Assembly: GCA_044892525.1 (NCBI GenBank)
Contig: CM097887.1
Span: 81,074,397 to 81,138,396, forward strand
Direction of reading: 5' to 3'
DNA from: Schmidtea polychroa
Lineage: Eukaryota
Length of the DNA stretch: 64,000 nucleotides
A model generated the notes under the pieces. That model had not been told where the DNA came from and ran no database searches. It worked only from the letters and a program-made list of their open reading frames with translations. How positions within the stretch are numbered: the first letter of the stretch is position 1; each line of letters begins with the position of its first letter. Made by a program: the position numbers and the translations under genes. Positions 1 through 64,000 of this stretch are shown piece after piece.

Positions 1-424
1 AGGACCTTCTTCAATATTTGAAATGGTACCTTCACGCAAAGAAATATCTGTTATACTGTAAAATATTTTAATATTTTATATTTTAATGAATAAATCTTAC
101 ATTGTCAGATCTTCAACTTCGCAAAAACCCACTGTGTCCTGTGAAATATCTGTAAATCTAAAGAAATTTTATATTCCAAATTATTTTATAATTAAATCTT
201 ACGATGTATCTTCTTTTTTTTCCCTAAAGCTCAACGTAGAGCAGTCGGAATCTGATTCAAAAGTTTTTTTGTACATAATTTTTTAAATAATTTAAAAATA
301 TTGATATGTTAATTATATGTTAATCAATCTGAATTTCGCATGAAAAACACTTTACTTAATTTTGTATGTATTTTTCATTATGTGTGCTGTGCTTGTATGC
401 TTAATTATTTTCTCTCACTTTTAG

Positions 425-1400
425 ATTCCTATAATAAATATGTTAAATTTCGCGGCATTAAATTTCTACACACAGGTAAGTTTGTGTGTTCCTATAATAT
501 ATATTTATTGATTTTTTTTTAGATTATAGATAATGTTATATTTCGCGGTTAGGTGTAGGGTTTTTGTGTGTAAGGTAAGTGTGTTTGTATTTTATTTTTC
601 TCACCAAAATTATTCTTCTGCCTTTCTATAGTAAATGCCCCATAACCAATGCCAATAATATTTGTACTGGTTTCAAGTAAGTGCTTATTTTTTCTATACA
701 TAATTAAATATTTCTTAATTTATGATTAAACGTACCGAAATTTAGGAGCTTTTGTGTCTAATCAAGGTTTATGTGTAAAACGAAATTATGACTCATAAAA
801 CTCTGACAAATTTGTTTTTTGATGATTTTTTCAATTTAAAATAAATTATTATTATTTTTAAACTTAAATTTGAATATTTTCATTTTATTTTTGCTTTTTG
901 TGCAAAATTGGCGAGGATTCACAAAAACAATGCTTTTTTTTAAGTTTATATTTAAAAGTTTGTAAATTATAAAGTTAAATAAACTTTTCGGTATTCATAA
1001 TAACTTTTTTAAATGAAATTCGACTAAATCCTTTACGGGTTTTTCTTTTTTCGACAACATATGGTAAGATTTTAGAGTTTATGGCATTAAATTGCAGTTG
1101 TATTTAGAAACAATAGTTTCAATTGTTGGGTCTTATTATTCGAGTATTGAATCTATAAAGTAGTCGGATTTGTAATTTTTCTACTGAATATTTATAAACC
1201 CAATATATGGATAGCGTCTGTATGGGAATTGTACGAGGTTTGTCATCTTTCATTAATGTAAATATTTTTTATTAATAGATGCCAAATATTCAGATACCTC
1301 TGCATTTTATGTTGAAAATATGCATTCGAAATTTGATATGAATTGTCATTTAAATGCAGTAAGAATCGACAGTAAACAATTCAGGTGTTCGGTAAACATA
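425..1400 (+). CDS. Candidate short exons of an unidentified multi-exon gene (partial, phases not resolved)
   Basis: Cluster of GTAAGT/GTAAGA donors (about 476, 574, 677, 1063) and pyrimidine-AG acceptors bracketing short open frames, e.g. DSYNKYVKFRGIKFLHT, VYGIKLQLYLETIVSIVGSYYSSIESI, AKYSDTSAFYVENMHSKFDMNCHLNAVRIDSKQF. I could not join all exons in phase. Confidence 0.3.
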
Positions 1401-2977
1401 GGCCATTCATAGGCCATTCATAGGTCATTATTACACAAAAATCTATAAAATATAAGAAAAATTTTAAAATTATTACCAATTAACTTAAAAATTATAAGCT
1501 AATTAAATATTCAAAAAAGTAAAAATCAATATTTTTAGGAAGAAAAAACTTAGATCGGTGACAAATGAGAATCTGAAGACATGAAAAATAATTTTAAATT
1601 GATGAGAAAATCCTATGAGAGTCTAGCACCGAAAACAATAATTATCCTCATTAATGATTCAGAGAAACCCCATAAATCGCTGGAGAATTTTTGGAAATGT
1701 CAACCAAATTGGGATGTCAAGCGTAGATTAGACCAAAACATTGAGTAAAAATTCCTATCTACAATTTGTTAATATCTCAACACAATTAAAAACGGACACC
1801 CATCGGCGTCCGCTAGGGGGGGGGCACTTGCCCTCCCCTTGAATTTGCCAAACCATTCTATTTTTCGATTAATTTAAACACATTTTAATAGATGCGCTTA
1901 AACAATGTTGGAAAAACTCAAGACAAAAAAAATTTAATTTAAAGAGGCTTCCTGTTTTTTTAATGTTATTAATTATATCTGGAAATCAATGATTTCAAAT
2001 CATCTTATTTGTATAAAAAACTTTCAATATTAACTGACGTTACAAAGTGTTCTATTTTGTAAATTAATGAAAAAGAGTCCTATAATGCCCCAAATATTTA
2101 TTATACACATGCATTTTTTTTCAACTCTCTTCCCCCCTAGAAAAAATGTCTACTTAGTAAAAAAAATATTTTTGCCCCCTCTTAGACACCAATAAAATGT
2201 TTTCATCATATTTTTATTTCTTTTTAACATGCTTTAATTGGAAATATGTTTAAGAAAATATTTCGGTTATAACATAATCCTGATCAATTTAATCTGAAAC
2301 GTCATCATTTTTTACTTTGGGATACTCGATGCCTCCTAGGTTAAACAGTCAAAAATATTTGACAGTAAGTCATACATCTAAAAATAGGATTTGATATCCT
2401 TCAAGCAATTGATGAAAACAAATATTTTTAGTTGATCAAATTTTGATGGTGTTAATGAGAACCCCTTAAAGGAAACAGAAACTATTTGTCTCAAAATTTT
2501 GTAGATATAAATCTAAAGTTGATCTCAGCTAACTTTCGGGCAAAATTACTCGATTTCGTGAATGCTTCCCGAAGCACAGCAAAATGTTCTCCAAAAAGGA
2601 AATGAAATTTCGTTGGCAAAAGCAACAGAGAATGTTCATTGGCTATGTGAATTTTATCGCAGTGATTTGCTTTCTACAGAACCGAAAAATAGTGAATGAA
2701 ATCAGTTGAATAAAACAATGAATTTTAGTACATTTATTCACCAACACAAGAGACGGTGCCCGCAGACATTCTTATGCAACCGTCACGCATTCCACATCAA
2801 ACGCATGCACGTCTCACGTCAACTAAATCAGCCACCGCGAATGACGTCAGTAAGAACCATTTCCAAATTTATACATCATAACATGGGATCAGTCCCAATA
2901 TATTATTGTGGCATGCAAGCAAGAAAAAGTTGTGGCATGCATCAGGGCGACAATAAGATCTGTACAAATGCTCGTGT

Positions 2978-3631
2978 TTACACCGGCAAAATTACGTCCT
3001 TGCCTTTGAGAACTGAAATTAAAATAACAAAATTAATTTAGTAAAGTAAAATTGATAATTATATTGGAAAATTAAATATTAGCACAAGTCATTTATAGAT
3101 TTTCATAAATTTATTGCACGATATCCTAATAATCGATTTGTCTTTCTCAATAGCCAATCAATTCTATTGAATGTGTACATGTCTGTGTGTATTCGCGTGT
3201 TCACTTAATCAATAATTGATTCATCAATGGTATTATTGTATTAGTTAGTGTTGTTATCGTCATTATAAAAATCGGCCAATGAGCATCGAGAAATTTCGCA
3301 ATACCCAAAAACCGTGTGAAAAGTCGTGAAACAATGAAAATGGGCGAATAAAAAATTATCCTCACCTCGAGTCGCATACAAGTAGAAGAAATCAAGGAAG
3401 AAAACCGTCTGGACGCAACCAGCCACAATTGTGATCATGTCATATAACCCTTCTGTATAATATCGGTAGATCCAGTTGATAATGTAGAGCGCCCGATATA
3501 TACCAAGTGCAAATAGGTAATGATATGTTATGGTCTCAGCGGATCCTGTGTTCGTTATCATAAAAAGCTGAGGCAAGATTGCCAAGGATTCGAGATAAAT
3601 TGAGAAGGTCCACAAAATCTGAAATTAGCAA

Positions 3632-3676
<45 letters not shown>

Positions 3677-4108
3677 TTTATAAAAATATTAACTCCTACC
3701 TCCATAAATTCTGATTTGTGATTCTCTAACACTGCCAATGCAAAGGTTGGGATGAGAATGAATTCAACCCGAAACGTGTCATCAACCGAATTGTAAGTAG
3801 CCCTGAATTTTCTGTATATAAAGAAAACAGTAGTGTATATCAAGGCGAGGTAAATAATTTTCATGGACGTATTGTAGACCGACACAAAATTCGTGAACAG
3901 GTCGAGATAGCGAGTTGTGAAAACAATTAGAAAAAGTATTTGAGTTTTCCCGGAGACTCCTGAATGATAAAAATGTTGAGCATTAATAAATACTATTGAC
4001 AATTAGTCAGTGATTACCGGTACATGAGCGCGTTTTCCAAATTTTCAACAGTAAGATAATTATCGCTCCCAAATGGGACAGATCCCCAAACAATCTAAAT
4101 ATATTCAT
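2978..4108 (-). CDS. KDELR: ER lumen protein-retaining (KDEL) receptor, 212 aa, 4 exons: 4108-4018, 3959-3700, 3618-3366, 3012-2978
   Basis: Spliced translation [37 protein letters not shown]...RYLDLF...[19 protein letters not shown]...[19 protein letters not shown]. All introns are GT-AG (58, 81, 353 nt); exons total 639 nt. Confidence 0.97.
3635..3672. repeat. (TAA)n microsatellite in KDELR intron 2
   Basis: About 13 consecutive TAA units. Confidence 0.95.
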
Positions 4109-4789
4109 TTAGATTCGAATTTGTGTTTTAGTTTGACGTGTTAAAAATTGAATATATCTAAGACACCTCAAGGTTAGAAAAAATGTAAGAGAAATATTAA
4201 AACAAATCTGAATATAAGAAGAATTTAAAACAATAAAATTATTTAATTTAAATTTAGAATAAATAGAATATTTATATTTATGATTTATTATTTTTGATAA
4301 ATATTTCTCGAGAACAGTATTTGGTAAATTTAATGTTGATAAATTTAGAAAATTAGTAAAATTATAAAAGTAGTTATTCGTGCAAATTGAAATTAAATAT
4401 TGCTTAATATTTATTGTGTAAAGTTAAATTTTTAACAATATCCTGAACTTTTATTATATACTATAAGTACTTCTTTCGATTTTCACCTCTAATTTTTTTC
4501 GATTGGAATTATATTTATAAGAAAATTGACTATGAATCAATAAAGATATCGATGTCTTTTGATATTAACTTATTTTATTGTATAGTAAATGATTTAAGGA
4601 TTAGATAGATGAGAAGGGGGTAGTGTTAAATTTTTCAGTGTTGGTGGTTTGTGCGTCTGATTGTTTTTAATCTAACCAGCTAATTATGTTAGGTTGATGC
4701 TATGGACAATTATGGTTTAGATTTGAGTTGTGCAGGATATTTCACAGTTAATTCGATATTATTCGATATTTTGAATTATTCAACGCCTG

Positions 4790-5200
4790 ACCTATGCCCC
4801 TTCATGTTCGCACCGTTGTCGTGTCCTTGACCGCGGATATCAGAAGCCTAATCTTGTCAGTTCCAATAGTAAGCAGGTGTTGTCCAGTACTTTCTTCTAC
4901 TTCTAAAAAACGAATGAAGTACTCGTGAATTACTTCAGCATATCATCCTTCTATTTTTACAGAGCGAATTGTCAGTGACAACTGTTCTTGGTGACTTTAG
5001 TCTGGTGTGCTGAAAATATACTTACTAGATTTTACTCTTCCTACAATAATTTCCCTTTCCTTATTTCCCATCAACGAAATGAGCTCGTTTTGAATTCACT
5101 TTCCCAAGTAGTGATCATGAATTTCATCAGTTTGTATTCTTCATATATGTTCCTGCAAAAACGGATCAAATTTTGCCAGAAATTCAACGAAACCCAGTAA
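4790..5200 (-). pseudogene. hAT (ZMYM/TTF-type) transposase remnant
   Basis: Minus-strand translation gives RGQGHDNGANMKG, HYLGK*IQNELISLMG and TPD*SHQEQLSLTIR motifs with stops and frameshifts. Confidence 0.8.
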
Positions 5201-5592
5201 GTTTCCAATGTGTGCTTTATGTAGTTTATCGACTGAACTACGAAAAGCCATGTTATGCTCAGAAAGAAATTGGACTGAAGCAAAAAGACTGAAGCAAAGA
5301 GCTGTTAAAAAGATTAAAAAAAGTCTGATTTTATAGTTTCAATCCGTTTGGCAATTTTTGTAGGTGTTATCAGATAGTTCAGTCTTTTTATACAAAAAAG
5401 TGAATTTTTCGTTTTTTTATACAGTAAAAATTAACGAATCAACGGTTTAACATTGACTTACGTTACATTTTTAAAAAAGTAACTTATTAACGATTAACTG
5501 AGTTAACTTTCTTGTTATCAGGCTAATTATTAATGACGCTAACTTTTTGATTAACGATGCCCAGCTCTGAAATCAATAATCTCTGGCCACAT

Positions 5593-5862
5593 AAGGCCCG
5601 GCATGGATAAAGGACTATGACAGTACGCCCTATACTTATATGCTTAATATTAATAGTAATATTTTAAAAGAAATGTCATAATTGTCAGCTAATTTTATTA
5701 TATTAGTACGTTATTTTTCTAATTATTTTATCCTGAAAATTAAATAAATGTTATATAAAAGACATGTATTGCATAAGAGTATTAAAATTGTAAAAAGTAG
5801 TAAAAAATGTTTTGTCAAAGCGTGGAACCCAAGGCGGTTGCCTTGTCCTAAGACTGGGCCTG
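5593..5862. mobile_element. Degenerate hAT-type MITE
   Basis: AGGCCCGGC left end and CTGGGCCTG right end; no TSD recovered. Confidence 0.45.
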
Positions 5863-6980
5863 AGCAGGAAGTGGATAAGTTACTTTTCTAAATAAATACA
5901 TCAGGGATAATAATTATCATATCGAGAATGTTCATATATAATTTAGAGATCTTAAAGAATGGGATGAATGTAGATGTAGAAGATTTCAGAATCGATATTG
6001 TGTTTTTTGAAGATTTTATTATGTATTTTTTGATTTTAAATTCTGATCAATCTGATAAGCTGTTTTCATTTAAATTAACCGCATTTTTATTTCTTTTTTC
6101 CTGCCTGGTCTATCAGTTACCGTTTTATATCAATCCTTTCCTTGGACAAAGTGATACTCTGTGTCTTTTCAGCGATGACGTTTTAAAATGTGTTCCATGT
6201 GGAACTAGTTGCGTTTATTATTTGATTAATCGCGTGTTACATATTAATTACTTTTTATTTTATATAATGTTGTTATTCATTTTATTTAACTTTCTTATCA
6301 AATATTATTAAAACTAATTTTAAATTCATATTTTTAATGCGTATTTTAAAACAATATAATTACAAAAACTGGTTTCTCTTTGAAAAAGAATTTTAAATTG
6401 GATCGAATAAAATCTAGAATTATTTATTAATCTTTATTCATAAATCTTTTCTTACCCCTGCTATCAGTACACGGAACGCACTTTGGGAAACGCTGCCTTA
6501 TAGGAACTTGATTTTTATAAAAATCGATGTTGACAGATTGAAGCGAAAATTTGTTAAAAAAAATGAACTAGAATTTAATTTACTTGCCCGTTGAAACAAA
6601 AAACGTACCCACATTTATATATGTTTTTACAGCACTATTACGTTCTCTATCACAACTTCGAATATATACAGTTTGTTTTGCAATTAAAAAGTCAATATCC
6701 ATCACAAGATATCATATTAGAATGGATGTCAAAAATGCTATTTACAAAAATATAAAACAAATTTATTCTTCCCATACATCTTATTATGCTTCAAAAACAA
6801 ATAAATATATAATTTTAGATCTATTTTTACTTTCTTCGTTTATTTGTTTTAATCTTTTATATGGATGGGTCGCGAAAACTTAAAATAAAAACGGTTTTAA
6901 TAGTGGGTTTCGAATCGAAAATTTTGGAAACCACTGATCTAATGAAGTTAGAGAAAAGGCAAAAATACCCATAAAATGAT

Positions 6981-7053
6981 CAACCAATCAAAAGACAGAA
7001 AAAATAAAAATGCAACCAATCAAAAGACAGAAAAAATAAAAATGCAACCAATC
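6981..7053. repeat. 32-bp tandem repeat, 2.3 copies
   Basis: CAACCAATCAAAAGACAGAAAAAATAAAAATG twice plus a partial third copy. Confidence 0.9.
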
Positions 7054-7327
7054 CACATTAAACTATAAAATTATCAAACAATCAAGAGATAATATAGAAG
7101 TATGTCTAATCCATACAAAACCTGCTAAAGCATCAATCAATCAAGAAAAAATAAAATGCATCCACACCCAATCACCGACTTCCATTCATATGAACAGCAA
7201 ATCAATAATAAGCGCAAACGAGCGACCAGCAAATACACGAAAAGCGCTGTACTGATTAAAAACAAAATAAAATAATCACCGAACATCGAAAATAGCCTAA
7301 GAAAAGATTCAAATACGATATAAATGG

Positions 7328-10300
7328 CTAATTGACCTCGATCTCAGCCACATCGAGATCTGGATAATCATCGCAGCTGGAATTGCCTTCAGATTGGTTG
7401 TAGAAACTTGTAGAGAGCAAGAACAAGCAACTTCTGGCACGCTGAACTGTTTCTATCTCGATAACGTGACAACGCAATGAATCGTGGCTTTGCTCTAATT
7501 GCGGCGATGAAACTGTTATTCTAGAATCAGTAATGAAGCTCCTAGCTCTGTGGCGGGATTTGTGCGATCTGGTGAATTTTCTGAATGAATGTGCTGACCT
7601 ACAATGATCAATGGGACAGTTGTGCTCATTAATGACCACCTTGGATCGGATAGGACTTACTTTGTATCCAGACTTTCAGACTGCTCGTTCAAAATCGGGC
7701 TCTGGATCGGTTTGAAGGCGGAATTCTCTGTTTTTATTGTGCCACCCGTTGACCGTGGACTGAACGTTCGAACCTGTTTCATATAATGATTTGAATAGAA
7801 TTAGGCGATTATACTCATGTGTTTTGACAGTTTCGTTGGTGCCTCAAATTATCAATAGTTTATGGCGTTATCAAGTCAAGCCTTACTACACCACCATGAC
7901 CCTATCGTTAACTCTATTATTTCTCAATCATTTTACAAGTATTCGGTAAACACAATCACAATTAAATAAGAACTGTATGAAATATCAATATGGGGATGAT
8001 CTCGTCATGTGAAATGATTTTAAGATATTTCGTTACTGCAGATAGTGTTCTGAATAACGTGTAAAATGTTCGATATATAACGTGAATTATTGGCTTGTTC
8101 ATTCTCACAACCAACTATATGATTTATCAATTATTATATATTGTTCTTCTAGTGATAGAAATTCCTTTGAAGCTCCACCAAAAATTATATTTCAACATAA
8201 AAAAATTTTAAATTTAATACACCAAATTGTATAAGCTATTTGAGAAAAGGATAAATATTATGGGCAGGTAAATAAAAGTCGATCAATTCACAGGGACGAA
8301 GCCAGGATTTCAGCTTGGGGCGGGCAAAATTATTAATTATTGCAATTCATCGAGCAATGTTAAAATTTGACACGGAAAAATAGAAAAAATTATTTTATTA
8401 TTATAATTTATTAACAATGCATATAGAGCAGGGGTTGGCAACCTTTTAGCTGTGGTGTGCCAAGCCTCTGCCAATTAATTCAGAGTGCTATTTTATTTCT
8501 TTTTGCAAATAAGTAATGGTATATCACATTAAATAATACAGTTCTTTATGAAAATAATTTGATCCCAAAATTATTTTTTAAATATATTTAATTAAAAACA
8601 AACAACATAAAATGCCATTCACAACTAGAGTTGCCACACGTCCTGATTTAGGTAGGACAGTCCTACAATTTGGATATTTATCCTACGTAATACATGAAAG
8701 GGAAAACCAAAGGCATCTAGATTAAAATATTTCTGAAAATTTTTTTAAACATGTTTGTATGTATTTGATTTTATTTATTTTTATAGAATCAGTTTTAATA
8801 AAGATTTTTTGAAATAAGTTTAATAAAGTTAAAACAAAATTTATTCATTGAATAAGTAAATGTTAATCAATGTTTAATTTTTTAATAATAAGAATTAAAT
8901 AAAGAATTGAAATTATTTTAAATATTATTTAGAATATCATTAAAAGTTTAAAAATACATTTTTTACAACTATACTGCTAAAATGAACATTAATGATAGCT
9001 GGCTACAGGAGTATAAATGGCTCGAAAAATGTAATGTACTTTCGGTAGGACAGTCCTACAATTTGGCTATTTATCCTACATTTTTTTGGTTATTGATTTG
9101 TCTACTTTGAGCCTCTCAACATGTGATAACACTATTCACAACTACACCACGTGCCAAAGGTTACCGACCCCTGACATAGAATATATTACAATATAATATT
9201 AATTCGTCTTTGTCCCTTCATTAATTCAGAAAGTATTTCAACCGGACTTATGTTAATGTCTTGATGAATATATAACAAAGCCAAACCGTTTAACCTTTTT
9301 TAGTCCACGGTAATTCTTAAATATGACTTCAGATATTTAAGTGATCAAAAAGAACGCTCTGTTGTACAAGTTGATACCGACAAAGTAGCATATATTGTGA
9401 GAAGAATATAAATATTTTTTATAAAAAATTGCAGCAGTAGTCGGTTTGATTTTAATTTCTTCAAATTTTTTGTACCACAGCTTAAACTCATATTCGAGTT
9501 TTTTTTGTTAAATCAATATCTTTTTGATAGAAATCAATTAGGTATTTAAAATTTTGAAGTTTTTCATCCATTATCTTTAGTATTTTTATTCTCATACAAT
9601 TCTCATAACAAAACCAAAATAAAAGTTTTTTTAAAATATTCCACCGCTAATTTATAATCTATAATTTATTGGGGGGGGGGGGGACATGAGAGAATTATTT
9701 TGTATGAGATTACAGTAATTTTCACTCCGATTAATATTTTTAATCATTTTCGAATACTCAAATATAATTAACTTTAAATTGAATATTTCTTTTATAAATC
9801 ATGTTTATCGATCCTTATTTTCTACATTTTCATCATTTTCCAAATTTATAGAAAGTATTAAATTGGAATTTTATTAAATAAATTATAGAGCTGCTACGAG
9901 ATGAAAAAAAATCCATTTAAAGCCTTATAAACTAGACCAGTGGTTCTCAACTCGTGTTCCGCGAAAAAAATGACATTTAAGATACATATCATCAAAAACC
10001 TCAATTAATTTTTTTATAAGATGATTCAATAAGAAAGCCGTTACACAGATATATAAACATACAAATATAAAAGTGTTTTATTGCTTGTTATTGTTGCGCG
10101 TGGTATTTTCTTTGCTTATAAGGCATTATTTACGTTTACGGCAGATTTATAATAATTTGTGATTGGCCACTGTGGGCAAGTATTTTTTTGTCAGTGTTCC
10201 GCGCTTTTATATTAATTGAGAACCACTGGACTAGGTATATTGACATTGACAAGAAATTACTAAAAAACATTGTATTGACGTAGACCAAATCATCCAACTG

Positions 10301-10768
10301 AATAAGCGTAAAAAAGATCAAATGTCTTGCCACTGCTTGATTATGATTAAAAAAAATTGTAATTTTCCAATTGTATTTTTGCCTTCACCAGGAAAATATT
10401 GATTTTTCAATTTTCCAAAACTTTAATTAATTTTTTACACTTAAGTTGCTTTTTCAATTTCAAGTAATTTTATAGCATTTTTTATTGATTTGGACTCGAA
10501 TTTTTGTTAATTTTATTTGTACTCATTTACATAACCTCAGACTAACGGGAAAGCGAGATAATTAAGTCTTTTGGGACAAATATACAGGACTCACCTCAGG
10601 CATCATTGAACTGAAAGTGCAAAATATTGGGGTGCCTCGAACAGCCACTGGTTTAGTCAATGCATTGCGATCAATTTCGAAACGAGGAACAGGAGGTGAA
10701 TTTGCTGCAAGATTCATTGTGTCTGACAAATGGCTGCCAGTGATGATATGCTTGTAAAATTGATGATT
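7328..10768 (-). CDS. 3' exons of an unidentified protein-coding gene: 10768-10595, 7773-7661, 7598-7328
   Basis: Three exons with canonical AG/GT sites join in phase (0, 2) into one open frame ending at TAG 7328: NHQFYKHIITG...PVPRFEIDRNALTKPVAVRGTPIFCTFSSMMPE-VRTFSPRSTGG...SLDTK-SAHSFRKFTRSHKSRHRARSF...EIEVN*. Confidence 0.65.
8429..9173. mobile_element. hAT MITE (outer)
   Basis: TIR CAGGGGTTGGCAACCTT / AAGGTTACCGACCCCTG; degenerate 8-bp TSD ATATAGAG/ACATAGAA. Confidence 0.75.
8626..9134. mobile_element. hAT MITE nested in the 8429-9173 MITE
   Basis: TIR TAGAGTTGCCACA / TGTGATAACACTA; perfect 8-bp TSD TTCACAAC; internal direct repeat GTAGGACAGTCCTACAATTTGG. Confidence 0.85.
9938..10228. 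mobile_element. hAT (Charlie-like) MITE
   Basis: Perfect 13-bp TIR CAGTGGTTCTCAA; flanks AACTAGAC/GACTAGGT centred on CTAG. Confidence 0.8.
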
Positions 10769-11362
10769 CTAAAAAGAATTAAATCAAATAAAATTGTCGC
10801 ATAATTAGTGGCAAGCGCGAGGAATGATAGCGCAATAATTAAATAACGCAAATCTCTAATTAGTAGACCTGTGAGTGTTACATTTTAAGATCATGTTATA
10901 CTCATAAAATTTGAGAGCATATCATATCTCATATATTTTTCATTAGCAATTCTACAAATATAATATAAATGGGAGCACAATTAATAAATAGTCCTACATA
11001 TTCAATAGAACGTCTGTAACAATATTCCATTAAGAATTAGTCTCGATGAATACTCATTTAATAATTATGCTCACTAATGTGATAAGTGTTATTTTAGATT
11101 ATCTTTTAATACTACATGAATTGAAAATTTTGAAATTCTAAAAATGTTATTGAAAAAGGATATTTCGCAGAAAAAGATCTCATATGAAAATACAATTGAG
11201 AAATTAATTTCATAGTATTAGAAAAGGACAACCGAATTGAAATAATACGACTATGACCTAATGCAAAATTGTATGATTAAACAATAGAAAAAACCCAACT
11301 GTACTATGCCCGTATTACCCAATGGTCGGGCTGAAAGCCTGAAATGCTAAAAACTCTATTCA

Positions 11363-11365
<3 letters not shown>

Positions 11366-11395
<30 letters not shown>
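11366..11395. repeat. (TA)n microsatellite
   Basis: About 15 TA units. Confidence 0.95.
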
Positions 11396-11399
<4 letters not shown>

Positions 11400-11507
11400 T
11401 TATTTATAAATTACTGAATGTGTAAATTTCTTTTTAGAGCTATCTTTTTCAGTTTCATCAATTGTTATTTTATATATTAAAGAATGCGAAAAATACAAAA
11501 AGTATTA

Positions 11508-11860
11508 CAGTCATACCCCGGATAACGTTGCCCCGAATAAAGTTGTTTCGCTGTAACGTCGGTCCACCATTATAGTCATACCCCACTGTAACGTTGCGTG
11601 GCTTCGCTGTAACGTTTTTTTTTAATAAAACCGTTTTTTCAAAAACTAAGCAAGCGGTGTTATTTTAAAATCTTTTTTTATATATTACATATTCTAATAA
11701 AGAATTAAATCTAATTTTCATAATATCAAAATTCTCTTAATCTTTTAAATCTATTTAATTGCGAATTTTTTTCTTAATTATAATTGCTTCGTATAACGTT
11801 GTTTCGGTTAACATCGCGTTTTTCTGGAACCATTTAACAACGTTAACCGGGGTAAGACTG
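11508..11860. mobile_element. pogo/Tigger-like MITE
   Basis: 23-bp TIR CAGTC(A/T)TACCCCGG(A/T)TAACGTTG (21/23 match), TA on both sides, internal subterminal GTAACGTT repeats. Confidence 0.85.
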
Positions 11861-12679
11861 TATTGCAGTTACTGAATTTGGATTTTATTAAAATGTTTGA
11901 ATTGATTAAATTTATTTTATTGGGTGGGTATTTTATTTTTAAAGCAAATTTTAATTCTGTGTGGATGGAAAAATTGTTTTGATGAAAAGAGCTCTCGGAG
12001 ATTAATCTTTGTAATGAATTTTTAAAAATATTTAAATTTTTTTAACTTACCACTTTTTTTCAGAATGGGAAATTTAATATACTATGGGTCTCTTGATATA
12101 TTCTTTGCAGTCTCAGATCAATAAAGTTTTCGGAGAATGCTCTTTTGAAAAATAGTTTCATAAAAATTTCTATTACGATTGTTAAAATAATGCTTGATAA
12201 GGGTAGTGACGAAAGTTTCTGTGAATTGAATATAATGAATATTAGGAGGTAAAAAGAAATATAAAAGGCGACCCATCAATTTGATATACTAAAATATAAT
12301 TTGATATACTAAATTTTATTGGTCATTATTATTCCGATCGCTGATTGGCATTTTTCAAAATCCAAAAAACTTTCTATTAATAAATATTTTTGAACTAAAG
12401 CAAGCAAAGCTGTACATTTGAAGTAACCTAATTTGCAAATGAAACCAATAAGTATATTTGTTACAATAATAAACTTTTTGAATCTTTCAACTTTACAGAG
12501 TAATTTATTACTTTCCCTGTAACATACACAAACAAAAATTACAGAAGAATGCTGGTATTTTATAGAGTTCACCACTACAATTTACGTCAACATTAAATTA
12601 AGATGAATTATTTATGATAAACTCAATTTAATTAGTTTCTTGAACTCTGCATTAATTGATCTGAGTAAAAACCTTAAAA

Positions 12680-13260
12680 TAATACAAGGATGAGCCAAAA
12701 ATTAGATTAAAACTTCAATTTTGGCTATCATCGCTATCCGTTCTGTGTAAAGTGTTACGTCAATTATTTTTAAACTGCGATGCGAGAAAATTAGCAGCGA
12801 CCAACGACAAGTCTTTTCTGGTATGAAGATGTATGAATAAATAAAGAAGTCCAAAGAAATTGTACAACTATCAGCAATGAAGGAGCCGGACGGCCATCCA
12901 CATCCAGAGCTAATAACAAAATTGAGTGTTCGTGTGAATAGGCTAGTGGCAGTATATTACGTAACAAGTCATTTGCAAATCCACATGCCTATTCTATGAA
13001 ATAATCCATACAGACTATGTTTTCTAAAATATTGCACAAAATGGTTACTGAAACAACTCATGGAAGAACAAAAACAGTAGCGCTTGAAAATATAAACAAA
13101 ATTTTTGCCAATACTCGAAGGAAGGTAAAATCAAATCTCTTAAAAAAATTGTGACTGATTATGAAACTTGATTTTGCTACTACGGGTAAACGATGAAATC
13201 ATTCTCAATTGCAGATTTTAACGCTCACTGTGTACAATTATTATAAAACACTTATTTTCA
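12680..13260 (+). pseudogene. mariner transposase remnant
   Basis: Degraded GAGRPSTS, KQLMEEQKQ*RL and KIVTDYET motifs (cf. mariner SGRP, WVPHEL, IVTGDETW). Confidence 0.6.
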
Positions 13261-15981
13261 GTAAAATTAACAATTTCTTCCTTGCAAGCAATGAATTTTT
13301 TCCCATTTGTTTTGATTTCCTTCCTGCTACATTAGTTAATTAAACGTGACCGTTTTTCGTTTTTCAAATTATATTAATTAATTTAAAAGTTATAATTATT
13401 TAAATTATTTTTATCATAGTCTCCCAACATCCTTAATTATGTATTTGCTATTTATTCAATCTATTTGCATCATCAGTCATGTTATTTTGCTGGGATTTAA
13501 TAAACTATTATGCTTCCTAAATCCCCCCTCAAATGATTAATTGGAAATCTACAGTGAAAACGGCTAAAAAACCACTAAATGGTGAAATCTAGCAAATATA
13601 ATCAGCAGGAAATGTTGATAAAAACCAGACAGTCATGCATAAATGAAACTGGGAAAATGGCAAAGCAATAAATCGGCATTCGATTAGCATATAAAATAAA
13701 GACGATGAAATACCGTGAATAGTCACTCAATTGTGACGCAATCAATGTTTTACCTATTATAAAATCAAAAACCTTTAAATTTTTATCATAAAATAGTTTC
13801 GTTATCGATACTTGATAAAATTGCCAGATCGGAAACCAAATTCCGTGACAATCTAAATGTCAATAAATATTTTGACTCAATGCCGCCTTAAAACCGGCAA
13901 TGTTCACCAGTTGGCACATGCCAGTGAACAGATTTGTTAATATGGCACACAAAATGTTCCAATAACTGTTTCTCTGCACGTGAAAACCTGCAATTTTAAT
14001 TGGTGAATATTTAGAATTTATCAGAAAAAATGAATTGGCTAATTTTAAAATGATAAACCGACACCATAAATTGTTTAATTGATTAGACAGTTTATTATGC
14101 ACTATCAAAAGGAATTTTTTAATCAACTAAATCAAACATGGCACATTGTTAATAAGTGACATCGCTGGAGCAAAGAATCGAATTTTAAACAAAGAATAAT
14201 AAAACATAACTTCAATATAAATGTTATGTTAATAATTTAAATAATTAAATTCATTACATTATTAAAAATATATTGAATGGATTTTGTTTAAATATATTTA
14301 AACATAACAATATAATTTTAGAACTCGTTTTAACCCAAACCTAAAAATAAGATGATTTCAAAAATTAGCAATATATTTATGAATTTTAGTTAAAGATTTA
14401 ACAACTAGAAAATAATAAAACTATTAAATATTCATTCTTGTAAAAAAATAGTTATAATTTTCTTTATAATAGCATAATCATAAAAATATACCTTAAATTC
14501 ATTTCAAAATTTTAAATTTATACCAAATATCCTTTGTAAATGTGTTTATTATTTTAACGATATAAATTTAAAAAATTGATGCAAATGAACAAAAATAGGT
14601 TTTATAAACAAGCATTTAATTTGACAAATTCAGTTGACATAAATTTATTAGAAAATAATAATATAATTAGAAAATATTTTATTGTAAATTAATTAAATTA
14701 AATTCATTAAATCTCATGAGTTTTCAAGTTAAATACTTTGACCTAGAATTGGAAAATTTTAAAAATGTTTAATATATCGAAAAAACAAAAGTACAAAAAG
14801 TTGGATTAAATTATAGAATGACATAAAATAAAATAAGAATAAAATACACAACATTTTAAGGATCAATAAACAATAGAATTAAAAAGATGAAACGCAACAA
14901 CATAGGTGAAAAGACGCATTCAAGAAACCCACCAACTCAGGAAAAGTATAATAAATGAAAGAAAATAATAATCATAAAGTTGATATTCACAGAAAATAAA
15001 TAAGAAAATTATGTAAAATAAAATTTATTTATTTAACACAATTTTATAATTAAAAATTTTTACTCTTTGGTCTTTTTATACGATTAAAATAATTGTAAAA
15101 AGTGTTTATTACATAGTTCTTTCCTCAAGATGTGGAGTACTATTAGTACTTTTCAATGTATAACTTTGATAAATTTTATAGTACTTGACTAATTCTATAA
15201 GTTTGTACAGTTCATAAGATTTTGGAGGCAGTAGTCAATCCTGAATACAACTGACCTAAACTGCTTCACGATCTGAAAAATCAATAAGAAATTAGGGATC
15301 GAAGGCAATGGTCATCGAGTAATCTGGATTTGTATCTCAAGTGCAAAAATGAAGTCAAATAAATGTCTAACTCATCTGATATTAGATATTCTGGATTTCG
15401 CAAAAGATTATGAGGTTTTGTTGTCGACAATAAAATTTTGATCTCTGAGTGGTTGGGGTTAAGCTAGAACTGATTTTGAGCCTAAGTGGTTGAATTGTGA
15501 CTGAAAGGCGTTGGCGCATAGCACACAAATGTAATTTCAAGTCAAGTCAAACTAAAACACGTTCGAACTTCAACCAAGCAATTAAAGAGATTTCACTTAA
15601 CACCCAAACAATAAACCCAAAAGTAAAATAAAATGAAACAAGAGCAAGAAGTATTATATGAAATCAACTCACTCAAACACAACATAGATACTTAGCAAAT
15701 GTAAGCTATTATAAGCTGTAACACATCTTCTAAATTAGTTTTTAAATCCGGTTCAAATGTTAACGTCATAATTCCAAGTATTTATTTAATGAAATATTGT
15801 ATAATTTCCAAAAAAATTTTCAGCGTTGAATAAAATATCTTCAAAACCATTTATTAATATTTCGATATTTAAAATATGTTTATTTAAAAATTATTTACTA
15901 ATAAAACTTGTTTTAAAAAGCTTGTTTAATTTTTCAATTTAAAAAACTATTTTAAAAGTTATTTTAATAGTCAATTATTTA

Positions 15982-16043
15982 TCATTTAAAATTATTTTAA
16001 TATATCATTGAAATATTTAATTCTCGGCTGAAAACACCTCACA
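15982..16043. repeat. 62-bp dispersed repeat, copy 1 (copy 2 at 35865-35926)
   Basis: 60/62 identical by eye; both copies stop at ...AAAACACCTCACA. Confidence 0.85.
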
Positions 16044-16447
16044 TAAGCAAACTTGAATTAATAGGGATAAGGAGAGAAAGAAATCTTTTATATAACCATA
16101 ATTTACTAACTTCTCATTTAAATTTTTTGTAATAATTAGCTTGCTATTATTAACTTGAATTATTTGACATTCACCTTCAAAAATCTCAAATACTCACATA
16201 CAAACCCATTTGTCATTTTATTTAATGATGTGAAATTTATTAAATACTATAGATTTATTATTTCTAATTTGTCTGGTAATTCTACCCATGAATCTATCGC
16301 TAATCGGTATAAGGTGGTTAGTAATCGATTAAATTGCAAAATCTTTGGTTTAGTTTGTTCATCAAGCAATTGGTGGGTTACTGGTGGTTGAATGATTAAG
16401 TGCTGTTACCAGCGTAACCCAAAATACAACATTAGAGTTTCCGCTTG

Positions 16448-16601
16448 GTACCCGTTGAGTAATCAACGTTGGTACTGTACCAAGGGTTGAGTACTCACAA
16501 AAAGTGAGTGCATCAAGGCACTATAATTGTCGAGTACTCCATGGGTTCACGGACTACCGATAGAAGGTGTGTGTCCGATTTCTCAGGTCCCTTATCAAAA
16601 T
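16448..16601. ncRNA. Conserved structured module, copy 1 (bulged stem-loop 16448-16475 plus SL-like segment 16556-16601)
   Basis: GTACC-CGTTGA-gtaa-TCAACG-TT-GGTAC; homologous to 25795-25823 and 61021-61049. Confidence 0.6.
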
Positions 16602-16670
16602 TGTTTTCCCAAAATCTCAACTCACTAATTCTCAATCACTCGATATTTGCGGACAATACACCTCATATAC

Positions 16671-18164
16671 TGCCCGACACTATTTTTAGCACAGTAAGAA
16701 ATTTCGTTACAAAATCATGAATAATGTAATAAATGAAATAAATTTTGTATGATTGTAATTAATATAGTAATACTTTTAATAATTATCACTACTTAGACAT
16801 ATATTATTTTTTGTTTAAATAATATTTGAATTCTTAGGTTTTTTAAAAATTAAAATACGACACAATTTTTAGCACACTTTAAAGATTTTTAAGTATTAAT
16901 AATTTTAACCTATTCTTTTATACTACTTTATATGATTTTAATGTTTATAATAATTTTAGAATTGATTATGAGATCTCCAGATTTAAAGAAAGTTGCTATA
17001 AAGATGAAACAGGAAGGTAACAGTTATGGTGCAATTGGCACCATTTTGGGCATGTCTAGATATGTTGTTAAGAATTTAGTCACCTACAAATATGTGTTAC
17101 ATAAACGCAAACGTGGAAACAGAAGAAAAATAAGTAAAGCAGACGCGTTATCCATCAAAAGAGAAACTGCACGGATAACGAGAGCACAGGAAAAAGTTAA
17201 TTCGCCCAAGATCAAGAGAAATTGTGGGCTAGCTGTATCAACAAGGACAGTACAAAGGTATATGCAGCTTGCTGGTATGAAATACGCAAAAAGTTATCAC
17301 GAAATCATCCTATCTAAGAAACACAAGGAAGAAAGAATGAAAGTGAATACAGAATGGATTTCGACCAATCACATTTGGGAGAATACTATATTCTCAGACA
17401 AAAAAAGGTTCACACTTAATGGACCAGATTGTTGGATGACATATATTCCGAAAACATCAAAATATGTGCGTAATATTCGGCAATGTCATGGAGGTGGAAT
17501 TATGGTCTGGCTGATGATCCTTCCTAACGGAATTCTATCTTTCCACATGATAACTGGCAAATTTAAGTCGACCGATTACATTACCCTGTTGAAGACCTTT
17601 GCTGTGCCAATAATGAAAGTTAACCTAAAGAGGAATTTTTACTTCCAGCAAGACAATTGCACAGTACACAAAGCACGGATTGTCCAAGATTATCTGAAAT
17701 CAAGTAATATATCAACGATTACATGGCCGTCACGAAGTCCAGACTTGAACATAGTTGAGGATGTCTGGAAGATGATTTCAGATATGGTTTATGACGGACC
17801 GCAGTTCTTAAACATAGCTGTTTTAGAAAAAAAAATTACGGATGTCATATCTCTTATCAACTGTACCAGGCGACATAAAATTTTGGATTTCTATGCATCA
17901 ATAAGATTGAGACTGTGTAAAGTTCTGAGTAATCACGGAAATTTGTATAATTGTTAAGTGTGCTAAAAATTGTGTCGTATTTTAATTTTTAAAAAACCTA
18001 AGAATTCAAATATTATTTAAACAAAAAATAATATATGTCTAAGTAGTGATAATTATTAAAAGTATTACTATATTAATTACAATCATACAAAATTTATTTC
18101 ATTTATTACATTATTCATGATTTTGTAACGAAATTTCTTACTGTGCTAAAAATAGTGTCGGGCA
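16671..18164 (+). mobile_element. Full-length Tc1 transposon with about 209-bp IR-DR TIRs
   Basis: 16671-16879 is the reverse complement of 17956-18164 with no mismatch seen. Each TIR carries outer and inner direct repeats CGACAC(T/A)ATTTTTAGCACA(G/C); TA-flanked. Confidence 0.95.
16932..17957 (+). CDS. Tc1 DD34E transposase (likely start ATG 16968)
   Basis: Uninterrupted ORF with N-terminal HTH, RG(N)RRK linker, IFSDKKRF, FQQDN, WPSRSPDLNIVEDVW; 34 residues between the second D and E. Confidence 0.95.
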   Translation: MILMFIIILELIMRSPDLKKVAIKMKQEGNSYGAIGTILGMSRYVVKNLVTYKYVLHKRKRGNRRKISKADALSIKRETARITRAQEKVNSPKIKRNCGLAVSTRTVQRYMQLAGMKYAKSYHEIILSKKHKEERMKVNTEWISTNHIWENTIFSDKKRFTLNGPDCWMTYIPKTSKYVRNIRQCHGGGIMVWLMILPNGILSFHMITGKFKSTDYITLLKTFAVPIMKVNLKRNFYFQQDNCTVHKARIVQDYLKSSNISTITWPSRSPDLNIVEDVWKMISDMVYDGPQFLNIAVLEKKITDVISLINCTRRHKILDFYASIRLRLCKVLSNHGNLYNC

Positions 18165-18259
18165 TACAACACTTGTTAACTAAATTGTTTTTACACCATA
18201 ACAATAAACAACCAAAAATTCAATGCGTATAGTCCAGATGACTGTTCGTATTGCTGGGA

Positions 18260-18691
18260 TTACGTGGGCGTCGCCCTTTCTTGTCGTTCATACTCGGCTA
18301 ATCTGGCCTTCTTTAGCTTTTCCCGGATGTTTCGTCCCAGCCGCTTCCTTTTGGGCTTATCTTTCGCGGCCGGAGGGTAAATTGCTGCCAACTCCACGGT
18401 CAACTGCCGGATTTGACTTATTGTGGCTCCGTGAACCGCTTGTTCATTGCGTTCGGTTTTTAACGCGCGGAGTTGGAGCTTCAAGGCCCAGATCTCCATC
18501 TGATCCTGTGCGGCTTGGGTCTGCAGTTGGAGGACCTGCGCCACCTTCTTTTTCATATCCTGGGGACTAAACCAGGTGCTTTCTAGTTCCCGGCACCGTC
18601 CCTTGAGTCTGTCCACTCGGACTCGGAGATCCTCGGCCTGTTTTTGTGCTTCTTCCCTGTCCTTCCGTAGGTTCTCCAATAGTTTGAACAC
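18260..18691 (-). CDS. Coiled-coil protein of the multi-ORF element, cluster A (ORF2)
   Basis: 143-codon GC-rich ORF with heptad pattern and basic C-terminal motif; homologous to the 26979-26178 frame (LESTWFSPQDMK vs LESTLFSPPLMK). Confidence 0.6.
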   Translation of the reverse strand: MFKLLENLRKDREEAQKQAEDLRVRVDRLKGRCRELESTWFSPQDMKKKVAQVLQLQTQAAQDQMEIWALKLQLRALKTERNEQAVHGATISQIRQLTVELAAIYPPAAKDKPKRKRLGRNIREKLKKARLAEYERQERATPT

Positions 18692-18928
18692 TAAAAGAAA
18701 TATTCTTAGATTATGTTATTACACCATGATATTCGCTTGATAAGATCGGTACTGGTTATAAAGACATTTTATCATTATTGAAGACCAACCCATTTTTACG
18801 ATAATTTATTAAAGAAGAAACTCATTCAAAGTAAAGTTCATCATCAAATCAAATCTTATTAATTCATTACAGAGGAGATTGGTTCAGAGTAAATTTCATG
18901 TCTATCGCGAGTTAGAATTGAGGACGAG

Positions 18929-19259
18929 TTAGGCCGGGTACTTGCGAGGCCTCCCCCTTTTTCGCGGGGTCGCCTCGGCCTCCCCCAGGTCCTCCAGAGT
19001 CTTTCCTTCTCGGATTGCCCGGATTTGCATGTCGAGTTTCTTCAGTCGCATCTGGGCCGCGTAAAAGGTCGTTTCCCGGCTCCTCCTTCACCCACGCCGG
19101 GGCATCTACTTCGAGGCCCTTCCGGATCACTCGATCTGTGCAGTCCAGGTCCCGTCCCTGACTCCACCGATGGATGTGGTACCAAATGTACCGGGTCCGG
19201 AGTCGGGTGATCGTCTGCCGATCGGCTTCTTCGATGCTGCTGCTGTCAGAGAAGATCAT
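18929..19259 (-). pseudogene. Small AT-hook protein, cluster A ORF1, with a 1-nt frameshift near 19075
   Basis: The +1 frame after ...WVKEEPG reads TTFYAAQMRLKKLDMQIRAIREGKTLEDLGEAEATPRKRGRPRKYPA*. Confidence 0.6.
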
Positions 19260-19784
19260 TTCTGCAAAGTAACAATCAGGTCACTTTATACAGATTATGT
19301 TACGAAGTTAAACACGGGATTTTGTTAATCCCTTTTCCCCCTTTTTAAAAATTCAACGTTAACGAAAAAGAAAATTCTTTATTTTCCAGCTAACACATAT
19401 AAGCCTAAGAACAATAGATTAAAATCACATTCATTATCAACTAGATTAAAAAGGAATTTCGTCGAAAATCCGTTTGTTTAAATTAATCATTTACATTCCA
19501 GAATTTTTTTACCACTAAGTGGTAATTTTAATTGCTATTTATAAATTTTAGTTTATACTTGAATAAAATGTAAAGTTTTTGGATCATCATTTTTAGGCCA
19601 CTAAATTCGGGCACGCTGGGGCGACAGGTGCTAGCAACGAACTAAGCTCTTCGTCTGCTTACCTTTCCTTCGGTTGTGCTCGTTATGAGTGGTTTGCTCT
19701 GCATACAAGTAATTTATTTAATTTGCTAATTTCTAAATTTCCAGGTGATCGATATCGGATTGGGATATCGATTTTTTGTAGTTA

Positions 19785-20230
19785 ACTGTAATAATAATAA
19801 TACCAATAATAATAACAATGAAATAACGATACTAATAATAATAATGATAATGATAATAATAATATTAATATTAATAATAGCAATGATAGTAATAATAATA
19901 AGAATAATAATAAATTTTAATAATGGTAATGATAATGGCAATAACAACAACACTAATAATAATAATAATAACAAGAATAATAATAAATTNNNNNNNNNNN
20001 NNNNNNNNNNNNNNNNNNNNNNNNNNNNNNNNNNNNNNNNNNNNNNNNNNNNNNNNNNNNNNNNNNNNNNNNNNNNNNNNNNNNNNNNNNNNNNNNNNNN
20101 NNNNNNNNNNNNNNNNNNNNNNNNNNNNNNNNNNNNNNNNNNNNNNNNNNNNNNNNNNNNNNNNNNNNNNNNNNAATGATAATGATAATGTTGATACTGC
20201 TAATAGTAATAACAAGGGAAATGATCAGGA
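19785..20230. repeat. Degenerate (AAT/GAT/AAC)n low-complexity tract around an assembly gap (N 19990-20174)
   Basis: Trinucleotide repeats on both sides of the gap. Confidence 0.9.
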
Positions 20231-22924
20231 TTAAGATAACTATAATTTTATAATCCCATGTTTTAGAATTATAAATTTATGTTTTATAATTTATACTTTG
20301 ATAATTTTCGATTTATAATTTTAAATTTTTCAATTTAGGGATTTACAATCTTGTAATTTATAATTATAATTTCATATTTTGAAATTTATATATTCGTATT
20401 TTATAAGTTATAATTGCTTAACTCATAATTTATAAGTTTATAATCTAAAATTTATACTTTTGTATTTTGTAATTCGCATTTTCATACTTTATAATTTGAA
20501 ATTTTTAGTCGACGGAATATACTTCTTACAACTTCCTTTCTATGATCAACATTGTTTTCCGCAGTACTTACAGATTTCCTGGTCCTATTTGTGAATTAAA
20601 ATTCAGAGTTCTAGCGCGCCTATCGCCTATCTGTAACCAATCCTCAGTTGATTTTTATACGAAAAATTGTTTACTACTATCTCTGATCAGACTTTCTCCA
20701 TTAACAATTTACATTTTCAGGATCGACGTGATTTGTACCTAGCTATCGTAATTATTTATAACTTATAGTTTTATAGTTAACAACAAGAATATTACAACTA
20801 AGAGCTTACACATTTACAAACATTTTAAAGTGGGAACTAGATTTAAAAATGTCTATCTTTACTCGGAATCAGCATATCAAGTTATACCTGTACGTATGCC
20901 GAGTATCTCTCTTATTTCTATTACCTTATCAAAGATCCTTACTACAAAATCTAGTTCGGCATATGTCTAAGTATAATTGAAATTACCATTATGGATCAAC
21001 TAGCTACATTAATGTGATTGTAGAATTGTGTAATTTTAGGTACGAGCTCTACTCAAATTAGAACCTTAGTGTAGAGTTATTGTTCAGGATTTTAAGTGTT
21101 GAGTTTAATTGTATATTACGCAATGAGTCGGGAAGAATATTGCTTCCATGGCCCCACTGTGACCACTTCCACAAACCTTAGTGTTGTGTGCTAAGTCAAC
21201 CATTTACGGCTGACCTTAAATAAATACGAAGAGTCAGACGGAGGGTTTCCTCGACCTAACTCCATGGCAGGACCATGAAGTAGTTCGACCTCCGGCTGAC
21301 CCGAACAAAAAGAGCCAAATAATAAGAGATTAATATAATAAAAATAATGCATGTTTGCATGTACTATGAGGATTTTAACAAATTGGATGCAGGACTGAAC
21401 AACGACGCAGTAATACCAGTACGCCGTTGAACATTCGTACATCAAAAAAAAAACATCAAATATGGAATTACTTTAATCTTAAATAAATCAAAACTACATG
21501 ATAATAAAAAATTCAATCATATATACTCACTATGTAGATTGGAAAAGTTTTTGTTCAAAATTTGGCATAAAATAATGATGATTCTGACTGAAACGTGTCA
21601 GTATATATACCTATTTTGTACACTTGTATGTATATATATTTATTTATGCATTAAAACAAACTCGAATTCTTTTTATTCCAGAATTTTCTATTTTGCGATT
21701 TTGATATTTTTAATGGCAATTTTTGTGCCATAATTTTTGTTTTTATTTTTAAATTTTTATTTTTTAATTATTTTTCGTTAATTTGACGTCCATGATGGAT
21801 TTGGAACGGTTCCAGAACATTCTATTTTACTTTTAATTTAATTTTTATTCTAACTGGTGTTTTATGAATTTCTTTTTAAGATTTATTATTTTTAATACTA
21901 ATTTATTTATTTTCTCTAACTTTTATTGTTCTAGCTGGCTTTTGTGATGGTCATCGCCATTTTAATGGAATGTTCTGGGTTTTTCTGGAATTTTTTTCGG
22001 TTTTTATCGTCTTTTAAGTTATTCGAGTCTGTTTTATGTTTATCTGTGTTTATTTAGTTATTTTCGAGTTCTATTTTGCATAACCTCTTGCTTTTGGTAT
22101 AATTTTATTTAATTTCTGTGTTTAGGTTTTTGTTGTTTTTTCCTTTAATTACTATTGTTTATTTGGTGTAGTTTTTAATATTTAACTATACTTTTTGCTT
22201 TTTGCATGCTGTGTACATTTCAGTCACAATTAGAAATTTGGGTCTAGAAGTCAGTTCTAGCCCAACACAATATTCGAGTTATCGGTTCCATAAATCGTAC
22301 CTTTCCACCAAGGTTTGCTGGTAGCTCGTTCGTGCATTTTTCTTATTTATTAATTTTCACTATTACTCCTTTGCATTTATAACTGTATAACGCTTCTCAA
22401 AAAATTCTCGAAAAAACGCCGCTTTCTGATATTAATATAGGTGCTACTAAATTTGGATTCGTAACTGCCATCGTCATCCGATTGATTGCCTAAACACAAA
22501 AGAATTTTTGTCCATATTCATACTCCAAATATTCACTTCATAAAACACTCTTTTAAATTGTAAATTATTCAATCACTTACTCATTTGAACTTGTATTAAT
22601 GATGGTGTAGAAATAATTTAACCTTGGAAATAATTTATATGTTAATTTTATTTACATTATTAAAACTAAATTAATGTCACTGAGAATCTTATCAATTGCC
22701 ATTTGGTGAAAGGTGGTTGTGTATATGAATTAGCATTTTTTTATTTAAATTATTTTATCATAAATTAATTTAAATGAAATTTTAATCAATTAAAATTAAA
22801 TATTCAAGATTTATACAAATCAATTTATTGTACGATTGTAGAATTTCTCTGAATGGATTACGACGAAATCCAGAACTTCTGAGAGCTAGTCCAAGCTGTT
22901 CCAATAGGATATATATGGTAACAT

Positions 22925-24724
22925 ATGGGATTCATTAGTGGCAGTGTAAGAATTTGTTTATTTAGCAATAGAATGCGACGAATAAAATTGAAAAAGATTT
23001 TACTTTTTTTCATTGTGCTCCTTGGAATATTTCTGATACAAAATATTTTATCGGATTGGAAAAATTTATCATCTGAAACAGATGAAGACCCCAGTGATTC
23101 TCAAGTTAAAATAGATTGGGCGAACTATGAGACAATCGATGAAGAGACAGTCAGAGAAGGCGCAGGAGAACAAGGAACAGGAGTGCATTTGACTGCGGAA
23201 GAAAATGAAAAGGCCAAACAACTCATGGAGATCAATGGGTTTAATGCTCTTGTGTCAGATAAAATATCAGTCCACCGTTCTGTTAAGGATCTACGAATAA
23301 ATAAATGCAAATGGTTGAAATATGACAATTTCCTCCCTCAGGCATCAATCATAATTCCATTTCACAATGAACATTGGTCGACTCTCTTGCGAACTGTCCA
23401 TTCGTTATTGTATAGATCTCCAGACAAATTAGTGAAAGAGATCATCCTTGTCGATGACAACAGCACGAAAGAGTTTCTTGGTGAAAAACTTGATCAATAT
23501 GTTTCAGAGCATTTTACAAAGGTTCGCATTTTGCGTACTGGTAAAAGAGAAGGTTTAATCAGAGCCAGATTAATTGGAGCAAATTATGCAAACGGCACTG
23601 TGCTAATATTTATCGATTCTCACTGCGAAGTGGGAATAAATTGGTTGCCCCCCTTGCTCCAGCCAATTAGAGAACATTACAAGACAGTTTCTTGCCCATT
23701 TATTGATGTAATTAGTTATAATGATTTCTCTTTGCGGCCTCAAGACGAAGGAGGCAGAGGAGCGTTTGATTGGAATTTTGATTACAAACGACTTCCTCGC
23801 TTACATACAGACAATGCTCACCCAGAAAAGCCATTTGATAGTCCAATTATGGCTGGAGGACTTTTTGCCATTAGTAAATTATGGTTCAATGAACTTGGAG
23901 GTTATGATGATGGGCTCGATGTTTGGGGAGGCGAGCAATATGAGTTATCCTTCAAAGTATGGATGTGTGGTGGTAAAATGGTCGATGTGCCATGCTCTAG
24001 AATCGGGCATGTGTATCGAAAGTTTAACCCTTTTGGAGTCAGGAGTTTAGGGAATTATATAGCTAGAAATCACAAACGAGTAGCAGAAGTGTGGATGGAT
24101 GATTGGAAGCAATATATTTATCAGAAACATCATAGATTATATTCATCATTGGATACAGGGGATTTAACTAAGCAGAAACAATTGAGAAAGACATTGAATT
24201 GCACCTCATTTGATTGGTTTATGAAACATATTGCCTATGATCTCTTACAGAAATATCCGATTCAAAAGACGCCAGTTGATTTATCACAAGGGAAGATCAA
24301 ATCAGAAATTAATCCTCATTTATGTTTTGATTTCAAATTCGGAAATTCGGGAGATCCATTTCAAATTTCCAATTGCTCAAATTCGGCAAGCACTGGTGGT
24401 GGTGATGAACAAAATTTGGCTTTTACATGGGAGATGGAAATCAAACCTCGTCAAAGAGATATCTGCCTGGATTACCCAAGAAGAGGTGAGACATTAATGC
24501 TTTTCAGTTGCCATGGATTTGGCGGAAATCAGCAATGGATATATAATCAGAGTTCTCATCAGATTGTACACGTTGTCAGTAAGAAATGCATTGACTACAG
24601 CTATAACCCAAGAAACTTTGATATATCCATTCGTAAATGCTCCCGGGAACAGTCTCAGAAATGGATCCTAGAAAATATGAACGCGGAGATTGCGAGTTAT
24701 CTGTGGAAAGAGCAAAATCTGTAA
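22925..24724 (+). CDS. GALNT10: Polypeptide N-acetylgalactosaminyltransferase, GALNT10/gly-10-like, 599 aa, single exon
   Basis: N-terminal TM; GT-A domain (SIIIPFHNE, IILVDDNS, REGLIRARL, DSH, MAGGLFAI, WGGEQYELSFKVWMCGG, PCSRIGHVYR); C-terminal ricin-B lectin with QxW repeats. Subfamily assignment by recalled motif similarity. Confidence 0.95.
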   Translation: MGFISGSVRICLFSNRMRRIKLKKILLFFIVLLGIFLIQNILSDWKNLSSETDEDPSDSQVKIDWANYETIDEETVREGAGEQGTGVHLTAEENEKAKQLMEINGFNALVSDKISVHRSVKDLRINKCKWLKYDNFLPQASIIIPFHNEHWSTLLRTVHSLLYRSPDKLVKEIILVDDNSTKEFLGEKLDQYVSEHFTKVRILRTGKREGLIRARLIGANYANGTVLIFIDSHCEVGINWLPPLLQPIREHYKTVSCPFIDVISYNDFSLRPQDEGGRGAFDWNFDYKRLPRLHTDNAHPEKPFDSPIMAGGLFAISKLWFNELGGYDDGLDVWGGEQYELSFKVWMCGGKMVDVPCSRIGHVYRKFNPFGVRSLGNYIARNHKRVAEVWMDDWKQYIYQKHHRLYSSLDTGDLTKQKQLRKTLNCTSFDWFMKHIAYDLLQKYPIQKTPVDLSQGKIKSEINPHLCFDFKFGNSGDPFQISNCSNSASTGGGDEQNLAFTWEMEIKPRQRDICLDYPRRGETLMLFSCHGFGGNQQWIYNQSSHQIVHVVSKKCIDYSYNPRNFDISIRKCSREQSQKWILENMNAEIASYLWKEQNL

Positions 24725-25794
24725 ATAGATGGGGATTTGATTGCCTTAAAAATATTTTATAAAAATAAATTGTTTCTATTTTATATAGTTTGGACCCATA
24801 ATAAAAACACAATAGGACATATAAAGATTCTGTGTTCACACCAATGCGCAATTAATAGAAGTCTTTATGACAATAAATTAGAGCTTCAACAATATAAATA
24901 AAGCTAAGCAATACAAATGTGTGCATTTGTGTGTCATTAACAAAATTGATATTAAATAGGAGTCTGCCAAAAATAAACATTTACGTGTCGAAAATACAAA
25001 ATGAGGTATATAATAAAATATAATTGATTGTGGGAAAAGACATTAATTAAATGTATCTTCACATAATGACATAATTTACTGATGGATTAATTATAAATTA
25101 ATGTCTAAAATAAAGTATAATGTCGGCTCAATAGCGATTTGGACTTAAATAGGACCAATTTACAGTACACACGTACGTGTCAACGGTGAGCACTATTAGC
25201 TCCAATTGTCTTCGTGAGGGAAGATTTGAGAAATGATGCAAAACAGAGAAAAATTTGACAATTTATTATTATCTTTTTTATTGCATCATGTATTTTTACT
25301 GTAATTATTCTTATAACGTAATTCTTATTTGGATTCGACTCAATATAGACAAAATATAATAAAAATCTCGATCCGACGCGTCGTGTTCAGCAATCAAAGA
25401 AATAAAACTCAAAACCCCAAAAATTATTTATTTCTTAATTGTTCAAATTAGTTATATTTTGTGGGTCGCAGGCATTTTACATTCTACCCTTTCCTGTCGT
25501 TTCCGACACAACTGTGTTTCTCAAACCGTGTGTCGCAAGACTTTTTCGCCAAAAAAGTTAGTAATAAAATAAATTTACAAAAACTTGATCAAGCTTTTTA
25601 CTATGAAAAAGTCGCTTCTGTGGATCAAAATTACAAAAAATTTCCCAAAGAAAGGAGTACACAAAACATTTAATTAGTATTGTTGGGCGCTTAGGGGTGT
25701 GTCGCGATGGTGGTTACTAGGGGTGACGATGGTTGTTCCATAGGGGACTCCTTCCTAGACGCCCATTATGATTTGTCACTATTCTCCCTCATGT

Positions 25795-25973
25795 GTACCC
25801 ATGATAACGAATCATGTTGGTACTGTACATATGGGTTGAGCCCTTGCGTTAGGACTACTCCTCCCGATATTCGCCATTCGGGTTCCTGAATGCCGTTAGA
25901 AGGACTTACATTGGTCTTATCAAGTACCTTTCGTCTCTACTATACATCTGGTTCAAGTGAGGTCGTTTCTAAT
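25795..25973. ncRNA. Conserved structured module, copy 2 (stem-loop 25795-25823; SL-like 25892-25921; HDV-like fold 25863-25973 on minus)
   Basis: GTACC-CATGAT-aacga-ATCATG-TT-GGTAC; about 85 bp alignable by eye with 61005-61085. Confidence 0.6.
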
Positions 25974-26177
25974 TTCCCTTTGTTTCGGAGCGACTGTCAA
26001 ATCAAGAAATGCTTTATGGTTATGAATCACGTAACAAAACACAATAACACTAGACATTCTACATGAAATTATATTAGATTCATTACAAATTAAACATTCA
26101 GCAATTAAGAACACTAATAAATCAATTCACACCATCACTGTTAATAAATACACTCCGATTCTGACACGAGCTGCGGT

Positions 26178-26979
26178 CTAATTCCCAAGCGTATATTTTT
26201 CAATTTCATACGAGCTCTCTTTCGTCGGTAGCATTTTGCCCTCGTCTATCATGGCGGCGATATCTGTCTCCAGGTATGGATCGTGAATGAGTACGGATGT
26301 GGTAGTCGGGATCATCCTATTTAAAGCAGTAGTTGATGCGACTAGCTTAGGCTGTGGTTGATTTTTCCTGGCCTCAGTGACGGCGAATAGAGACGCTTCC
26401 AATGCGGCGATCTCGTCTCGACATTTCTTTAATCGTTCCGCTCTAGTTAAGCGCTTTCACTTTCGGGATTTGATTGAACTGGAATGATATTCGGATTCAC
26501 TGGGGCGGCTAGTGGTATCGTAGTATCCGTGCGAGTAGGCTGCACTCGACTAGTTCCCGTGAAAATGATGTCGGATGTTATGACAGGAGATGTCTCTGAG
26601 CAATGACTGTGGCATCGTTAGGTGGAATAGATAATCATCTCATCTGTCCGAGGGTGAATTGGGAACACATTCAGCTTATCGATAAGCGGAAATTTGCTGA
26701 TACGGTGTTTTAATTCTGCCTCAGAATAAATTCGATGAAGGGCCTCAGACTAGGCCTTGATGATGAGGCAATAGGCAAGCTCTCGCGGCAGTGCTCGAGT
26801 CGTAAAATCTTCTTATTGGCTTACTTCATAAGTGGCGGGGAGAACAACGTGCTTTCTAGCGTGTTGATACGCTTCTTCAGAACCTCGATATAGTCGTTTA
26901 ATTGACGCAGATTTGCGTTTTTGTCGGCACACGAAAAGCAGGGTTTCGGGCCGCGTGATGGAAGGTTCGGTTCCGACAT
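26178..26979 (-). pseudogene. Decayed coiled-coil ORF of the multi-ORF element, cluster B
   Basis: MSEPNLPSRGPKPCFSCADKNANLRQLNDYIEVLKKRINTLESTLFSPPLMK*ANKKILRLE... then frameshifts to KRLTRAERLKKCRDEIAALEASL...; homologous to 18691-18260. Confidence 0.6.
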
Positions 26980-27404
26980 AAGCTAAAAATTCATAAAAAA
27001 CGTCATGGTGTGTTATCAAACTGCTTTGACCAATGAACAATCGAGGCTTTCTCAGTCGTGACACTACTCCCCGTTCGCATACATTCGATCAGCTATTCCC
27101 CGTAAATTCTACATTTTATTACTTCAAACCGACGGGACCTTTACTTGTCGTATCTATCCAAACCAATCATAACATTCTACAACATCCGGAGCGAGATTTG
27201 ATCACGGACTGCATGTGTCTACTTTACCTTTCATCCTACGGATGATTCCCCAAAATTGGTAACCTTCTTAGAGCGGGGTCTAACTATGTTTGACCATGCG
27301 GAATGGCATGGAATAAATAAAACCAAGAAAACTAATTTTAACGCAACCATAAGTTTTCCCATCTACAAGTTAGGTTCTACAAGATTACTCATTGTTAGAC
27401 CAAA

Positions 27405-27912
27405 ATAAATCAATTTTACTGGAGGGAAAAACTTGCATGGGCTGGTGATCGCATTCTCACCCTTTTGTTTGACTTAAACATAGAAGTTTTACCGCACTTC
27501 ACCCATGAAACGATATTTTTATAATTCGACTTATCATCTAATTTATTTACCATTCACTAAGTTTAACATCAACTACTATACATTTCAACTGGATTTAAGA
27601 TTAATTACGCTGTGACATTAATTATGTATGGAATAAACTAGACTTAAGGTGTATATAAAGGTGTACATAAATCAATTTTACTGGAGGGAAAAACTTGCAT
27701 GGGCTGGTGATCGCATTCTCACCCTTTTGTTTGACTTAAACATAGAAGTTTTACCGCACTTCACCTATGAAACGATATTTTTATAATTCGACTTATCATC
27801 TAATTTATTTACCATTCACTAAGTTTAACATCAACTACTATACATTTCAACTGGATTTAAGATTAATTACGCTGTGACATTAATTATGTATGGAATAAAC
27901 TAGACTTAAGGT
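27405..27912. repeat. Near-perfect 246-bp tandem direct duplication (27405-27650 and 27667-27912)
   Basis: Period 262 bp; one mismatch seen (CACCCATG/CACCTATG); 16-bp spacer. Confidence 0.92.
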
Positions 27913-28866
27913 AATTTCAAGATCAATTAGATGATGACAGCGATAAACATTGTGACTAGACTTGGAAATTAAGCAACGGCGGCACTAATTATTGTTTATA
28001 TTCAACGCTGATACACCAAACACCACTGAGATACATTCTCTATAGTGGTGGTTGGCGTGTAAAACAATTTCTCTCACCAATTTACTGTGAATCATCTTCA
28101 TCAATTTACATTCATTTACTGAATTACTTACAATAATGAATTTTTTTTGGAAATTTATTTTAGCCATTTTAGAAATGGCTTTCAGGTAAGATATTTAATT
28201 TTAAGTAAAGTTTAAATCTTGAATTTTGATCGATATGCGATCATTATTCAAGTTCTTAAATTTTACTTTTAGTCAACATTATAATTATAAATTATTTTTA
28301 ATTAATTTTTAGGCATTTTTGATATTTTATGACAAGTATTTTGGAATATTTTCGAAAAAAATGTGAGTTAGATATGTTTTTAATTATAATTAAATAAATG
28401 AATTACCAAAAATATTTACTTTTCTAAAACATTTTGGGAAAAATCACCGAATAATAAAAATAAAATAATTTTTGTAATTTTTTTTTCTGAGCTCAATATG
28501 AGGAGCTTCTTTCAGGAAAGCAAATATGGATTGAAAAGACATTGAACAAAATTCATCTGCTCTTGAAATTTCATTAAAAATATATTTTTAAAAATTTTCA
28601 GCGATCTTTTTTTATCCAAAAATTGTCTAAAATAGAATTATTATAGAAATGTATCTCAGCGGTGCATTTCGATGAATCAAAAGTTTGTATGTGTTTTTTA
28701 GTGTGTGTTGTGTTTGTGTGCAGTTTATAATTTTTCTTCCACTTTTCAGATTTCTATAATATAGGATGTATCTGACTGCACTCTAAATGAGAACATCAAC
28801 GTGAAATCAGAGTAAGTATGTATGTTTCTATAATGTAAGATTATTGATTTTTTTGTTATATTATAG

Positions 28867-29654
28867 GAAATGCATCTGAATGGCGTTTGGTGTATTCAAT
28901 CTCTACAAATTGTTTACAATATCTGACGATTATGAAGTGGCAGTTCTCTAAAATTGTTCACCGGTCGATGTTCAACAGTGCATCCTGTTTACTCTCATTC
29001 GTGACGATGAGTGACGGCGACTATTTCTCTCGGCCAATTTTGGATGTGACAAAGCCTACGAAAATTTCCAAGAATAAACCGGATGTTGTGTCAATTCCCT
29101 CAACGGTGGTGATAATCGGGAATGATCGTCAAAAAATGGAAATCTTATTGTTTATGCTACGTTTTCTGATTCTACATGATATCCTGGGTAGACTGTTAAT
29201 ACTTGCATCGGCTAACCGCGGAAAATTGATGGATTTTAATCGAATACATCGACTTATCGGCAAGTGTTGCAAATCGTTCTAGTCAACATCCTCTCAGAAA
29301 ATACGAGTCTGGACCAATTTCTCGACGATATCAAGTGTTACCGTTGGATTTATTGCTTCTTTGCAAAGATGTTCGCATGTAGTGAGTTGCTTATCAAACC
29401 TACCCAACGAAAGTAGTTGCCTGATGGAACGGATCTGGCATATACATTCATCAATCTATGCACATTACTGATCTAAAGAACCGATGCTCCCTAATTATCA
29501 TTTCCAAATACAAACAAATTTTAAACTTCCCACTTACAATCGCACCTCCGGCGTGCCTATATGCAAAGACAATCTGATTACCACCGGCACAAGTTCCAGC
29601 GACATCCAAATGTATTCCCAAACGGGTTTCGCCACACATATTAATGATAAATAA
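28867..29654 (+). CDS. Coding-like frame with two in-frame stops (29280, 29469); weak resemblance to FNIP/Lst4 proteins
   Basis: TTATAG acceptor at 28866; segments of 137, 62 and 60 codons in one frame; AATAAA signals after TAA 29654; STVVIIGNDRQKMEILLFMLRFLI and SSSDIQMYSQTGFATH recall FNIP motifs. Confidence 0.4.
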
Positions 29655-29739
29655 ATTAAAAATAAATTAAAAATAAATTCATGATTATAAAAATTTCGAT
29701 ACGCAATTTTCGGAAACTAATTTTATTCTAAAGTGCCTC

Positions 29740-30200
29740 ATGCCTTGTTGGTAGCATATTCGCCTTTTCTCGATCAATCCTGCCTGAGCGGCTTGTCTAT
29801 CCGATATCTAATAGTATCAACACATCTTCCCCTTATGACACAGATTCCACAGAACATTGCTTAGCCTGACTCGCTACGAAATATCTTTGACTTCCCCATT
29901 TACCGGGGTTTTCCTCTCTCTCACCTAAACCTCACTTCCTCCTTCTCTCCCAGGACTAACTCCTCATGTTTCTGACCATCATCTGTTGCTATGCTTCATC
30001 AGATCGTTCTCGATAAAATTGATTCTAATTCCTACCAGCAATTCTCGTTCCGATATTTCCTGTCTCAGGAAAGTGATCAATCGTTTCTCAACGGAGTCAC
30101 TTGCTCATCGATTCCTAACATTCTCCAGCCATTGCTTCAACATCTCAGATGCATTCATCATTCATAGATGTTGCCCAGAACACATTCAAATCATTCTTTT
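29740..30200 (-). pseudogene. Ty3/Gypsy gag-protease remnant
   Basis: Stop-ridden E/R-rich frame followed by GEDVLILLDIG (cf. retropepsin LLDTG). Confidence 0.45.
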
Positions 30201-31371
30201 CTGAAATGGCATTACTAAATCGCAAAATCATCGACAATTAATTTAATTTGCTAAGTTTAAATAAATGATGTAAAGAGAAAAAAGAGAGAACATTTGTTAA
30301 TATTTTAACCTATTTAAATGTTACATAGTAAAATAATTGCATATACATAAAATAAAAATAAATCAAAAATTTACATTCTTGCTAATTCTTATTTAACGAG
30401 TCCAAAATTCTCGAGTCGAGTACTATGCTGTGATTTCCAATTGACAATAAGGTTCGGAATTTATATTTAATGTTGAAATTGTCCCTAATGATTGACCGGA
30501 ATTAGAATTTTAACGATTGACCTGAATAAAATTTTTAAGAATTGAGGGAATCAGTCAAGTCGCTTTCTTATATACTAATTTTCGTCCAATCAGGATCCAG
30601 CTATTGTGTAAAGTTGTGTTTTTTCTCTTTTTTATTCTTTTTAACCCTTTTCTTAAGGTTGTTTATTTCTTTTATTTTGTAATTTATTAAATATTTTAAT
30701 TTTTCTTATTTTCCTCTTTCTTTTGTTGGATCCTGTTAGTTATTCGGTTTGTGATTTTGTATTCTATTCTTTTTTGTTTTTCTTAATTATCGTTTTATGT
30801 TGATTTTTTTCTGATATTTTGCTTTGCCTATCAGTCATGATTGTGTGTTCTGTTTGTTTAAGAGTTATTTGATGTCTATTTCGTTTTGGTGATTTTATTT
30901 ATTATTTTATTTTATTTATTATTTCTCCCTTTCCTTATTCTTCATTTTCCTTAATACTTGACTGATTAGCCTCAATTTGATGCTATACACAAGGTTTTAT
31001 TTAGTTATTTTACAGAAAAATTCAGGTTTTCCGGTTTTTAGCCCAACAAATCACTCCGGGGCCCGTTAAAATTGCGTCCCGCAATTTACATGCAAAACAA
31101 TATTCCTATACCTCCCACCATTTTTATAACTAAAACATAAAAAAATTTTTATTATAAGATAACGTGCAAATACAAGACAAGCAGGGGTCACTTAAGGTGA
31201 ACAGTTTTTTTATACAACCAATTCAAGTTCGTTCAGTTTGAATGTTAACCGCGTCAAACAAAATTGTCTAAAATATTGTTATGCTGGATTTTTGTTGGAT
31301 TTCGCAATCGTCTCTGGAGCTTCTGTTTGGGCGGTTTGGCACTATTGTTGAAGTGCTGAGTTGGATTGTGG

Positions 31372-33136
31372 CTAGGGTGTCCTTGTTTGTCCAAGTGCCT
31401 GAGGTTGGTTGGATTTCGGAGATTTACTGAATCGAACTGTTTTCTCTATTTTTTCAAATTTCTGAGAACATCTTATCTTCGATATTGGAGTGGCTTGGTG
31501 ATTTTTTTGCCACATTCGGTATGACTTATATGATTTCCAGGTGGCTAATATGAAGATGACGAGGGTTTCAATGATTATAATGTAGAGTAGGATACGGCTG
31601 TCTTTCGTTTCTTTTCGATGTATATCCTCTTTTTGGGATTGTTGAGTGACTTGTTGTTGAAGGAGGGATTCTAGTTGCTCGATTCTCTGGGTTTGGAAAA
31701 TGAGCTGCGCTTGGATTATCTGACAGACGGGTTAGGAAAAGTTTATTTTAACGGTTTATAACATTACAGGCCAATTAAGGCATAAGTAGAGAACTTCTTC
31801 AACCCTTCATTATAAAAAGATTTTACATAGCTCTCATAGGGCGTCGAGTCTAAGACTCGAGCGTCAAACGTTGTTTAACAATTTTCCATAGGCAGTTGAT
31901 GGAGGCCCATGTGTGTCGGAGTGTGCCAGATATGATCATGGGGTAGGGAGCCAAAAGCATCAGTGATATCGAGCCAGATGATGTGGAGTTCCGTTTTATT
32001 GCGGACAGAGAAGTCTTTGATGAGGTGTAGAGTTAGGTTATGTTCAGCGCTGCCATCCGGGGTGCCAATGGCTTTTTGGTTAGTGGTAAGTAGATTGGCT
32101 TGCCTGATCCAGGATAGGATGCGATGATTAAGGACAGAGGAAAAGATACGGTATGCAGTGTTCATGGCTCGTTTCATGTTTCCCTTGTTTAAGTATCAGT
32201 TTGGTCCGAAAGGTCTTCCAGCTTGCAGGGGGGGGGCATATCGAGGTGGAAAGTATGCTGTTACAGATAGCAAGAAGGGGTTCAATATCGAGGCATATCT
32301 TTTTCCAGTCAGGTAAGGTAATCTTGTCGATGCCTGGGGCAGTGTTGTCCGGTGAGGCGATAGTGGAGGAAGGTCATCAATGTCAATACGGATAGAAGAT
32401 GTATTTTCCGGAAATGAAGGAAACGATAAATCAGTGAGGTCGGATATGGGTGTATAGCCCCGAAGAGAAGAAGTATATTAGCCTTTGTGGGCCTATGTAG
32501 AGATACGGCCGCCCCAATGATTTTCCCAATCTCGTCTTTGGGTTTCGTGCGGAATCTGGTACGTTTAATGCATAGGAGCTCATTTTCCGATTTCAATTTT
32601 TTGTGCGCGGCGTCTGCTGGTTTTATTGTCTTGTATCTGTCTGGGTTGACGTTGCCATTCATTCGTTCAATCTCGTTAAGGGCTGATTGGACGTATATTA
32701 GGTTATGGGAAAGTTGTTCAGTGAGGTTTATGAGGAATATGTGGTATTTTCTGATATTACAAATAGGTATCCTATTATAGATGAAAGTTGAAATGATCTG
32801 CCTGAAAGTTGAGCATGTGGCCTAAGTCAGGAGTGGTAATGGGAGTGTGTGAGTTAAGGCATTTCAGAATGTGATATATGTATTGTGCAGACTCAAGTGG
32901 TGTCAAGCATCGTGGGTATTCAAGATTCGTTAGTGACAGGGTGACTTGGCTGACGATATTTTCCAGCACTGTTTCTGGATATTGTTGTAATAGCTTCTCA
33001 CGTCTACGATGGTGGTTAGTTGATTTAGATTGTGTAGATGATTCTCTGGGATCTTCGAGATTTTATGGGATGGTTGCTTCATAGGTAAACTATTTGCGAT
33101 GTGCTTCATTCCTATGAGGATTGCTCCGTACCACAT
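31372..33136 (-). pseudogene. Type I membrane (env-like) glycoprotein gene of cluster C, frameshifted and interrupted by an RT fragment
   Basis: Signal-like N-terminus MWYGAILIGMKHIANS; NLT sequon; Q-rich coiled coil IEQLESLLQQQ; TM ILLYIIIIETLVIFILATW (31593-31537); basic cytoplasmic tail to TAG 31372. Confidence 0.5.
31900..32600 (-). mobile_element. Internal fragment of an RLE-type non-LTR retrotransposon RT (R2/NeSL/Utopia group)
   Basis: DNTAPGIDKI, SWKTFRTKLILKQG, YRIFSSVLNHRIL, NQKAIGTPDGSAEHNLTL, LHIIWLDITDAFGSLPH (RT domains 0-3); no YADD, RLE or 3' end. Confidence 0.85.
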
Positions 33137-33239
33137 ACTAGTATACATATATTTTATTTACAATTTATTTACACCGTCTTTATTTATCTTTAGTTATCGG
33201 AGGGGTTTCCCTTATTAGCTTTCTCGGACAACCACATCA

Positions 33240-35786
33240 ATTTGGTTTTCCGCTTTTATTATTGGTTCCTTAGTTCTGGCATTATCCTCAATTGCTTATC
33301 CTTTTCATTCATTTGTTGGTTTAGTGTTTCTATCTTTTTCTTAAATGTTTTTATTTCTTACTTGGCTTTGATTAAACCTTTTTCGTTCATTTGTTGTAGG
33401 AAGTCATTTTCTCGTCCTCTCTTTCGTCCTCTTCTTTGTCGTCTATTTCTTGATATTTTTCACTCATTTTTCTCATTACTTCACATTCTCTTTTTTTTCT
33501 GGTGTAATTGATCTTGTAATTTTTTCAGGTTTTTCTGATATTTCCTTGCTTCCGTTTTCCAGTAATCGTTAATTACTTCTTCTGCGTTTGTGCTGGCTCT
33601 TTCTTGCCAAAGTTCTTCTGCGATTTTTTCCCAGTTTCTTCCTTGTTTTCTTTGTTCATGGAGCCACTCATTTTCCTCTTCTACTTCCTTCACTTCCTCC
33701 AATAATTTGTATTCTCTCTTTAATACTTTCACCATTCTTCGGTTATCTCTCCATCCCTTTATTAGTCTTGCATTCTCTTGTCTTTCCTCTTGTAATTTCT
33801 TTTTGATTATTTTCTTTCTTTCTACTATTTCCACTTCAATTTCTCTTTTCTCTAGCTCTATCGTTGGTGATTTTATTAATCTCTCGGTTTCTGAGTTCAT
33901 TTTCTATAATATTTACAATGGTTATTAATGCGCTATAGAGCGAATTATACATATACAATAATTTTCGGATTACATTTCTTGATTTATACAGAGGGTTACA
34001 GTCCCTTTACTACTATTATCGTACTATTAATTTTTTTTTGGGATATAGTTCCCAAATTTTATAGATTTTCTTATATTTTTACGTTTTTATCGATTCTACT
34101 TTATACGAATGTTTCCTCTTGACCCACATATCCTTCGTCACTTTCCACTGACGATTCTAAATGTATGGCAATTGGATCGTATGGTACATAGTACCTTGGG
34201 AGTTGTGCTCTTAGTTCATGCACTTCATCTCTTAGGGCTATGTAGATATTTAACTCTTTGTCGATCAGATATTTGAGGTATCTGGCTTCCTCATCTCTTA
34301 CCTCTATCTGTCTTTCCAACTCCTTTACTTTCTCATTCCCATTTCATTTTCCAGCTCTTTTTCCAAAGTTTTTATATTTTCGTCATACATCTTTCGTTCA
34401 TCGTTCATCTTTTTGTTCTTACCGGCCACCAATATGTTTCTTTGCTCTATTACCCCTCTGTGCCCGTTATTGTCTCTTTCGAGTTCCCTGACTTTATTGT
34501 TGAGCTCCGCGATTTTTCCTGCTTGCTGGGTTATTACTTCTTCCTTCAGTCTATTTTCCTGATCTTTCAATGCCAATTTAACTGGCAAATATCGCTCAAA
34601 TTCAATGGCTTTAGTATGCCATGTCTGACTACGTGCAGCGATCTTTCACAATCTCTTTAACTCTTCTCTTTGATTTAAAGTTTCCTCCCATTTTTCTTGC
34701 TCGTCAGCTAATCCAAATTTCTGCGGTAATTCTCGCATCTCTTCCTGTGTTTCTTAGCTTTCTCTTTTCCATCTTTTGGCCTGTCTCAGGATTTCGTTTG
34801 TTTTCTTTTCTTTTTTGTTTCTTTGTTTCTTCCATTTTTTATTATCGTCTTTTAACCTTTTCCTCGATTCGTTCACTAGCTGTTTTAAATAGTGGCTATG
34901 TGCCTATTGTCTTGTAGACTCTAATGCTGACCATTGGGCTGCTCTTTTATAGGTTTCGACCTCGGTTCTTAAATTCTGGTTCAGCCTTTGGAATTGTTTG
35001 CTCTCCCATTTTCGGGTTTCTTCTATTTCTACCCTCACCCTATTCATATACTGGTGGGTCACCTTTTCCCACTGTCTTTTAATATTTTCTGATATTGTGT
35101 GTTGGATTGTCGGGTTTCTGTTTTCTGTGACTCTTTCTTGGGTCATTCTACAAAATTTATACGATATTAATTTAGTTGGGTTTGTTTTGTTTATTTAATT
35201 GCATCGTCATTGTTTTCTGAATTTTCCGCGTTATTTTAATTTTTTGTGGCATCGGTTTTTCTACATTATTATATATAACTTTGTTCGGGTATATACACTA
35301 ATATATACAATTTTTTTATATACAATTTAATCCTCCCACTTTTATTCTGTTTGTCCAATCCCTTCCTTCTTGAATGACACCTTTATGTACACTGTGTCTT
35401 CTTTCACCTTCCTTTCTAGTTTCCACTGGGTAATGAAGTTGGTGCCCCTGTTGCTGATCCTTCTTGTTCTACGGGTCTTTTGTAACATACGTGGTTTCCT
35501 GTCGCTCTGAAACATTCCTCGTGGATGGTTTTGTCATTCAACATGCTAATGTCGACTTTGGCCCAGTAGGAAAAAAATTGAAAAGTGAGTTTCTTTTCCC
35601 GTTCCATTTGCGTCTGGGTAAGCCTTTAACCTCATCTTGTAACCGTTCTTCGATGAATAAAATGCTGGACTGAGTACTGTTATGTCTTTCCCGTCTTTGG
35701 CCCGTTGTATTTTTTCTTATATATATAAGGTTCGCAACTCGTAGATGTGACCAAGGAATCTGACGCATTTTTGAAAGACATTGCAT
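33240..35786 (-). pseudogene. Array of decayed co-oriented ORFs, mostly E/K/R coiled-coil (cluster C): starts near 35780, 35146 and 33900
   Basis: ORFs 35146-34904, 34588-34325, 34319-34101 and 33900-33481 chain through stops and frameshifts; strongly purine-rich coding strand. Confidence 0.6.
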
Positions 35787-35864
35787 TTATTTACGTTGAT
35801 CTGTAAATTATGGCGGTTCAAAATGTCAAGAACCGTGTGCAAAACTTTGGTGTGGGTTTTACGG

Positions 35865-35926
35865 TCATTTAAAATTATTTTAATAAATCATTGAAATATT
35901 TAATTCTCAGCTGAAAACACCTCACA
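35865..35926. repeat. 62-bp dispersed repeat, copy 2
   Basis: See 15982-16043. Confidence 0.85.
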
Positions 35927-35955
35927 GTCATATTGTAATTTGTTTGAGTGAAGAT

Positions 35956-36600
35956 TCACAAAAGTATAGCCTGGAAGGCATTTTTGTGCATGTAATCCGA
36001 AAAGATTGTGGTTAAAGCAATTGAAGTCATTCTTAAGGTTGACGGAGGATTTGTCCAAGAACATGCGATGTGACTTGTTCTAGCGTCGGATGAAAAATCT
36101 TTGTGATATAAACAAGTCAGGGGTGGAAAAGAGTTCGATTTGTTAGTTCTTTGGGCGTATGAAGTATATCGAGAGGTATTAATTATCGCGTTGACCGCTT
36201 TTGTCAAGGAAGATATCTGTTCTTGCAGTGAAAGATCAGAAACGGATGATGGAAGTGGGTGTGTTTCGAATAAGTTGTCTGGTGAGCAGTTTATCTGCAA
36301 TTTTTGCCAGGTGGAAGAGTCATCTAAATCGGCGACGAGGAGTGAGGTTTGAACGTGATGTTGGAGCGCTGTTAAAAATAGTGGCATAGGAGAGCAGTGT
36401 TCTTCGATAGTTCAGTATGAGCGTTTTCGAGTACTCGTACAAGTTGGCCTAAAAATGATGATAGGGCATGTTCTGAGTATGGAACGGGTTTTGATAGTAT
36501 GTCGATTGCTGAAGCGCTTTTGGGTGAATATTTTTTTGTATCACTCGTATGGACTTTCTGAGTCTAATGCGTCAGCTATTTGTGAACCTAATTCATACAT
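35956..36600 (-). pseudogene. Ty3/Gypsy gag remnant
   Basis: LFLTALQHHVQTSL, EQISSLTKAVNAI and CLYHKDFSSDARTSHIACSW (cf. the CxYHxxFGxxARxCxxPCSW gag motif). Confidence 0.7.
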
Positions 36601-38583
36601 TAACTCGTCAGGTATCGCGTATAATCTTTTTATATTATTTAATAAAAATATTTCATTTTTTAAAAAACCATAATTAAAATGATGTATTAATTTTAAAAGA
36701 TTTTATTTTAATGACATGCGGTTGACTCTCTTATATGTTTCAATGTTGCCGAGGTTTTCGTAACCAGCTTCACAGTAACGATTTTTCTCTATAATGCAAA
36801 ATTTCCCCCCCCCCCCTTGTCACTTGGTAAGTAAACGTATGGTTTTTTTAAGGGATTTTAATATTGCTTGTTCATCTTTCGTTAGGTTTGAGAGATTGGT
36901 CTTCTTTTTTCCTTCTCAACTATCTCCATGATTTTGTGGCAAACCTTAGAAAGTNNNNNNNNNNNNNNNNNNNNNNNNNNNNNNNNNNNNNNNNNNNNNN
37001 NNNNNNNNNNNNNNNNNNNNNNNNNNNNNNNNNNNNNNNNNNNNNNNNNNNNNNNNNNNNNNNNNNNNNNNNNNNNNNNNNNNNNNNNNNNNNNNNNNNN
37101 NNNNNNNNNNNNNNNNNNNNNNNNNNNNNNNNNNNNNNNNNNNNNNNNNNNNNNNNNNNNNNNNNNNNNNNNATATAAAATGTCAAGAAGTAGGCAGTAC
37201 ATGAAGGTCATTATCATACCAATTATTAATTTGTGTGAAACTGCTTGTGGGGTCCAATATTATCTACAGATTTTAATCATAAAATATTAGAATATGCGAG
37301 ATAAAGTACCATCTTTTGCTGCTCAATGAAGCGAAATGACAATAAAATTTTATATAAAGAATTTCACAAGTTTATTCAAACAATTAATTAATTTAATCAT
37401 TTATTTCATTAATTATAAGGTTATCATAGATTTTACAAGATACGAAATAACCACAAAGCTATTGGATATAAGCGCATTGGAAAGAAGTAAATCGTAAAAT
37501 GATGTCGTGTGGTGGGGCGAGGGATGCCATGCATGGAATTATATGATGTATGAAACCAATTTCACATTGATGAAAGAGTTCAGTTCTGTCAGTCGCGTAC
37601 TCTACCCAGCAATAATTATGTGATTTATGATCCGTGCTGTGTGAAAGCCATTCATTAGCCATGAGAAAATAACTTTCAAATTTCACTTTCATTGTGAGAC
37701 GAGTCAATCAAAAGTCATCATCAGTCAAGTGGCCAGTGAGAGTAAAAGTGATCTCGCAATCACCAGCTAGCATGATATTTACTGTATGTTGACCTCTAAC
37801 TTTTGTTATTTGTAGTTCTCACATTCTGGTAATTGATCTACTCTGTCATTCTCATTTCAACTGATGGGCCTTGTAGCTATTTTCAGATCTTGTTGGCATA
37901 TGACAAATCTGTGCTTAGTCAGCTGCAGGTCACCTTTCACTAAGTACCCTTATGAACAATTGACCTGTTGCAATTAGTGACTTTCAATCAACCCCCAGTA
38001 TTGAAAATGGTCTGTCAGTTTAATGTGATGAAGATAAAACTAATAAATGGAAGGATTTCAAGGACCATATTGGTGGGTTTTTAATTTGTACAAATTTGTA
38101 CAATTGAATCGTTTCAATGAATCGTTTCTCTACTGTAACCGGTTGTGGTATTCACTTTTGATATCTGCCAAACGATTTCTCTCATTCTTTAGGGGAAGTT
38201 TCTGAAGCTGTTTTTCTCTATTATCCTTGAATGGCTTTAGATTAAAATAATCTTCAACAAACTTTTTATTGATAATCTTCACTTAACAAATCTCTAAATG
38301 TCATCTGAAAATAAAATTTAAGTAATAGTCATTTGGGTTTTCCACACTTCGTTTGCCAATTAACATTGATCATATTGTCATGATAATGGCCCTTGAAAAT
38401 ACAGATTCTTTATTTGTTTTGCTGCTTTATACAGCCGGCTTTTCTTTAAATTAATTAATCAATTAGTATTTTGTGTTTTACACAAATCTGTCCGTTAAAT
38501 ACTCTTCTGTGCATTTGACAATAAAAGCATTCACATCATGTTGTACCCCATTATCTCTTCCATCCCTGACAAATTTTCCAGCT

Positions 38584-38830
38584 TCAATTGCTAGTTTTAT
38601 ATAAATTCCTTTCTGGAAAAGCCAGTATTGATGTTTTTATCAATTGTTCTTTTACTCTTTGAAATGCAGTTTCACATTCATTTCTCCACGCTGATTTGGA
38701 TTGATGACGGCCACATAACCTTTCTAAATCCTTTGAATATTTTGTATAATTTTTCAATAAATCATCGATAATGATGTAGAAGTCCCAAAACCTTCTCAGC
38801 TTTTTATGCACTTTGGTTTTTCGAATAGTT
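38584..38830 (-). pseudogene. Gypsy pol (RT-RNase H connection) remnant
   Basis: KLRRFWDFY...NYTKYSKDLERL...WRNECETAFQRVKEQLIKTSILAFP. Confidence 0.75.
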
Positions 38831-39044
38831 TAATTACATCACTTTCTGCCTTTTTTTACCTTCCGTATTTATGATACGACAAAAATTGTGTTTCTCTGTT
38901 AAGAAAATGATGTTTTGATTTTTTTTTCCCAATATTTTTCTACCTTTTTGCATATGTTCTTCTTTTAGTAGTTGAAAATATTAAAAAAATTCGACAAGAT
39001 AAACTGCAGTTTCTTTCCATTTTACTGATCCCAACACTTTATTC

Positions 39045-39284
39045 GGTCATGGTCCAAAATCTGTCGAGTAAATTTTTTTATGTAGATTAAAGATTAAAAT
39101 AAACGAGGCTCTAGTTAAATGAGTAATATTGTGATCATCAAAATATTATTGTATGCTTTTCAATAGTCTGTAATCAATATACTATCACTTTTAATATTAT
39201 CAATAAGGTTTCTTCATTTTACTTCACATTAAAAAATTTTCTTTAATTGTAAAAAATTTACTCGACAGATTTTGGACCATAACC
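39045..39284. mobile_element. Merlin-like MITE
   Basis: About 35-bp TIR GGT(C/T)ATGGTCCAAAATCTGTCGAGTAAATTTTTT; perfect 8-bp TSD CTTTATTC; GG termini. Confidence 0.75.
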
Positions 39285-40138
39285 CTTTATTCATTAGGTT
39301 CTTAAAAGTGACAGGAATTGTGAAACCTTGCAATTTTAAATCTTTCTTCATTTCATGATCTTCAATGACATTTTGATTGAAAAATACGTTAAGATCATCA
39401 TTTTCAAGTTGCTTCCATTGATAGAAAAGCCTTGATACATATTCCTATGTGCTCTTCGGGAGTTTGAGTAAGCTCGAAAAATTTGTCAACTTATTCACAT
39501 GTGTCAGCTCTGTGCCCCAAAACTAGTATACAAGTCTAATCGGAATTGATCAGATAAACAGTCGTAATAAAATAAGCTGATAAGGAAAATTTGCCCGAAC
39601 AGCATTACTTGCAACCAATTCACGCCACAGTAACGAACAAATGCGTAGTAAGTAGGTGCAAAAGTTATGCAAAGCAAAATATATATAAGTAATCTCGCTA
39701 TTTTTGTCCCGAGTATTGTATAGTTACCTGCATTTTACTTTTATCCCCTTTTCAAAGGGTGGCACAAGAAATAAAAGATTTCATCAGATGGGAAATTTTG
39801 AAAAAAATACATTTTTGTACTTTTTGTTTTTGTATTAAAATATTTTTGTCTTTTGAATGGATGTTTTGTAGAGCAAAAGATGTTTTTTCTTGTATACAAA
39901 TCAAATATTCTTGTGGCATTGCTGTTAAATGTAATTATTGTACCTCAATGGTAAGTTTACAGGTAAGTATCAATGTGGTAAAAAACAAAATAATTTTATA
40001 GATAATAATAACTCAGGGTTATTATTTATAATTTAAGATAAACTTTTTTAATTTTGCAATTAATCAAGCACTAAACTCACTAGATGTTAGATTCGAACAA
40101 CTTAGTAACTATAGTAACTATTTCCAATTATTATATAT

Positions 40139-40271
40139 ATTAAAAAGCTTGACTATGAATCAGCAAATATATCGATGTTTTTGGTATTCACGAATTTTCG
40201 GCGCTGCCTTTTTTTAGTGAATTTCTAAAAAACATTGATATATTTACTGATTCATAGTCAAGCTTTTTAAT
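40139..40271. mobile_element. Palindromic (foldback) MITE with about 50-bp arms; a related half-copy lies near 4527-4565
   Basis: ATTAAAAAGCTTGACTATGAATCAG... / ...CTGATTCATAGTCAAGCTTTTTAAT. Confidence 0.75.
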
Positions 40272-40379
40272 AAATACAATGTCAAGGGAAAAGAAATCAG
40301 TGATGAAATTTGAAAAAAAAGTTCTTATAATTATTATATAATATATACGATTTAAAAAGCATATCTAAGGAAACTCTTT

Positions 40380-40720
40380 TACAACATTGCAAATATTCGG
40401 AAATTATTTTAACTGATGTCGATTCTTTTGACATAAATGGGGCAGAATTAACAGAAGAAATTTATGTAGTTTCTACGCTTTTGGTCCGAAAAGAAAAAGA
40501 ATGTTGCCCCAAACCTTAATGTTCCCTTAAGAATGTTGCTTGCTATACCAATAACTGTAGCAAGACGGAAAAGGAGTTTCTCTAAATTGAAATTAATTAA
40601 TAACTTCGTACGTTTTGGTCATTTTGGCGATTAAGCATGAAATTTCTGATCAAATAAACATAAAACAGATAGTACAAAAGTTTGCAGAACTAAAAGTGAA
40701 AACTCAATAAATTCATTTTA
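40380..40720 (+). pseudogene. hAT C-terminal dimerization-domain remnant
   Basis: LRMLLAIPITVA...SFSKLKLI. Confidence 0.7.
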
Positions 40721-41690
40721 GTGTTAAATGTTGTAAATTATAAAATAATATTGTTAGTATTGAATTTGTATTAGAATATTTATCGGCCGTAATTCAAAGG
40801 TTTCTAGAACCTAGACAAACCTTTTCGGAAACGCTGGAAGTAAAAAGTGTCATTAGTTTTTCATTGGTGTTGGGGATAGTGTGAATGTTTATTGAAGAAG
40901 ATTATTTTTTCCAAAAAATCTCCGAGACTTCCAGTTTGAGAATAACTGGTCTAGCGTATGTAAAGCATACAAAATTCAACGAAAACTGCTAGATTTTGTC
41001 AAAAGAATGGCGTACGTGTCAATTTTAAGGCGAAGAAAAATGGCAGAAATTCATCAGTCAAGGAGTGTACTCCAAGTTCCTATTCTTGTTTGATAGGCCG
41101 AGTTGCGTATATATTTTATATTCACCCAGTTCCTTCAACTTGGCTTTTAATTATCGATATAATTTTTTTTTGTTTTAATGAACGGATTAAATACTTTTTT
41201 AGTTAAAATGAGTAAATATTACAACAATGTGTCTAATTTAAATAAACATTTTTCTGTAAATAAACGTGTGTAAACATAAATTTGGATATGACAGTTGCAA
41301 CATTTCTTGCTCTACATAGCATTTCATATAGAAAATGCAAATTGACGTATACTTAAAAGGTCTCATACACGGCGAGGATCATGACATGATGAATTTCTGA
41401 AATCAGATGAAACCCTTTCATATGTCTACTTGAATAATCCTCCACAGCCCTAATATTCCTTAGTTTTAAATCCTTGATCTAGCTTTATCGGAAAATCAAA
41501 ATCTTTCCTTGTTTGGTCAGATATAAATGGATTCCGTGTTTTAAATATTAATAGTATTGTCGTGAGAGGAGGAAAGGTGAGTTGCCAGAAAATGAGAATC
41601 TAACTTTTAAAAGTAGAGATAATGCACTCAATAATATTCTCATCAACATCATCATAAATTTTACATAAATTTTCACACATCTTTCTCATT

Positions 41691-43005
41691 TCAGGCAATC
41701 AAATCCGATATTAGGTTGATTACAGAGATCTGGCCGATCGTTTTCTGAAAGAATAACTTCTGGATGAAGTTTGAATCAATACTAATGATCTTCATTAGCA
41801 AACAGGCTTCAATCACAATCTTGTTGGTGGGGTCGAACAACTGACAAAGTCTACTGACATGGTCCAAGCACGCGTCCTGTACCGCAACCTCTAATTTTTT
41901 ATCTAAAACAAAAATGTTAACAGAGAACTGTGAAAATGCTTGCTGACTTAATGATTTGAGGTTGAGAAAAATTATTTGTTTGAGAATATTTATTTCACTT
42001 GATCCAAGAGAAAGGTTGGAAAGATGATGATGTAAGACAGCGCATTGATTGATGAGATCAAGTTGTTTCATGGAAGATANNNNNNNNNNNNNNNNNNNNN
42101 NNNNNNNNNNNNNNNNNNNNNNNNNNNNNNNNNNNNNNNNNNNNNNNNNNNNNNNNNNNNNNNNNNNNNNNNNNNNNNNNNNNNNNNNNNNNNNNNNNNN
42201 NNNNNNNNNNNNNNNNNNNNNNNNNNNNNNNNNNNNNNNNNNNNNNNNNNNNNNNNNNNNNNNNNNNNNNNNNNNNNNNNNNNNNNNNNNNNNNNNNNNN
42301 NNNNNNNNNNNNNNNNNNNNNNNNNNNNNNNNNNNNNNNNNNNNNNNNNNNNNNNNNNNNNNNNNNNNNNNNNNNNNNNNNNNNNNNNNNNNNNNNNNNN
42401 NNNNNNNNNGAAAATATTTTCATTTGTATTAAATATATTATTTGCAGCAAAAGGCTTAAATCAGGGATTTATTTTTTTATTTCCATAGGCCACATTGAAA
42501 TTTGTCGCCTCCAAATGAGGCCGCAGTCAAAAAAACATTAATTAATTTCATTTTAAATTTTTTGTTTATATACAGTTAGTAATTAAAACAATGTTTATAA
42601 TCAGTCTCCAGATTTGAAAAATGCAGCTGTACGAAATATTCTGGAAAATGTTTATTATTTCTGAATCGAAAAATTGATGCAAATAAGTCATCATTTCACA
42701 AATGAGCGCTCAATAATCTTATTTATTCGTCTACATACGTTTTGTATTTATGGGTGTGAATAATTGACTTTTATATTTCGTTCTTTGTACTCGACAGGAT
42801 GCTTGTACAGTACGGTATATATTCAGTTCAGTAGTTACAAGTATTTTTATTTGTAAATCGTCAAAATTCATGTTTTTTTTATATAACTTAAGATTTATTT
42901 CGATGAGGCTTCGGAGGCCGCAGGTTCCCCACCCCTGGCTTAAATTATCATTTGATTGTTTAAAATTTATTTAATGTTGCTACCAAGAAATCATTACTTT
43001 AATAA

Positions 43006-43065
<60 letters not shown>

Positions 43066-44709
43066 TTTTTATTATAACATATTTATGAGTGAAGACCCTG
43101 GAAAAATATTAAACTTACTACATATCCTGTACATCAAGGACCTATCGTTAAATGGAACTTTGGTCTCAAATGCAGTTAGAAGAAATAGCTGGGACCAATT
43201 ACCTTCCAGCAGCACCGATACGATTTCTTTCGGAAGTTGGAGTGACTTGACCCAGTGGACAGTGTTAAACAGAGATCGAGCAGACATTTCTGAGAAATAT
43301 GATTCTTGAAGAAAGAAAATTGTTGATTCGGATGCCCCAGTGCAATCATCATAAGTTTCGCTTGAATTCTCACTGTTATCACAAAGTGATGATATGGAAA
43401 ATGAATTCTTATTTGAAGAACTATTTAGTTTGGCGGCTGAAATTAGTGAAAATTCCATCAGCTCCTCTTTAATGTTATTAGACTTGTTGAAAGATCTCGT
43501 AAAAGGAAGAATTGAACTCTGGTCAAGAATGTTATTGGATAACTCGTTAAAATACATTGCAACTTTCTTTCTCACTGTTGAACTTCTAGGGCCTCTTTCN
43601 NNNNNNNNNNNNNNNNNNNNNNNNNNNNNNNNNNNNNNNNNNNNNNNNNNNNNNNNNNNNNNNNNNNNNNNNNNNNNNNNNNNNNNNNNNNNNNNNNNNN
43701 NNNNNNNNNNNNNNNNNNNNNNNNNNNNNNNNNNNNNNNNNNNNNNNNNNNNNNNNNNNNNNNNNNNNNNNNNNNNNNNNNNNNNNNNNNNNNNNNNNNN
43801 NNNNNNNNNNNNNNNNNNNNNNNNNNNNNNNNNNNNNNNNNNNNNNNNNNNNNNNNNNNNNNNNNNNNNNNNNNNNNNNNNNNNNNNNNNNNNNNNNNNN
43901 NNNNNNNNNNNNNNNNNNNNNNNNNNNNNNNNNNNNNNNNNNNNNNNNNNNNNNNNNNNNNNNNNNNNNNNNNNNNNNNNNNNNNNNNNGAAAGTGTAAA
44001 AGGATATATCGAATATCCTGTGGGTGCTACCATTCATAAACATTGTGCAGAATGTGTAAACACAGTTATATACACTATTTGTACATCTGTCAATCACTTA
44101 TTAAAGCCATGAGTTTAAACAAAGTCAGTGCATTCAACGGTTGTATAAACATAGAAGTCCTGTGAAAATCCGTTTGACGTGCGTTATGACGATTAATAAA
44201 CAAATAGCTACTAACCTTCCTTGTTCATTCCTGAGTCAACACATTTCTGAAGCCGGCAGGCACGGCACTGATTTCTGTGGGTTTTGTCAATTTTGCAGAC
44301 TCCTATCCAACTGTCTCCTTTGATGGATTTATTCTTGCAAATATACAGTCGACTGTGCCGGATAGATCTCTGATAATTTCCGATGATAAGAGTCATTTCA
44401 ACAAAAACAAATCTATCAATCTCACCTTGAAAAATCCAGCGCATCTGATATAGAATTATAAAAATAAAATATGAAATCAACTCAGACAATTTACCCATCA
44501 CAGGCGTAAATTCCATAATGTTTCCCCGATGAATTGTCTTGGCAAACCTTGCAAGGTACGTCCAACAGAATTCGGCCTGTACTCAAAATCATTCAATCAT
44601 GACATTATTCTGGTTGCTTACTTGAATTTCCGGTAGTGCCCATGAAACTGTTATCATGTGGATCCCAGTGATCTTCTGATAAATCAAGAGAGCTGTTATT
44701 GTCAACCAT
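41691..44709 (-). CDS. tll: Tailless/TLX (NR2E1-type) nuclear receptor; exons 44709-44622, 44576-44495, 44444-44426, 44369-44216, (gap)-43119, (gap)-41691
   Basis: [44 protein letters not shown]...[19 protein letters not shown]...MNKE, then [20 protein letters not shown] ...[25 protein letters not shown] introns of 45, 50 and 56 nt join in phase. Confidence 0.95.
43008..43064. repeat. (AAT)n microsatellite in a TLX intron
   Basis: About 19 AAT units. Confidence 0.95.
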
Positions 44710-46626
44710 CACAATGATTTTGAATGATGGTTATTTTATTATTGTCATAATATAGTTACACTGAGTCAACTACAATTGGATGCTGTTAATCTCGCTTTCA
44801 GTGTCAACCGGCCAATAGCAATAACAGAAAAGTTCAGTTAGCAACCGTCCGGTGTTAATGTGTAGGTGCTGCTTGATGAACTAGTACATCTGGATCCTAT
44901 TGGGGTATGTCCGAGATCATAATTAATGACCGATGTTTACTTTGCCGATTGTCAATGCAATCCCGACACCTTCCGCACACCGTGCAACATTCGCACGACT
45001 CCCAACATGTTAATGTTAATTTGTTTGTGTTCATTTCCAGATGGATTTGTAAATATTGGTTTTATGGGATATTTCCTCCTCTGTTGCACTATCTCTCTGG
45101 TGACTATTTCAATTGAAACATCAATTTTCTCGAGGCCCTCATTTTGCAGTTAGGGGTCAAGTAATAAGTTGAGTCAGTTATAGTCACTAAATTAATTATG
45201 TACTCATTAACAAATAAGGCTACCGAGAATTTTCATTAAGATTATAACTTCTTTCATTTCTGAAATGGTACCTGTAAACGGAATCGAAAGGTGAGATTTG
45301 TAATGCCAACCACTGTTTCATGACAAATTTAATAAATTATCTCTTTATATTAATACTTCTCAAATTATTTCCGACTTATTTTAATTTTACAGTGAAGCGC
45401 TGTTATAAGCAATTCGATATAGTGCAGCAAGTCGTCGGTACCCCTTTGAAGAAATAGAAAAAAACGATATTTTATAAAATTAAACAGTTTTTGGGTTTTA
45501 ACTTTATCTTTGCATAGCCGTACAGTACATTTTTTATTTGCCCTACTGCTTCGGTGACGAAGTATAATTCCCAGACAAACTCAATCTCAATAACGAATGT
45601 AAAGACTTCATTAATTACCCTTACATGGTTTTGAGCTGGTGGCAATCAACAATATGGAATAGTGTGGATTGAATATTTCAAAGCTCAATAGCAAGCAGTA
45701 GATAGTTACGTTGGCCTAAAAATATAGATAGAAAAGCTGAGATAATTTCATGACGACAAAGTTATGGATATCCTTTACAGTATCAACGGTTTTGGGAGAA
45801 TGCTAATTTCTGAAACACGAGATTAAAACATATATAGATCAACTAGTAGCAATGAAGCCAAATGAAGGATTAGAATAGGATGTAAAAAATAATGATAAGA
45901 GCTTCTGGGAAATGAAGTAACAAACGATTCTGTGGATGTTATTAGTAATCGTGTCGATTATAGGAAATTAAATGCAGTAACAACTTTTTCACTAAATACG
46001 ATTTAGATTTCTGAGAACATTTTTGAGGCAAATGAAGGACCAAAATGCTTCTCAATAACTGAATTAATAAGGGGGTAACACTAAGTGGAATAAGAAGTTT
46101 TGATCAAAAGAAAGAGTGAACTCAGGACAAGTATGGCCGATTTGCAATGAAATCATTTTATTGTTACCGTTTTGATTGTTTGAAAGAATTATAAAACATG
46201 TAAATATATACGAAATTTCAGGCTCACTTTAAGGTCGTCTTAGGCCCTATGTACTTGGAATTCGGATATCTGTATAGCAGCATTTGTAGCCTTGTACACC
46301 TCAAATTGATCAAATTTAATTTTGACTTAATCATTAAGTATTGATTAATGTAAATTGTTAAAACGTTTGCAGCATTGTTGACATTGTTTTGAAACATAAC
46401 TTATGAATGCACCCAGATTTTGATATTTTTACTCTCAATTCACATTTTGGAACATTTTTTTTACTTTCCTTTTATCCAATATTTCATCTAGTTAAAATAA
46501 AAAAAAATGATTTAGAATTTTTTAATGTTTTACCAATTAATAATTTCTAATTAGTAATTACAAATAGTTTAAATTGTTGAAATTGTTGGATGACGAGGGT
46601 TGAAATATTGAGACCTCAACAAAATC

Positions 46627-47980
46627 ATGTCTGATGGATACCAGAGAAAACACGAGTCTGGATCTGAAAACGAAAGAAAAAACAAGTGGAAGAAGAAGTA
46701 TTAAAACAGATGAAGGGTTCTTTACTACAATATATAAATATTGATGATAATAATGACACAATTGTCATGACCAATATCCTTGAACAAGATTTCCAAACAA
46801 AGTGATGCAGATGTATTTTATGAAAAACCAGAACAGATCTACCAGGTTAAAGATAAACAGCTACAATCGGATTTCCCAGATTCAGAATTATCAAGCAGCA
46901 AAGATTTCAAAACGAAGAACAGCAATGAATCATCAGAGTCAGTGATTCAGCGGAATGGAAAGTAAATGCAGATCAAAGAATATCCCTTCACAGAATTTAG
47001 AAAGTGATTTTCTTTTAAAGGGTAGACAATTTGAAGATAAGATAAGATATGCACGCAGGGAATATTTTCTGAGAAAATTGACAAAGTGAGAAATTGTCAA
47101 GAGAGATTGGCTTGTTTATTCTCCTTCAACAGGTAAAGTGTTTTGTTATGTGTGCGAGCCATTTGGTTGCAATTATACTGGCGTTGATGAATCTTGTAAT
47201 AAAATTCAAACTGGTTTTGATGATTGGAAAAATGCAACTGCAAGGACTACTTCACGTGAGAAATCTAAAGACCATATTGCTGCTCTGTCAACGATGTTGC
47301 AAAATCAGAAGTTCACCAGAATTGATGCAGAACGCCATAAAGAAAATGAGAAATTATTCCGATACTGGGCTGAAATTTGACAAGAATAGTTGCAGTTATA
47401 ACATTTCTTGCTGAGCAAGGATTCGCTTTCCCTGGCGAGAGTGAAATGCAAAATTGTCTTAACAATGGAAATTATCTTAGTTTCATTGACTTTTTAGCTG
47501 AATTTTTCTAATAGAACACATTCGAAAGTATGGAAATCCAGGAAAGGGAAATGTATCATATGTCTTTAACTATATGTGATGAGTTCATTGATTTATGTCA
47601 TGTGATGAAATAGTTTCTAAAGCACATGAATTAATTAAGATCTATTTATCAGATCTTAAAGAGGCATTCGCTGATGAATTTTTTTCCCCAAATGTTAGCC
47701 GACATAAAATCTGTTTCGAAAATGATGAAAGCTCAAATAGGAAACAAGTTGGTCACAAGTTTTCCAAATGTAAATATTGCTTTTCGAATTTATCTTTCAA
47801 TTTTTGGATCAAGTTGTGAAGGTGAGCGTTCCTTTTCAAAACTGAAACTAATCAAAAACTATCTGCGTTCAATTATGGGACAAGAATGAATGTCTTCTCT
47901 TGCACCTCTTTCAATTGAAAGCGATTTAATGAGTGGAAAGTCATTTGAAGATGTTATTTGGCAAAGTTCATGTAATTTAG
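46627..47980 (+). pseudogene. Internally deleted hAT (ZMYM1-like) transposase
   Basis: MSDGYQRKHESGSE start, TTF zinc-finger region (VFCYVCEPF, GFDDWKNA) and EGERSFSKLKLIKNYLRSIMGQE. Confidence 0.8.
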
Positions 47981-48254
47981 TTTACTGTGTAGACATTAGA
48001 GCAACCCAAATTAACTAAAAGAGATTAATTTTGAGATTGCAATTTTAATTTTGGTTTCTTGTTTGTTTTTTATTTATTTTTTTATTTTTAATCAATCAAC
48101 ATTAAAACAAAATGATAAAAAAAATTTAATCTAATTTTGTTCGTATATCCTAGGCACAGTTCCTACTGTGCTTACTGAATAAGATGGCCCTGTGAAATTT
48201 ATATAAAGAAATTAAAAAATAAATCAATAAAAATATTATTGTTAATGTTGGAAT

Positions 48255-50199
48255 CAGTGGCGCAGTTAAGGGGTCGTGGGGCGACCCGCACCAGATGTCA
48301 CCCGTGTAGTGGTGACACTCGGCGGCGATTGAAAAAGAATTAAATAAAAATCTAAAGCACATCTAAAATAAATCTATATAGCTATCTAGATTTTTTCATA
48401 TCTGTGCATGATCTCCTACGGAATGATCTATCTAGTTATTCTAAATCTGTGACACCAGTGCTACATTTGTATGCTAGGAGATGTGACACTGATGACTGTG
48501 ACTGCTTAGTCTAGAGCAGTGGTACGCAAACTTTTTACCTCCAGGCACAAAATAGAAAAAAAAAGTCAAGGCACAAATAGAAAGAATGTATCTTTTATAT
48601 AGAATTTTTTTAATAAAATGAAATTAAATGTATATATTTTATTTAATGGGATGAGTGCGCTTGTTTTTTGTCGCAAATAAATTTTATACGTGGTTCGATT
48701 TTTGTTAAACAAATATTTTAACTTCTTTTTTTTATTATATAACTAAAAAAAATATTTTCGTACTAAATATTTTCGCATTAGCGGCACATTTTAAATTCTT
48801 TTACGGCACACTAATATGCCGCGGCACATAGTTTGCGTACCACTGGTCTAGAGAATAGATGCGTACGCAACTTTGTCAATTAAGATTGCCCGGGTCTCGG
48901 CTGTCGGCTGCTAATTTCATTTCGTATTTGGTATTGTGATGTGAAAATATTGTGACGGTAACCGTGACGCTGAATTATTTTAATCGTTGTGTTTATAAAA
49001 GTCTTGAAAAATGGAAAACTTTAGAAATGAGACCAAAATTGCACGAAACAATAGATGACTCAGCCTTGCAATTAAGTGTAACTGAAAAACAGAAGTGAAA
49101 GCGTACATGGAGGAGTACAAGCCATTTTTAAAGCAAATAACAAAAAAGCAGTTTGTATATTCAATTAATTTATGTTGCCAACACTCATTCGCCGCTGACA
49201 AGTGCTTATTAAACAGCAAAACATCTGTTAAAAGACTTTCAACAACGCGTTGGAATGCTCATTATGCTGCAGTAAAAATACTAGGAAAATTTTTGATGAG
49301 GTTATGGCTACAATTTGGGAATTATGTGATCAACAAGAAAATGTAGGCACCAGAGTTGCTGCGCAGTACCTTCTACCTGCTGTATGTAATTTCACTTTCT
49401 TTTGGAATGATATACTAAGGGGAATAAATTGCGCTTAGATTGCATTGAAAAGTAAAGGCTTGAGTCTTGATCAGTTATCCATAAAAATAGAGGCACTTCA
49501 AGACAAACGGGATCATATGTAGAAGAAGTAGTAGGTCTTGTTGTGAAAAAATCAGAGGAATACGACGAATTCGTTGTAAAATTGAATAGTCGGTAAGATG
49601 GTCACCGATGCAGGACTCAGACTAACAGCTGAAATCAAAAGGAGATGATTGAATGTCTCGACCGATTCAGTAAGAAACTTCAAACTAGATCAAAGTCCAT
49701 TGAAGATGTAGTTTCGTCGTTCGAGGTTGTCCAGACCAATACTTTGCTTTTGGCGAACATCGAGGAGTTGAAATTGTTGTGTATATGTTGGTTCGTACGA
49801 GAGGAGCTTTAATAAATTAAAATTAATCAAAAACTAATTACGGTGAACAATGAACAACGCGAGGCTAAATAATCTTGTAACATTAACGATTGAACACAGG
49901 GCAACAAAAAGTACTAATTTTGAAGATGTGATTTCCGAGTTTGAAGTTATCAAAGCTAGACAGAAGAGATTATATTAATTGAAATATTTTTAAATTAAAA
50001 GTTTTTGCAAGTTTCTTTTATATATGTTTATGATACTTGATTTATAGTTTTGTAATTTGATGATCAATAAATTGTAATTTTTCAAATGTTTATTTAAATT
50101 GTTAGATTAAAACCATACATCAAGCTTACATGATTTTTTTATTTTACAAAATGTTGATTTTATCCGTCCTCAGTGTCACCCATGCTAGCTACGCCACTG
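48255..50199 (+). mobile_element. Non-autonomous hAT element with degraded transposase
   Basis: TIR CAGTGGCG(C/T)AG; perfect 8-bp TSD GTTGGAAT; KRLSTTRWNAHYAAVK motif. Confidence 0.9.
48517..48845. mobile_element. hAT MITE nested in 48255-50199
   Basis: Perfect 16-bp TIR CAGTGGTACGCAAACT; perfect TSD GTCTAGAG. Confidence 0.92.
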
Positions 50200-52599
50200 G
50201 TTGGAATATAATAGAATTTAATACGGTTTAATTCTGCGTTTTTCTAATTAAATAAATATAGCAATGAATTAATTATAAGAAAGCGCCACTCAAATATTTC
50301 GACAGTTTCCCTGTCATCAGGTAGGATAGAAAAAACTATAGATATTTTATGAATAAATTGTATTAACTTTTCTTTGAAAACAATTTTTTTTAATGTTTTT
50401 TTTAATTTTTTTTTTCTAAATAATAAATTATTTTTCAATTTATACTAAATACATTAAAAATTTTTAAATATTTTATTCTATTTTTAAAATTACTTGCCTT
50501 AATTATTTAATTCATTTGAAAAAACAAAAATCATAAGGATTTTTTTACCAATTTACCCACAATTTACCAACGAAATTATCTAAAAACATCTAAAACACAA
50601 GTGTCCATTGCACATTAATTTTCGAATCCATTGATTTTATCGACAAAGCTTCAAAATTACAAAAAAAAACAATATAAAAAATTTTTTTTAACTTGCCTAT
50701 TTTTCTCTCATACATATGGAGGGTTGATGGGGAAACATCAAAATGGATACGAGAGAAAGAAGAGAAATGACACTTTGAACTATTTGGATTTTCGGGTATG
50801 ATTATCTCGACCGGATTATAATAATATTAATCTTTTCTCCATTTTTTGGCAGTTGTTAATATTATTAATGCTTTTAAACTCCCAATTATTTTAATTCTAT
50901 TTATAATCTTTATTAAAAAATTCAGAATAAAAAAGTTTTCAATAAAAATCGGGCGACCCTTATCAAAGCGTCATCGTCATAAGTGTCAATTTGCCTGATA
51001 AAAAACGGAAAGAACCATCTCTGATATTTTTGTGATTATGAAACTATTTCATATGATGTATATTAGATTATACAAATAGTATACAAGGAGAGGTATTATT
51101 CCCGAATGGAGGTTGATGAAATATATTTTTGGTTACATATTTTGGTGCTTAAGAGTTCAATAGATTCATTAAAAGAGGAGGATGAAGCCTAGTCAAATTG
51201 TCATTATTATCATATAGACAATTGTAAGCTTACAAGCATGAAATAACTCATTTACTAAAGCTTTTAGAGATAATTGTGGCTGATCTTATCAATCATTAAT
51301 CGTTTCTGTTAATATGCGCATTCAGCCAATCAATTTGACCAGGAGTCTGAAACGGCCGGAATTCGATTCCTAGTGGCAGATGGAAACGTCCTGAAATTGT
51401 TATCAATTTCTCTCATAGCAGTTATTAATCGGTCCAAATCACCTTATTTGATTCTCGCCAAATGAAGGCATGAAATTCACACGGGCCGAGAGGCGCCTGA
51501 TGTTCTATTTGACTGCAGAAAACAATTAAACCAAATGCCAAACTGCAGGTGCACACAGCAATCAACGAGTCAGTCATTTTCTGATTAGCTTTACCCTTGC
51601 TGGTCATCGTGATGATTGACATCAGTAAGCATCATTGGCAGATTAGCGTTGCAGCTTAGCGGTACTGAGATTCTCTAGATAACGTTGTTGGTGCTGCTGT
51701 TTATTTGCTGATGCCCTCCATGCGCTGTTAGCAGTTGAGTTGTTGTAAAGTTGTTGTAGAACTGTTGTAGAGCTGCCACTGTCAATGCTACTGATGCTGG
51801 CACTGATGATGATCATTGAAATTTAAAATGATTGAGACTGTAACAACGCACCAGTATGAGAAAATCAGCTCACTTGGTGAAAAGGTGTTTCATTAATTGG
51901 ATAAGTTAATTTCTGAGTTAAATGCAAATATTTTCTCATTGCACCATAGCGGCCGCTGCGGATTTGGTGAACATTTTCACCCAGCGCTTGCCACTGAACC
52001 GATTACAGCAGCGCTTTTCTGTGAAAATTTTATTTAAAATTAAACACATTTGGCAGAAGGTGGAGTGAAATTGGAGTTGGACAATTAGAATGGGAGGGGG
52101 GGGTGGTTAACAAACTTCTAAATACGAACTTCATTAAATTTTGGGTATAATTCAAAACCTTAGAACAGTTCATATAATTAAGTTATCTTTTTATTCATCA
52201 ATCTAATATTAACACATTGAAGAGCGACCATATTTTTCTAACTTATCCCAGTAACCGGGGCTTCTTTCTGGCTGCTAGTTTTGTGTACCGGAGTATTAAT
52301 GAGTCTATATCTCATCATCTTTTTATAATATTTATTAAAACAAATTCATATTAACATAATCACTTTCATCATTAGTGTCAGAATCATTTAATAACACTGC
52401 CCACAAAACACGAGTAAACTCATGACCCGTCAGCAATGTGTTTATAAAAATAAATTTAGAACCTCTCCAACAATTTCCCACCAATCTTATAGTGCCAAAG
52501 TTTGCACGGGTGTCAGCAGAATTTTATCATTAGTATATTCGCTAATAATCGGTAAAAGCGAAGGGGTTTACAAACGTTTTTTTAAGATCTTGTGAGTCT

Positions 52600-52850
52600 A
52601 CCCTTGTAAAATATTGAGGGGTTTGGAATTACGGGAAAAAACTATTCCTTATTTGATCTTTATGATACCTGAAATAAAGGGTTTTTTCATCTGGGACAAT
52701 GCAGTTGGAGAAAAATTCAAAAATATGAATTTGCAAATAGATACTATTTAGTTTAATTGTCATTGTTTGCATAGGGATCCACCCCACCAAACGCAACTCT
52801 AGTAACAATTGACATTTTAAAGCCTCATTTGTCAACGGAGCCTGATGACT
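52600..52850 (-). pseudogene. mariner transposase remnant
   Basis: LVGWIPMQ and CIVPDEKTLYF (cf. WVPHEL, IVTGDEKW). Confidence 0.55.
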
Positions 52851-53527
52851 TCATTTTCAAGAATAGTGTAGTTGTTCGTTCCTCGTGTTTGTTCTCATTT
52901 TATGATTCTAATTGGAGTTCCATGTACCTAAATTATTTTAGAAGTTTGTCATAGAAGATGGGTTATATATTTAGACAGACCGAAGTTGGACCTAATTAAT
53001 AAATGTGGACTTTGTTGCGAAGGAAATTAAACAGTAGTTGATCGGGAAAGTTTTCTTTAATAATTTCTTCGCCTTTCGGTTTCTGTTTTCTCGTTCATCT
53101 TGTCCTTTGTAAATTTGTGTCTCTTTTTTGATTTACAACTTGTACCTTCTTTTTTCAAATTTAGTTTTCCTTTAATAGTCAGCCTTGCAATAACACTTAC
53201 AAGTATTTATTTTAATTTCCAGTACATTCCCAGTATTTTAATTGTCTCTGACAGCTGTTGAGGTATATAATTTTAAGAAATGTCATATTTTTGTACTTCA
53301 CTTATTATCTCGAACAACTTATGAAGATAAGACAATTCTATTCTTCAATTTATTTTTTGTTTCTCGTTTCTGATTTGCACTTATTAATTAAGAAATACAT
53401 TTTCGTGTTTCATTTTTTAATTTTATTGACTCTGTTATTTTGCTCTCATTTTCAATTTCTTTTTCTCACTTTTGTTTCTCCGAGTTCTTGAACAACCCAT
53501 CCTTCATTTCATACATTTACCCCTGAT

Positions 53528-55029
53528 CAGTAGCGGATTTAGCTATAGGCGTGGGGGGGGGGGCGAGTCGCCCCTCCACGCCCCTGTTGAATCCTAATTG
53601 GCGCCCCCCAAAGATAATTTTATGAATTTTTTCTCTTATTACAGTTTTGTCTGTGTACAAAGTTCAACTGGATTTAAGCAACTCCATCTGTTATGCTGCA
53701 TCATATTAATAATATTACATAGCGTTATCAAGGGGAAAAAATAGAGAAGTTTTGAAACGAATGGTAGATGCAACGTTGTTGTTAGCAAAACAAGGTTTGC
53801 CATTTAGAGGACACAGAGAACATTCTGGCTCTGACAGGTGTAGTAACACTGGAAATTTTCGTGAATTGCTATTTTTATTGGCTAAATATGATTCCACTAT
53901 GGACAATCATCTAAAGCAGGGCTGTCCAACCTCGGGAAACCAGAGGGCCGCAATGCAAAAAAAAACTATTCGGGGGCCGCACACAATGCAAAGAATTTTT
54001 ACATCTTTTTTTTTACTGATGTCCTTCCGTATAACTTCACGACCAGTAGAGTTCGTTCGCAAAGAGAGACGCGAACGCCACGTGAAGTCTTCATTTGGAA
54101 GAAAAAGTTTCATAACATTGTATTATATTTTAATATTAATATAAGTTTTTCGTAGCAATAAAAGTATTTACGTAAATAAGATGGTATCAAATTATAGAGA
54201 AGTTCGCGGGCCACACAAAAGTACTTCGCGGGCCGCGGTTCGGACAGGTCTGATCTAAAGTTTGAAAAGAAAAATGAACTTTATTTATGTTATGATGTAC
54301 AAAATGACCTAATTCAATCACTTGCCTCAGAATTATCCGCAAATATTGATAATGAAGTTAGGTCTGCACAATTCTTTTCTCTAATTGTTGATTTAACAAT
54401 ATCACAAATATCAGAAGAAAATAAAGAATCTTTTCAAAATTTATGCGACATTTACAAAAACGATATTAAAATTGAAGAAGCAATCCTAGAATATGATATT
54501 TTCAAATACGTGTATGCATCAATACGCCCATTACTATCTTGTGAACTACAACTTAAAGAGGTGCTGCCTTTCTTGGTTGAAAAACAGATGGCACCAGGAC
54601 TTCCCAATTTGGCAATTCTCTATAAAATATACTTGACTCTTCCTGTTACATCTACTACTGCTAAAAGAAGTTTCAGTAGACTGAAAATCATCAAAAATTA
54701 AATGCGATCAACATTGACAAACGAACGTCCGTCTGGATTAGCATTAATTTCAATAGAACGCGAACTGGCTGAGAACATTGACTTTGAATCGACTATAAAT
54801 CGTTTTCCTTCAATGAAATCACGCAGGAAGCAATTTAAATAATAAATAAACTTGTATGTTTGTTACATCAATAAATTTACTAGCATAAATTTACTGAATA
54901 TAATGCTTTTTAATAATATTAGTATTCACTCAATACTCGCGAAAATAAGTAGTACCATCTTCATAATTTGTGGCGTCCCCTGAAAATTTTCCCCGCCCCC
55001 CCACGCACCAAAATCTAAATCCGCCACTG
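53528..55029 (+). mobile_element. Non-autonomous hAT element with deleted transposase
   Basis: TIR CAGT(A/G)GCGGATTTAG; perfect TSD CCCCTGAT; LAKQGLPFRGHRE, NTGNFRELL and TLPVTSTTAKRSFSRLKIIKN motifs. Confidence 0.9.
53917..54252. mobile_element. hAT MITE nested in 53528-55029
   Basis: TIR CAGGGCTGTCCAACC / GGTTCGGACAGGTCTG; perfect TSD ATCTAAAG. Confidence 0.85.
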
Positions 55030-55714
55030 CCCCTGATCATTTTATTCATTTAGTAATTATTTGATTTTATTATTCAGGTATCCTCAACAAAATCAAGAAA
55101 CAGGTAATAAGAAAATACTTGAGTGCTTATAACTATTATTATAATATATTACATTTTATTTTTAAGTATTAATAGTACACATATAATATATATATATATA
55201 GCCAACAGCAAAAAAAAATTAAATTATAAAGAGTAATTATGATAAATTTATTTTTCTTGTTTTCATAGAAGTAAGTTCTTACATTATATAGGTAAATGTA
55301 ATTTCGGCACCATTCACGTAAGGTGCCCCGATGTGACGCATCCTCTAACTTACTGCGTGGAACCGGCACTGAATATTGTCTTTAAATTAGTTGTTATTAT
55401 TCTAACTGCACAATGTTAATAATGTTAAATAATAAAATACCTTTCCATGGTGAGTCCATAACTGTATTTTGTATTCATTTATATATTAAGTCTCACAATT
55501 TAATTATTCAAAAGAATGGCCACGTTTTTTATTTATTGAAATGCATTTAAAAATTTTAAGGAAAATTTTACACATGAATTCATTCTAAAGATTGAAATGT
55601 GTTATGTATCCGTGGGTATTCATAAATCATTATTTATCATTATGCTTCTTCAATGGGAATATCTAAGTAGGAGTAAGTAATTCTTAAGGAATGATATTCC
55701 TCACTTTTACTAAA

Positions 55715-58676
55715 CTAACGGATGAGAATCCTAATATGGTGGCAGCGGTTTACACCGACGCGATCACCTAAAGATTGTTGCCGAAGGAGTTTGGTTCATA
55801 AGTTCATAAGAAGATGCGAAAGGCATCAATAAAAAAAGAACAAGAAAGATTGATTGCATGTATGATCGCGGATCTATTGGAGAAATATGGACAACATTTA
55901 AAAAAGCAAGAGGATTTCAAGCCAGGTTACGAATGGCATTTGATTATGAAAGAGATCTAATAAAGGGTATGGAAAGTTTATTGAATTATAAAAGAAGAGC
56001 GAAGAGATTGAAACATATTTTAAAAGAGTAGAGGACTTTGTCGACAAGTGGTTTGAGAATAAAGAATTCACCTAAGACAAAATAACAGCAAAGATATTGA
56101 TAGTATATGCTGAGAATAAAGAAGATGAGAAAGAAGTAATATTGCGGAAGAAAAAAAGCATAGAGGAGATAAGGGAATCATTAATTCTAAAGTGGACAAA
56201 CAGAGAGATCAGATAAACGCTATGAAATTACGCAATAGTGGTCTATCAGTATCCACAGAGAAGACAACATTACAAGCAGAAAGATGAAAAAGAGGAACAC
56301 GGGCGACGAGAAGAACCATGACACAAAATATGCCACACGAAAATAGACTGTCCAGTAAGAAGTAAGATAGAGTGTTGGACGTGTCACAGAAGCGGACAGA
56401 TAATTAGAAATTGTGTATAACAAGCTACAGGGAAGACCTAGTGTAACAGTAATGATGAATGGGGAAATTTTCGACTGTTTATTAGACACCGGAGCACGAA
56501 TAAACGTAACGAGTGTGAACTGTTTTAACAAGTTACGAGGACAACAATTGATGAGAAGCGACGATAAGTTACGATGTGCAAACGAAAGTGCGATAGAGAC
56601 AATTGGAAGAACAAAGGTTAAAGTAACTATCACAGATATTACTAAGGAAGTTAGATTCATTGTGGCTGAGAAAGTGACACCAGAGGTGATTGGAGGAGTA
56701 GAATTACAAGAAGCATTTGGATATAGGCTGGCAAAAAAGAAAGATATCGAATCTAGTTAAAAAGACAAGAACTATATTTGTAACATTGAAACAAAATTCG
56801 GCAGACAGATAAAGGATAGAGAAAGATTGAAGCGAGCGTTGGAACATCTAAAGATTGATGAGGATAGTAAATTAAAGGAAATAATAACGAACAGTGGAAA
56901 CTTGTTTATGGCGGATAAATGGGGTGTGGGTCGAACGCATTCAGTAAAATATAAGATAATTACAAGAGGTGAACCGATAAACATAAAACCATATCGTCAA
57001 CCAATAAATTTGGAAACAAAAATGTATACGAAAACTGGATTATACGGAAATGCAACTCTCCGTGGAACACACCGTTAATCTGTGTATCCAAAAAGAGAAA
57101 AAGAATATTAGTCTATGCTTGGATTTCAGAAAGCTGAACGCAGTAACAGAGAGGCAGGTATTCCGAATGCCAAACATAGACGAAATGTTAGATTTGTTAG
57201 GAGGGTCCGTTTTTTTAGTTCAATCGACCTTGGTAATGCACATTACCAAGTGGAGTTAGACGAAGAAGCGTAAGAGAAAACAGCCTTCTCAACAAAGAAA
57301 GAGCAATACTGTTTCAATAGAATGCCGTTCGGAATTGCTGCAGCACCAGGTATGTTCCAGGAAACGAAGACAAAAGTAATAGGCAAAATAAATGGAGCAA
57401 TTTTGTATTTGGATGACATTCTGATTTATTCGAGCAGTAAAGAAAAGCATTATACAATACTCAGGGAAGTATTAAAAGTGATCGAGGAAGCAGGACTAAA
57501 AATTAACCCAGAAAAGTGTCAAATAATACAGAAAGAAATCAGATTCTAAAGACACAAAATCGGCAAAGAAGGAGTACAGACCGATCCTTCTAAGATTCAG
57601 ACTATATAAAACTTTGGGAAACCAATTTCCGTAAAGAAACTTCGAAGCTCTCTAGGCATTTGCAATTATTATAGAAGATTCATCAGTAAGTATGCTAAGA
57701 AATCAAAGATGTTAGAACAATTATGTAGCATTCCGAGTAAAAAAAAACTTGAATGGACTGAAGGAATGAATAACTTATTCGAGGAAGTATATCTTGGGTA
57801 TAATAGACCAGTATAATAAGTATCAAGTCTTGACAGCTATAATAAGACAAGACGAGGAAACAATAAAGAAAACGATTTCAGAAAAATGGATTTTAAGATT
57901 TGGATGCCAAAGGAGATAAGAGTTGATTGTGTGAAGGCGATTGAATGAGGAATGATGAGAGAATTAACAAAGAAACTTGATATTAAGTTATGTTTTTCGA
58001 GTCCATGCCATCACCAAACAAATGGACAGATAGAAAGGCAATTCAGGACAATACGAAAGCTAATAAATGATACTTAACGTGACAGAAGAAAGACGGATTG
58101 GGCAGAGATACTACCAGAAGTCGAATTTACATTAAATGCAACCAAACAATAAACGACAAGAAGAAGCCCGGCAGAGATAGTGCTTGGAAAAAAGATTAGC
58201 AAGGAAAAATAGTACGGGTCAAAAGAAAAACAAGTAAAAGAATAACAAGAACAAACAAGGAGGAATTTTGACGTAGAAGAATATGTGTTAGTAAAATTAG
58301 AAACACGCAACAAAAGCCAGGACAGTTATGAGGAACCATATAAAGTGATCGAGAAAGTGCATGACAGACGATACATCTTAAGAAATGAGAATGGTAAAAA
58401 GATTGAAAGAAAAGTGGAAAAACTTAAAAAATTTCTTAAGAAGGGGAATATGAGGAAGATTGAAGATTCTAAAAGTTTTAATTAGAAATTTTGTAAAATT
58501 TTAAAAATATTTTTATCGAAAAATATTTTAAAAGAAAAATTGAAATTTGTTTAAATAAGAAACAAAAGAAAAGATAAGTTTTGAGTGTATAATTTATTAA
58601 ATAAAATTTATGGAATTATTTAGTGATTTGCAAACAGATATTAAACAGCATGTTCTAACGGATGATTATCCTAATA
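55715..58676 (+). mobile_element. Decayed Ty3/Gypsy LTR retrotransposon (gag-PR-RT-partial IN; RNase H and part of IN deleted)
   Basis: CLLDTGA protease; CLDFRKLN, MPFG and LYLDDIL RT motifs; SPCHHQTNGQIERQFR integrase; PPT AAGAAGGGG before TG at 58451; LTR-end motif CTAACGGATGA..ATCCTAATA at 55715-55736 and 58655-58676. Confidence 0.9.
55737..55749 (+). promoter_or_regulatory. Primer-binding site, complementary to a tRNA-Leu 3' end
   Basis: TGGTGGCAGCGGT immediately after the LTR-end motif. Confidence 0.7.
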
Positions 58677-59116
58677 TAGGTAAAAATTCATGCTATTTTT
58701 TTTGCTTAACTTAGCCCAACTTAATTGGAAACGACACCAACATCACTTCTTTCCGATTTGTGGTTTCTGAAATAGTTGGACCAAATCATTACAAATTCCC
58801 ACATAGATTATTGAAATTCTGCAAAATTCTCTAAATTAAATATGAGTTGAAGAAATAAACATGGAAAAATTAATATGAGTGGAAATGATTATTATTAAAA
58901 GGAACAACAAAATATGGTCTTGGAATTCGCTATTTTTCTACAAGCTAAAAAGCTTTTAACAATATTTTTATTTATAAAAAACTATTTTTAAATAATAATT
59001 AAAATAATTTTTTATTGTTTTTGACAATTTCTTTCTCTAGTATTTAAAATTTGATATTTCATCAATCCTTATAAAACAGATTATTTAATTTCATAAAATT
59101 TCAAAACACAGAATCA

Positions 59117-59553
59117 CAGGGCCCTAACAAGGGTGGTGCGAGCGGTGCAGTTGCATAGGGCGCACATCTGAAAGGGGCGCAAAATTGGGATGTACCAATT
59201 TTTTAATATCACCAAAAAATATAAATAAAAAATAATAAATGACATGAACGAAAAAAAATCGACATCCTAGCTAGCATATCCTTAATATTACTAGTTGGAC
59301 TGGTCCATTAGCGTGCCTTCGTAGGTGTGTATTTTATAAAATGTTAGTCCACAAAATGGGTTCCTGTCATTTTTTCAATTAGCAACAGAATTTTAAGAGC
59401 ATTACTACCAATTATATACTACCTGGAGATGAATACAGTCAACAATCTTAACATGAACATTATAATGATTATAGTAGACTGTTTTGAATTCGCGTGTTGG
59501 AGCGCCAGATATATGAACCGCACAGGGCACAATTATGCCTTGTTACGGCCTTG
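59117..59553. mobile_element. hAT MITE
   Basis: TIR CAGGGCCCTAACAAGG / CCTTGTTACGGCCTTG; perfect TSD CAGAATCA. Confidence 0.88.
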
Positions 59554-60932
59554 CAGAATCACAATCCAAAATAAATTATTTCATCATCATTCAAAGTTCC
59601 TGTTAACTACAGAATTCTCAAATAAAAATTTAAAAATTAGTTTTTCAATATTCAAAATGGCTTTAAAAATTGAATAAAAAATCTCCATACTATGACTTTA
59701 TGTTTTAACTTTTATACTCTGATGTTCTGATATCACATTTCGTTTCATTATTGTCAACCGAAAATTATGTAATTGCTTTCATTTATATATCTCGAATTAA
59801 CAGCCGGCCGTTTGGACTTGATAAGGATCACTTCCTTAAATTAAAGTTTTTTTAAGTCATTGTCGTCTCTTTGATGCATATTTTATTTGCGAAATGATTA
59901 TTGTAGAATCCATATTTTGAGGTATATACATCGGTTTTTATTGACGCCAATCGTTTCAAAATTAAAGTTTGAATCGACGTATTCTTTAATGAAACCAATC
60001 CAATATATCTGGTTTAACATTAAATGACCAGACGTCCAAGATCATGCGGGACTCCACTGGATTTGAGCTGTTTTTCACTCACTGAACGCTAACATGTAAC
60101 CCTTTGGTTTAGGTAATATATAAAAGCACAAGATAAAACGGAATCACAATAAAAATCAAAAAAGCACCAAAATAATAAAAGTTCAAAAGTTAATTAATCA
60201 ATCACGCGGCTCTTATTGGTCAGGAGCATTGTTGATGGCAACAATATTAATACTTCCTTGGATGGAAACCATTATTAATGTTATCTTTAACCATACCACC
60301 TAGGCAATTATTTAGGTCACGAATATGAGACTGGTGAGTGTGAGGAATCCCTTATTTCCCATTTCAATTGATACTAAGATGATTCGATATTATGGAGGTC
60401 ATTCATATAGTTGTTGCTCTTATCAGTACTATGATGAACAGGGCGGATTATTTCTATTATATTTATCATATGCAGTATATGCATTAATATTCTTTCGATT
60501 TATTTTGTAGTTCTCATCAACGTATCAAGAAAGCAGCGAATCATCGAAACAAATACAGAACCCGAGTTCAATATTTCATTCGTTGTGTACATGTACAAAG
60601 ACGTCCTGTTCAAATTAAATGAACTCTTGACTAACGCAGAGGCCAATTTCATCTAGTATTTTCGACTACTGGGTCTCTGAAACATTTCCATAAATAAGAA
60701 TATTTGGTGGCTTGAATTTTTTCATAACGATATTTGTACAGTAATATAGTTTACGAATTTATAGTTTGAAATTTGTTCTTTTCATTCGTATTAATTTCTG
60801 TGTTTAGTTAGTTTATTAATAAGTATAGTAAACAATTGTCGCGTTGTGAGTGGCATGATGTTTGATCTTGTTATGACATTGACAGAATCATAAATTTCTC
60901 ATTCAACTCTTAGAAAATAGTTTCCGATCGAT

Positions 60933-61085
60933 ATAAGACCTTCCATCGACCGTCCAGAATTTCAGATGGATGCCAAGTAGAGAAGCACACATGTTTACTC
61001 ACACCCAACCACTATATGCAGTACCAACATGGTCTGTCACCATGGATACGCAGGGAATTAGTTATCAATAATCACATGGCCTTCT
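60933..61085. ncRNA. Conserved structured module, copy 3 (opposite orientation to copies 1 and 2)
   Basis: GTACC-AA-CATGGT-ctgtc-ACCATG-GATAC at 61021-61049; SL-like 18-mer at 60933-60950 on the minus strand. Confidence 0.6.
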
Positions 61086-61470
61086 GACAACGGATCCCTT
61101 TATGCATTTATATTACTTAAATTTAATTCTGCATAAATTAAACTAATTAAATCGAAAGAAAGATTTCGTCTAGAAATCATTGAAGAGTAAAAATATTAAA
61201 ACAAAAATTATGTTTAGCAAAAAAAATTCCACGCAAAATTTTGGCGCCAATTTGAATTCAAAAGTAAACCTCTTCAAGTTCAAGAAAATTATTTTAAAAA
61301 CATACTCGTCGACCCAAGTCAAAATTTGATTAGACTACCTAAAAAATTCCCGAGAGCTGAAGGTGATGTTCACATCTACCTAGCCTGATTACTGCAATCA
61401 AATGCTAAACTCTATTACCAAACCAAAAACTAAACAAAGTGTCGCGTTACAATTAACACACTCCAAATGA

Positions 61471-62108
61471 CTAATAGGCATGCTTCGCCACAAACAGAGA
61501 CGTCGTGTCCCCTTGATTATCGGAGGCGACGTATTTCCCCTGCGATGCATTGCCATTCATCTGAGACATAATTATTCATGACATTAGAGAATTTAATATC
61601 ACTTTTGCCAAATGAATGAGCTGGTTTTGAGCAGCTTTTACATTTTCCGGCTTACCTTGCCAAACCTTGAGAACGGAGCCCTGTAGTGCACGACCAAAAC
61701 TGAATGTCAAGGCCCAAGGCCTTTTGGCATCAATAGTATTAATGGCGTTCAAATTGAGTGTTGCCTCAAGCTCAGATTGTCCTCCGGATAAGAAGCATAT
61801 CCCTTCACAATGAAGCACTAATATAGAGCTTAGTTAATCCTATCAATACCTGGAACCGCTGTTGGCACTGTTCTCTGTAGGGTTGTTACAGTCGCTAAAG
61901 CATTTTCAGAATAGAGGTATTTATTCGGGCATTTCACCCCGGCTGTCACCATATTCGGTTTTAATAGAGTTCCTTCCAAGTAAACGTTGTGCACAGACAG
62001 AGCCCAATACGTAAACGCTAGTACTTGCTCGGTAACCTTTTGTGCTGTAAGCAGGTCATGATCACCATCTGGCAACACCTCCGGTTCTACAATTGGCACC
62101 AAACCGTT
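61471..62108 (-). CDS. aldo: Class I fructose-bisphosphate aldolase, 3' half: exons 62108-61850, 61802-61603, 61560-61471
   Basis: [34 protein letters not shown] (Schiff-base Lys), [24 protein letters not shown], ...SLFVAKHAY*; GT-AG introns of 47 and 42 nt in phase; upstream exons not found in the window. Confidence 0.92.
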
Positions 62109-64000
62109 CTGATTGATATAAATATGAACATGACATGACGCGCCTTCCAAAGTAGCATTAATTCAATTAAATTTGCAAATTAAAACAAATATAATTGTAA
62201 ATCATTATTTAAAATTAAAACTTGTAATATCATTACGTTAGTAACTCCAATAGACCTTGAATAACATTTCCGATTGATTCAAATTTTTGCTCGCGTAAGG
62301 TCCACAGTGAAACAGAAGTTTAGAAATTATTAGATTTTATTTGTAGCCAGTTTACGTGAATTCCATTTCATATGGATAATGATTTTACATGGTTTATCAT
62401 AGCTACACAGAATTTTGAACCGTACGCGGTTGACATCAGATAATTTTAGATTTATTATGATCTTCCATATTTTATATTTTGGCCAATTCCTTTTATTACT
62501 AAATTACATGAGCTAAATCTATCACTCTATAATGTAAGTTTAATTAGTTTCAATGTTAATAGATATTACATTAAAAAGAATTGGGAAAGGCCCATTTGAT
62601 TCAAGTTTCTGAAGCGTTATCAGATGAAAAAGATCATTATCATATCTATTTTACTTTGACAACCTGTTTACATCAATAAAATATTAGCATTATTTAAAAA
62701 ATCTGGGTCTAGCGGAACTGGATCTGTGAGGGAAATAGGTTTCCAATAATTTACCCAATTTCATATATAAAAAAATGAAGAAAGCTAAACGTTATGTAGT
62801 GATTATGCTGTAACACTATTATTGTTTCTAGATGGATAATTCAATTGTAACTATTGCTTCAATAATATATTCGATTTTCCCACCAACAAATACGCAACGA
62901 TATTCGGCAGCTGTGAAAAGGAAAATTATCGTAAAAAGATCTAATTGTATTGAAAAGCAAAAAATGCTCATAGGAGGAACAGACAAATTTTTATCAAATT
63001 TTTACACCAACCATGTTTTAAATACTAATTTAATGCTAGGTTCAAACTATATTTTCACGCAGTGAATTAAATTAGTCATATTAAAGATATATTGTAAATA
63101 AATTTCAACAAACTCGGCTTTAAATTACCTGGCAGTTATGGCGATAACAGCGCTAGTCCAAACATGTTCAAAGTTACCCTGATTGTTTATCAATGAATTT
63201 CGCATATTTTATTGTCTCTGTCAGTATTAGATAGTGCACTACAATTTCATGCAATTAATGTCTGAAAATAGTGTTTGAAATTACCACCATTTTGCGAATA
63301 TTTAAACAAGAATCTGCCACCGTGCGAAAACTGCTAATAATATTCAACAAATTCCTACATAAATTTCTGCTATATAACTATTTGTAACATTCACTTCATT
63401 GTTAGTTACCAGCTCAAACGCCATTTAATATATAAAATGGTTTCAAAACTTTTCAAATGATTTAACAAAACGGTAATTGTTTACTGACAAAATAAATATT
63501 TAATAACCGCTCCACCAGTCGTGATTTGTCGGTTATATTGCAGATAAAATCAATTTGTATCTATGAATCATGAACTCGCTACATTCGGTCTGCTTCTGTA
63601 ATCTAATACCTAATTTTATTCGATAAGGTCAAAGTCAAATTACTGGTCAATGACCTTCGTTAATCTGATCCATTGTTAAATAAAACTATCCAAATGTAAA
63701 ATCATTTTATCAAATAAACATACAGATGCATTTCTAAAAATCAATTTTGTTCTACTTGTACTTGTAAGAATTTTATAAAATGCAATCAATTTGATTGGAT
63801 AGCTTAATTTTTTACTACATTTTTGATTGGATGAATAATCTTCCCTTTTGTTTTAATTTTATACTTTTAAGGTTATACTTAAAGTACAAATTTATTGCAA
63901 ATATGATAAACGCGTCAATTATTCTTAATAATGATTTCCTAAAAAATCAATTTCCCTTACTTGTTGGCATATTGAAGCATATCTTGCCAAAACATTAGCA

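Follow-up and report, generated by a model that had tools for sequence, protein, structure and literature searches.

Burro elements, the original description of which is said to be that of Grohme et al. in 2018, are giant gypsy-like elements of planarians. The section of PMC6431247 that treats Burro/GYPSM1 gives a size above 30 kb with the LTRs, an internal region of up to ~25 kb and a polyprotein of ~4,800-4,900 aa (4,873 aa in Burro1). It also reports gag-CCHC, MATH, an env with mononegavirus-type fusion homology between gag and PR, and PR-RT-RH-IN, as well as ankyrin, BIR, RING and coiled-coil (Smc-like) accessory ORFs; with HHpred it further detects segments that are BCL2-like, SUMO-like and dUTPase-like (PMC6431247). 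An env between gag and pol is likewise described for GAG-ENV-POL errantiviruses, including Platyhelminthes elements, where it is of the HSV/gB type; in the main text of that article the words Burro, planarian, giant and accessory have 0 occurrences (PMC13524379). The Terminons of bdelloid rotifers, as characterized in PMC6431247, are also of giant size with many co-oriented ORFs.

Here we examined a 64,000-nucleotide stretch of the Schmidtea polychroa genome (the window), in which an earlier note had recognized three clusters of ORFs, A, B and C, and had proposed that they were fragments of an unrecognised virus-like or giant-retroelement family. The minus-strand, co-oriented ORFs are real, as are the GC islands in which they lie (0.41-0.44 at ~18-19.5, 25.5-27.5 and 31.5-33 kb, against ~0.2-0.35 in the surroundings), but two of the clusters extend further than first drawn (A, 16371-22267; B, 25681-31048). 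All three are high-copy repeats. We consider it very likely that they are remnants of giant retrovirus-like elements of the Burro kind. Their layout is that of Burro/GYPSM1, so that the family is not an unrecognised one, and the suggestion that the DNA might map to an annotated family is partly borne out in that it represents a described kind of element. This assignment rests on architecture, the comparison being with the published description of Burro. For a host of this sort the locus is an ordinary genome feature, made up of what is left of a giant LTR element that is abundant and already described.

The identity of the clusters was established through full-length relatives elsewhere in the genome. 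All four candidate full-length copies of the A lineage are 34-35 kb long and have TSDs of 4 bp and LTRs that are 100.0% identical, and three of the four have a single stop-to-stop frame of 4,791 codons, close to the 4,873 aa of Burro1; in size, in the single polyprotein and in the gag-CCHC, env, PR-RT-RH-IN, MATH/TRAF, BIR, ankyrin and RING domains they resemble Burro as described in PMC6431247. Pfam matches in this lineage comprise zf-CCHC, MATH, Monjiviricetes_fusion, PR, RT, RNase H, IN, Ank, TRAF-MATH, BIR-RING and RING, with gag, fusion env, PR-RT-RH-IN and ankyrin in the giant frame and TRAF/MATH, BIR and RING in separate ORFs. A full-length copy of the lineage to which clusters C and B belong has LTRs 99.6-99.7% identical, a 22-kb internal region and the same core; Pfam detects MATH, RING and Ank in it and no BIR. 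It differs from Burro, as portrayed in that section of PMC6431247, in that its only MATH is carried by an accessory ORF that follows pol. In the full-length relatives gag is marked by zf-CCHC plus a weak Retrotrans_gag match, the env fusion domain (PF24664, E 4e-72 and 2e-68) lies in-frame between gag and PR, and the PR-RT-RH-IN order, absent from the window, is present. No Pfam match to BCL2, SUMO or dUTPase domains was obtained in their ORFs, and ORFs that are long, charged and helical-looking matched no Pfam family at E 0.01. The PBS matches the tRNA-Pro(UGG) genes of this genome. Paired LTRs with TG...CA ends and a short TSD, as expected of Ty3/Gypsy elements, are found in the relatives, while in the window A is solo and B unpaired. 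These elements have integrase-type insertion (TG...CA, 4-bp TSD), a PBS, paired LTRs and a gag-env-pol frame, and we regard A and C/B as almost certainly remnants of giant env-carrying Ty3/Gypsy elements with Burro layout. The whole explanation, in which A is a solo LTR, C/B a second element and the LTRs carry selected genes that are likely spliced regulators, we hold to be highly probable, if slightly less secure than the identity itself.

The earlier note had also named Terminons and an endogenous virus, and coiled-coil, co-oriented ORFs together with the Monjiviricetes-type fusion domain of the relatives would fit an origin from a giant element of the Penelope class or from a virus that is not retroviral. 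However, Terminons have a Penelope-class RT and hammerhead ribozymes (PMC6431247), whereas the relatives identified here have true LTRs, a PBS, RNase H and integrase, and an Rfam scan of positions 14000-38000 (E<=1) gave three matches, all miRNA-like on one palindrome, with no hammerhead or other ribozyme family. Nor did the scanned ORFs of full-length copies include polB, SF3 helicase or capsid genes, as a Polinton-like or other DNA virus would have. Both branches are thus unsupported, and we consider them extremely improbable.

Cluster A (16371..22267, minus strand) is the solo LTR of a giant Ty3/Gypsy element of the Burro type, with ends TGTTGGG...CCCACCA and the 4-bp TSD CAAT at 16367-16370 and 22268-22271. 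Nine of ten other A copies have ends identical to these and a 4-bp TSD, the tenth being 5'-truncated, and related LTRs flank the 34-35 kb elements. Its length is ~4.4 kb without a Tc1/mariner element (16671..18164, plus strand), which is not part of the LTR and has 209-bp identical TIRs and a 354-codon DDE ORF (16893-17957; Pfam DDE_3 and HTH_Tnp_Tc3_2). This insertion is missing from the ten other A copies, and an empty TA site was seen. The claim that the clusters lack a transposase, capsid or complete RT of their own consequently needs amending for A, which holds an intact-looking Tc1 with its transposase, on the plus strand; C holds an RT fragment. We envisage that LTR-LTR recombination would have left the solo LTR, into which the Tc1 element would then have inserted.

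We also considered whether the 4.3-4.4 kb TG...CA units might not be solo LTRs at all, but non-autonomous elements moving by themselves, either of a short-TIR (Ginger-like) type or mobilised in trans. The ten best A copies are all without internal sequence, and the units have short imperfect terminal inverted ends with a 4-bp TSD, which speaks for this reading. Against it, units of this kind are found in full-length copies as pairs of identical LTRs on either side of gag-env-pol, contradicting the notion that such units are never paired around RT/IN. Exact-pattern counts gave 513 A-type LTR starts, four of the first 30 of which lie directly 3' of the internal 3' end, and 408 LTR-end+PBS junctions, common to sister subfamilies (reversed-pattern controls 0 in both cases). 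We therefore judge independent movement of the units, by themselves or in trans, very improbable and retain the solo LTR interpretation. No full-length element was found among the ten best matches to the subfamily of A in the window, and the full-length copies retrieved are no closer to A than 73-95%, depending on the segment, so that the master element of A itself was not found. The insertion target of A was a decayed fusion-glycoprotein (env) fragment (22268..22480, minus strand; tblastn E 4e-8 to the env of a full-length copy). By eye, and unscored, this fragment seems to resume at ~16170-16370.

Clusters C and B are, as judged by direct sequence continuity, one fragment of a second, older element, C holding 3' accessory ORFs and B being the 3' LTR. 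The B LTR (25681..31048, minus strand; TGTTGGG...CCCAACA, no TSD match) has undergone a tandem duplication of 262 bp (27405-27912) as well as an insertion at ~28014-28892, and adjoins a conserved internal 3' end at the PPT position (31049..31091, minus strand). In another genomic copy C continues unbroken into a B-type LTR, which ties the two clusters together. There were 105 internal-end+LTR junctions of the C/B type by exact patterns (reversed-pattern control 0); an internal end was found 5' of none of the 12 B-type LTR starts retrieved, and two of three B-type solo copies had ends and TSD.

All four ORFs of C and the ORF of B, each on the minus strand, are orthologous to ORFs of the C/B-lineage full-length copy, with order conserved. 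A TM accessory ORF (31375..33151; 41-42% identity) is split into pieces at 33151-32963 and 31728-31375 by a LINE fragment, namely a decayed non-LTR RT insertion (31734..32958, minus strand; RVT_1, E 1.6e-5) that is absent from related copies and, by its motifs, presumably R2/NeSL-like. At higher positions lie two decayed coiled-coil ORFs, at 33211..33903 (234 aa in relatives; 60% identity, E 8e-67) and 34104..35152 (~350 aa in relatives; 58-68% identity, E 6e-110), and the C-terminal MATH part of a RING-TRAF-MATH ORF (35345..35716; 38%, E 1e-21), in whose full-length orthologue Pfam finds the MATH domain and 5' of which the element is truncated. The C/B element would thus have lost its 5' part and gained the LINE fragment. 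The ORF in the B LTR, of the TWFSP family (26181..26979), is frameshifted, encodes ~250 aa in open copies and aligns with the LTR ORF of a full-length copy in three stretches, which are 67%, 37% and 34% identical. Assignment to the accessory region of a Burro-like giant retroelement is accordingly right for C, but A and B are gene-carrying LTRs. A and C/B are separate insertions from sister lineages; A does not occur with B or C in one element, while C and B do join. The 62-bp repeat earlier taken to link A with C lies outside both and belongs to a distinct repeat of ~340 bp, of which it is the end; this link was rejected.

The LTR of A contains two protein genes on the minus strand. ORF1 (18929..19259) corresponds to a 121-aa helical protein that ends in an AT-hook and is followed by AATAAA; the AT-hook motif noticed earlier (PRKRGRPRK) is present, and in the window copy a 35-nt deletion near 19060 shifts the frame. 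ORF2 (18260..18691) has a coiled coil, a TWFSP motif and a basic KRKR tail, and its homology begins at an AG|TG acceptor-like site; it has no ATG at this acceptor, and an upstream coding exon was not identified. The protein homology previously noted between A and B was confirmed by profile-profile comparison (probability 96%, E 2e-9, 57 columns around TWFSP). Between subfamilies, dN/dS was 0.06-0.31 in 17 of 21 pairs for ORF1 and 0.06-0.15 in 11 of 21 for ORF2, the remaining pairs being saturated at synonymous sites and the pairs being non-independent, and changes fall mostly at third positions. These substitution patterns show purifying selection on both ORFs between subfamilies. For the B-type LTR ORF all ten pairs were saturated. 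Within a young solo subfamily pN/pS was 0.45 for ORF2 (8/10 copies) and 0.75 for ORF1 (9/10 copies), which fits decay after insertion.

Sequence searches suggest that the LTR ORFs have no convincing homologue except one relative. None of 808 candidates was a homologue of the B-type LTR ORF and none of 7,991 of the ORF1 alignment, and the ORF2/B profile had three matches among 1.84 billion representatives. Of these, one (P0001, E 2e-26) is a true relative located on short contigs, and the other two are generic coiled coils. An Atlas search with an LTR ORF gave a best score of 0.84, a lead only. AlphaFold models of the LTR ORFs consist of long helices only (pTM 0.34 and 0.32), and a viral fold search with the ORF1 model had no matches at E<=0.001. 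ORF1 would bind AT-rich DNA via its AT-hook, and ORF2 would use its coiled coil to oligomerise and its basic tail to bind nucleic acid; any specific regulatory role for either is tentative. In Ty3/Gypsy elements it is unusual for genes inside the LTR to be under purifying selection in many subfamilies. No paper on ORFs inside Burro LTRs was found, and the section of PMC6431247 cited above, its figure excepted, mentions neither LTR ORFs nor splice-acceptor cassettes nor an LTR-end hairpin; the original description, Repbase, figures or supplements may already show such ORFs.

The RNA module reported to be common to A and B is indeed found at the LTR 3' end of both, with covariation. It is a stem - AA bulge - stem hairpin, conserved in the A copy (16448..16475, minus strand) and with compensatory changes relative to A in the B copy (25795..25823, minus strand). 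In the alignment 97.5% of cells are paired, against 30-42% in slid controls, and three pairs show two-sided changes. A ribozyme reading of this module was rejected on the Rfam result given above. Complex retroviruses have genes in their LTRs, such as HIV nef and MMTV sag, and the Tat/TAR and Rev/RRE switches. The present elements resemble them in having LTR protein genes, likely reached by splicing, and a small basic protein near a bulged hairpin; they differ in that the carrier is a Ty3/Gypsy element, the 4-5 kb LTR of which encloses one or two ORFs entirely, and sequence searches with the LTR ORFs and the fold search with ORF1 showed no homology to these systems. It is conceivable, if rather unlikely, that Burro LTRs are self-contained gene cassettes with promoter, leader exon, two genes and structured RNA, of which hundreds of solos still produce proteins, with a Tat/Rev-type switch. 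Solo LTRs would in that case yield two proteins, a chromatin protein with an AT-hook and a basic one with a coiled coil, the latter acting on the bulged hairpin, and a complex-retrovirus regulatory circuit would have evolved independently in Ty3/Gypsy, able to act in trans on host stem cells. Burro1 is silenced by PIWI and tissue-specifically de-repressed in a planarian, as PMC8532177 reports, so that an animal amenable to RNAi is available for testing the LTR ORFs.

How an element of 35 kb brings up to nine small ORFs to expression and regulates its RNA is a question for which the LTR ORFs offer concrete candidates that can be put to the test. A short leader exon is predicted from sequence only at 19654..19698 (minus strand), with the donor AAG|GTAAG (GT 19662-19661) present in six of the nine copies aligned in that block. 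The acceptor-ATG layout described earlier was recovered, with YAG immediately 5' of the ATG in four of five window ORFs inspected. In two full-length copies YAG precedes the first or second ATG by <=4 nt in 12/15 ORFs, against 111/775 ATGs overall. The count of 12/15 leaves out two gag rows, whose first 70 codons contain no Met, and four rows of a third, decayed copy; two of these four fit. Such acceptor-ATG cassettes are often then followed by AATAAA. We infer that the small ORFs are probably expressed by cis-splicing, in which the short LTR leader would splice onto one cassette at a time and alternative poly(A) sites would be used. Flatworm operons can be resolved by spliced-leader trans-splicing, and the identity of the elements would be unchanged if their accessory and LTR ORFs were resolved from polycistronic RNA in this way. 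The cassettes fit either route, but the conserved strong cis donor in the LTR upstream of ORF1 argues against trans-splicing, as does ORF2, which a flatworm spliced leader ending in ATG, as such leaders can, would put out of frame at AG|TG; we find this alternative improbable compared with cis-splicing. By eye, no conserved phase-1 donor within ORF1 that would fuse it to ORF2 was seen. Among the matches listed for X1, X6, X7 and X5 contigs (the first three presumed RNA) to LTR plus leader there was no GT..AG joint, and these contigs covered 28/30, 19/30, 11/30 and 30/30 bins of this region, respectively. One X1 contig alignment begins at the predicted ORF2 acceptor, a position that subfamily divergence explains equally well.

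The three GC-richer islands and their minus-strand ORFs (clusters A, B and C) were confirmed in the window. Initial searches of the host genome returned 1609 candidates for A, 959 for B and 824 for C and, among the 40 scored for each, the best other copies were 96%, 88% and 77-82% identical, respectively. Each cluster is a dispersed repeat, so that single-copy genes with host orthologues can be set aside. The clusters are a real feature, and the kind of element is already known. The earlier note grouped them as one family, with less certainty for C; C and B prove to be one element, and A is a separate insertion. It also took them for accessory fragments of a giant retroelement or of an endogenous virus; the former is true of C (3' accessory ORFs), whereas A and B are TG...CA LTR units. 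A 62-bp repeat thought to link A and C lies outside both clusters and is the end of an unrelated repeat of ∼340 bp.

Comparison of the 20-kb regions around ten copies of A gave boundaries, at window positions 22267 and 16371, that were sharp and common to the copies. Read on the minus strand, the unit starts with TGTTGGG and ends with CCCACCA. The window copy is flanked on each side by CAAT, and a 4-bp target duplication was present at nine of ten other copies, the remaining one being 5'-truncated. A 24-mer from the A-type 5' end has 513 exact occurrences in the genome. For the 3' end joined to a PBS-like motif there are 408, a figure that sister subfamilies share. Since the LTRs of full-length copies elsewhere match A at 73-95% identity by segment, A, a solo LTR, belongs to a sister subfamily; a master copy of its own subfamily was not found among the four full-length elements fetched by mark spacing. 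A sits within a decayed env fragment that predates it and itself carries a very young Tc1 element (16671-18164, plus strand; 209-bp TIRs 100% identical, open DDE transposase frame), which is confined to the window copy when compared with ten others. The LTR of one full-length copy (L161) is 91% identical to window A in its 5' half, a part in which three sibling copies reach 84-85%, a pattern that suggests recombination between LTR subfamilies.

B is a TG...CA unit (31048 to 25681) whose flanks lack a matching TSD; other B-type copies were solo with a TSD in two of three examined. By walking upstream from C-like copies we reached a full C/B-lineage element. Its 4.5-kb LTRs are 99.6-99.7% identical and enclose 22 kb of internal sequence, with a gag-env-pol core as in the A lineage. 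The order of this element's four 3' accessory ORFs and LTR ORF is identical to that in the window, with identities of 38% (MATH part), 58-68% and 60% (coiled-coil ORFs) and 41-42% (TM protein) for C, and 34-67% for the LTR ORF of B. Window positions 31049-31091 are nearly identical to the internal end preceding its LTR, and this type of junction occurs 105 times in the genome. In another copy C runs unbroken into a B-type LTR without 31734-32958, a decayed non-LTR RT fragment inside window C. The matched ORF order, the junction and the unbroken copy establish that C (∼31375-35716) and B are the 3' end of a single truncated, frameshifted element. Pol identity between the A and C/B lineages is 73%, and the two are separate insertions. 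The remnant of a distinct, small Gypsy element (35740-36411, minus strand), recognised by eye from gag-like and RT C-terminal motifs and without a Pfam match, caps the truncated C element and contains the 62-bp end of the ∼340-bp dispersed repeat, also present at 15707-16043. Long palindromes at 28208-28262, inside an insertion within B, and at 40130-40280 are likely MITEs; the former was the sole source of Rfam matches in a scan of 14-38 kb, all below gathering score.

Four sites were fetched where LTR-end marks had whole-element spacing, and all four held A-lineage elements of 34-35 kb with LTRs 100.0% identical and 4-bp TSDs, three with a single 4,791-codon frame. Pfam placed CCHC knuckles, MATH, a Monjiviricetes-type fusion glycoprotein, protease, RT, RNase H, integrase and ankyrin in the giant frame, RING before it, and TRAF-MATH and BIR-RING after it. 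The PBS pairs with the 3' end encoded by host tRNA-Pro(UGG) genes, and tRNA-Pro(UGG) is the giant element's primer; the tRNA pattern occurs 1,577 times in the host genome, and a tandem array of 475-bp period lies at L180 (assembly G000, contig C1, ∼130.90-130.95 Mb). Point by point, the architecture equals that of Burro/GYPSM1 as described in PMC6431247 (section 7), a match by description, not sequence, which points to a planarian-type flatworm as the host. The Terminon reading failed on the Rfam ribozyme scan and the Pfam domains of the element ORFs, and the DNA-virus reading on the Pfam domains. Tandem arrays were also seen of internal end plus LTR start junctions (G000:C1:186485113-186500382, 1,524-bp period) and of LTR end plus PBS junctions (C1:39424162-39471594, 15.8-kb period). 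Polinton-like ORFs (polB-, integrase-, ATPase- and capsid-like, by eye) lie beside or around Burro-type copies at loci L087-L089, L100 and L172.

What makes the feature worth attention is the presence of selected genes inside the LTRs. A-type LTRs encode ORF1 (121 aa, C-terminal PRKRGRPRK) and ORF2 (∼145-160 aa; coiled coil, TWFSP, basic tail), and B-type LTRs a single ORF of ∼250 aa. The homology noted earlier between A and B proteins was borne out for ORF2 and the B ORF (probability 96%, E 2e-9). By a simple counting method and with non-independent pairs, dN/dS between subfamilies was 0.06-0.31 for ORF1 in 17 of 21 pairs and 0.06-0.15 for ORF2 in 11 of 21, the others being saturated at synonymous sites, as were all ten B ORF pairs. 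Young solo copies reached pN/pS of 0.45 (ORF2) and 0.75 (ORF1), which fits selection on the elements that replicate and decay of the solos. Homologue searches of the LTR ORFs found one relative, Pfam, sequence/profile and fold searches gave no assignable family or fold, and the predicted structures are plain helices. No description of ORFs inside Burro LTRs was found in the literature searched, which excluded the original Burro paper, figures and Repbase entries.

In two full-length copies, 12/15 small ORFs had a YAG no more than 4 nt upstream of their first or second ATG, against 111/775 (14%) of all ATGs, a background that roughly doubles once two Mets are allowed. AATAAA follows many small ORFs, the LTR has a strong, conserved splice donor upstream of ORF1, and ORF2 conservation starts exactly at an AG. 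A short LTR leader may be cis-spliced onto one cassette at a time; ORF1 would bind AT-rich DNA and ORF2 would act on element RNA. A stem - AA bulge - stem hairpin lies 65-115 nt before the LTR end and is 97.5% paired in 16 copies (slid controls, 30-42%), with three two-sided changes and a covariation score reached by 0/500 shuffles; because the motif used to choose the rows includes the outer stem, the inner stem alone is informative. A third hairpin copy (61006-61052, plus strand), opposite in orientation to the others, is probably another Burro-type LTR remnant.

Elsewhere the window contains minus-strand host gene exons of a KDEL receptor (3241-4002), a C4 zinc-finger nuclear receptor (43072-44582) and an aldolase (61830-62162), and, on the plus strand, a decayed hAT transposase (53713-54701) and an ordinary Gypsy PR-RT-IN remnant (56404-58191). 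An intact, intronless ORF of 600 codons for a polypeptide GalNAc-transferase (22922-24724, plus strand; Glycos_transf_2 and Ricin_B lectin), possibly a retrocopy, occupies the gap that separates the env fragment from the B LTR.

What the first reader, a model, noticed from the sequence alone, without database searches (positions are those of the whole stretch)
16448..61049. Bulged stem-loop conserved in three dispersed copies with compensatory changes
Copies at 16448-16475, 25795-25823 and 61021-61049 all form GTACC/GGTAC (5 bp; one mismatch in copy 3), an AA bulge (read on the ORF-sense strand), then a 6-bp stem. The 6-bp stem sequence differs but pairing is fully kept: CGTTGA/TCAACG, CATGAT/ATCATG, CATGGT/ACCATG. 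The flanking sequence is far more diverged. This covariation indicates selection on an RNA or ssDNA structure. In copies 1 and 2 it lies downstream of the ORF clusters, so it could be a replication, packaging or RT-recognition signal.
Basis: seen in the sequence. Interest (0 to 1): 0.8.

Follow-up and report, generated by a model that had tools for sequence, protein, structure and literature searches.

The report
Conserved hairpin in giant retrotransposon ends
The hairpin is a real, selected fold that sits near one end of decayed, roughly 4-kb jumping-gene repeats (probably the long terminal repeats of a giant retrotransposon) in an invertebrate genome, where such elements usually keep signals for copying and processing their RNA.

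Summary
The three hairpins exist as described. The inner-stem arms are only 4/11 to 10/12 identical between copies, yet 32 of 32 cells pair, which independent decay of an ancestral palindrome almost never gives (simulated P about 1e-6 to 6e-6). With three sequences the covariation shuffle test is only borderline (22 of 500). Copies 1 and 2 lie 77 and 114 nt from the end of two collinear units of about 4.3 kb (16371-22267, 25681-31048). Both start TGTTGGGCTA, end CCCA(C/A)CA, open with a 600-nt A-rich tract and carry small ORFs behind splice-acceptor-like sites; unit 1 has a 4-bp target-site duplication. These ends fit the integrase-end consensus of LTRs. Copy 3 is a fragment of the same end. 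The hairpin is one of about four in a conserved 230-nt terminal domain, with no Rfam match. Best reading: a cis-acting RNA signal in the R/U5 end of giant Gypsy-like LTRs (unit 1 a solo LTR). Not shown: the parent element, primer site, polypurine tract, poly(A) signal, active strand and function.

The parts
16448..16475 (-). Bulged hairpin B, copy 1 (the finding); 77 nt from the CA end of unit 1
25795..25823 (-). Bulged hairpin B, copy 2; 114 nt from the CA end of unit 2
61021..61049 (+). Bulged hairpin B, copy 3, in a fragment that holds only the terminal domain (about 60930-61100)
16371..22267 (-). Unit 1: about 4.4 kb without the Tc1 insertion (contains a 185-N gap); starts TGTTGGGCTA, ends CCCACCA; probable solo LTR
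16367..16370 (-). Target-site duplication ATTG after the CA end of unit 1
22268..22271 (-). Target-site duplication ATTG before the TG start of unit 1
   Evidence: this 4-mer has frequency 0.007 per position
25681..31048 (-). Unit 2: about 4.2 kb without a 262-nt tandem duplication and 28011-28895; starts TGTTGGGCTA, ends GCCCAACA; flanks GATT/ATAC, no duplication
21601..22250 (-). A-rich tract opening unit 1
   Evidence: (one of 3 such tracts in the window)
30451..31048 (-). A-rich tract opening unit 2
16558..16567 (-). Conserved block A (CCTTCYAWCG), copy 1, with a GATAAG motif upstream; possible core-promoter or R start
25894..25903 (-). Conserved block A, copy 2
60939..60948 (+). Conserved block A, copy 3, directly after GATATAA
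16528..16560 (-). Hairpin D, copy 1 (counterparts about 25870-25897 - and 60946-60975 +)
   Evidence: z -3.4, -2.3, -1.1 in ORF sense; -0.3, -2.1, -0.3 on the other strand; RNAalifold found no common fold on the MAFFT alignment
16486..16520 (-). Hairpin C, copy 1 (counterparts about 25836-25866 - and 60976-61003 +; weak in copy 2)
   Evidence: z -3.7, -0.7, -2.2 in ORF sense; -4.7, +0.2, 0.0 on the other strand
16374..16421 (-). Terminal stem E of unit 1, closing on the CCC just before the end
   Evidence: z -3.1 and -2.6 on the two strands
25684..25765 (-). Terminal stem E of unit 2
   Evidence: z -2.0 and -2.2
18912..19259 (-). ORF-A of unit 1, 115 aa, behind an acceptor-like site; no family or atlas hit
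18260..18691 (-). ORF-B of unit 1, 143 aa, long helices with a Lys/Arg-rich C-terminal part, behind an acceptor-like site; one outside relative P0001 (39%, E 2.6e-20)
26821..26982 (-). Short ORF of unit 2 related to the N-terminal part of ORF-B
   Evidence: iE 0.005, the only other hit of the profile below iE 20 in the window
19658..19665 (-). Splice-donor-like site upstream of the ORFs in unit 1 (unit position 2603); unit 2 has one near 27230 (position 2672)
   Evidence: by motif only
15457..15750 (+). A further, diverged copy of the unit start, opposite orientation
   Evidence: (score 47, null maximum 32.5, 0 of 200)
16671..18164 (+). Tc1/mariner transposon inserted at TA inside unit 1 (secondary, not part of the system)

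Best explanation
The hairpin is a cis-acting RNA element in the conserved end of the long terminal repeat of a family of large Gypsy-like LTR retrotransposons. Unit 1 is a solo LTR of about 4.4 kb left by recombination between two LTRs; unit 2 is a second, diverged LTR; copy 3 and the piece at 15457 are fragments. Read in ORF sense, the LTR has a long variable U3 (A-rich start, then small spliced accessory ORFs) and a short R/U5 of about 230 nt. Transcription would start near the GATAAG/block A region, so hairpins D, C, B and E would form the 5' leader of the genomic RNA, just ahead of the primer-binding site in a full element. Hairpin B has an invariant bulge and invariant bases on one side and a freely varying upper stem, the pattern of a scaffold that presents a binding site for a protein or the primer tRNA. 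Its most likely job is control of reverse-transcription initiation, packaging, or 5' versus 3' LTR processing. Shown: the fold, its conservation, the unit ends, one duplication, the collinear layout. Inferred: LTR identity, orientation, start site and function.
For: Ends match the general LTR integrase-end consensus TGTTRNR...YNYAACA (PMC3601003): 7/7 at both starts, 7/7 at the end of unit 2, 6/7 at the end of unit 1. TGTTGGGCTA occurs exactly twice in the window (0.06 expected), once at each unit start. Unit lengths 4401 and 4221 after removing insertions, with the same composition profile; 2 of the window's 3 strongly A-rich tracts open the units. Unit 1 has a 4-bp duplication; 4-bp duplications around solo LTRs are reported for a flatworm LTR family (PMC4558846). 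Related ORFs in both units. Detectable DNA conservation is concentrated at the hairpin end, as R/U5 is said to be more conserved than U3 and to carry stem-loops. LTRs of 1.9-6.5 kb (Ogre) and giant planarian Burro elements with MATH and Smc-like domains are known (PMC6431247); a MATH fragment and coiled-coil ORFs lie upstream of unit 2 on the same strand. The Ty1 5' end is highly structured and carries signals for priming, dimerization and packaging (PMC4974528).
Against: No full element, second identical LTR or linked gag-pol was seen. Unit 2 has no duplication, no TGG primer site after it and no polypurine tract before it. No AATAAA in the last 940 nt of unit 1 or the last 1440 nt of unit 2 in ORF sense, although it is the best conserved motif of animal Gypsy LTRs. 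The two unit starts share no significant alignment beyond the first 10 nt (58 of 200 shuffles as good). The strand evidence is split. The insertions removed from unit 2 were chosen by me, so the length match is partly dependent on that. The MATH/coiled-coil block is not shown to belong to unit 2. Three copies only; covariation 22 of 500.
Confidence: 0.55

Rival explanations
1. Same LTR-like units, opposite orientation: the hairpin domain is the start of U3, so it lies in the 3' untranslated part of the genomic RNA right after the polypurine tract; the ORFs are antisense and the T-rich tract is U5.
For: Copy-3 mismatch is G.U on this strand; RNAalifold -21.0 vs -13.5 kcal/mol; AATAAA hexamers lie just before the terminal T-rich tract on this strand in both units; Ty3 has primer-pairing segments in its 3' UTR and Sire LTRs have a stem at the U3 start.
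Against: Hairpins D and C mostly fold better in ORF sense; U3 is normally the variable part; AATAAA is frequent in AT-rich DNA; no primer site follows unit 2 on this strand either.
Confidence: 0.17
2. The unit is a complete non-autonomous DNA element moved by a retroviral-type integrase (Ginger-like), with its own small transcription unit; the hairpins are 3' end signals of that transcript.
For: TG...CA ends and a 4-bp duplication also fit such elements (recalled, not from a call); internal donor-like and acceptor-like sites suggest a self-contained transcription unit; no internal retrotransposon part is linked.
Against: Terminal inverted repeat is only 7-8 bp; no integrase or transposase in the units; a multi-hairpin domain at one end only is more like an LTR.
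Confidence: 0.1
3. 3' UTR recognition signal of an R2-group (restriction-like endonuclease) non-LTR retrotransposon, with copy 3 a 5'-truncated insertion.
For: An R2-like RT remnant (31878-32195; E 0.0002 to an R2 protein structure; RVT_1) lies upstream of unit 2 on the same strand; R5/LIN elements are diverse in planarians (PMC4640811).
Against: The RT is outside unit 2 and over 6 kb from the hairpin; unit 1 has no RT yet has both ends and a duplication; no poly(A) or repeat tail at the ends.
Confidence: 0.05
4. No selection: an ancestral palindrome kept paired by template switching or conversion between its arms.
For: GTAC is self-complementary; 7 of 11 pairs never vary; shuffle test borderline; my simulation assumes independent arms.
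Against: The bulge and the bases beside it are invariant, whereas arm-to-arm copying would tend to erase a bulge (inference); further hairpins and block A are kept at the same spacing.
Confidence: 0.06
5. Block A is a relic of a spliced-leader RNA exon on the strand opposite the ORFs, and the hairpin belongs to its upstream promoter region.
For: Copy 3 has a one-mismatch match to an 11-nt piece of the Schmidtea SL1 exon shown in Fig. S6 of PMC10899757; a longer likeness to the exon's first bases is recalled, not checked.
Against: Matches with up to 2 mismatches are below chance (6 seen, 10.7 expected) and include neither copy 1 nor copy 2; by eye no Sm site like the one follows in the three copies; the host is not shown to be a planarian.
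Confidence: 0.04

Closest known systems
Solo LTRs of Ty3/Gypsy (Metaviridae) retrotransposons; LTR consensus of PMC3601003 (passages)
   Same: TGTTRNR...YNYAACA ends, short duplication, conservation and stem-loops concentrated at one end.
   Different: About 4.3 kb long, carries ORFs with splice-like sites, no AATAAA near the conserved end in ORF sense.
Burro/GYPSM1 giant Gypsy elements of planarians and Ogre of plants (PMC6431247, section read in full)
   Same: Multi-kb LTR scale; MATH and coiled-coil remnants nearby; accessory ORFs.
   Different: No sequence comparison with Burro was possible; the section read does not describe ORFs or RNA folds inside the LTR; host not shown to be a dugesiid.
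Structured leaders of LTR retroelements: Ty1 5' domain, Ty3 bipartite primer site (PMC4974528, passages); U5-IR stem of Rous sarcoma virus and its Tf1 analogue (seen only as reference titles and one passage)
   Same: A run of hairpins at the LTR end, with a stem closing next to the integrase end.
   Different: No sequence relation; no primer site in view; function untested.
Complex retroviruses with U3-overlapping ORFs and a bulged leader hairpin bound by a small basic protein (MMTV sag, HIV nef, TAR-Tat; all recalled, from no call)
   Same: ORFs in a long U3 reached by splicing; a bulged hairpin in R/U5; a small protein with a basic region.
   Different: No homology; invertebrate host; binding not tested.
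Cassandra, Helenus, Ajax: LTRs holding small-RNA-derived sequence (PMC10886601, first of six parts read)
   Same: A conserved RNA-like block inside an LTR.
   Different: Those are under 1 kb and tRNA- or 5S-derived; here no tRNA and no Rfam family.

Membership tests
LTR of Ty3/Gypsy-type retrotransposon | Short inverted ends TGTTRNR...YNYAACA | tested here: met
   7/7 at both starts, 7/7 and 6/7 at the ends (consensus)
LTR of Ty3/Gypsy-type retrotransposon | 4-6 bp target-site duplication around a solo LTR | tested here: inconclusive
   Present for 1 of 2 units: ATTG/ATTG for unit 1, GATT/ATAC for unit 2
LTR of Ty3/Gypsy-type retrotransposon | Primer-binding site after, or polypurine tract before, an LTR that is still attached | tested here: not met
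   Neither at unit 2 in either orientation; not expected for a solo LTR such as unit 1
LTR of Ty3/Gypsy-type retrotransposon | AATAAA near the 3' end | tested here: not met
   None in the last 940 nt (unit 1) or 1440 nt (unit 2) in ORF sense; present near the other end on the other strand
LTR of Ty3/Gypsy-type retrotransposon | Two near-identical LTRs flanking gag-pol | not testable with these tools
   No such pair in the window; the rest of the genome was not available
Burro/GYPSM1 | Giant polyprotein with Gag, MATH, Smc, BIR, env-like, PR-RT-RH-IN | tested here: inconclusive
   MATH fragment 35549-35716 (E 2.4e-9) and coiled-coil ORFs upstream of unit 2; linkage not shown; no Burro sequence on hand
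Known structured RNA families (ribozymes, snRNA, SL RNA, 5S and others in Rfam 15) | Covariance-model match | tested here: not met
   No match at E<=1 at the three loci; local scans to E 10 gave 4 weak hits, all far below gathering score
tRNA-derived LTR or SINE (Helenus type) | tRNA-like sequence | tested here: not met
   ARAGORN 0 genes; a decayed tRNA could be missed
R2-group non-LTR retrotransposon 3' end | RT-endonuclease ORF directly upstream; tail; ragged 5' ends | tested here: not met
   No RT in either unit; defined TG starts
Helitron 3' end | Hairpin about 10 nt before a CTRR end, no duplication (recalled) | tested here: not met
   Similarity runs on past that point to a CA end 77-114 nt away, with a duplication in unit 1
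Ginger-type DNA transposon | Terminal inverted repeats of tens of bp (recalled) and an integrase | tested here: not met
   7-8 bp only; no integrase hit in the unit ORFs scanned
Spliced-leader RNA gene | SL exon, GT donor, Sm site | tested here: inconclusive
   One 10/11 match in copy 3 only, at chance level; host SL unknown

The most novel reading that the evidence does not exclude
An invertebrate Gypsy-like element has independently evolved the regulatory layout of complex retroviruses: its multi-kb LTR encodes small spliced proteins, and ORF-B, whose Lys/Arg-rich C-terminal part is kept in the outside relative P0001, binds the invariant bulge of hairpin B in the leader RNA to switch on transcription, export or packaging, as Tat-TAR or Rev-RRE do (analogy recalled). 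Thousands of solo LTRs could then still express this regulator.
Probability: 0.1. Interest if true: 0.8.

Novelty: new variant of a known kind. Interest (0 to 1): 0.45.

Why it matters
Structured RNA at LTR ends is known in kind, but the detailed cases I saw are yeast elements and vertebrate retroviruses. A fold kept across LTR copies that are only about 50% alike would give a testable cis-signal for giant invertebrate Gypsy-like elements, and a covariance model that can find their decayed LTRs where sequence search fails (blastn at E 1e-3 did not link these three copies). An LTR that carries spliced accessory ORFs would extend a trait of complex retroviruses to these elements. One phrase search for ORFs inside retrotransposon LTRs returned nothing; that is weak evidence of absence, and the main Burro paper was not available.

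Tried and rejected
Rfam, whole window and three local scans: nothing at the loci. Covariance model from the three copies, unfiltered search of the window: no fourth copy, next hit 14 bits, E 0.14. Extra 12-mer matches at 45776 and 45973: no hairpin. By-eye fits to HDV-like, hammerhead, twister, group I/II intron, RNase P and tRNA-like folds (motifs recalled): none held in all three copies. ORF-B: word-index search none, Pfam and PHROGs none, atlas only weak unnamed clusters with low recognition, model is plain long helices with pTM 0.32 and no viral fold match below E 0.001. ORF-A: no atlas hit. Second coiled-coil-like stretch in unit 2 (26181-26456): not significantly like ORF-B. RT remnant search for longer proteins: none. 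The small Gypsy at 55.7-58.7 kb as parent of copy 3: rejected, it has its own LTR ends near 55737 and 58450-58678. The 15457 and 22267 starts as terminal inverted repeats of one DNA element: no duplication, and no partner for unit 2. Shared flank upstream of unit 2 and the 15457 copy: not significant (72 of 300). Start-like site at 58721: 9 of 200 against unit 2, not accepted. Host identity: 0 of 7 proteins found by exact look-up; best GalNAc-transferase relatives about 54% over most of the length, long branch, tree unresolved (quick tree only, 43 of the 120 listed hits used). Sigma-70 promoter scan was irrelevant to a eukaryote. The bacterial genome, phage and plasmid collections were not searched. 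Viral and metagenome contigs stayed unchecked.


Full report
Setting. The window is AT-rich eukaryotic DNA with host genes (KDEL receptor, GalNAc-transferase, aldolase, a C4 zinc-finger exon) among many transposon remnants: Tc1, hAT, Gypsy and an R2-like RT. The host is an animal with no close relative in the protein collection: the best GalNAc-transferase relatives are about 54% identical and the branch is long and unplaced. A planarian-like flatworm is suggested by a MATH fragment and a sub-threshold match to mir-753 (40.6 bits, cut-off 62; that this family is planarian is recalled), but it is not established.

Observation. The three hairpins are present as described. On alignment A3, 32 of 32 cells of the 11-pair fold pair on the strand opposite the ORFs; 3 pairs change on both sides, 1 on one side, 7 never vary; 22 of 500 shuffles match this, and sliding the partners drops pairing to 25-66%. 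The inner arms are 4/11, 6/11 and 10/12 identical, while the alignment outside the hairpin is 46-57% identical. A star-tree simulation in which both arms of a perfect 6-bp ancestor decay independently kept all pairs, given three or more varying pairs, with probability 6e-7 to 6e-6. So plain decay of a palindrome is rejected, but arm-to-arm copying is not modelled, and the finding was picked by eye. The shape alone is common (20 hits, mostly AT repeats; 2.1 per shuffle); shape plus sequence occurred in 0 of 20 shuffles. A model built from the three copies finds no fourth in the window, and Rfam has no match at these loci.

The hairpin is part of a larger domain. A block CCTTCYAWCG lies about 70-80 nt upstream (ORF sense) in all three copies (3 found, 0.13 expected), preceded by GATAAG or GATATAA. 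Copies 2 and 3 align over about 190 nt. Single-sequence folds show two further hairpins between block A and hairpin B, and a terminal stem after it in copies 1 and 2. These windows were chosen after seeing the folds, and RNAalifold found no common fold for hairpin D on a sequence alignment, so they are weaker than hairpin B.

The domain is the end of a unit of about 4.3 kb. In copies 1 and 2 the terminal stem closes on CCC followed by ACCA or AACA (16371, 25681). The inverse of this end occurs 10 times on the + strand, so one hit proves little. But two of those hits, at 22267 and 31048, share the exact 10-mer TGTTGGGCTA, found nowhere else (0.06 expected). They lie 4401 and 4221 nt from the respective ends once insertions are removed, and each is followed by an A-rich tract; these are 2 of the 3 such tracts in the window. 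Unit 1 is flanked by ATTG on both sides (frequency 0.007). Unit 2 is not. Both units hold a donor-like site near position 2600-2700 and small ORFs behind acceptor-like sites at about 3.0-3.9 kb. ORF-B of unit 1 has one relative among 1.84 billion representatives (P0001, 39%, E 2.6e-20, unnamed), and a profile of the two finds the unit 2 ORF at iE 0.005. So the ORF family is real and shared. A further start lies at 15457 (0 of 200 shuffles as good). Against: the starts of units 1 and 2 do not align significantly beyond 10 nt.

What it most likely is. The ends fit TGTTRNR...YNYAACA, the integrase-end consensus of LTRs, and that paper states that R and U5 are more conserved than U3 and that conservation in long R regions is tied to stem-loops (PMC3601003, passages). 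Solo LTRs with 4-bp duplications are reported in a tapeworm (PMC4558846, passages). LTRs of several kb and giant planarian elements with MATH and Smc-like domains are known (PMC6431247, one section read whole). I therefore read unit 1 as a solo LTR and the hairpin domain as R/U5. By analogy with Ty1, whose 5' end is compactly folded and holds priming, dimerization and packaging signals (PMC4974528, passages), hairpin B would present its invariant bulge and neighbouring bases to a protein or to the primer tRNA. This step is inference.

Results against this reading. No paired LTR or linked gag-pol is in view. Unit 2 has neither duplication, primer site nor purine tract. AATAAA is absent from the conserved end in ORF sense. 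The strand evidence is split: hairpin D favours ORF sense in all three copies (marginally in copy 2) and hairpin C in two of three, whereas copy 3 of hairpin B and the consensus fold favour the other strand. Two defining LTR features were thus tested and not met, so I do not file the units as proven members of the Gypsy family: they are built like LTRs, and membership awaits a full element.

Rivals. The same LTR in reverse orientation (0.17); a non-autonomous integrase-moved DNA element (0.10); neutral palindrome maintenance (0.06); the 3' end of an R2-group element (0.05; planarian R5/LIN diversity from PMC4640811, passages); a spliced-leader relic (0.04; SL1 seen in Fig. S6 of the supplement of PMC10899757; match at chance level).

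Literature seen. Besides the above: PMC10886601 (first of six parts); passages of PMC8629364, PMC12582326, PMC3796463, PMC8532177 and PMC11410931 that did not bear on the claim; supplement searches without hits in PMC7346339 and PMC11410931 (one file of the latter had no text). The supplement of PMC12582326, which may list flatworm SL RNAs, could not be read. The Burro genome paper and the planarian SL3 paper were not held; either may already describe these LTRs or settle the SL lead. Searches for a multi-ORF trans-spliced retroelement with a stem-loop and for ORFs inside LTRs returned nothing; these are narrow phrase searches. MMTV sag, HIV nef, TAR/Tat, Ginger and Helitron end rules are recalled.

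Verdict. A real, selected hairpin in the conserved terminal domain of unusually long, ORF-bearing LTR-like units. Known in kind, not matched to any described family by the tools at hand: a new variant of a known kind, interest 0.45. The bold reading, a Tat/TAR-like circuit encoded in an invertebrate LTR, has probability about 0.1 and would deserve 0.8.

Noticed in passing
window 16671-18164: Tc1/mariner element with perfect 209-nt inverted repeats and a 341-aa transposase ORF, inserted at TA inside unit 1; looks recent.
   Followed up: partly
window 31049-35720, - strand: A-rich block: MATH fragment, several broken coiled-coil ORFs, an R2-like RT remnant (about 31880-33150) and a 119-aa ORF with a hydrophobic stretch, all co-oriented; MATH plus coiled coil recalls Burro elements.
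   Followed up: partly
window 31372-31731, 33481-33903, 26821-26982: These ORFs begin in phase 0 behind acceptor-like sites, and the first has no ATG near its start; a flatworm-type spliced leader ending in ATG could supply the start codon (leader end seen).
   Followed up: no
window 28208-28262: Hairpin matching Rfam mir-753 at 40.6 bits (cut-off 62), inside the 28011-28895 insertion in unit 2; possibly a repeat-derived microRNA-like hairpin.
   Followed up: no
window 55720-58680, + strand: Decayed small Gypsy element with a TGG primer site near 55738, a purine tract near 58440 and a 3' LTR of about 230 nt that starts TA rather than TG.
   Followed up: partly
window 22925-24724: Intronless 599-aa polypeptide GalNAc-transferase between units 1 and 2; best relatives about 54% identical.
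   Followed up: partly
window 58712-58721, - strand: Near-copy of the unit start 10-mer (one mismatch) just beyond the small Gypsy; similarity to the unit 2 start is marginal (9 of 200).
   Followed up: partly
window 27405-27912 and 20263-20504: A 262-nt tandem duplication (99.6%) in unit 2, possibly an assembly artefact, and a 22-nt tandem array plus an AAT tract in unit 1.
   Followed up: no
window 61704-61730: A hairpin of the same 5+2+6 shape but unrelated sequence, probably chance.
   Followed up: no
window 40130-40280 and 4452-4576: Inverted-repeat MITE-like family, with several hAT transposase remnants elsewhere in the window.
   Followed up: no

Follow-up and report, generated by a model that had tools for sequence, protein, structure and literature searches.

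Conserved splice-acceptor signals precede the accessory genes of two Burro-type giant LTR retroelements

Remnants of two giant elements

The window, the whole 64,000-nucleotide stretch of DNA analysed here, carries six minus-strand ORFs, accessory genes that stem from two giant Ty3/gypsy LTR retroelements of Burro type in a planarian-type flatworm. Cluster A lies in a solo LTR. B together with C1-C3 belongs to another element (BC), of which the 3' end survives in decayed form; both window copies are dead remnants, one a solo LTR and the other a broken 3' half. The following features were identified:

16371..22267, minus strand: solo LTR of Burro-type family A, with TG...CA ends and a 4-bp ATTG target duplication, both read directly
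16668..18164, plus strand: Tc1/mariner transposon inside the A LTR, with 209-nt terminal inverted repeats and a DDE_3 transposase at 16932-17957
18260..18690, minus strand: A2, coding exon behind an acceptor YAG/TG, with a coiled coil and a WFSP motif common to the B ORF
18914..19259, minus strand: A1 ORF, 121 aa when intact, with a C-terminal RGRPRK motif; frameshifted by a deletion in the window copy
19262..19283, minus strand: A1 acceptor with a branch-point-like CTGAT about 20 nt upstream
25681..31048, minus strand: 3' LTR of the BC element, Burro-type, with later insertions and a 262-nt duplication
26229..26990, minus strand: B, acceptor and LTR-borne ORF (CxxC and coiled coil), broken by stops and frameshifts
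31387..33145, minus strand: C3, acceptor and ORF with a hydrophobic N-terminus, 208 aa when intact, split by an insertion
33191..33910, minus strand: C2, acceptor and coiled-coil ORF, 233 aa when intact, broken in the window copy
34104..35155, minus strand: C1, acceptor and coiled-coil ORF, 345 aa when intact, with three premature stops and a frameshift in the window copy
35345..35716, minus strand: remnant of a TRAF/MATH accessory ORF, matching an intact 462-aa RING-TRAF-MATH ORF (tblastn E 1e-21)

Copies of the family A LTR are 94-97% identical across the genome, and this LTR also bounds a 31.9-kb element with gag-env-pol. The BC LTR was delimited by its ends and by an upstream polypurine-region match to L094, and its relatives match at 86-88%. 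The B ORF remnant was matched to an intact ORF by tblastn, and the insertion in C3 is a reverse-transcriptase fragment at about 31734-32958 (L125 alignment; RVT_1 E 2e-5). Intact relatives measure 30-32 kb, one being 30.3 kb long with 4.0-kb LTRs that are 99.6% identical and another 31.9 kb, and run in the order LTR ORFs, a RING ORF past the primer-binding site, a gag-env-pol-ankyrin polyprotein and five or six 3' ORFs. Pfam searches of L092, L093, L107 and L133 found a CCHC gag and then protease, reverse transcriptase, RNase H and integrase in gypsy order within a very long polyprotein, which in L133 includes a 2970-aa open stretch. An env-like fusion domain (PF24664) precedes the protease in L133 (E 5e-68) and lies in the gag frame of L107 (E 5e-41). 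MATH/TRAF, BIR, RING and ankyrin cargo were all detected by Pfam, BIR-RING in family A only; family A resembles Burro1 through the BIR-RING ORF only, and this likeness is by description.

Codon comparisons indicate that the accessory ORFs are under purifying selection, with dN/dS of 0.13-0.18 for A1 between relatives, 0.11 for A2, 0.04-0.05 for C1, 0.06-0.24 for C2 and 0.42 for C3. No Pfam, Atlas or convincing HMMER relative of A1 was found; its RGRPRK motif is one we take to be AT-hook-like.

Acceptors ahead of the accessory ORFs

An earlier note on this DNA had listed eight splice motifs, and all were found at their minus-strand coordinates. Five are acceptors before an ATG: TTTGCAG/AA ATG (19259), TTTTTAG/CTT ATG (26979), TTGTAG/A ATG (35146), TATTATAG/AAA ATG (33900) and ATACTAG/T ATG (33136). 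The sixth acceptor is TTTTAG/TG at 18691/18690, and the two donors, GAAAG/GTAA at 19662 and 27227, are the only two occurrences of GAAAGGTAA in the window. A bare AG is common, being found within 3 nt of 19% of window ATGs and of 30-38% inside A-rich elements, so the weight rests on conservation and on a strict test that requires YAG within 3 nt of the ATG and no AG in the 12 nt before the YAG. All five ATG starts in the window passed, compared with 6.4% of the 1083 minus-strand window ATGs and 5.9% of 320 ATGs in AT-rich context (post hoc p ~1e-6), more than chance would give. In the intact 30-32 kb relatives, an AG lies within 3 nt of all 16 accessory starts (16/16). Among 16 representative starts, 10, 12 and 13 passed the strict test within 3, 6 and 12 nt (p ~2e-8), against 4-7%, 6-11% and 12-20% of all ATGs in the window plus six element stretches. 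Three of the 16 failed even at 12 nt, two of them since the AG is AAG.

Across diverged copies the acceptors are kept despite exchange between CAG and TAG and a variable distance from AG to ATG; the copies are related, so the following counts are not independent events. YAG stands 1-2 nt before the ATG in 25/25 A1 starts (CAG 9, TAG 16), 0-3 nt before the start of B in all 22 rows that retain it, and within 1-7 nt in 27/27 copies of C1; C2 has TAG in 30/30 copies and C3 has YAG in 20 of 21. The 0-3 nt variation in B implies that the upstream partner is non-coding and that the AG is not a stop codon. At A2, AG is present in 27/28 distinct contexts and synonymous variation begins directly 3' of it, and only 5/28 have ATG as the equivalent codon downstream. 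The GTG at 18691, which had been read as the start of a second ORF, thus lies in an internal phase-1 coding exon, and such an exon needs a cis partner. On this comparative evidence the six acceptors are under selection. A further acceptor lies 490-580 nt upstream of gag, and between it and the gag ATG there are no ATGs in 7/7 copies from two families, whereas an equally long upstream stretch has 12-19.

Donors, hairpins and spacers

The signals below lie upstream of, between or behind the ORFs:

18805..18810, minus strand: candidate poly(A) signal AATAAA in the A1-A2 interval, with U/GU-rich sequence behind it
18940..18945, minus strand: candidate GC-type donor C/GCAAGT near the A1 end, phase 1 in intact copies
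19598..19693, minus strand: conserved, covarying hairpin of about 95 nt that holds the family A donor
19657..19662, minus strand: candidate major splice donor AAG/GTAAGC, conserved among homologous LTRs
27222..27227, minus strand: AAG/GTAAAG, the second donor of the earlier note, probably not functional
29540..29640, minus strand: second conserved long hairpin, with covariation, ending in an invariant GT at 29545 (GAG/GTGCGA)
30565..30592, minus strand: candidate promoter of the LTR, a CCAAT-plus-TATA-like block conserved in 7 B-type LTRs
33155..33173, minus strand: tandem TGTAAATA motifs, 17 and 28 nt past the C2 stop; the same motif lies past the TRAF stop at 35324

The two proposed upstream donors fared differently. 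The site at 19662 looks functional from its conservation: it scores 7.4 on a generic donor matrix (not trained on this genome), varies across 11 homologous LTR blocks among donor-compatible forms only (GTAAGC/GTAAGT/GCAAGC/GTAAAT/GTGAGT) and keeps GT or GC in 408/412 genome-wide pattern matches. In several elements both LTRs carry GC; since this disrupts one pairing of the hairpin, the conservation of the donor is not explained by structure. The hairpin is itself well kept, with 95.8% of 240 cells paired, compensatory change in 5/24 pairs (10 sequences) and folding z of -2.2 in the window copy and -3.7 in L178. Several A-type LTRs lack the homologous donor block; within 1.5 kb they have either different strong donors or none.

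The site at 27227 scores 3.2, has the strong AAG/GTAA context in only 5 of 25 aligned B-type LTR rows, lies in no detectable structure (z +0.4) and is probably a chance look-alike; being downstream of C1-C3, it cannot serve them in this copy. For family BC the GT at 29545 is a better donor candidate, although weaker than the family A donor. It is present in 8/8 homologous rows, and 4 of the 38 predicted pairs of its hairpin show compensatory change (7 sequences); the decayed window copy folds no better than shuffles (z -0.5). The CCAAT-plus-TATA-like block, kept even in the otherwise barely alignable L134, may be the LTR promoter. At the A1 end, the Arg-Lys codons are fixed as CGC/CGT AAG in 14/16 distinct motifs, although other Arg and Lys codons close by are free to vary, which makes this site a candidate GC-type donor, with a weak exon-side context. 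The AATAAA between A1 and A2 keeps the same column in 14/17 aligned LTRs.

The spacers between the 3' ORFs are 55-221 nt long. UGUAHAUA occurs 17 times in them against 1.5 expected and lies 15-19 nt past the stop in 9/11, and UGUAAAUAAA is found in 4/11 against 0.15 expected, while AAUAAA is not enriched (12 vs 11.7 expected). GTRAG was found in only one of the 11 (3.6 expected), so the spacers are not ordinary introns between neighbouring ORFs.

Expression of the accessory genes

Because A and B are LTRs of two different element families, they do not belong to one transcript, and the single polycistronic unit with a leader common to both, as first proposed, has to be given up. Its other half, the production of single-ORF mRNAs by splicing, is still the best reading in view of the selected acceptors and the 19662 donor. 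Each extra ORF stands directly behind a conserved acceptor signal, so a separate spliced mRNA per extra gene is likely in intact elements. We think it probable that a single short leader, non-coding and derived from the 5' LTR, is alternatively cis-spliced onto the chosen accessory acceptor. Transcription would start in the 5' LTR upstream of the hairpin, and the hairpin may tune donor use so that part of the RNA stays unspliced for packaging. The polyprotein could also be made from spliced RNA, through the acceptor upstream of gag and the AUG-free stretch behind it. A1 would be joined to A2 through the weak GC donor, in competition with the intronic poly(A) signal, and UGUAHAUA past each stop may act in the 3' UTR, in 3'-end formation or in shielding long 3' UTRs from decay.

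Four contig sets, from runs that are possibly DNA, were compared with the 3' cassette of a relative; the matches listed included neither a GT..AG joint nor a loose end at an acceptor. Searches for a spliced genomic retrocopy gave 0/7 related hits in one case and none in another. A further retrocopy search returned only two point mutants, and the junction in one 17.5-kb deletion derivative shows microhomology instead of GT-AG.

The 3' cassette might instead be an operon: cleavage and polyadenylation would take place in every spacer, the host SL would be added at the acceptor of the ORF that follows, and only the LTR genes would be cis-spliced. SL trans-splicing exists in planarians (PMC10899757), the spacer lengths are near the ~100-nt mode of flatworm operons (PMC8629364), and the spacers have 3'-end-like signals and almost no donors. 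However, they are A-rich with no clear U-rich element, AAUAAA by itself is at its expected count, and 9/16 starts are out of frame with the SL AUG, the 7/16 in frame with the terminal SL AUG comparing with 143/187 in a cestode SL set (PMC3510090; p 0.005). Moreover, efficient internal cleavage would destroy the genomic RNA, and the uncut RNA carries several strong cis donors further upstream, although internal cleavage could remove them. We therefore regard an operon as unlikely. Equally doubtful is its fullest form, in which each accessory gene (TRAF, IAP, coiled-coil, secreted-type) would be released by cleavage at its individual 3' end and receive the host SL as a cap, the LTR-encoded DNA-binding protein and the donor-containing hairpin balancing this against full-length RNA; if true, an LTR retroelement would express a multi-gene cargo through host trans-splicing.

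Cis-splicing could also draw on another donor. Other strong donors in the leader and polyprotein score up to 9.5, so the LTR donor need not pair with 3' acceptors 20-25 kb away; their partner might lie in the post-LTR leader or the polyprotein, possibly with an internal promoter such as foamy viruses have. The BC leader contains CAG/GTGAGT (score 9.5), and GTGAGA/GTAAGT sites occur late in both polyproteins. We consider this quite unlikely, since the family A leader past the primer-binding site has no donor above 5.4 and the LTR donor and hairpin are the sites conserved across subfamilies. That there is no splicing, the AG before each ATG being translation-start context, a stop-restart signal or a captured-host relic with reinitiation on one long RNA, agrees with the fixed post-stop position of UGUAHAUA, which could be termination-coupled, and with the result of the contig comparison, but is very improbable given that TAG and CAG exchange freely, that the acceptor has a branch-like YTRAY and a pyrimidine or AT tract in front of it, that A2 has coding sequence but mostly no ATG past its acceptor, and that the gag acceptor sits at the edge of an AUG-free stretch.

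The preferred scheme, alternative cis-splicing from the LTR leader, resembles the adenovirus major late unit, whose single non-coding leader is spliced to any of many acceptors, with an ORF immediately behind each. Env-spliced errantiviruses make a subgenomic spliced RNA in gypsy-type elements by splicing to a single env ORF; here env is within the polyprotein, and the splice targets would be host-derived regulators and coiled-coil proteins. Complex retroviruses, foamy viruses in particular (PMC3694450), have their major donor in the LTR, upstream of the poly(A) signal and in structured RNA, a layout matched here by the candidate donor and the candidate poly(A) signal. In both, accessory ORFs occur in the LTR as well as near the 3' end, and the selected acceptors that precede the accessory ORFs here are a feature of complex-retrovirus expression. 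Unlike them, these elements are of Ty3/gypsy type and have seven to nine non-overlapping accessory starts with UTR-like spacers. Flatworm and nematode SL operons (PMC8629364) share the short intergenic spacers and the acceptor just before each start, but not the upstream cis donors, and the frame with the SL AUG is not favoured here.

The closest likeness is to the Burro/GYPSM1 giant gypsy-like LTR retrotransposons of planarians reviewed in PMC6431247, in size (~30-32 kb), CCHC gag, env-like fusion domain between gag and protease, PR-RT-RH-IN order, ankyrin repeats, MATH/TRAF and BIR-RING cargo and accessory ORFs (see also PMC13465017, citing the Burro1 B-IAP). The passages of these two papers that treat the elements describe domains and accessory ORFs, and they mention neither splice donors nor acceptors, nor hairpins in the LTR, nor how the ORFs are expressed; in the elements studied here an individual acceptor precedes each of the TRAF and IAP genes, which are free-standing ORFs of the 3' region, and the LTR itself contains one or two more ORFs. 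Burro elements are abundant in planarian genomes, and their BIR-RING inhibitor of apoptosis is reported, at second hand in PMC13465017, to support stem cells and regeneration. Exact positions for the junctions, which can be tested in existing planarian RNA data, follow from the conserved acceptors, the LTR hairpin donor and the fixed post-stop motif. If these are confirmed, gene expression in a Ty3/gypsy-type element would be no less elaborate than in complex retroviruses or, on the bolder reading, would make use of host trans-splicing.

Two giant LTR element families and their accessory ORFs

Own-genome searches brought out three repeat sets, for which the best 40 of 1608, 644 and 842 candidates, respectively, were scored, and once larger stretches were compared the three sets resolved into two giant LTR element families. 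Family A is represented in the window by a solo LTR with the ORFs A1 and A2, and the same LTR flanks a 31.9-kb element. The BC family is represented by a decayed element with the LTR-borne ORF B and the 3' accessory ORFs C1-C3 and TRAF; its intact relative measures 30.3 kb, with LTRs 99.6% identical. The window copies are disrupted by stops, frameshifts and one RT-fragment insertion. The features are as follows.

22267-16371, minus strand: solo LTR of family A, flanked by a 4-bp target duplication and interrupted by a Tc1 element
16668-18164, inside the solo LTR: Tc1/mariner insertion whose 209-nt terminal inverted repeats are perfect and whose 341-aa transposase frame is open
31048-25681, minus strand: 3' LTR of the decayed BC element (B, LTR-borne ORF; C1-C3, 3' accessory ORFs)

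Pfam searches identified CCHC gag, an env-like fusion domain preceding the protease, RT, RNase H, integrase and ankyrin repeats in the polyprotein, and RING, RING-TRAF-MATH and BIR-RING domains in free-standing ORFs. This domain set agrees with that of planarian Burro/GYPSM1 elements (PMC6431247), which points to a planarian as the probable host. Purifying selection acts on the accessory ORFs (dN/dS 0.04-0.42 in nine comparisons; three further comparisons were saturated). Penelope/Terminon or NeSL elements as the origin of the 3' cassettes, the runs of accessory ORFs near the element 3' end, were ruled out by the LTR pairs and gypsy domains. The 9.3-kb repeat of B-type LTRs proved to be a segmental duplication. 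Protein database searches gave no relatives among longer proteins for A1 or for a 532-aa coiled coil; a search over 1.84 billion protein representatives returned just two weak repeat-like matches, and the Atlas search and metagenome contigs gave none.

Several other features were observed. An intact 599-aa single-exon glycosyltransferase with a ricin-type lectin domain (22925-24724, plus strand), GalNAc-transferase-like and possibly a retrocopy, separates the two element remnants, and a 62-nt direct repeat of 97% identity (15982-16043 and 35865-35926) flanks the entire 20-kb region. The Rfam mir-753 match at 28208-28262, below threshold (E 8e-6) and within an AT-rich inserted repeat, is probably a palindromic transposon end. 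A decayed gypsy-type RT and integrase fragment at 57086-58191 (plus strand) is unrelated in position to the acceptor ORFs. Elsewhere in the genome, at L186, a B-type LTR ORF (L186:1232) precedes an A1 ORF (L186:3539) by about 2.3 kb, each with its own acceptor, and the arrangement would fit a nested or recombinant LTR.

Acceptors before accessory starts and the spacers between ORFs

All eight motifs that the earlier note had read from the minus strand, splice acceptors just before ORF starts and two upstream donors, were found exactly where it had placed them. A strict acceptor test, requiring YAG within 3 nt of the ATG and no AG in the 12 nt preceding, was passed by 5/5 window ATG starts versus 6.4% of 1083 minus-strand ATGs. 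A bare AG near an ATG is far commoner (19% in the window and 30-38% in the A-rich elements), so the argument relies on strict-test results together with conservation. Among 16 starts from intact relatives, one per accessory ORF, an AG lies within 3 nt in all 16, and the strict test was passed by 10 at up to 3 nt, by 12 at up to 6 nt and by 13 at up to 12 nt. The corresponding pass rates for all ATGs, taken over the window and six element stretches, were 4-7%, 6-11% and 12-20%; in small AT-rich subsets inside the elements, true starts included, 0-16% pass at 3 nt. AAG in place of YAG explains two of the failures.

The acceptor site is retained across copies although the flanks diverge. That of A1 was present in 25/25 copies (CAG in 9, TAG in 16) together with a YTRAY-like branch motif, and that of B in all 22 rows retaining the start, with three more rows lacking the start and seven loci giving no match. 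Acceptors were likewise kept for A2 (27/28), C1 (27/27), C2 (30/30) and C3 (20/21), and one young A copy has its acceptor deleted. In B the spacing from AG to ATG ranges from 0 to 3 nt, and therefore the sequence joined upstream is expected to be non-coding. A separate acceptor lies 488-579 nt upstream of the polyprotein, and the interval between them is free of ATGs in 7/7 copies, against 12-19 ATGs in the stretch of equal length before that acceptor and a dinucleotide expectation of 2-4. In the gag leader of one BC relative (L092:5268-5294), a strong donor and acceptor merely 27 nt apart form a possible micro-intron. Taken across copies, the comparative evidence for a putative multi-acceptor expression programme is strong.

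Two intact 3' cassettes together provided 11 spacers, 55-221 nt in length and with a GC content of 18-28%. UGUAHAUA, the PUF element, which includes the CFIm UGUA signal, occurs in them 17 times versus 1.5 expected, a density of 12 per kb compared with 0-1.4 in LTR and leader sequence. The first copy begins 15-19 nt past the stop codon in 9/11 spacers (L131, L173), a second often follows at 28-30 nt after the stop, and the window has the same arrangement behind TRAF (35324) and C2 (33173). This fixed distance suggests a role linked to translation termination or mRNA stability. AAUAAA alone was not enriched in the 11 spacers (12 versus 11.7 expected) and GTRAG was found in only one of them. Given the motif excess, the absence of AAUAAA enrichment and the scarcity of GTRAG, the spacers resemble the start of a 3' UTR followed by the end of an intron or outron, not inter-ORF introns. 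The C1-C2 spacer, one of the two without the post-stop motif, has three short GC-containing inverted repeats both in the window (33920-34060, minus strand) and in a diverged relative (L131:3930-4050).

A2 as a candidate internal exon and the LTR donors

The GTG start proposed in the earlier note for ORF2, here A2, did not hold, since the three codons after YAG|TG vary synonymously and the codon thereafter is ATG in only 5/28 contexts. A2 thus looks like an internal exon. At the end of A1, CGC/CGT AAG is invariant in 14/16 distinct motifs, while among neighbouring codons CGC accounts for 0/48 Arg codons and Lys is divided 8:8; from this we infer a GC-type donor, weak on its exon side, as the candidate phase-1 partner of A2. 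The missing base of A2 could also come from the leader donor. An AATAAA between A1 and A2, retained in 14/17 rows, suggests that either a short product or a joined one may be made.

Donors were scored with a generic matrix. The block around the A-side donor at 19662 was present in 11/25 A1-bearing LTR stretches examined, with the site variants GTAAGC, GTAAGT, GCAAGC, GTAAAT and GTGAGT, and forms a 95-nt hairpin with compensatory changes, whose count is inflated by the relatedness of the sequences. Genome-wide, GT or GC follows its upstream motif in 408/412 matches, which, many copies being young, mainly shows that GC is the sole change that has spread. The remaining 14 stretches are mixed: in some another strong donor lies 110-640 nt upstream, and in others none exceeds the threshold. 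The B-side donor claimed at 27227 was not borne out: it scores weakly, has a strong context in 5/25 rows and no structure, and lies downstream of C1-C3. B-type LTRs have another long hairpin in common, which ends in an invariant GT at 29545, and in the young BC relative the strongest LTR hairpin (z -4.3) surrounds TAG|GTGAGT, equally far from the ORF. Neither LTR hairpin matched a known Rfam family, and Rfam searches of four element stretches gave no match. For the conserved block of the B LTR, the idea of an antisense gene was rejected in favour of the sense-strand hairpin, which explains it better.

Joining in cis or in trans

Cis-splicing is indirectly favoured over spliced leader (SL) trans-splicing because the LTR donors are conserved, the A2 exon appears phase-constrained and the starts are no better than chance in the SL frame. 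AUG is the terminal triplet of flatworm SLs, and 143/187 SL clusters used it in a cestode (PMC3510090), although planarian figures may differ; only 7/16 accessory starts would be in frame with it, not above chance. SL trans-splicing may, with lower probability, serve the 3' cassette, as planarians have it (PMC10899757) and the spacer size suits flatworm operons (PMC8629364). A partner donor of the 3' acceptors may likewise lie in the leader or polyprotein, where candidate sites score up to 9.5 by the same generic matrix. An SL RNA encoded by the element was rejected, the A hairpin having no obvious Sm site and no Rfam family match.

Among runs recorded as RNA, none was listed with element sequence. 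Contigs of four runs, which may be DNA, showed among the rows listed neither a GT-AG joint nor a loose end at an acceptor on the 3' cassette of a relative, and a contig set ending near a genomic A-run after C1 was discounted as evidence. Three junction-type pattern searches found no spliced genomic retrocopies. One family A derivative of 17.5 kb has both LTRs but has lost most of the polyprotein, whose remainder is fused, in the same reading frame, with the end of the region of IAP, the BIR-RING accessory ORF. This junction (L194, minus strand, some 6.0 kb into that stretch) is a short microhomology deletion, and the element was rejected as a spliced copy.

Burro elements and their cargo are already known, and the Burro1 BIR-RING gene has a reported function (2026 study, cited in PMC13465017). 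We found no literature account of spliced Burro accessory mRNAs or their expression mode, though these may already be shown in the primary papers (Grohme 2018; Lee 2026) or the supplements to them, which lay outside the search. The comparison adds support for a putative multi-acceptor programme of expression in elements of this giant gypsy type, with predicted junctions that run, in window coordinates, from 19663 to 19261, from 18946 to 18690 and from 29546, rather than 27228, to 26982. A candidate donor within a structured part of the LTR, ahead of a putative poly(A) signal, recalls the foamy viruses (PMC3694450).
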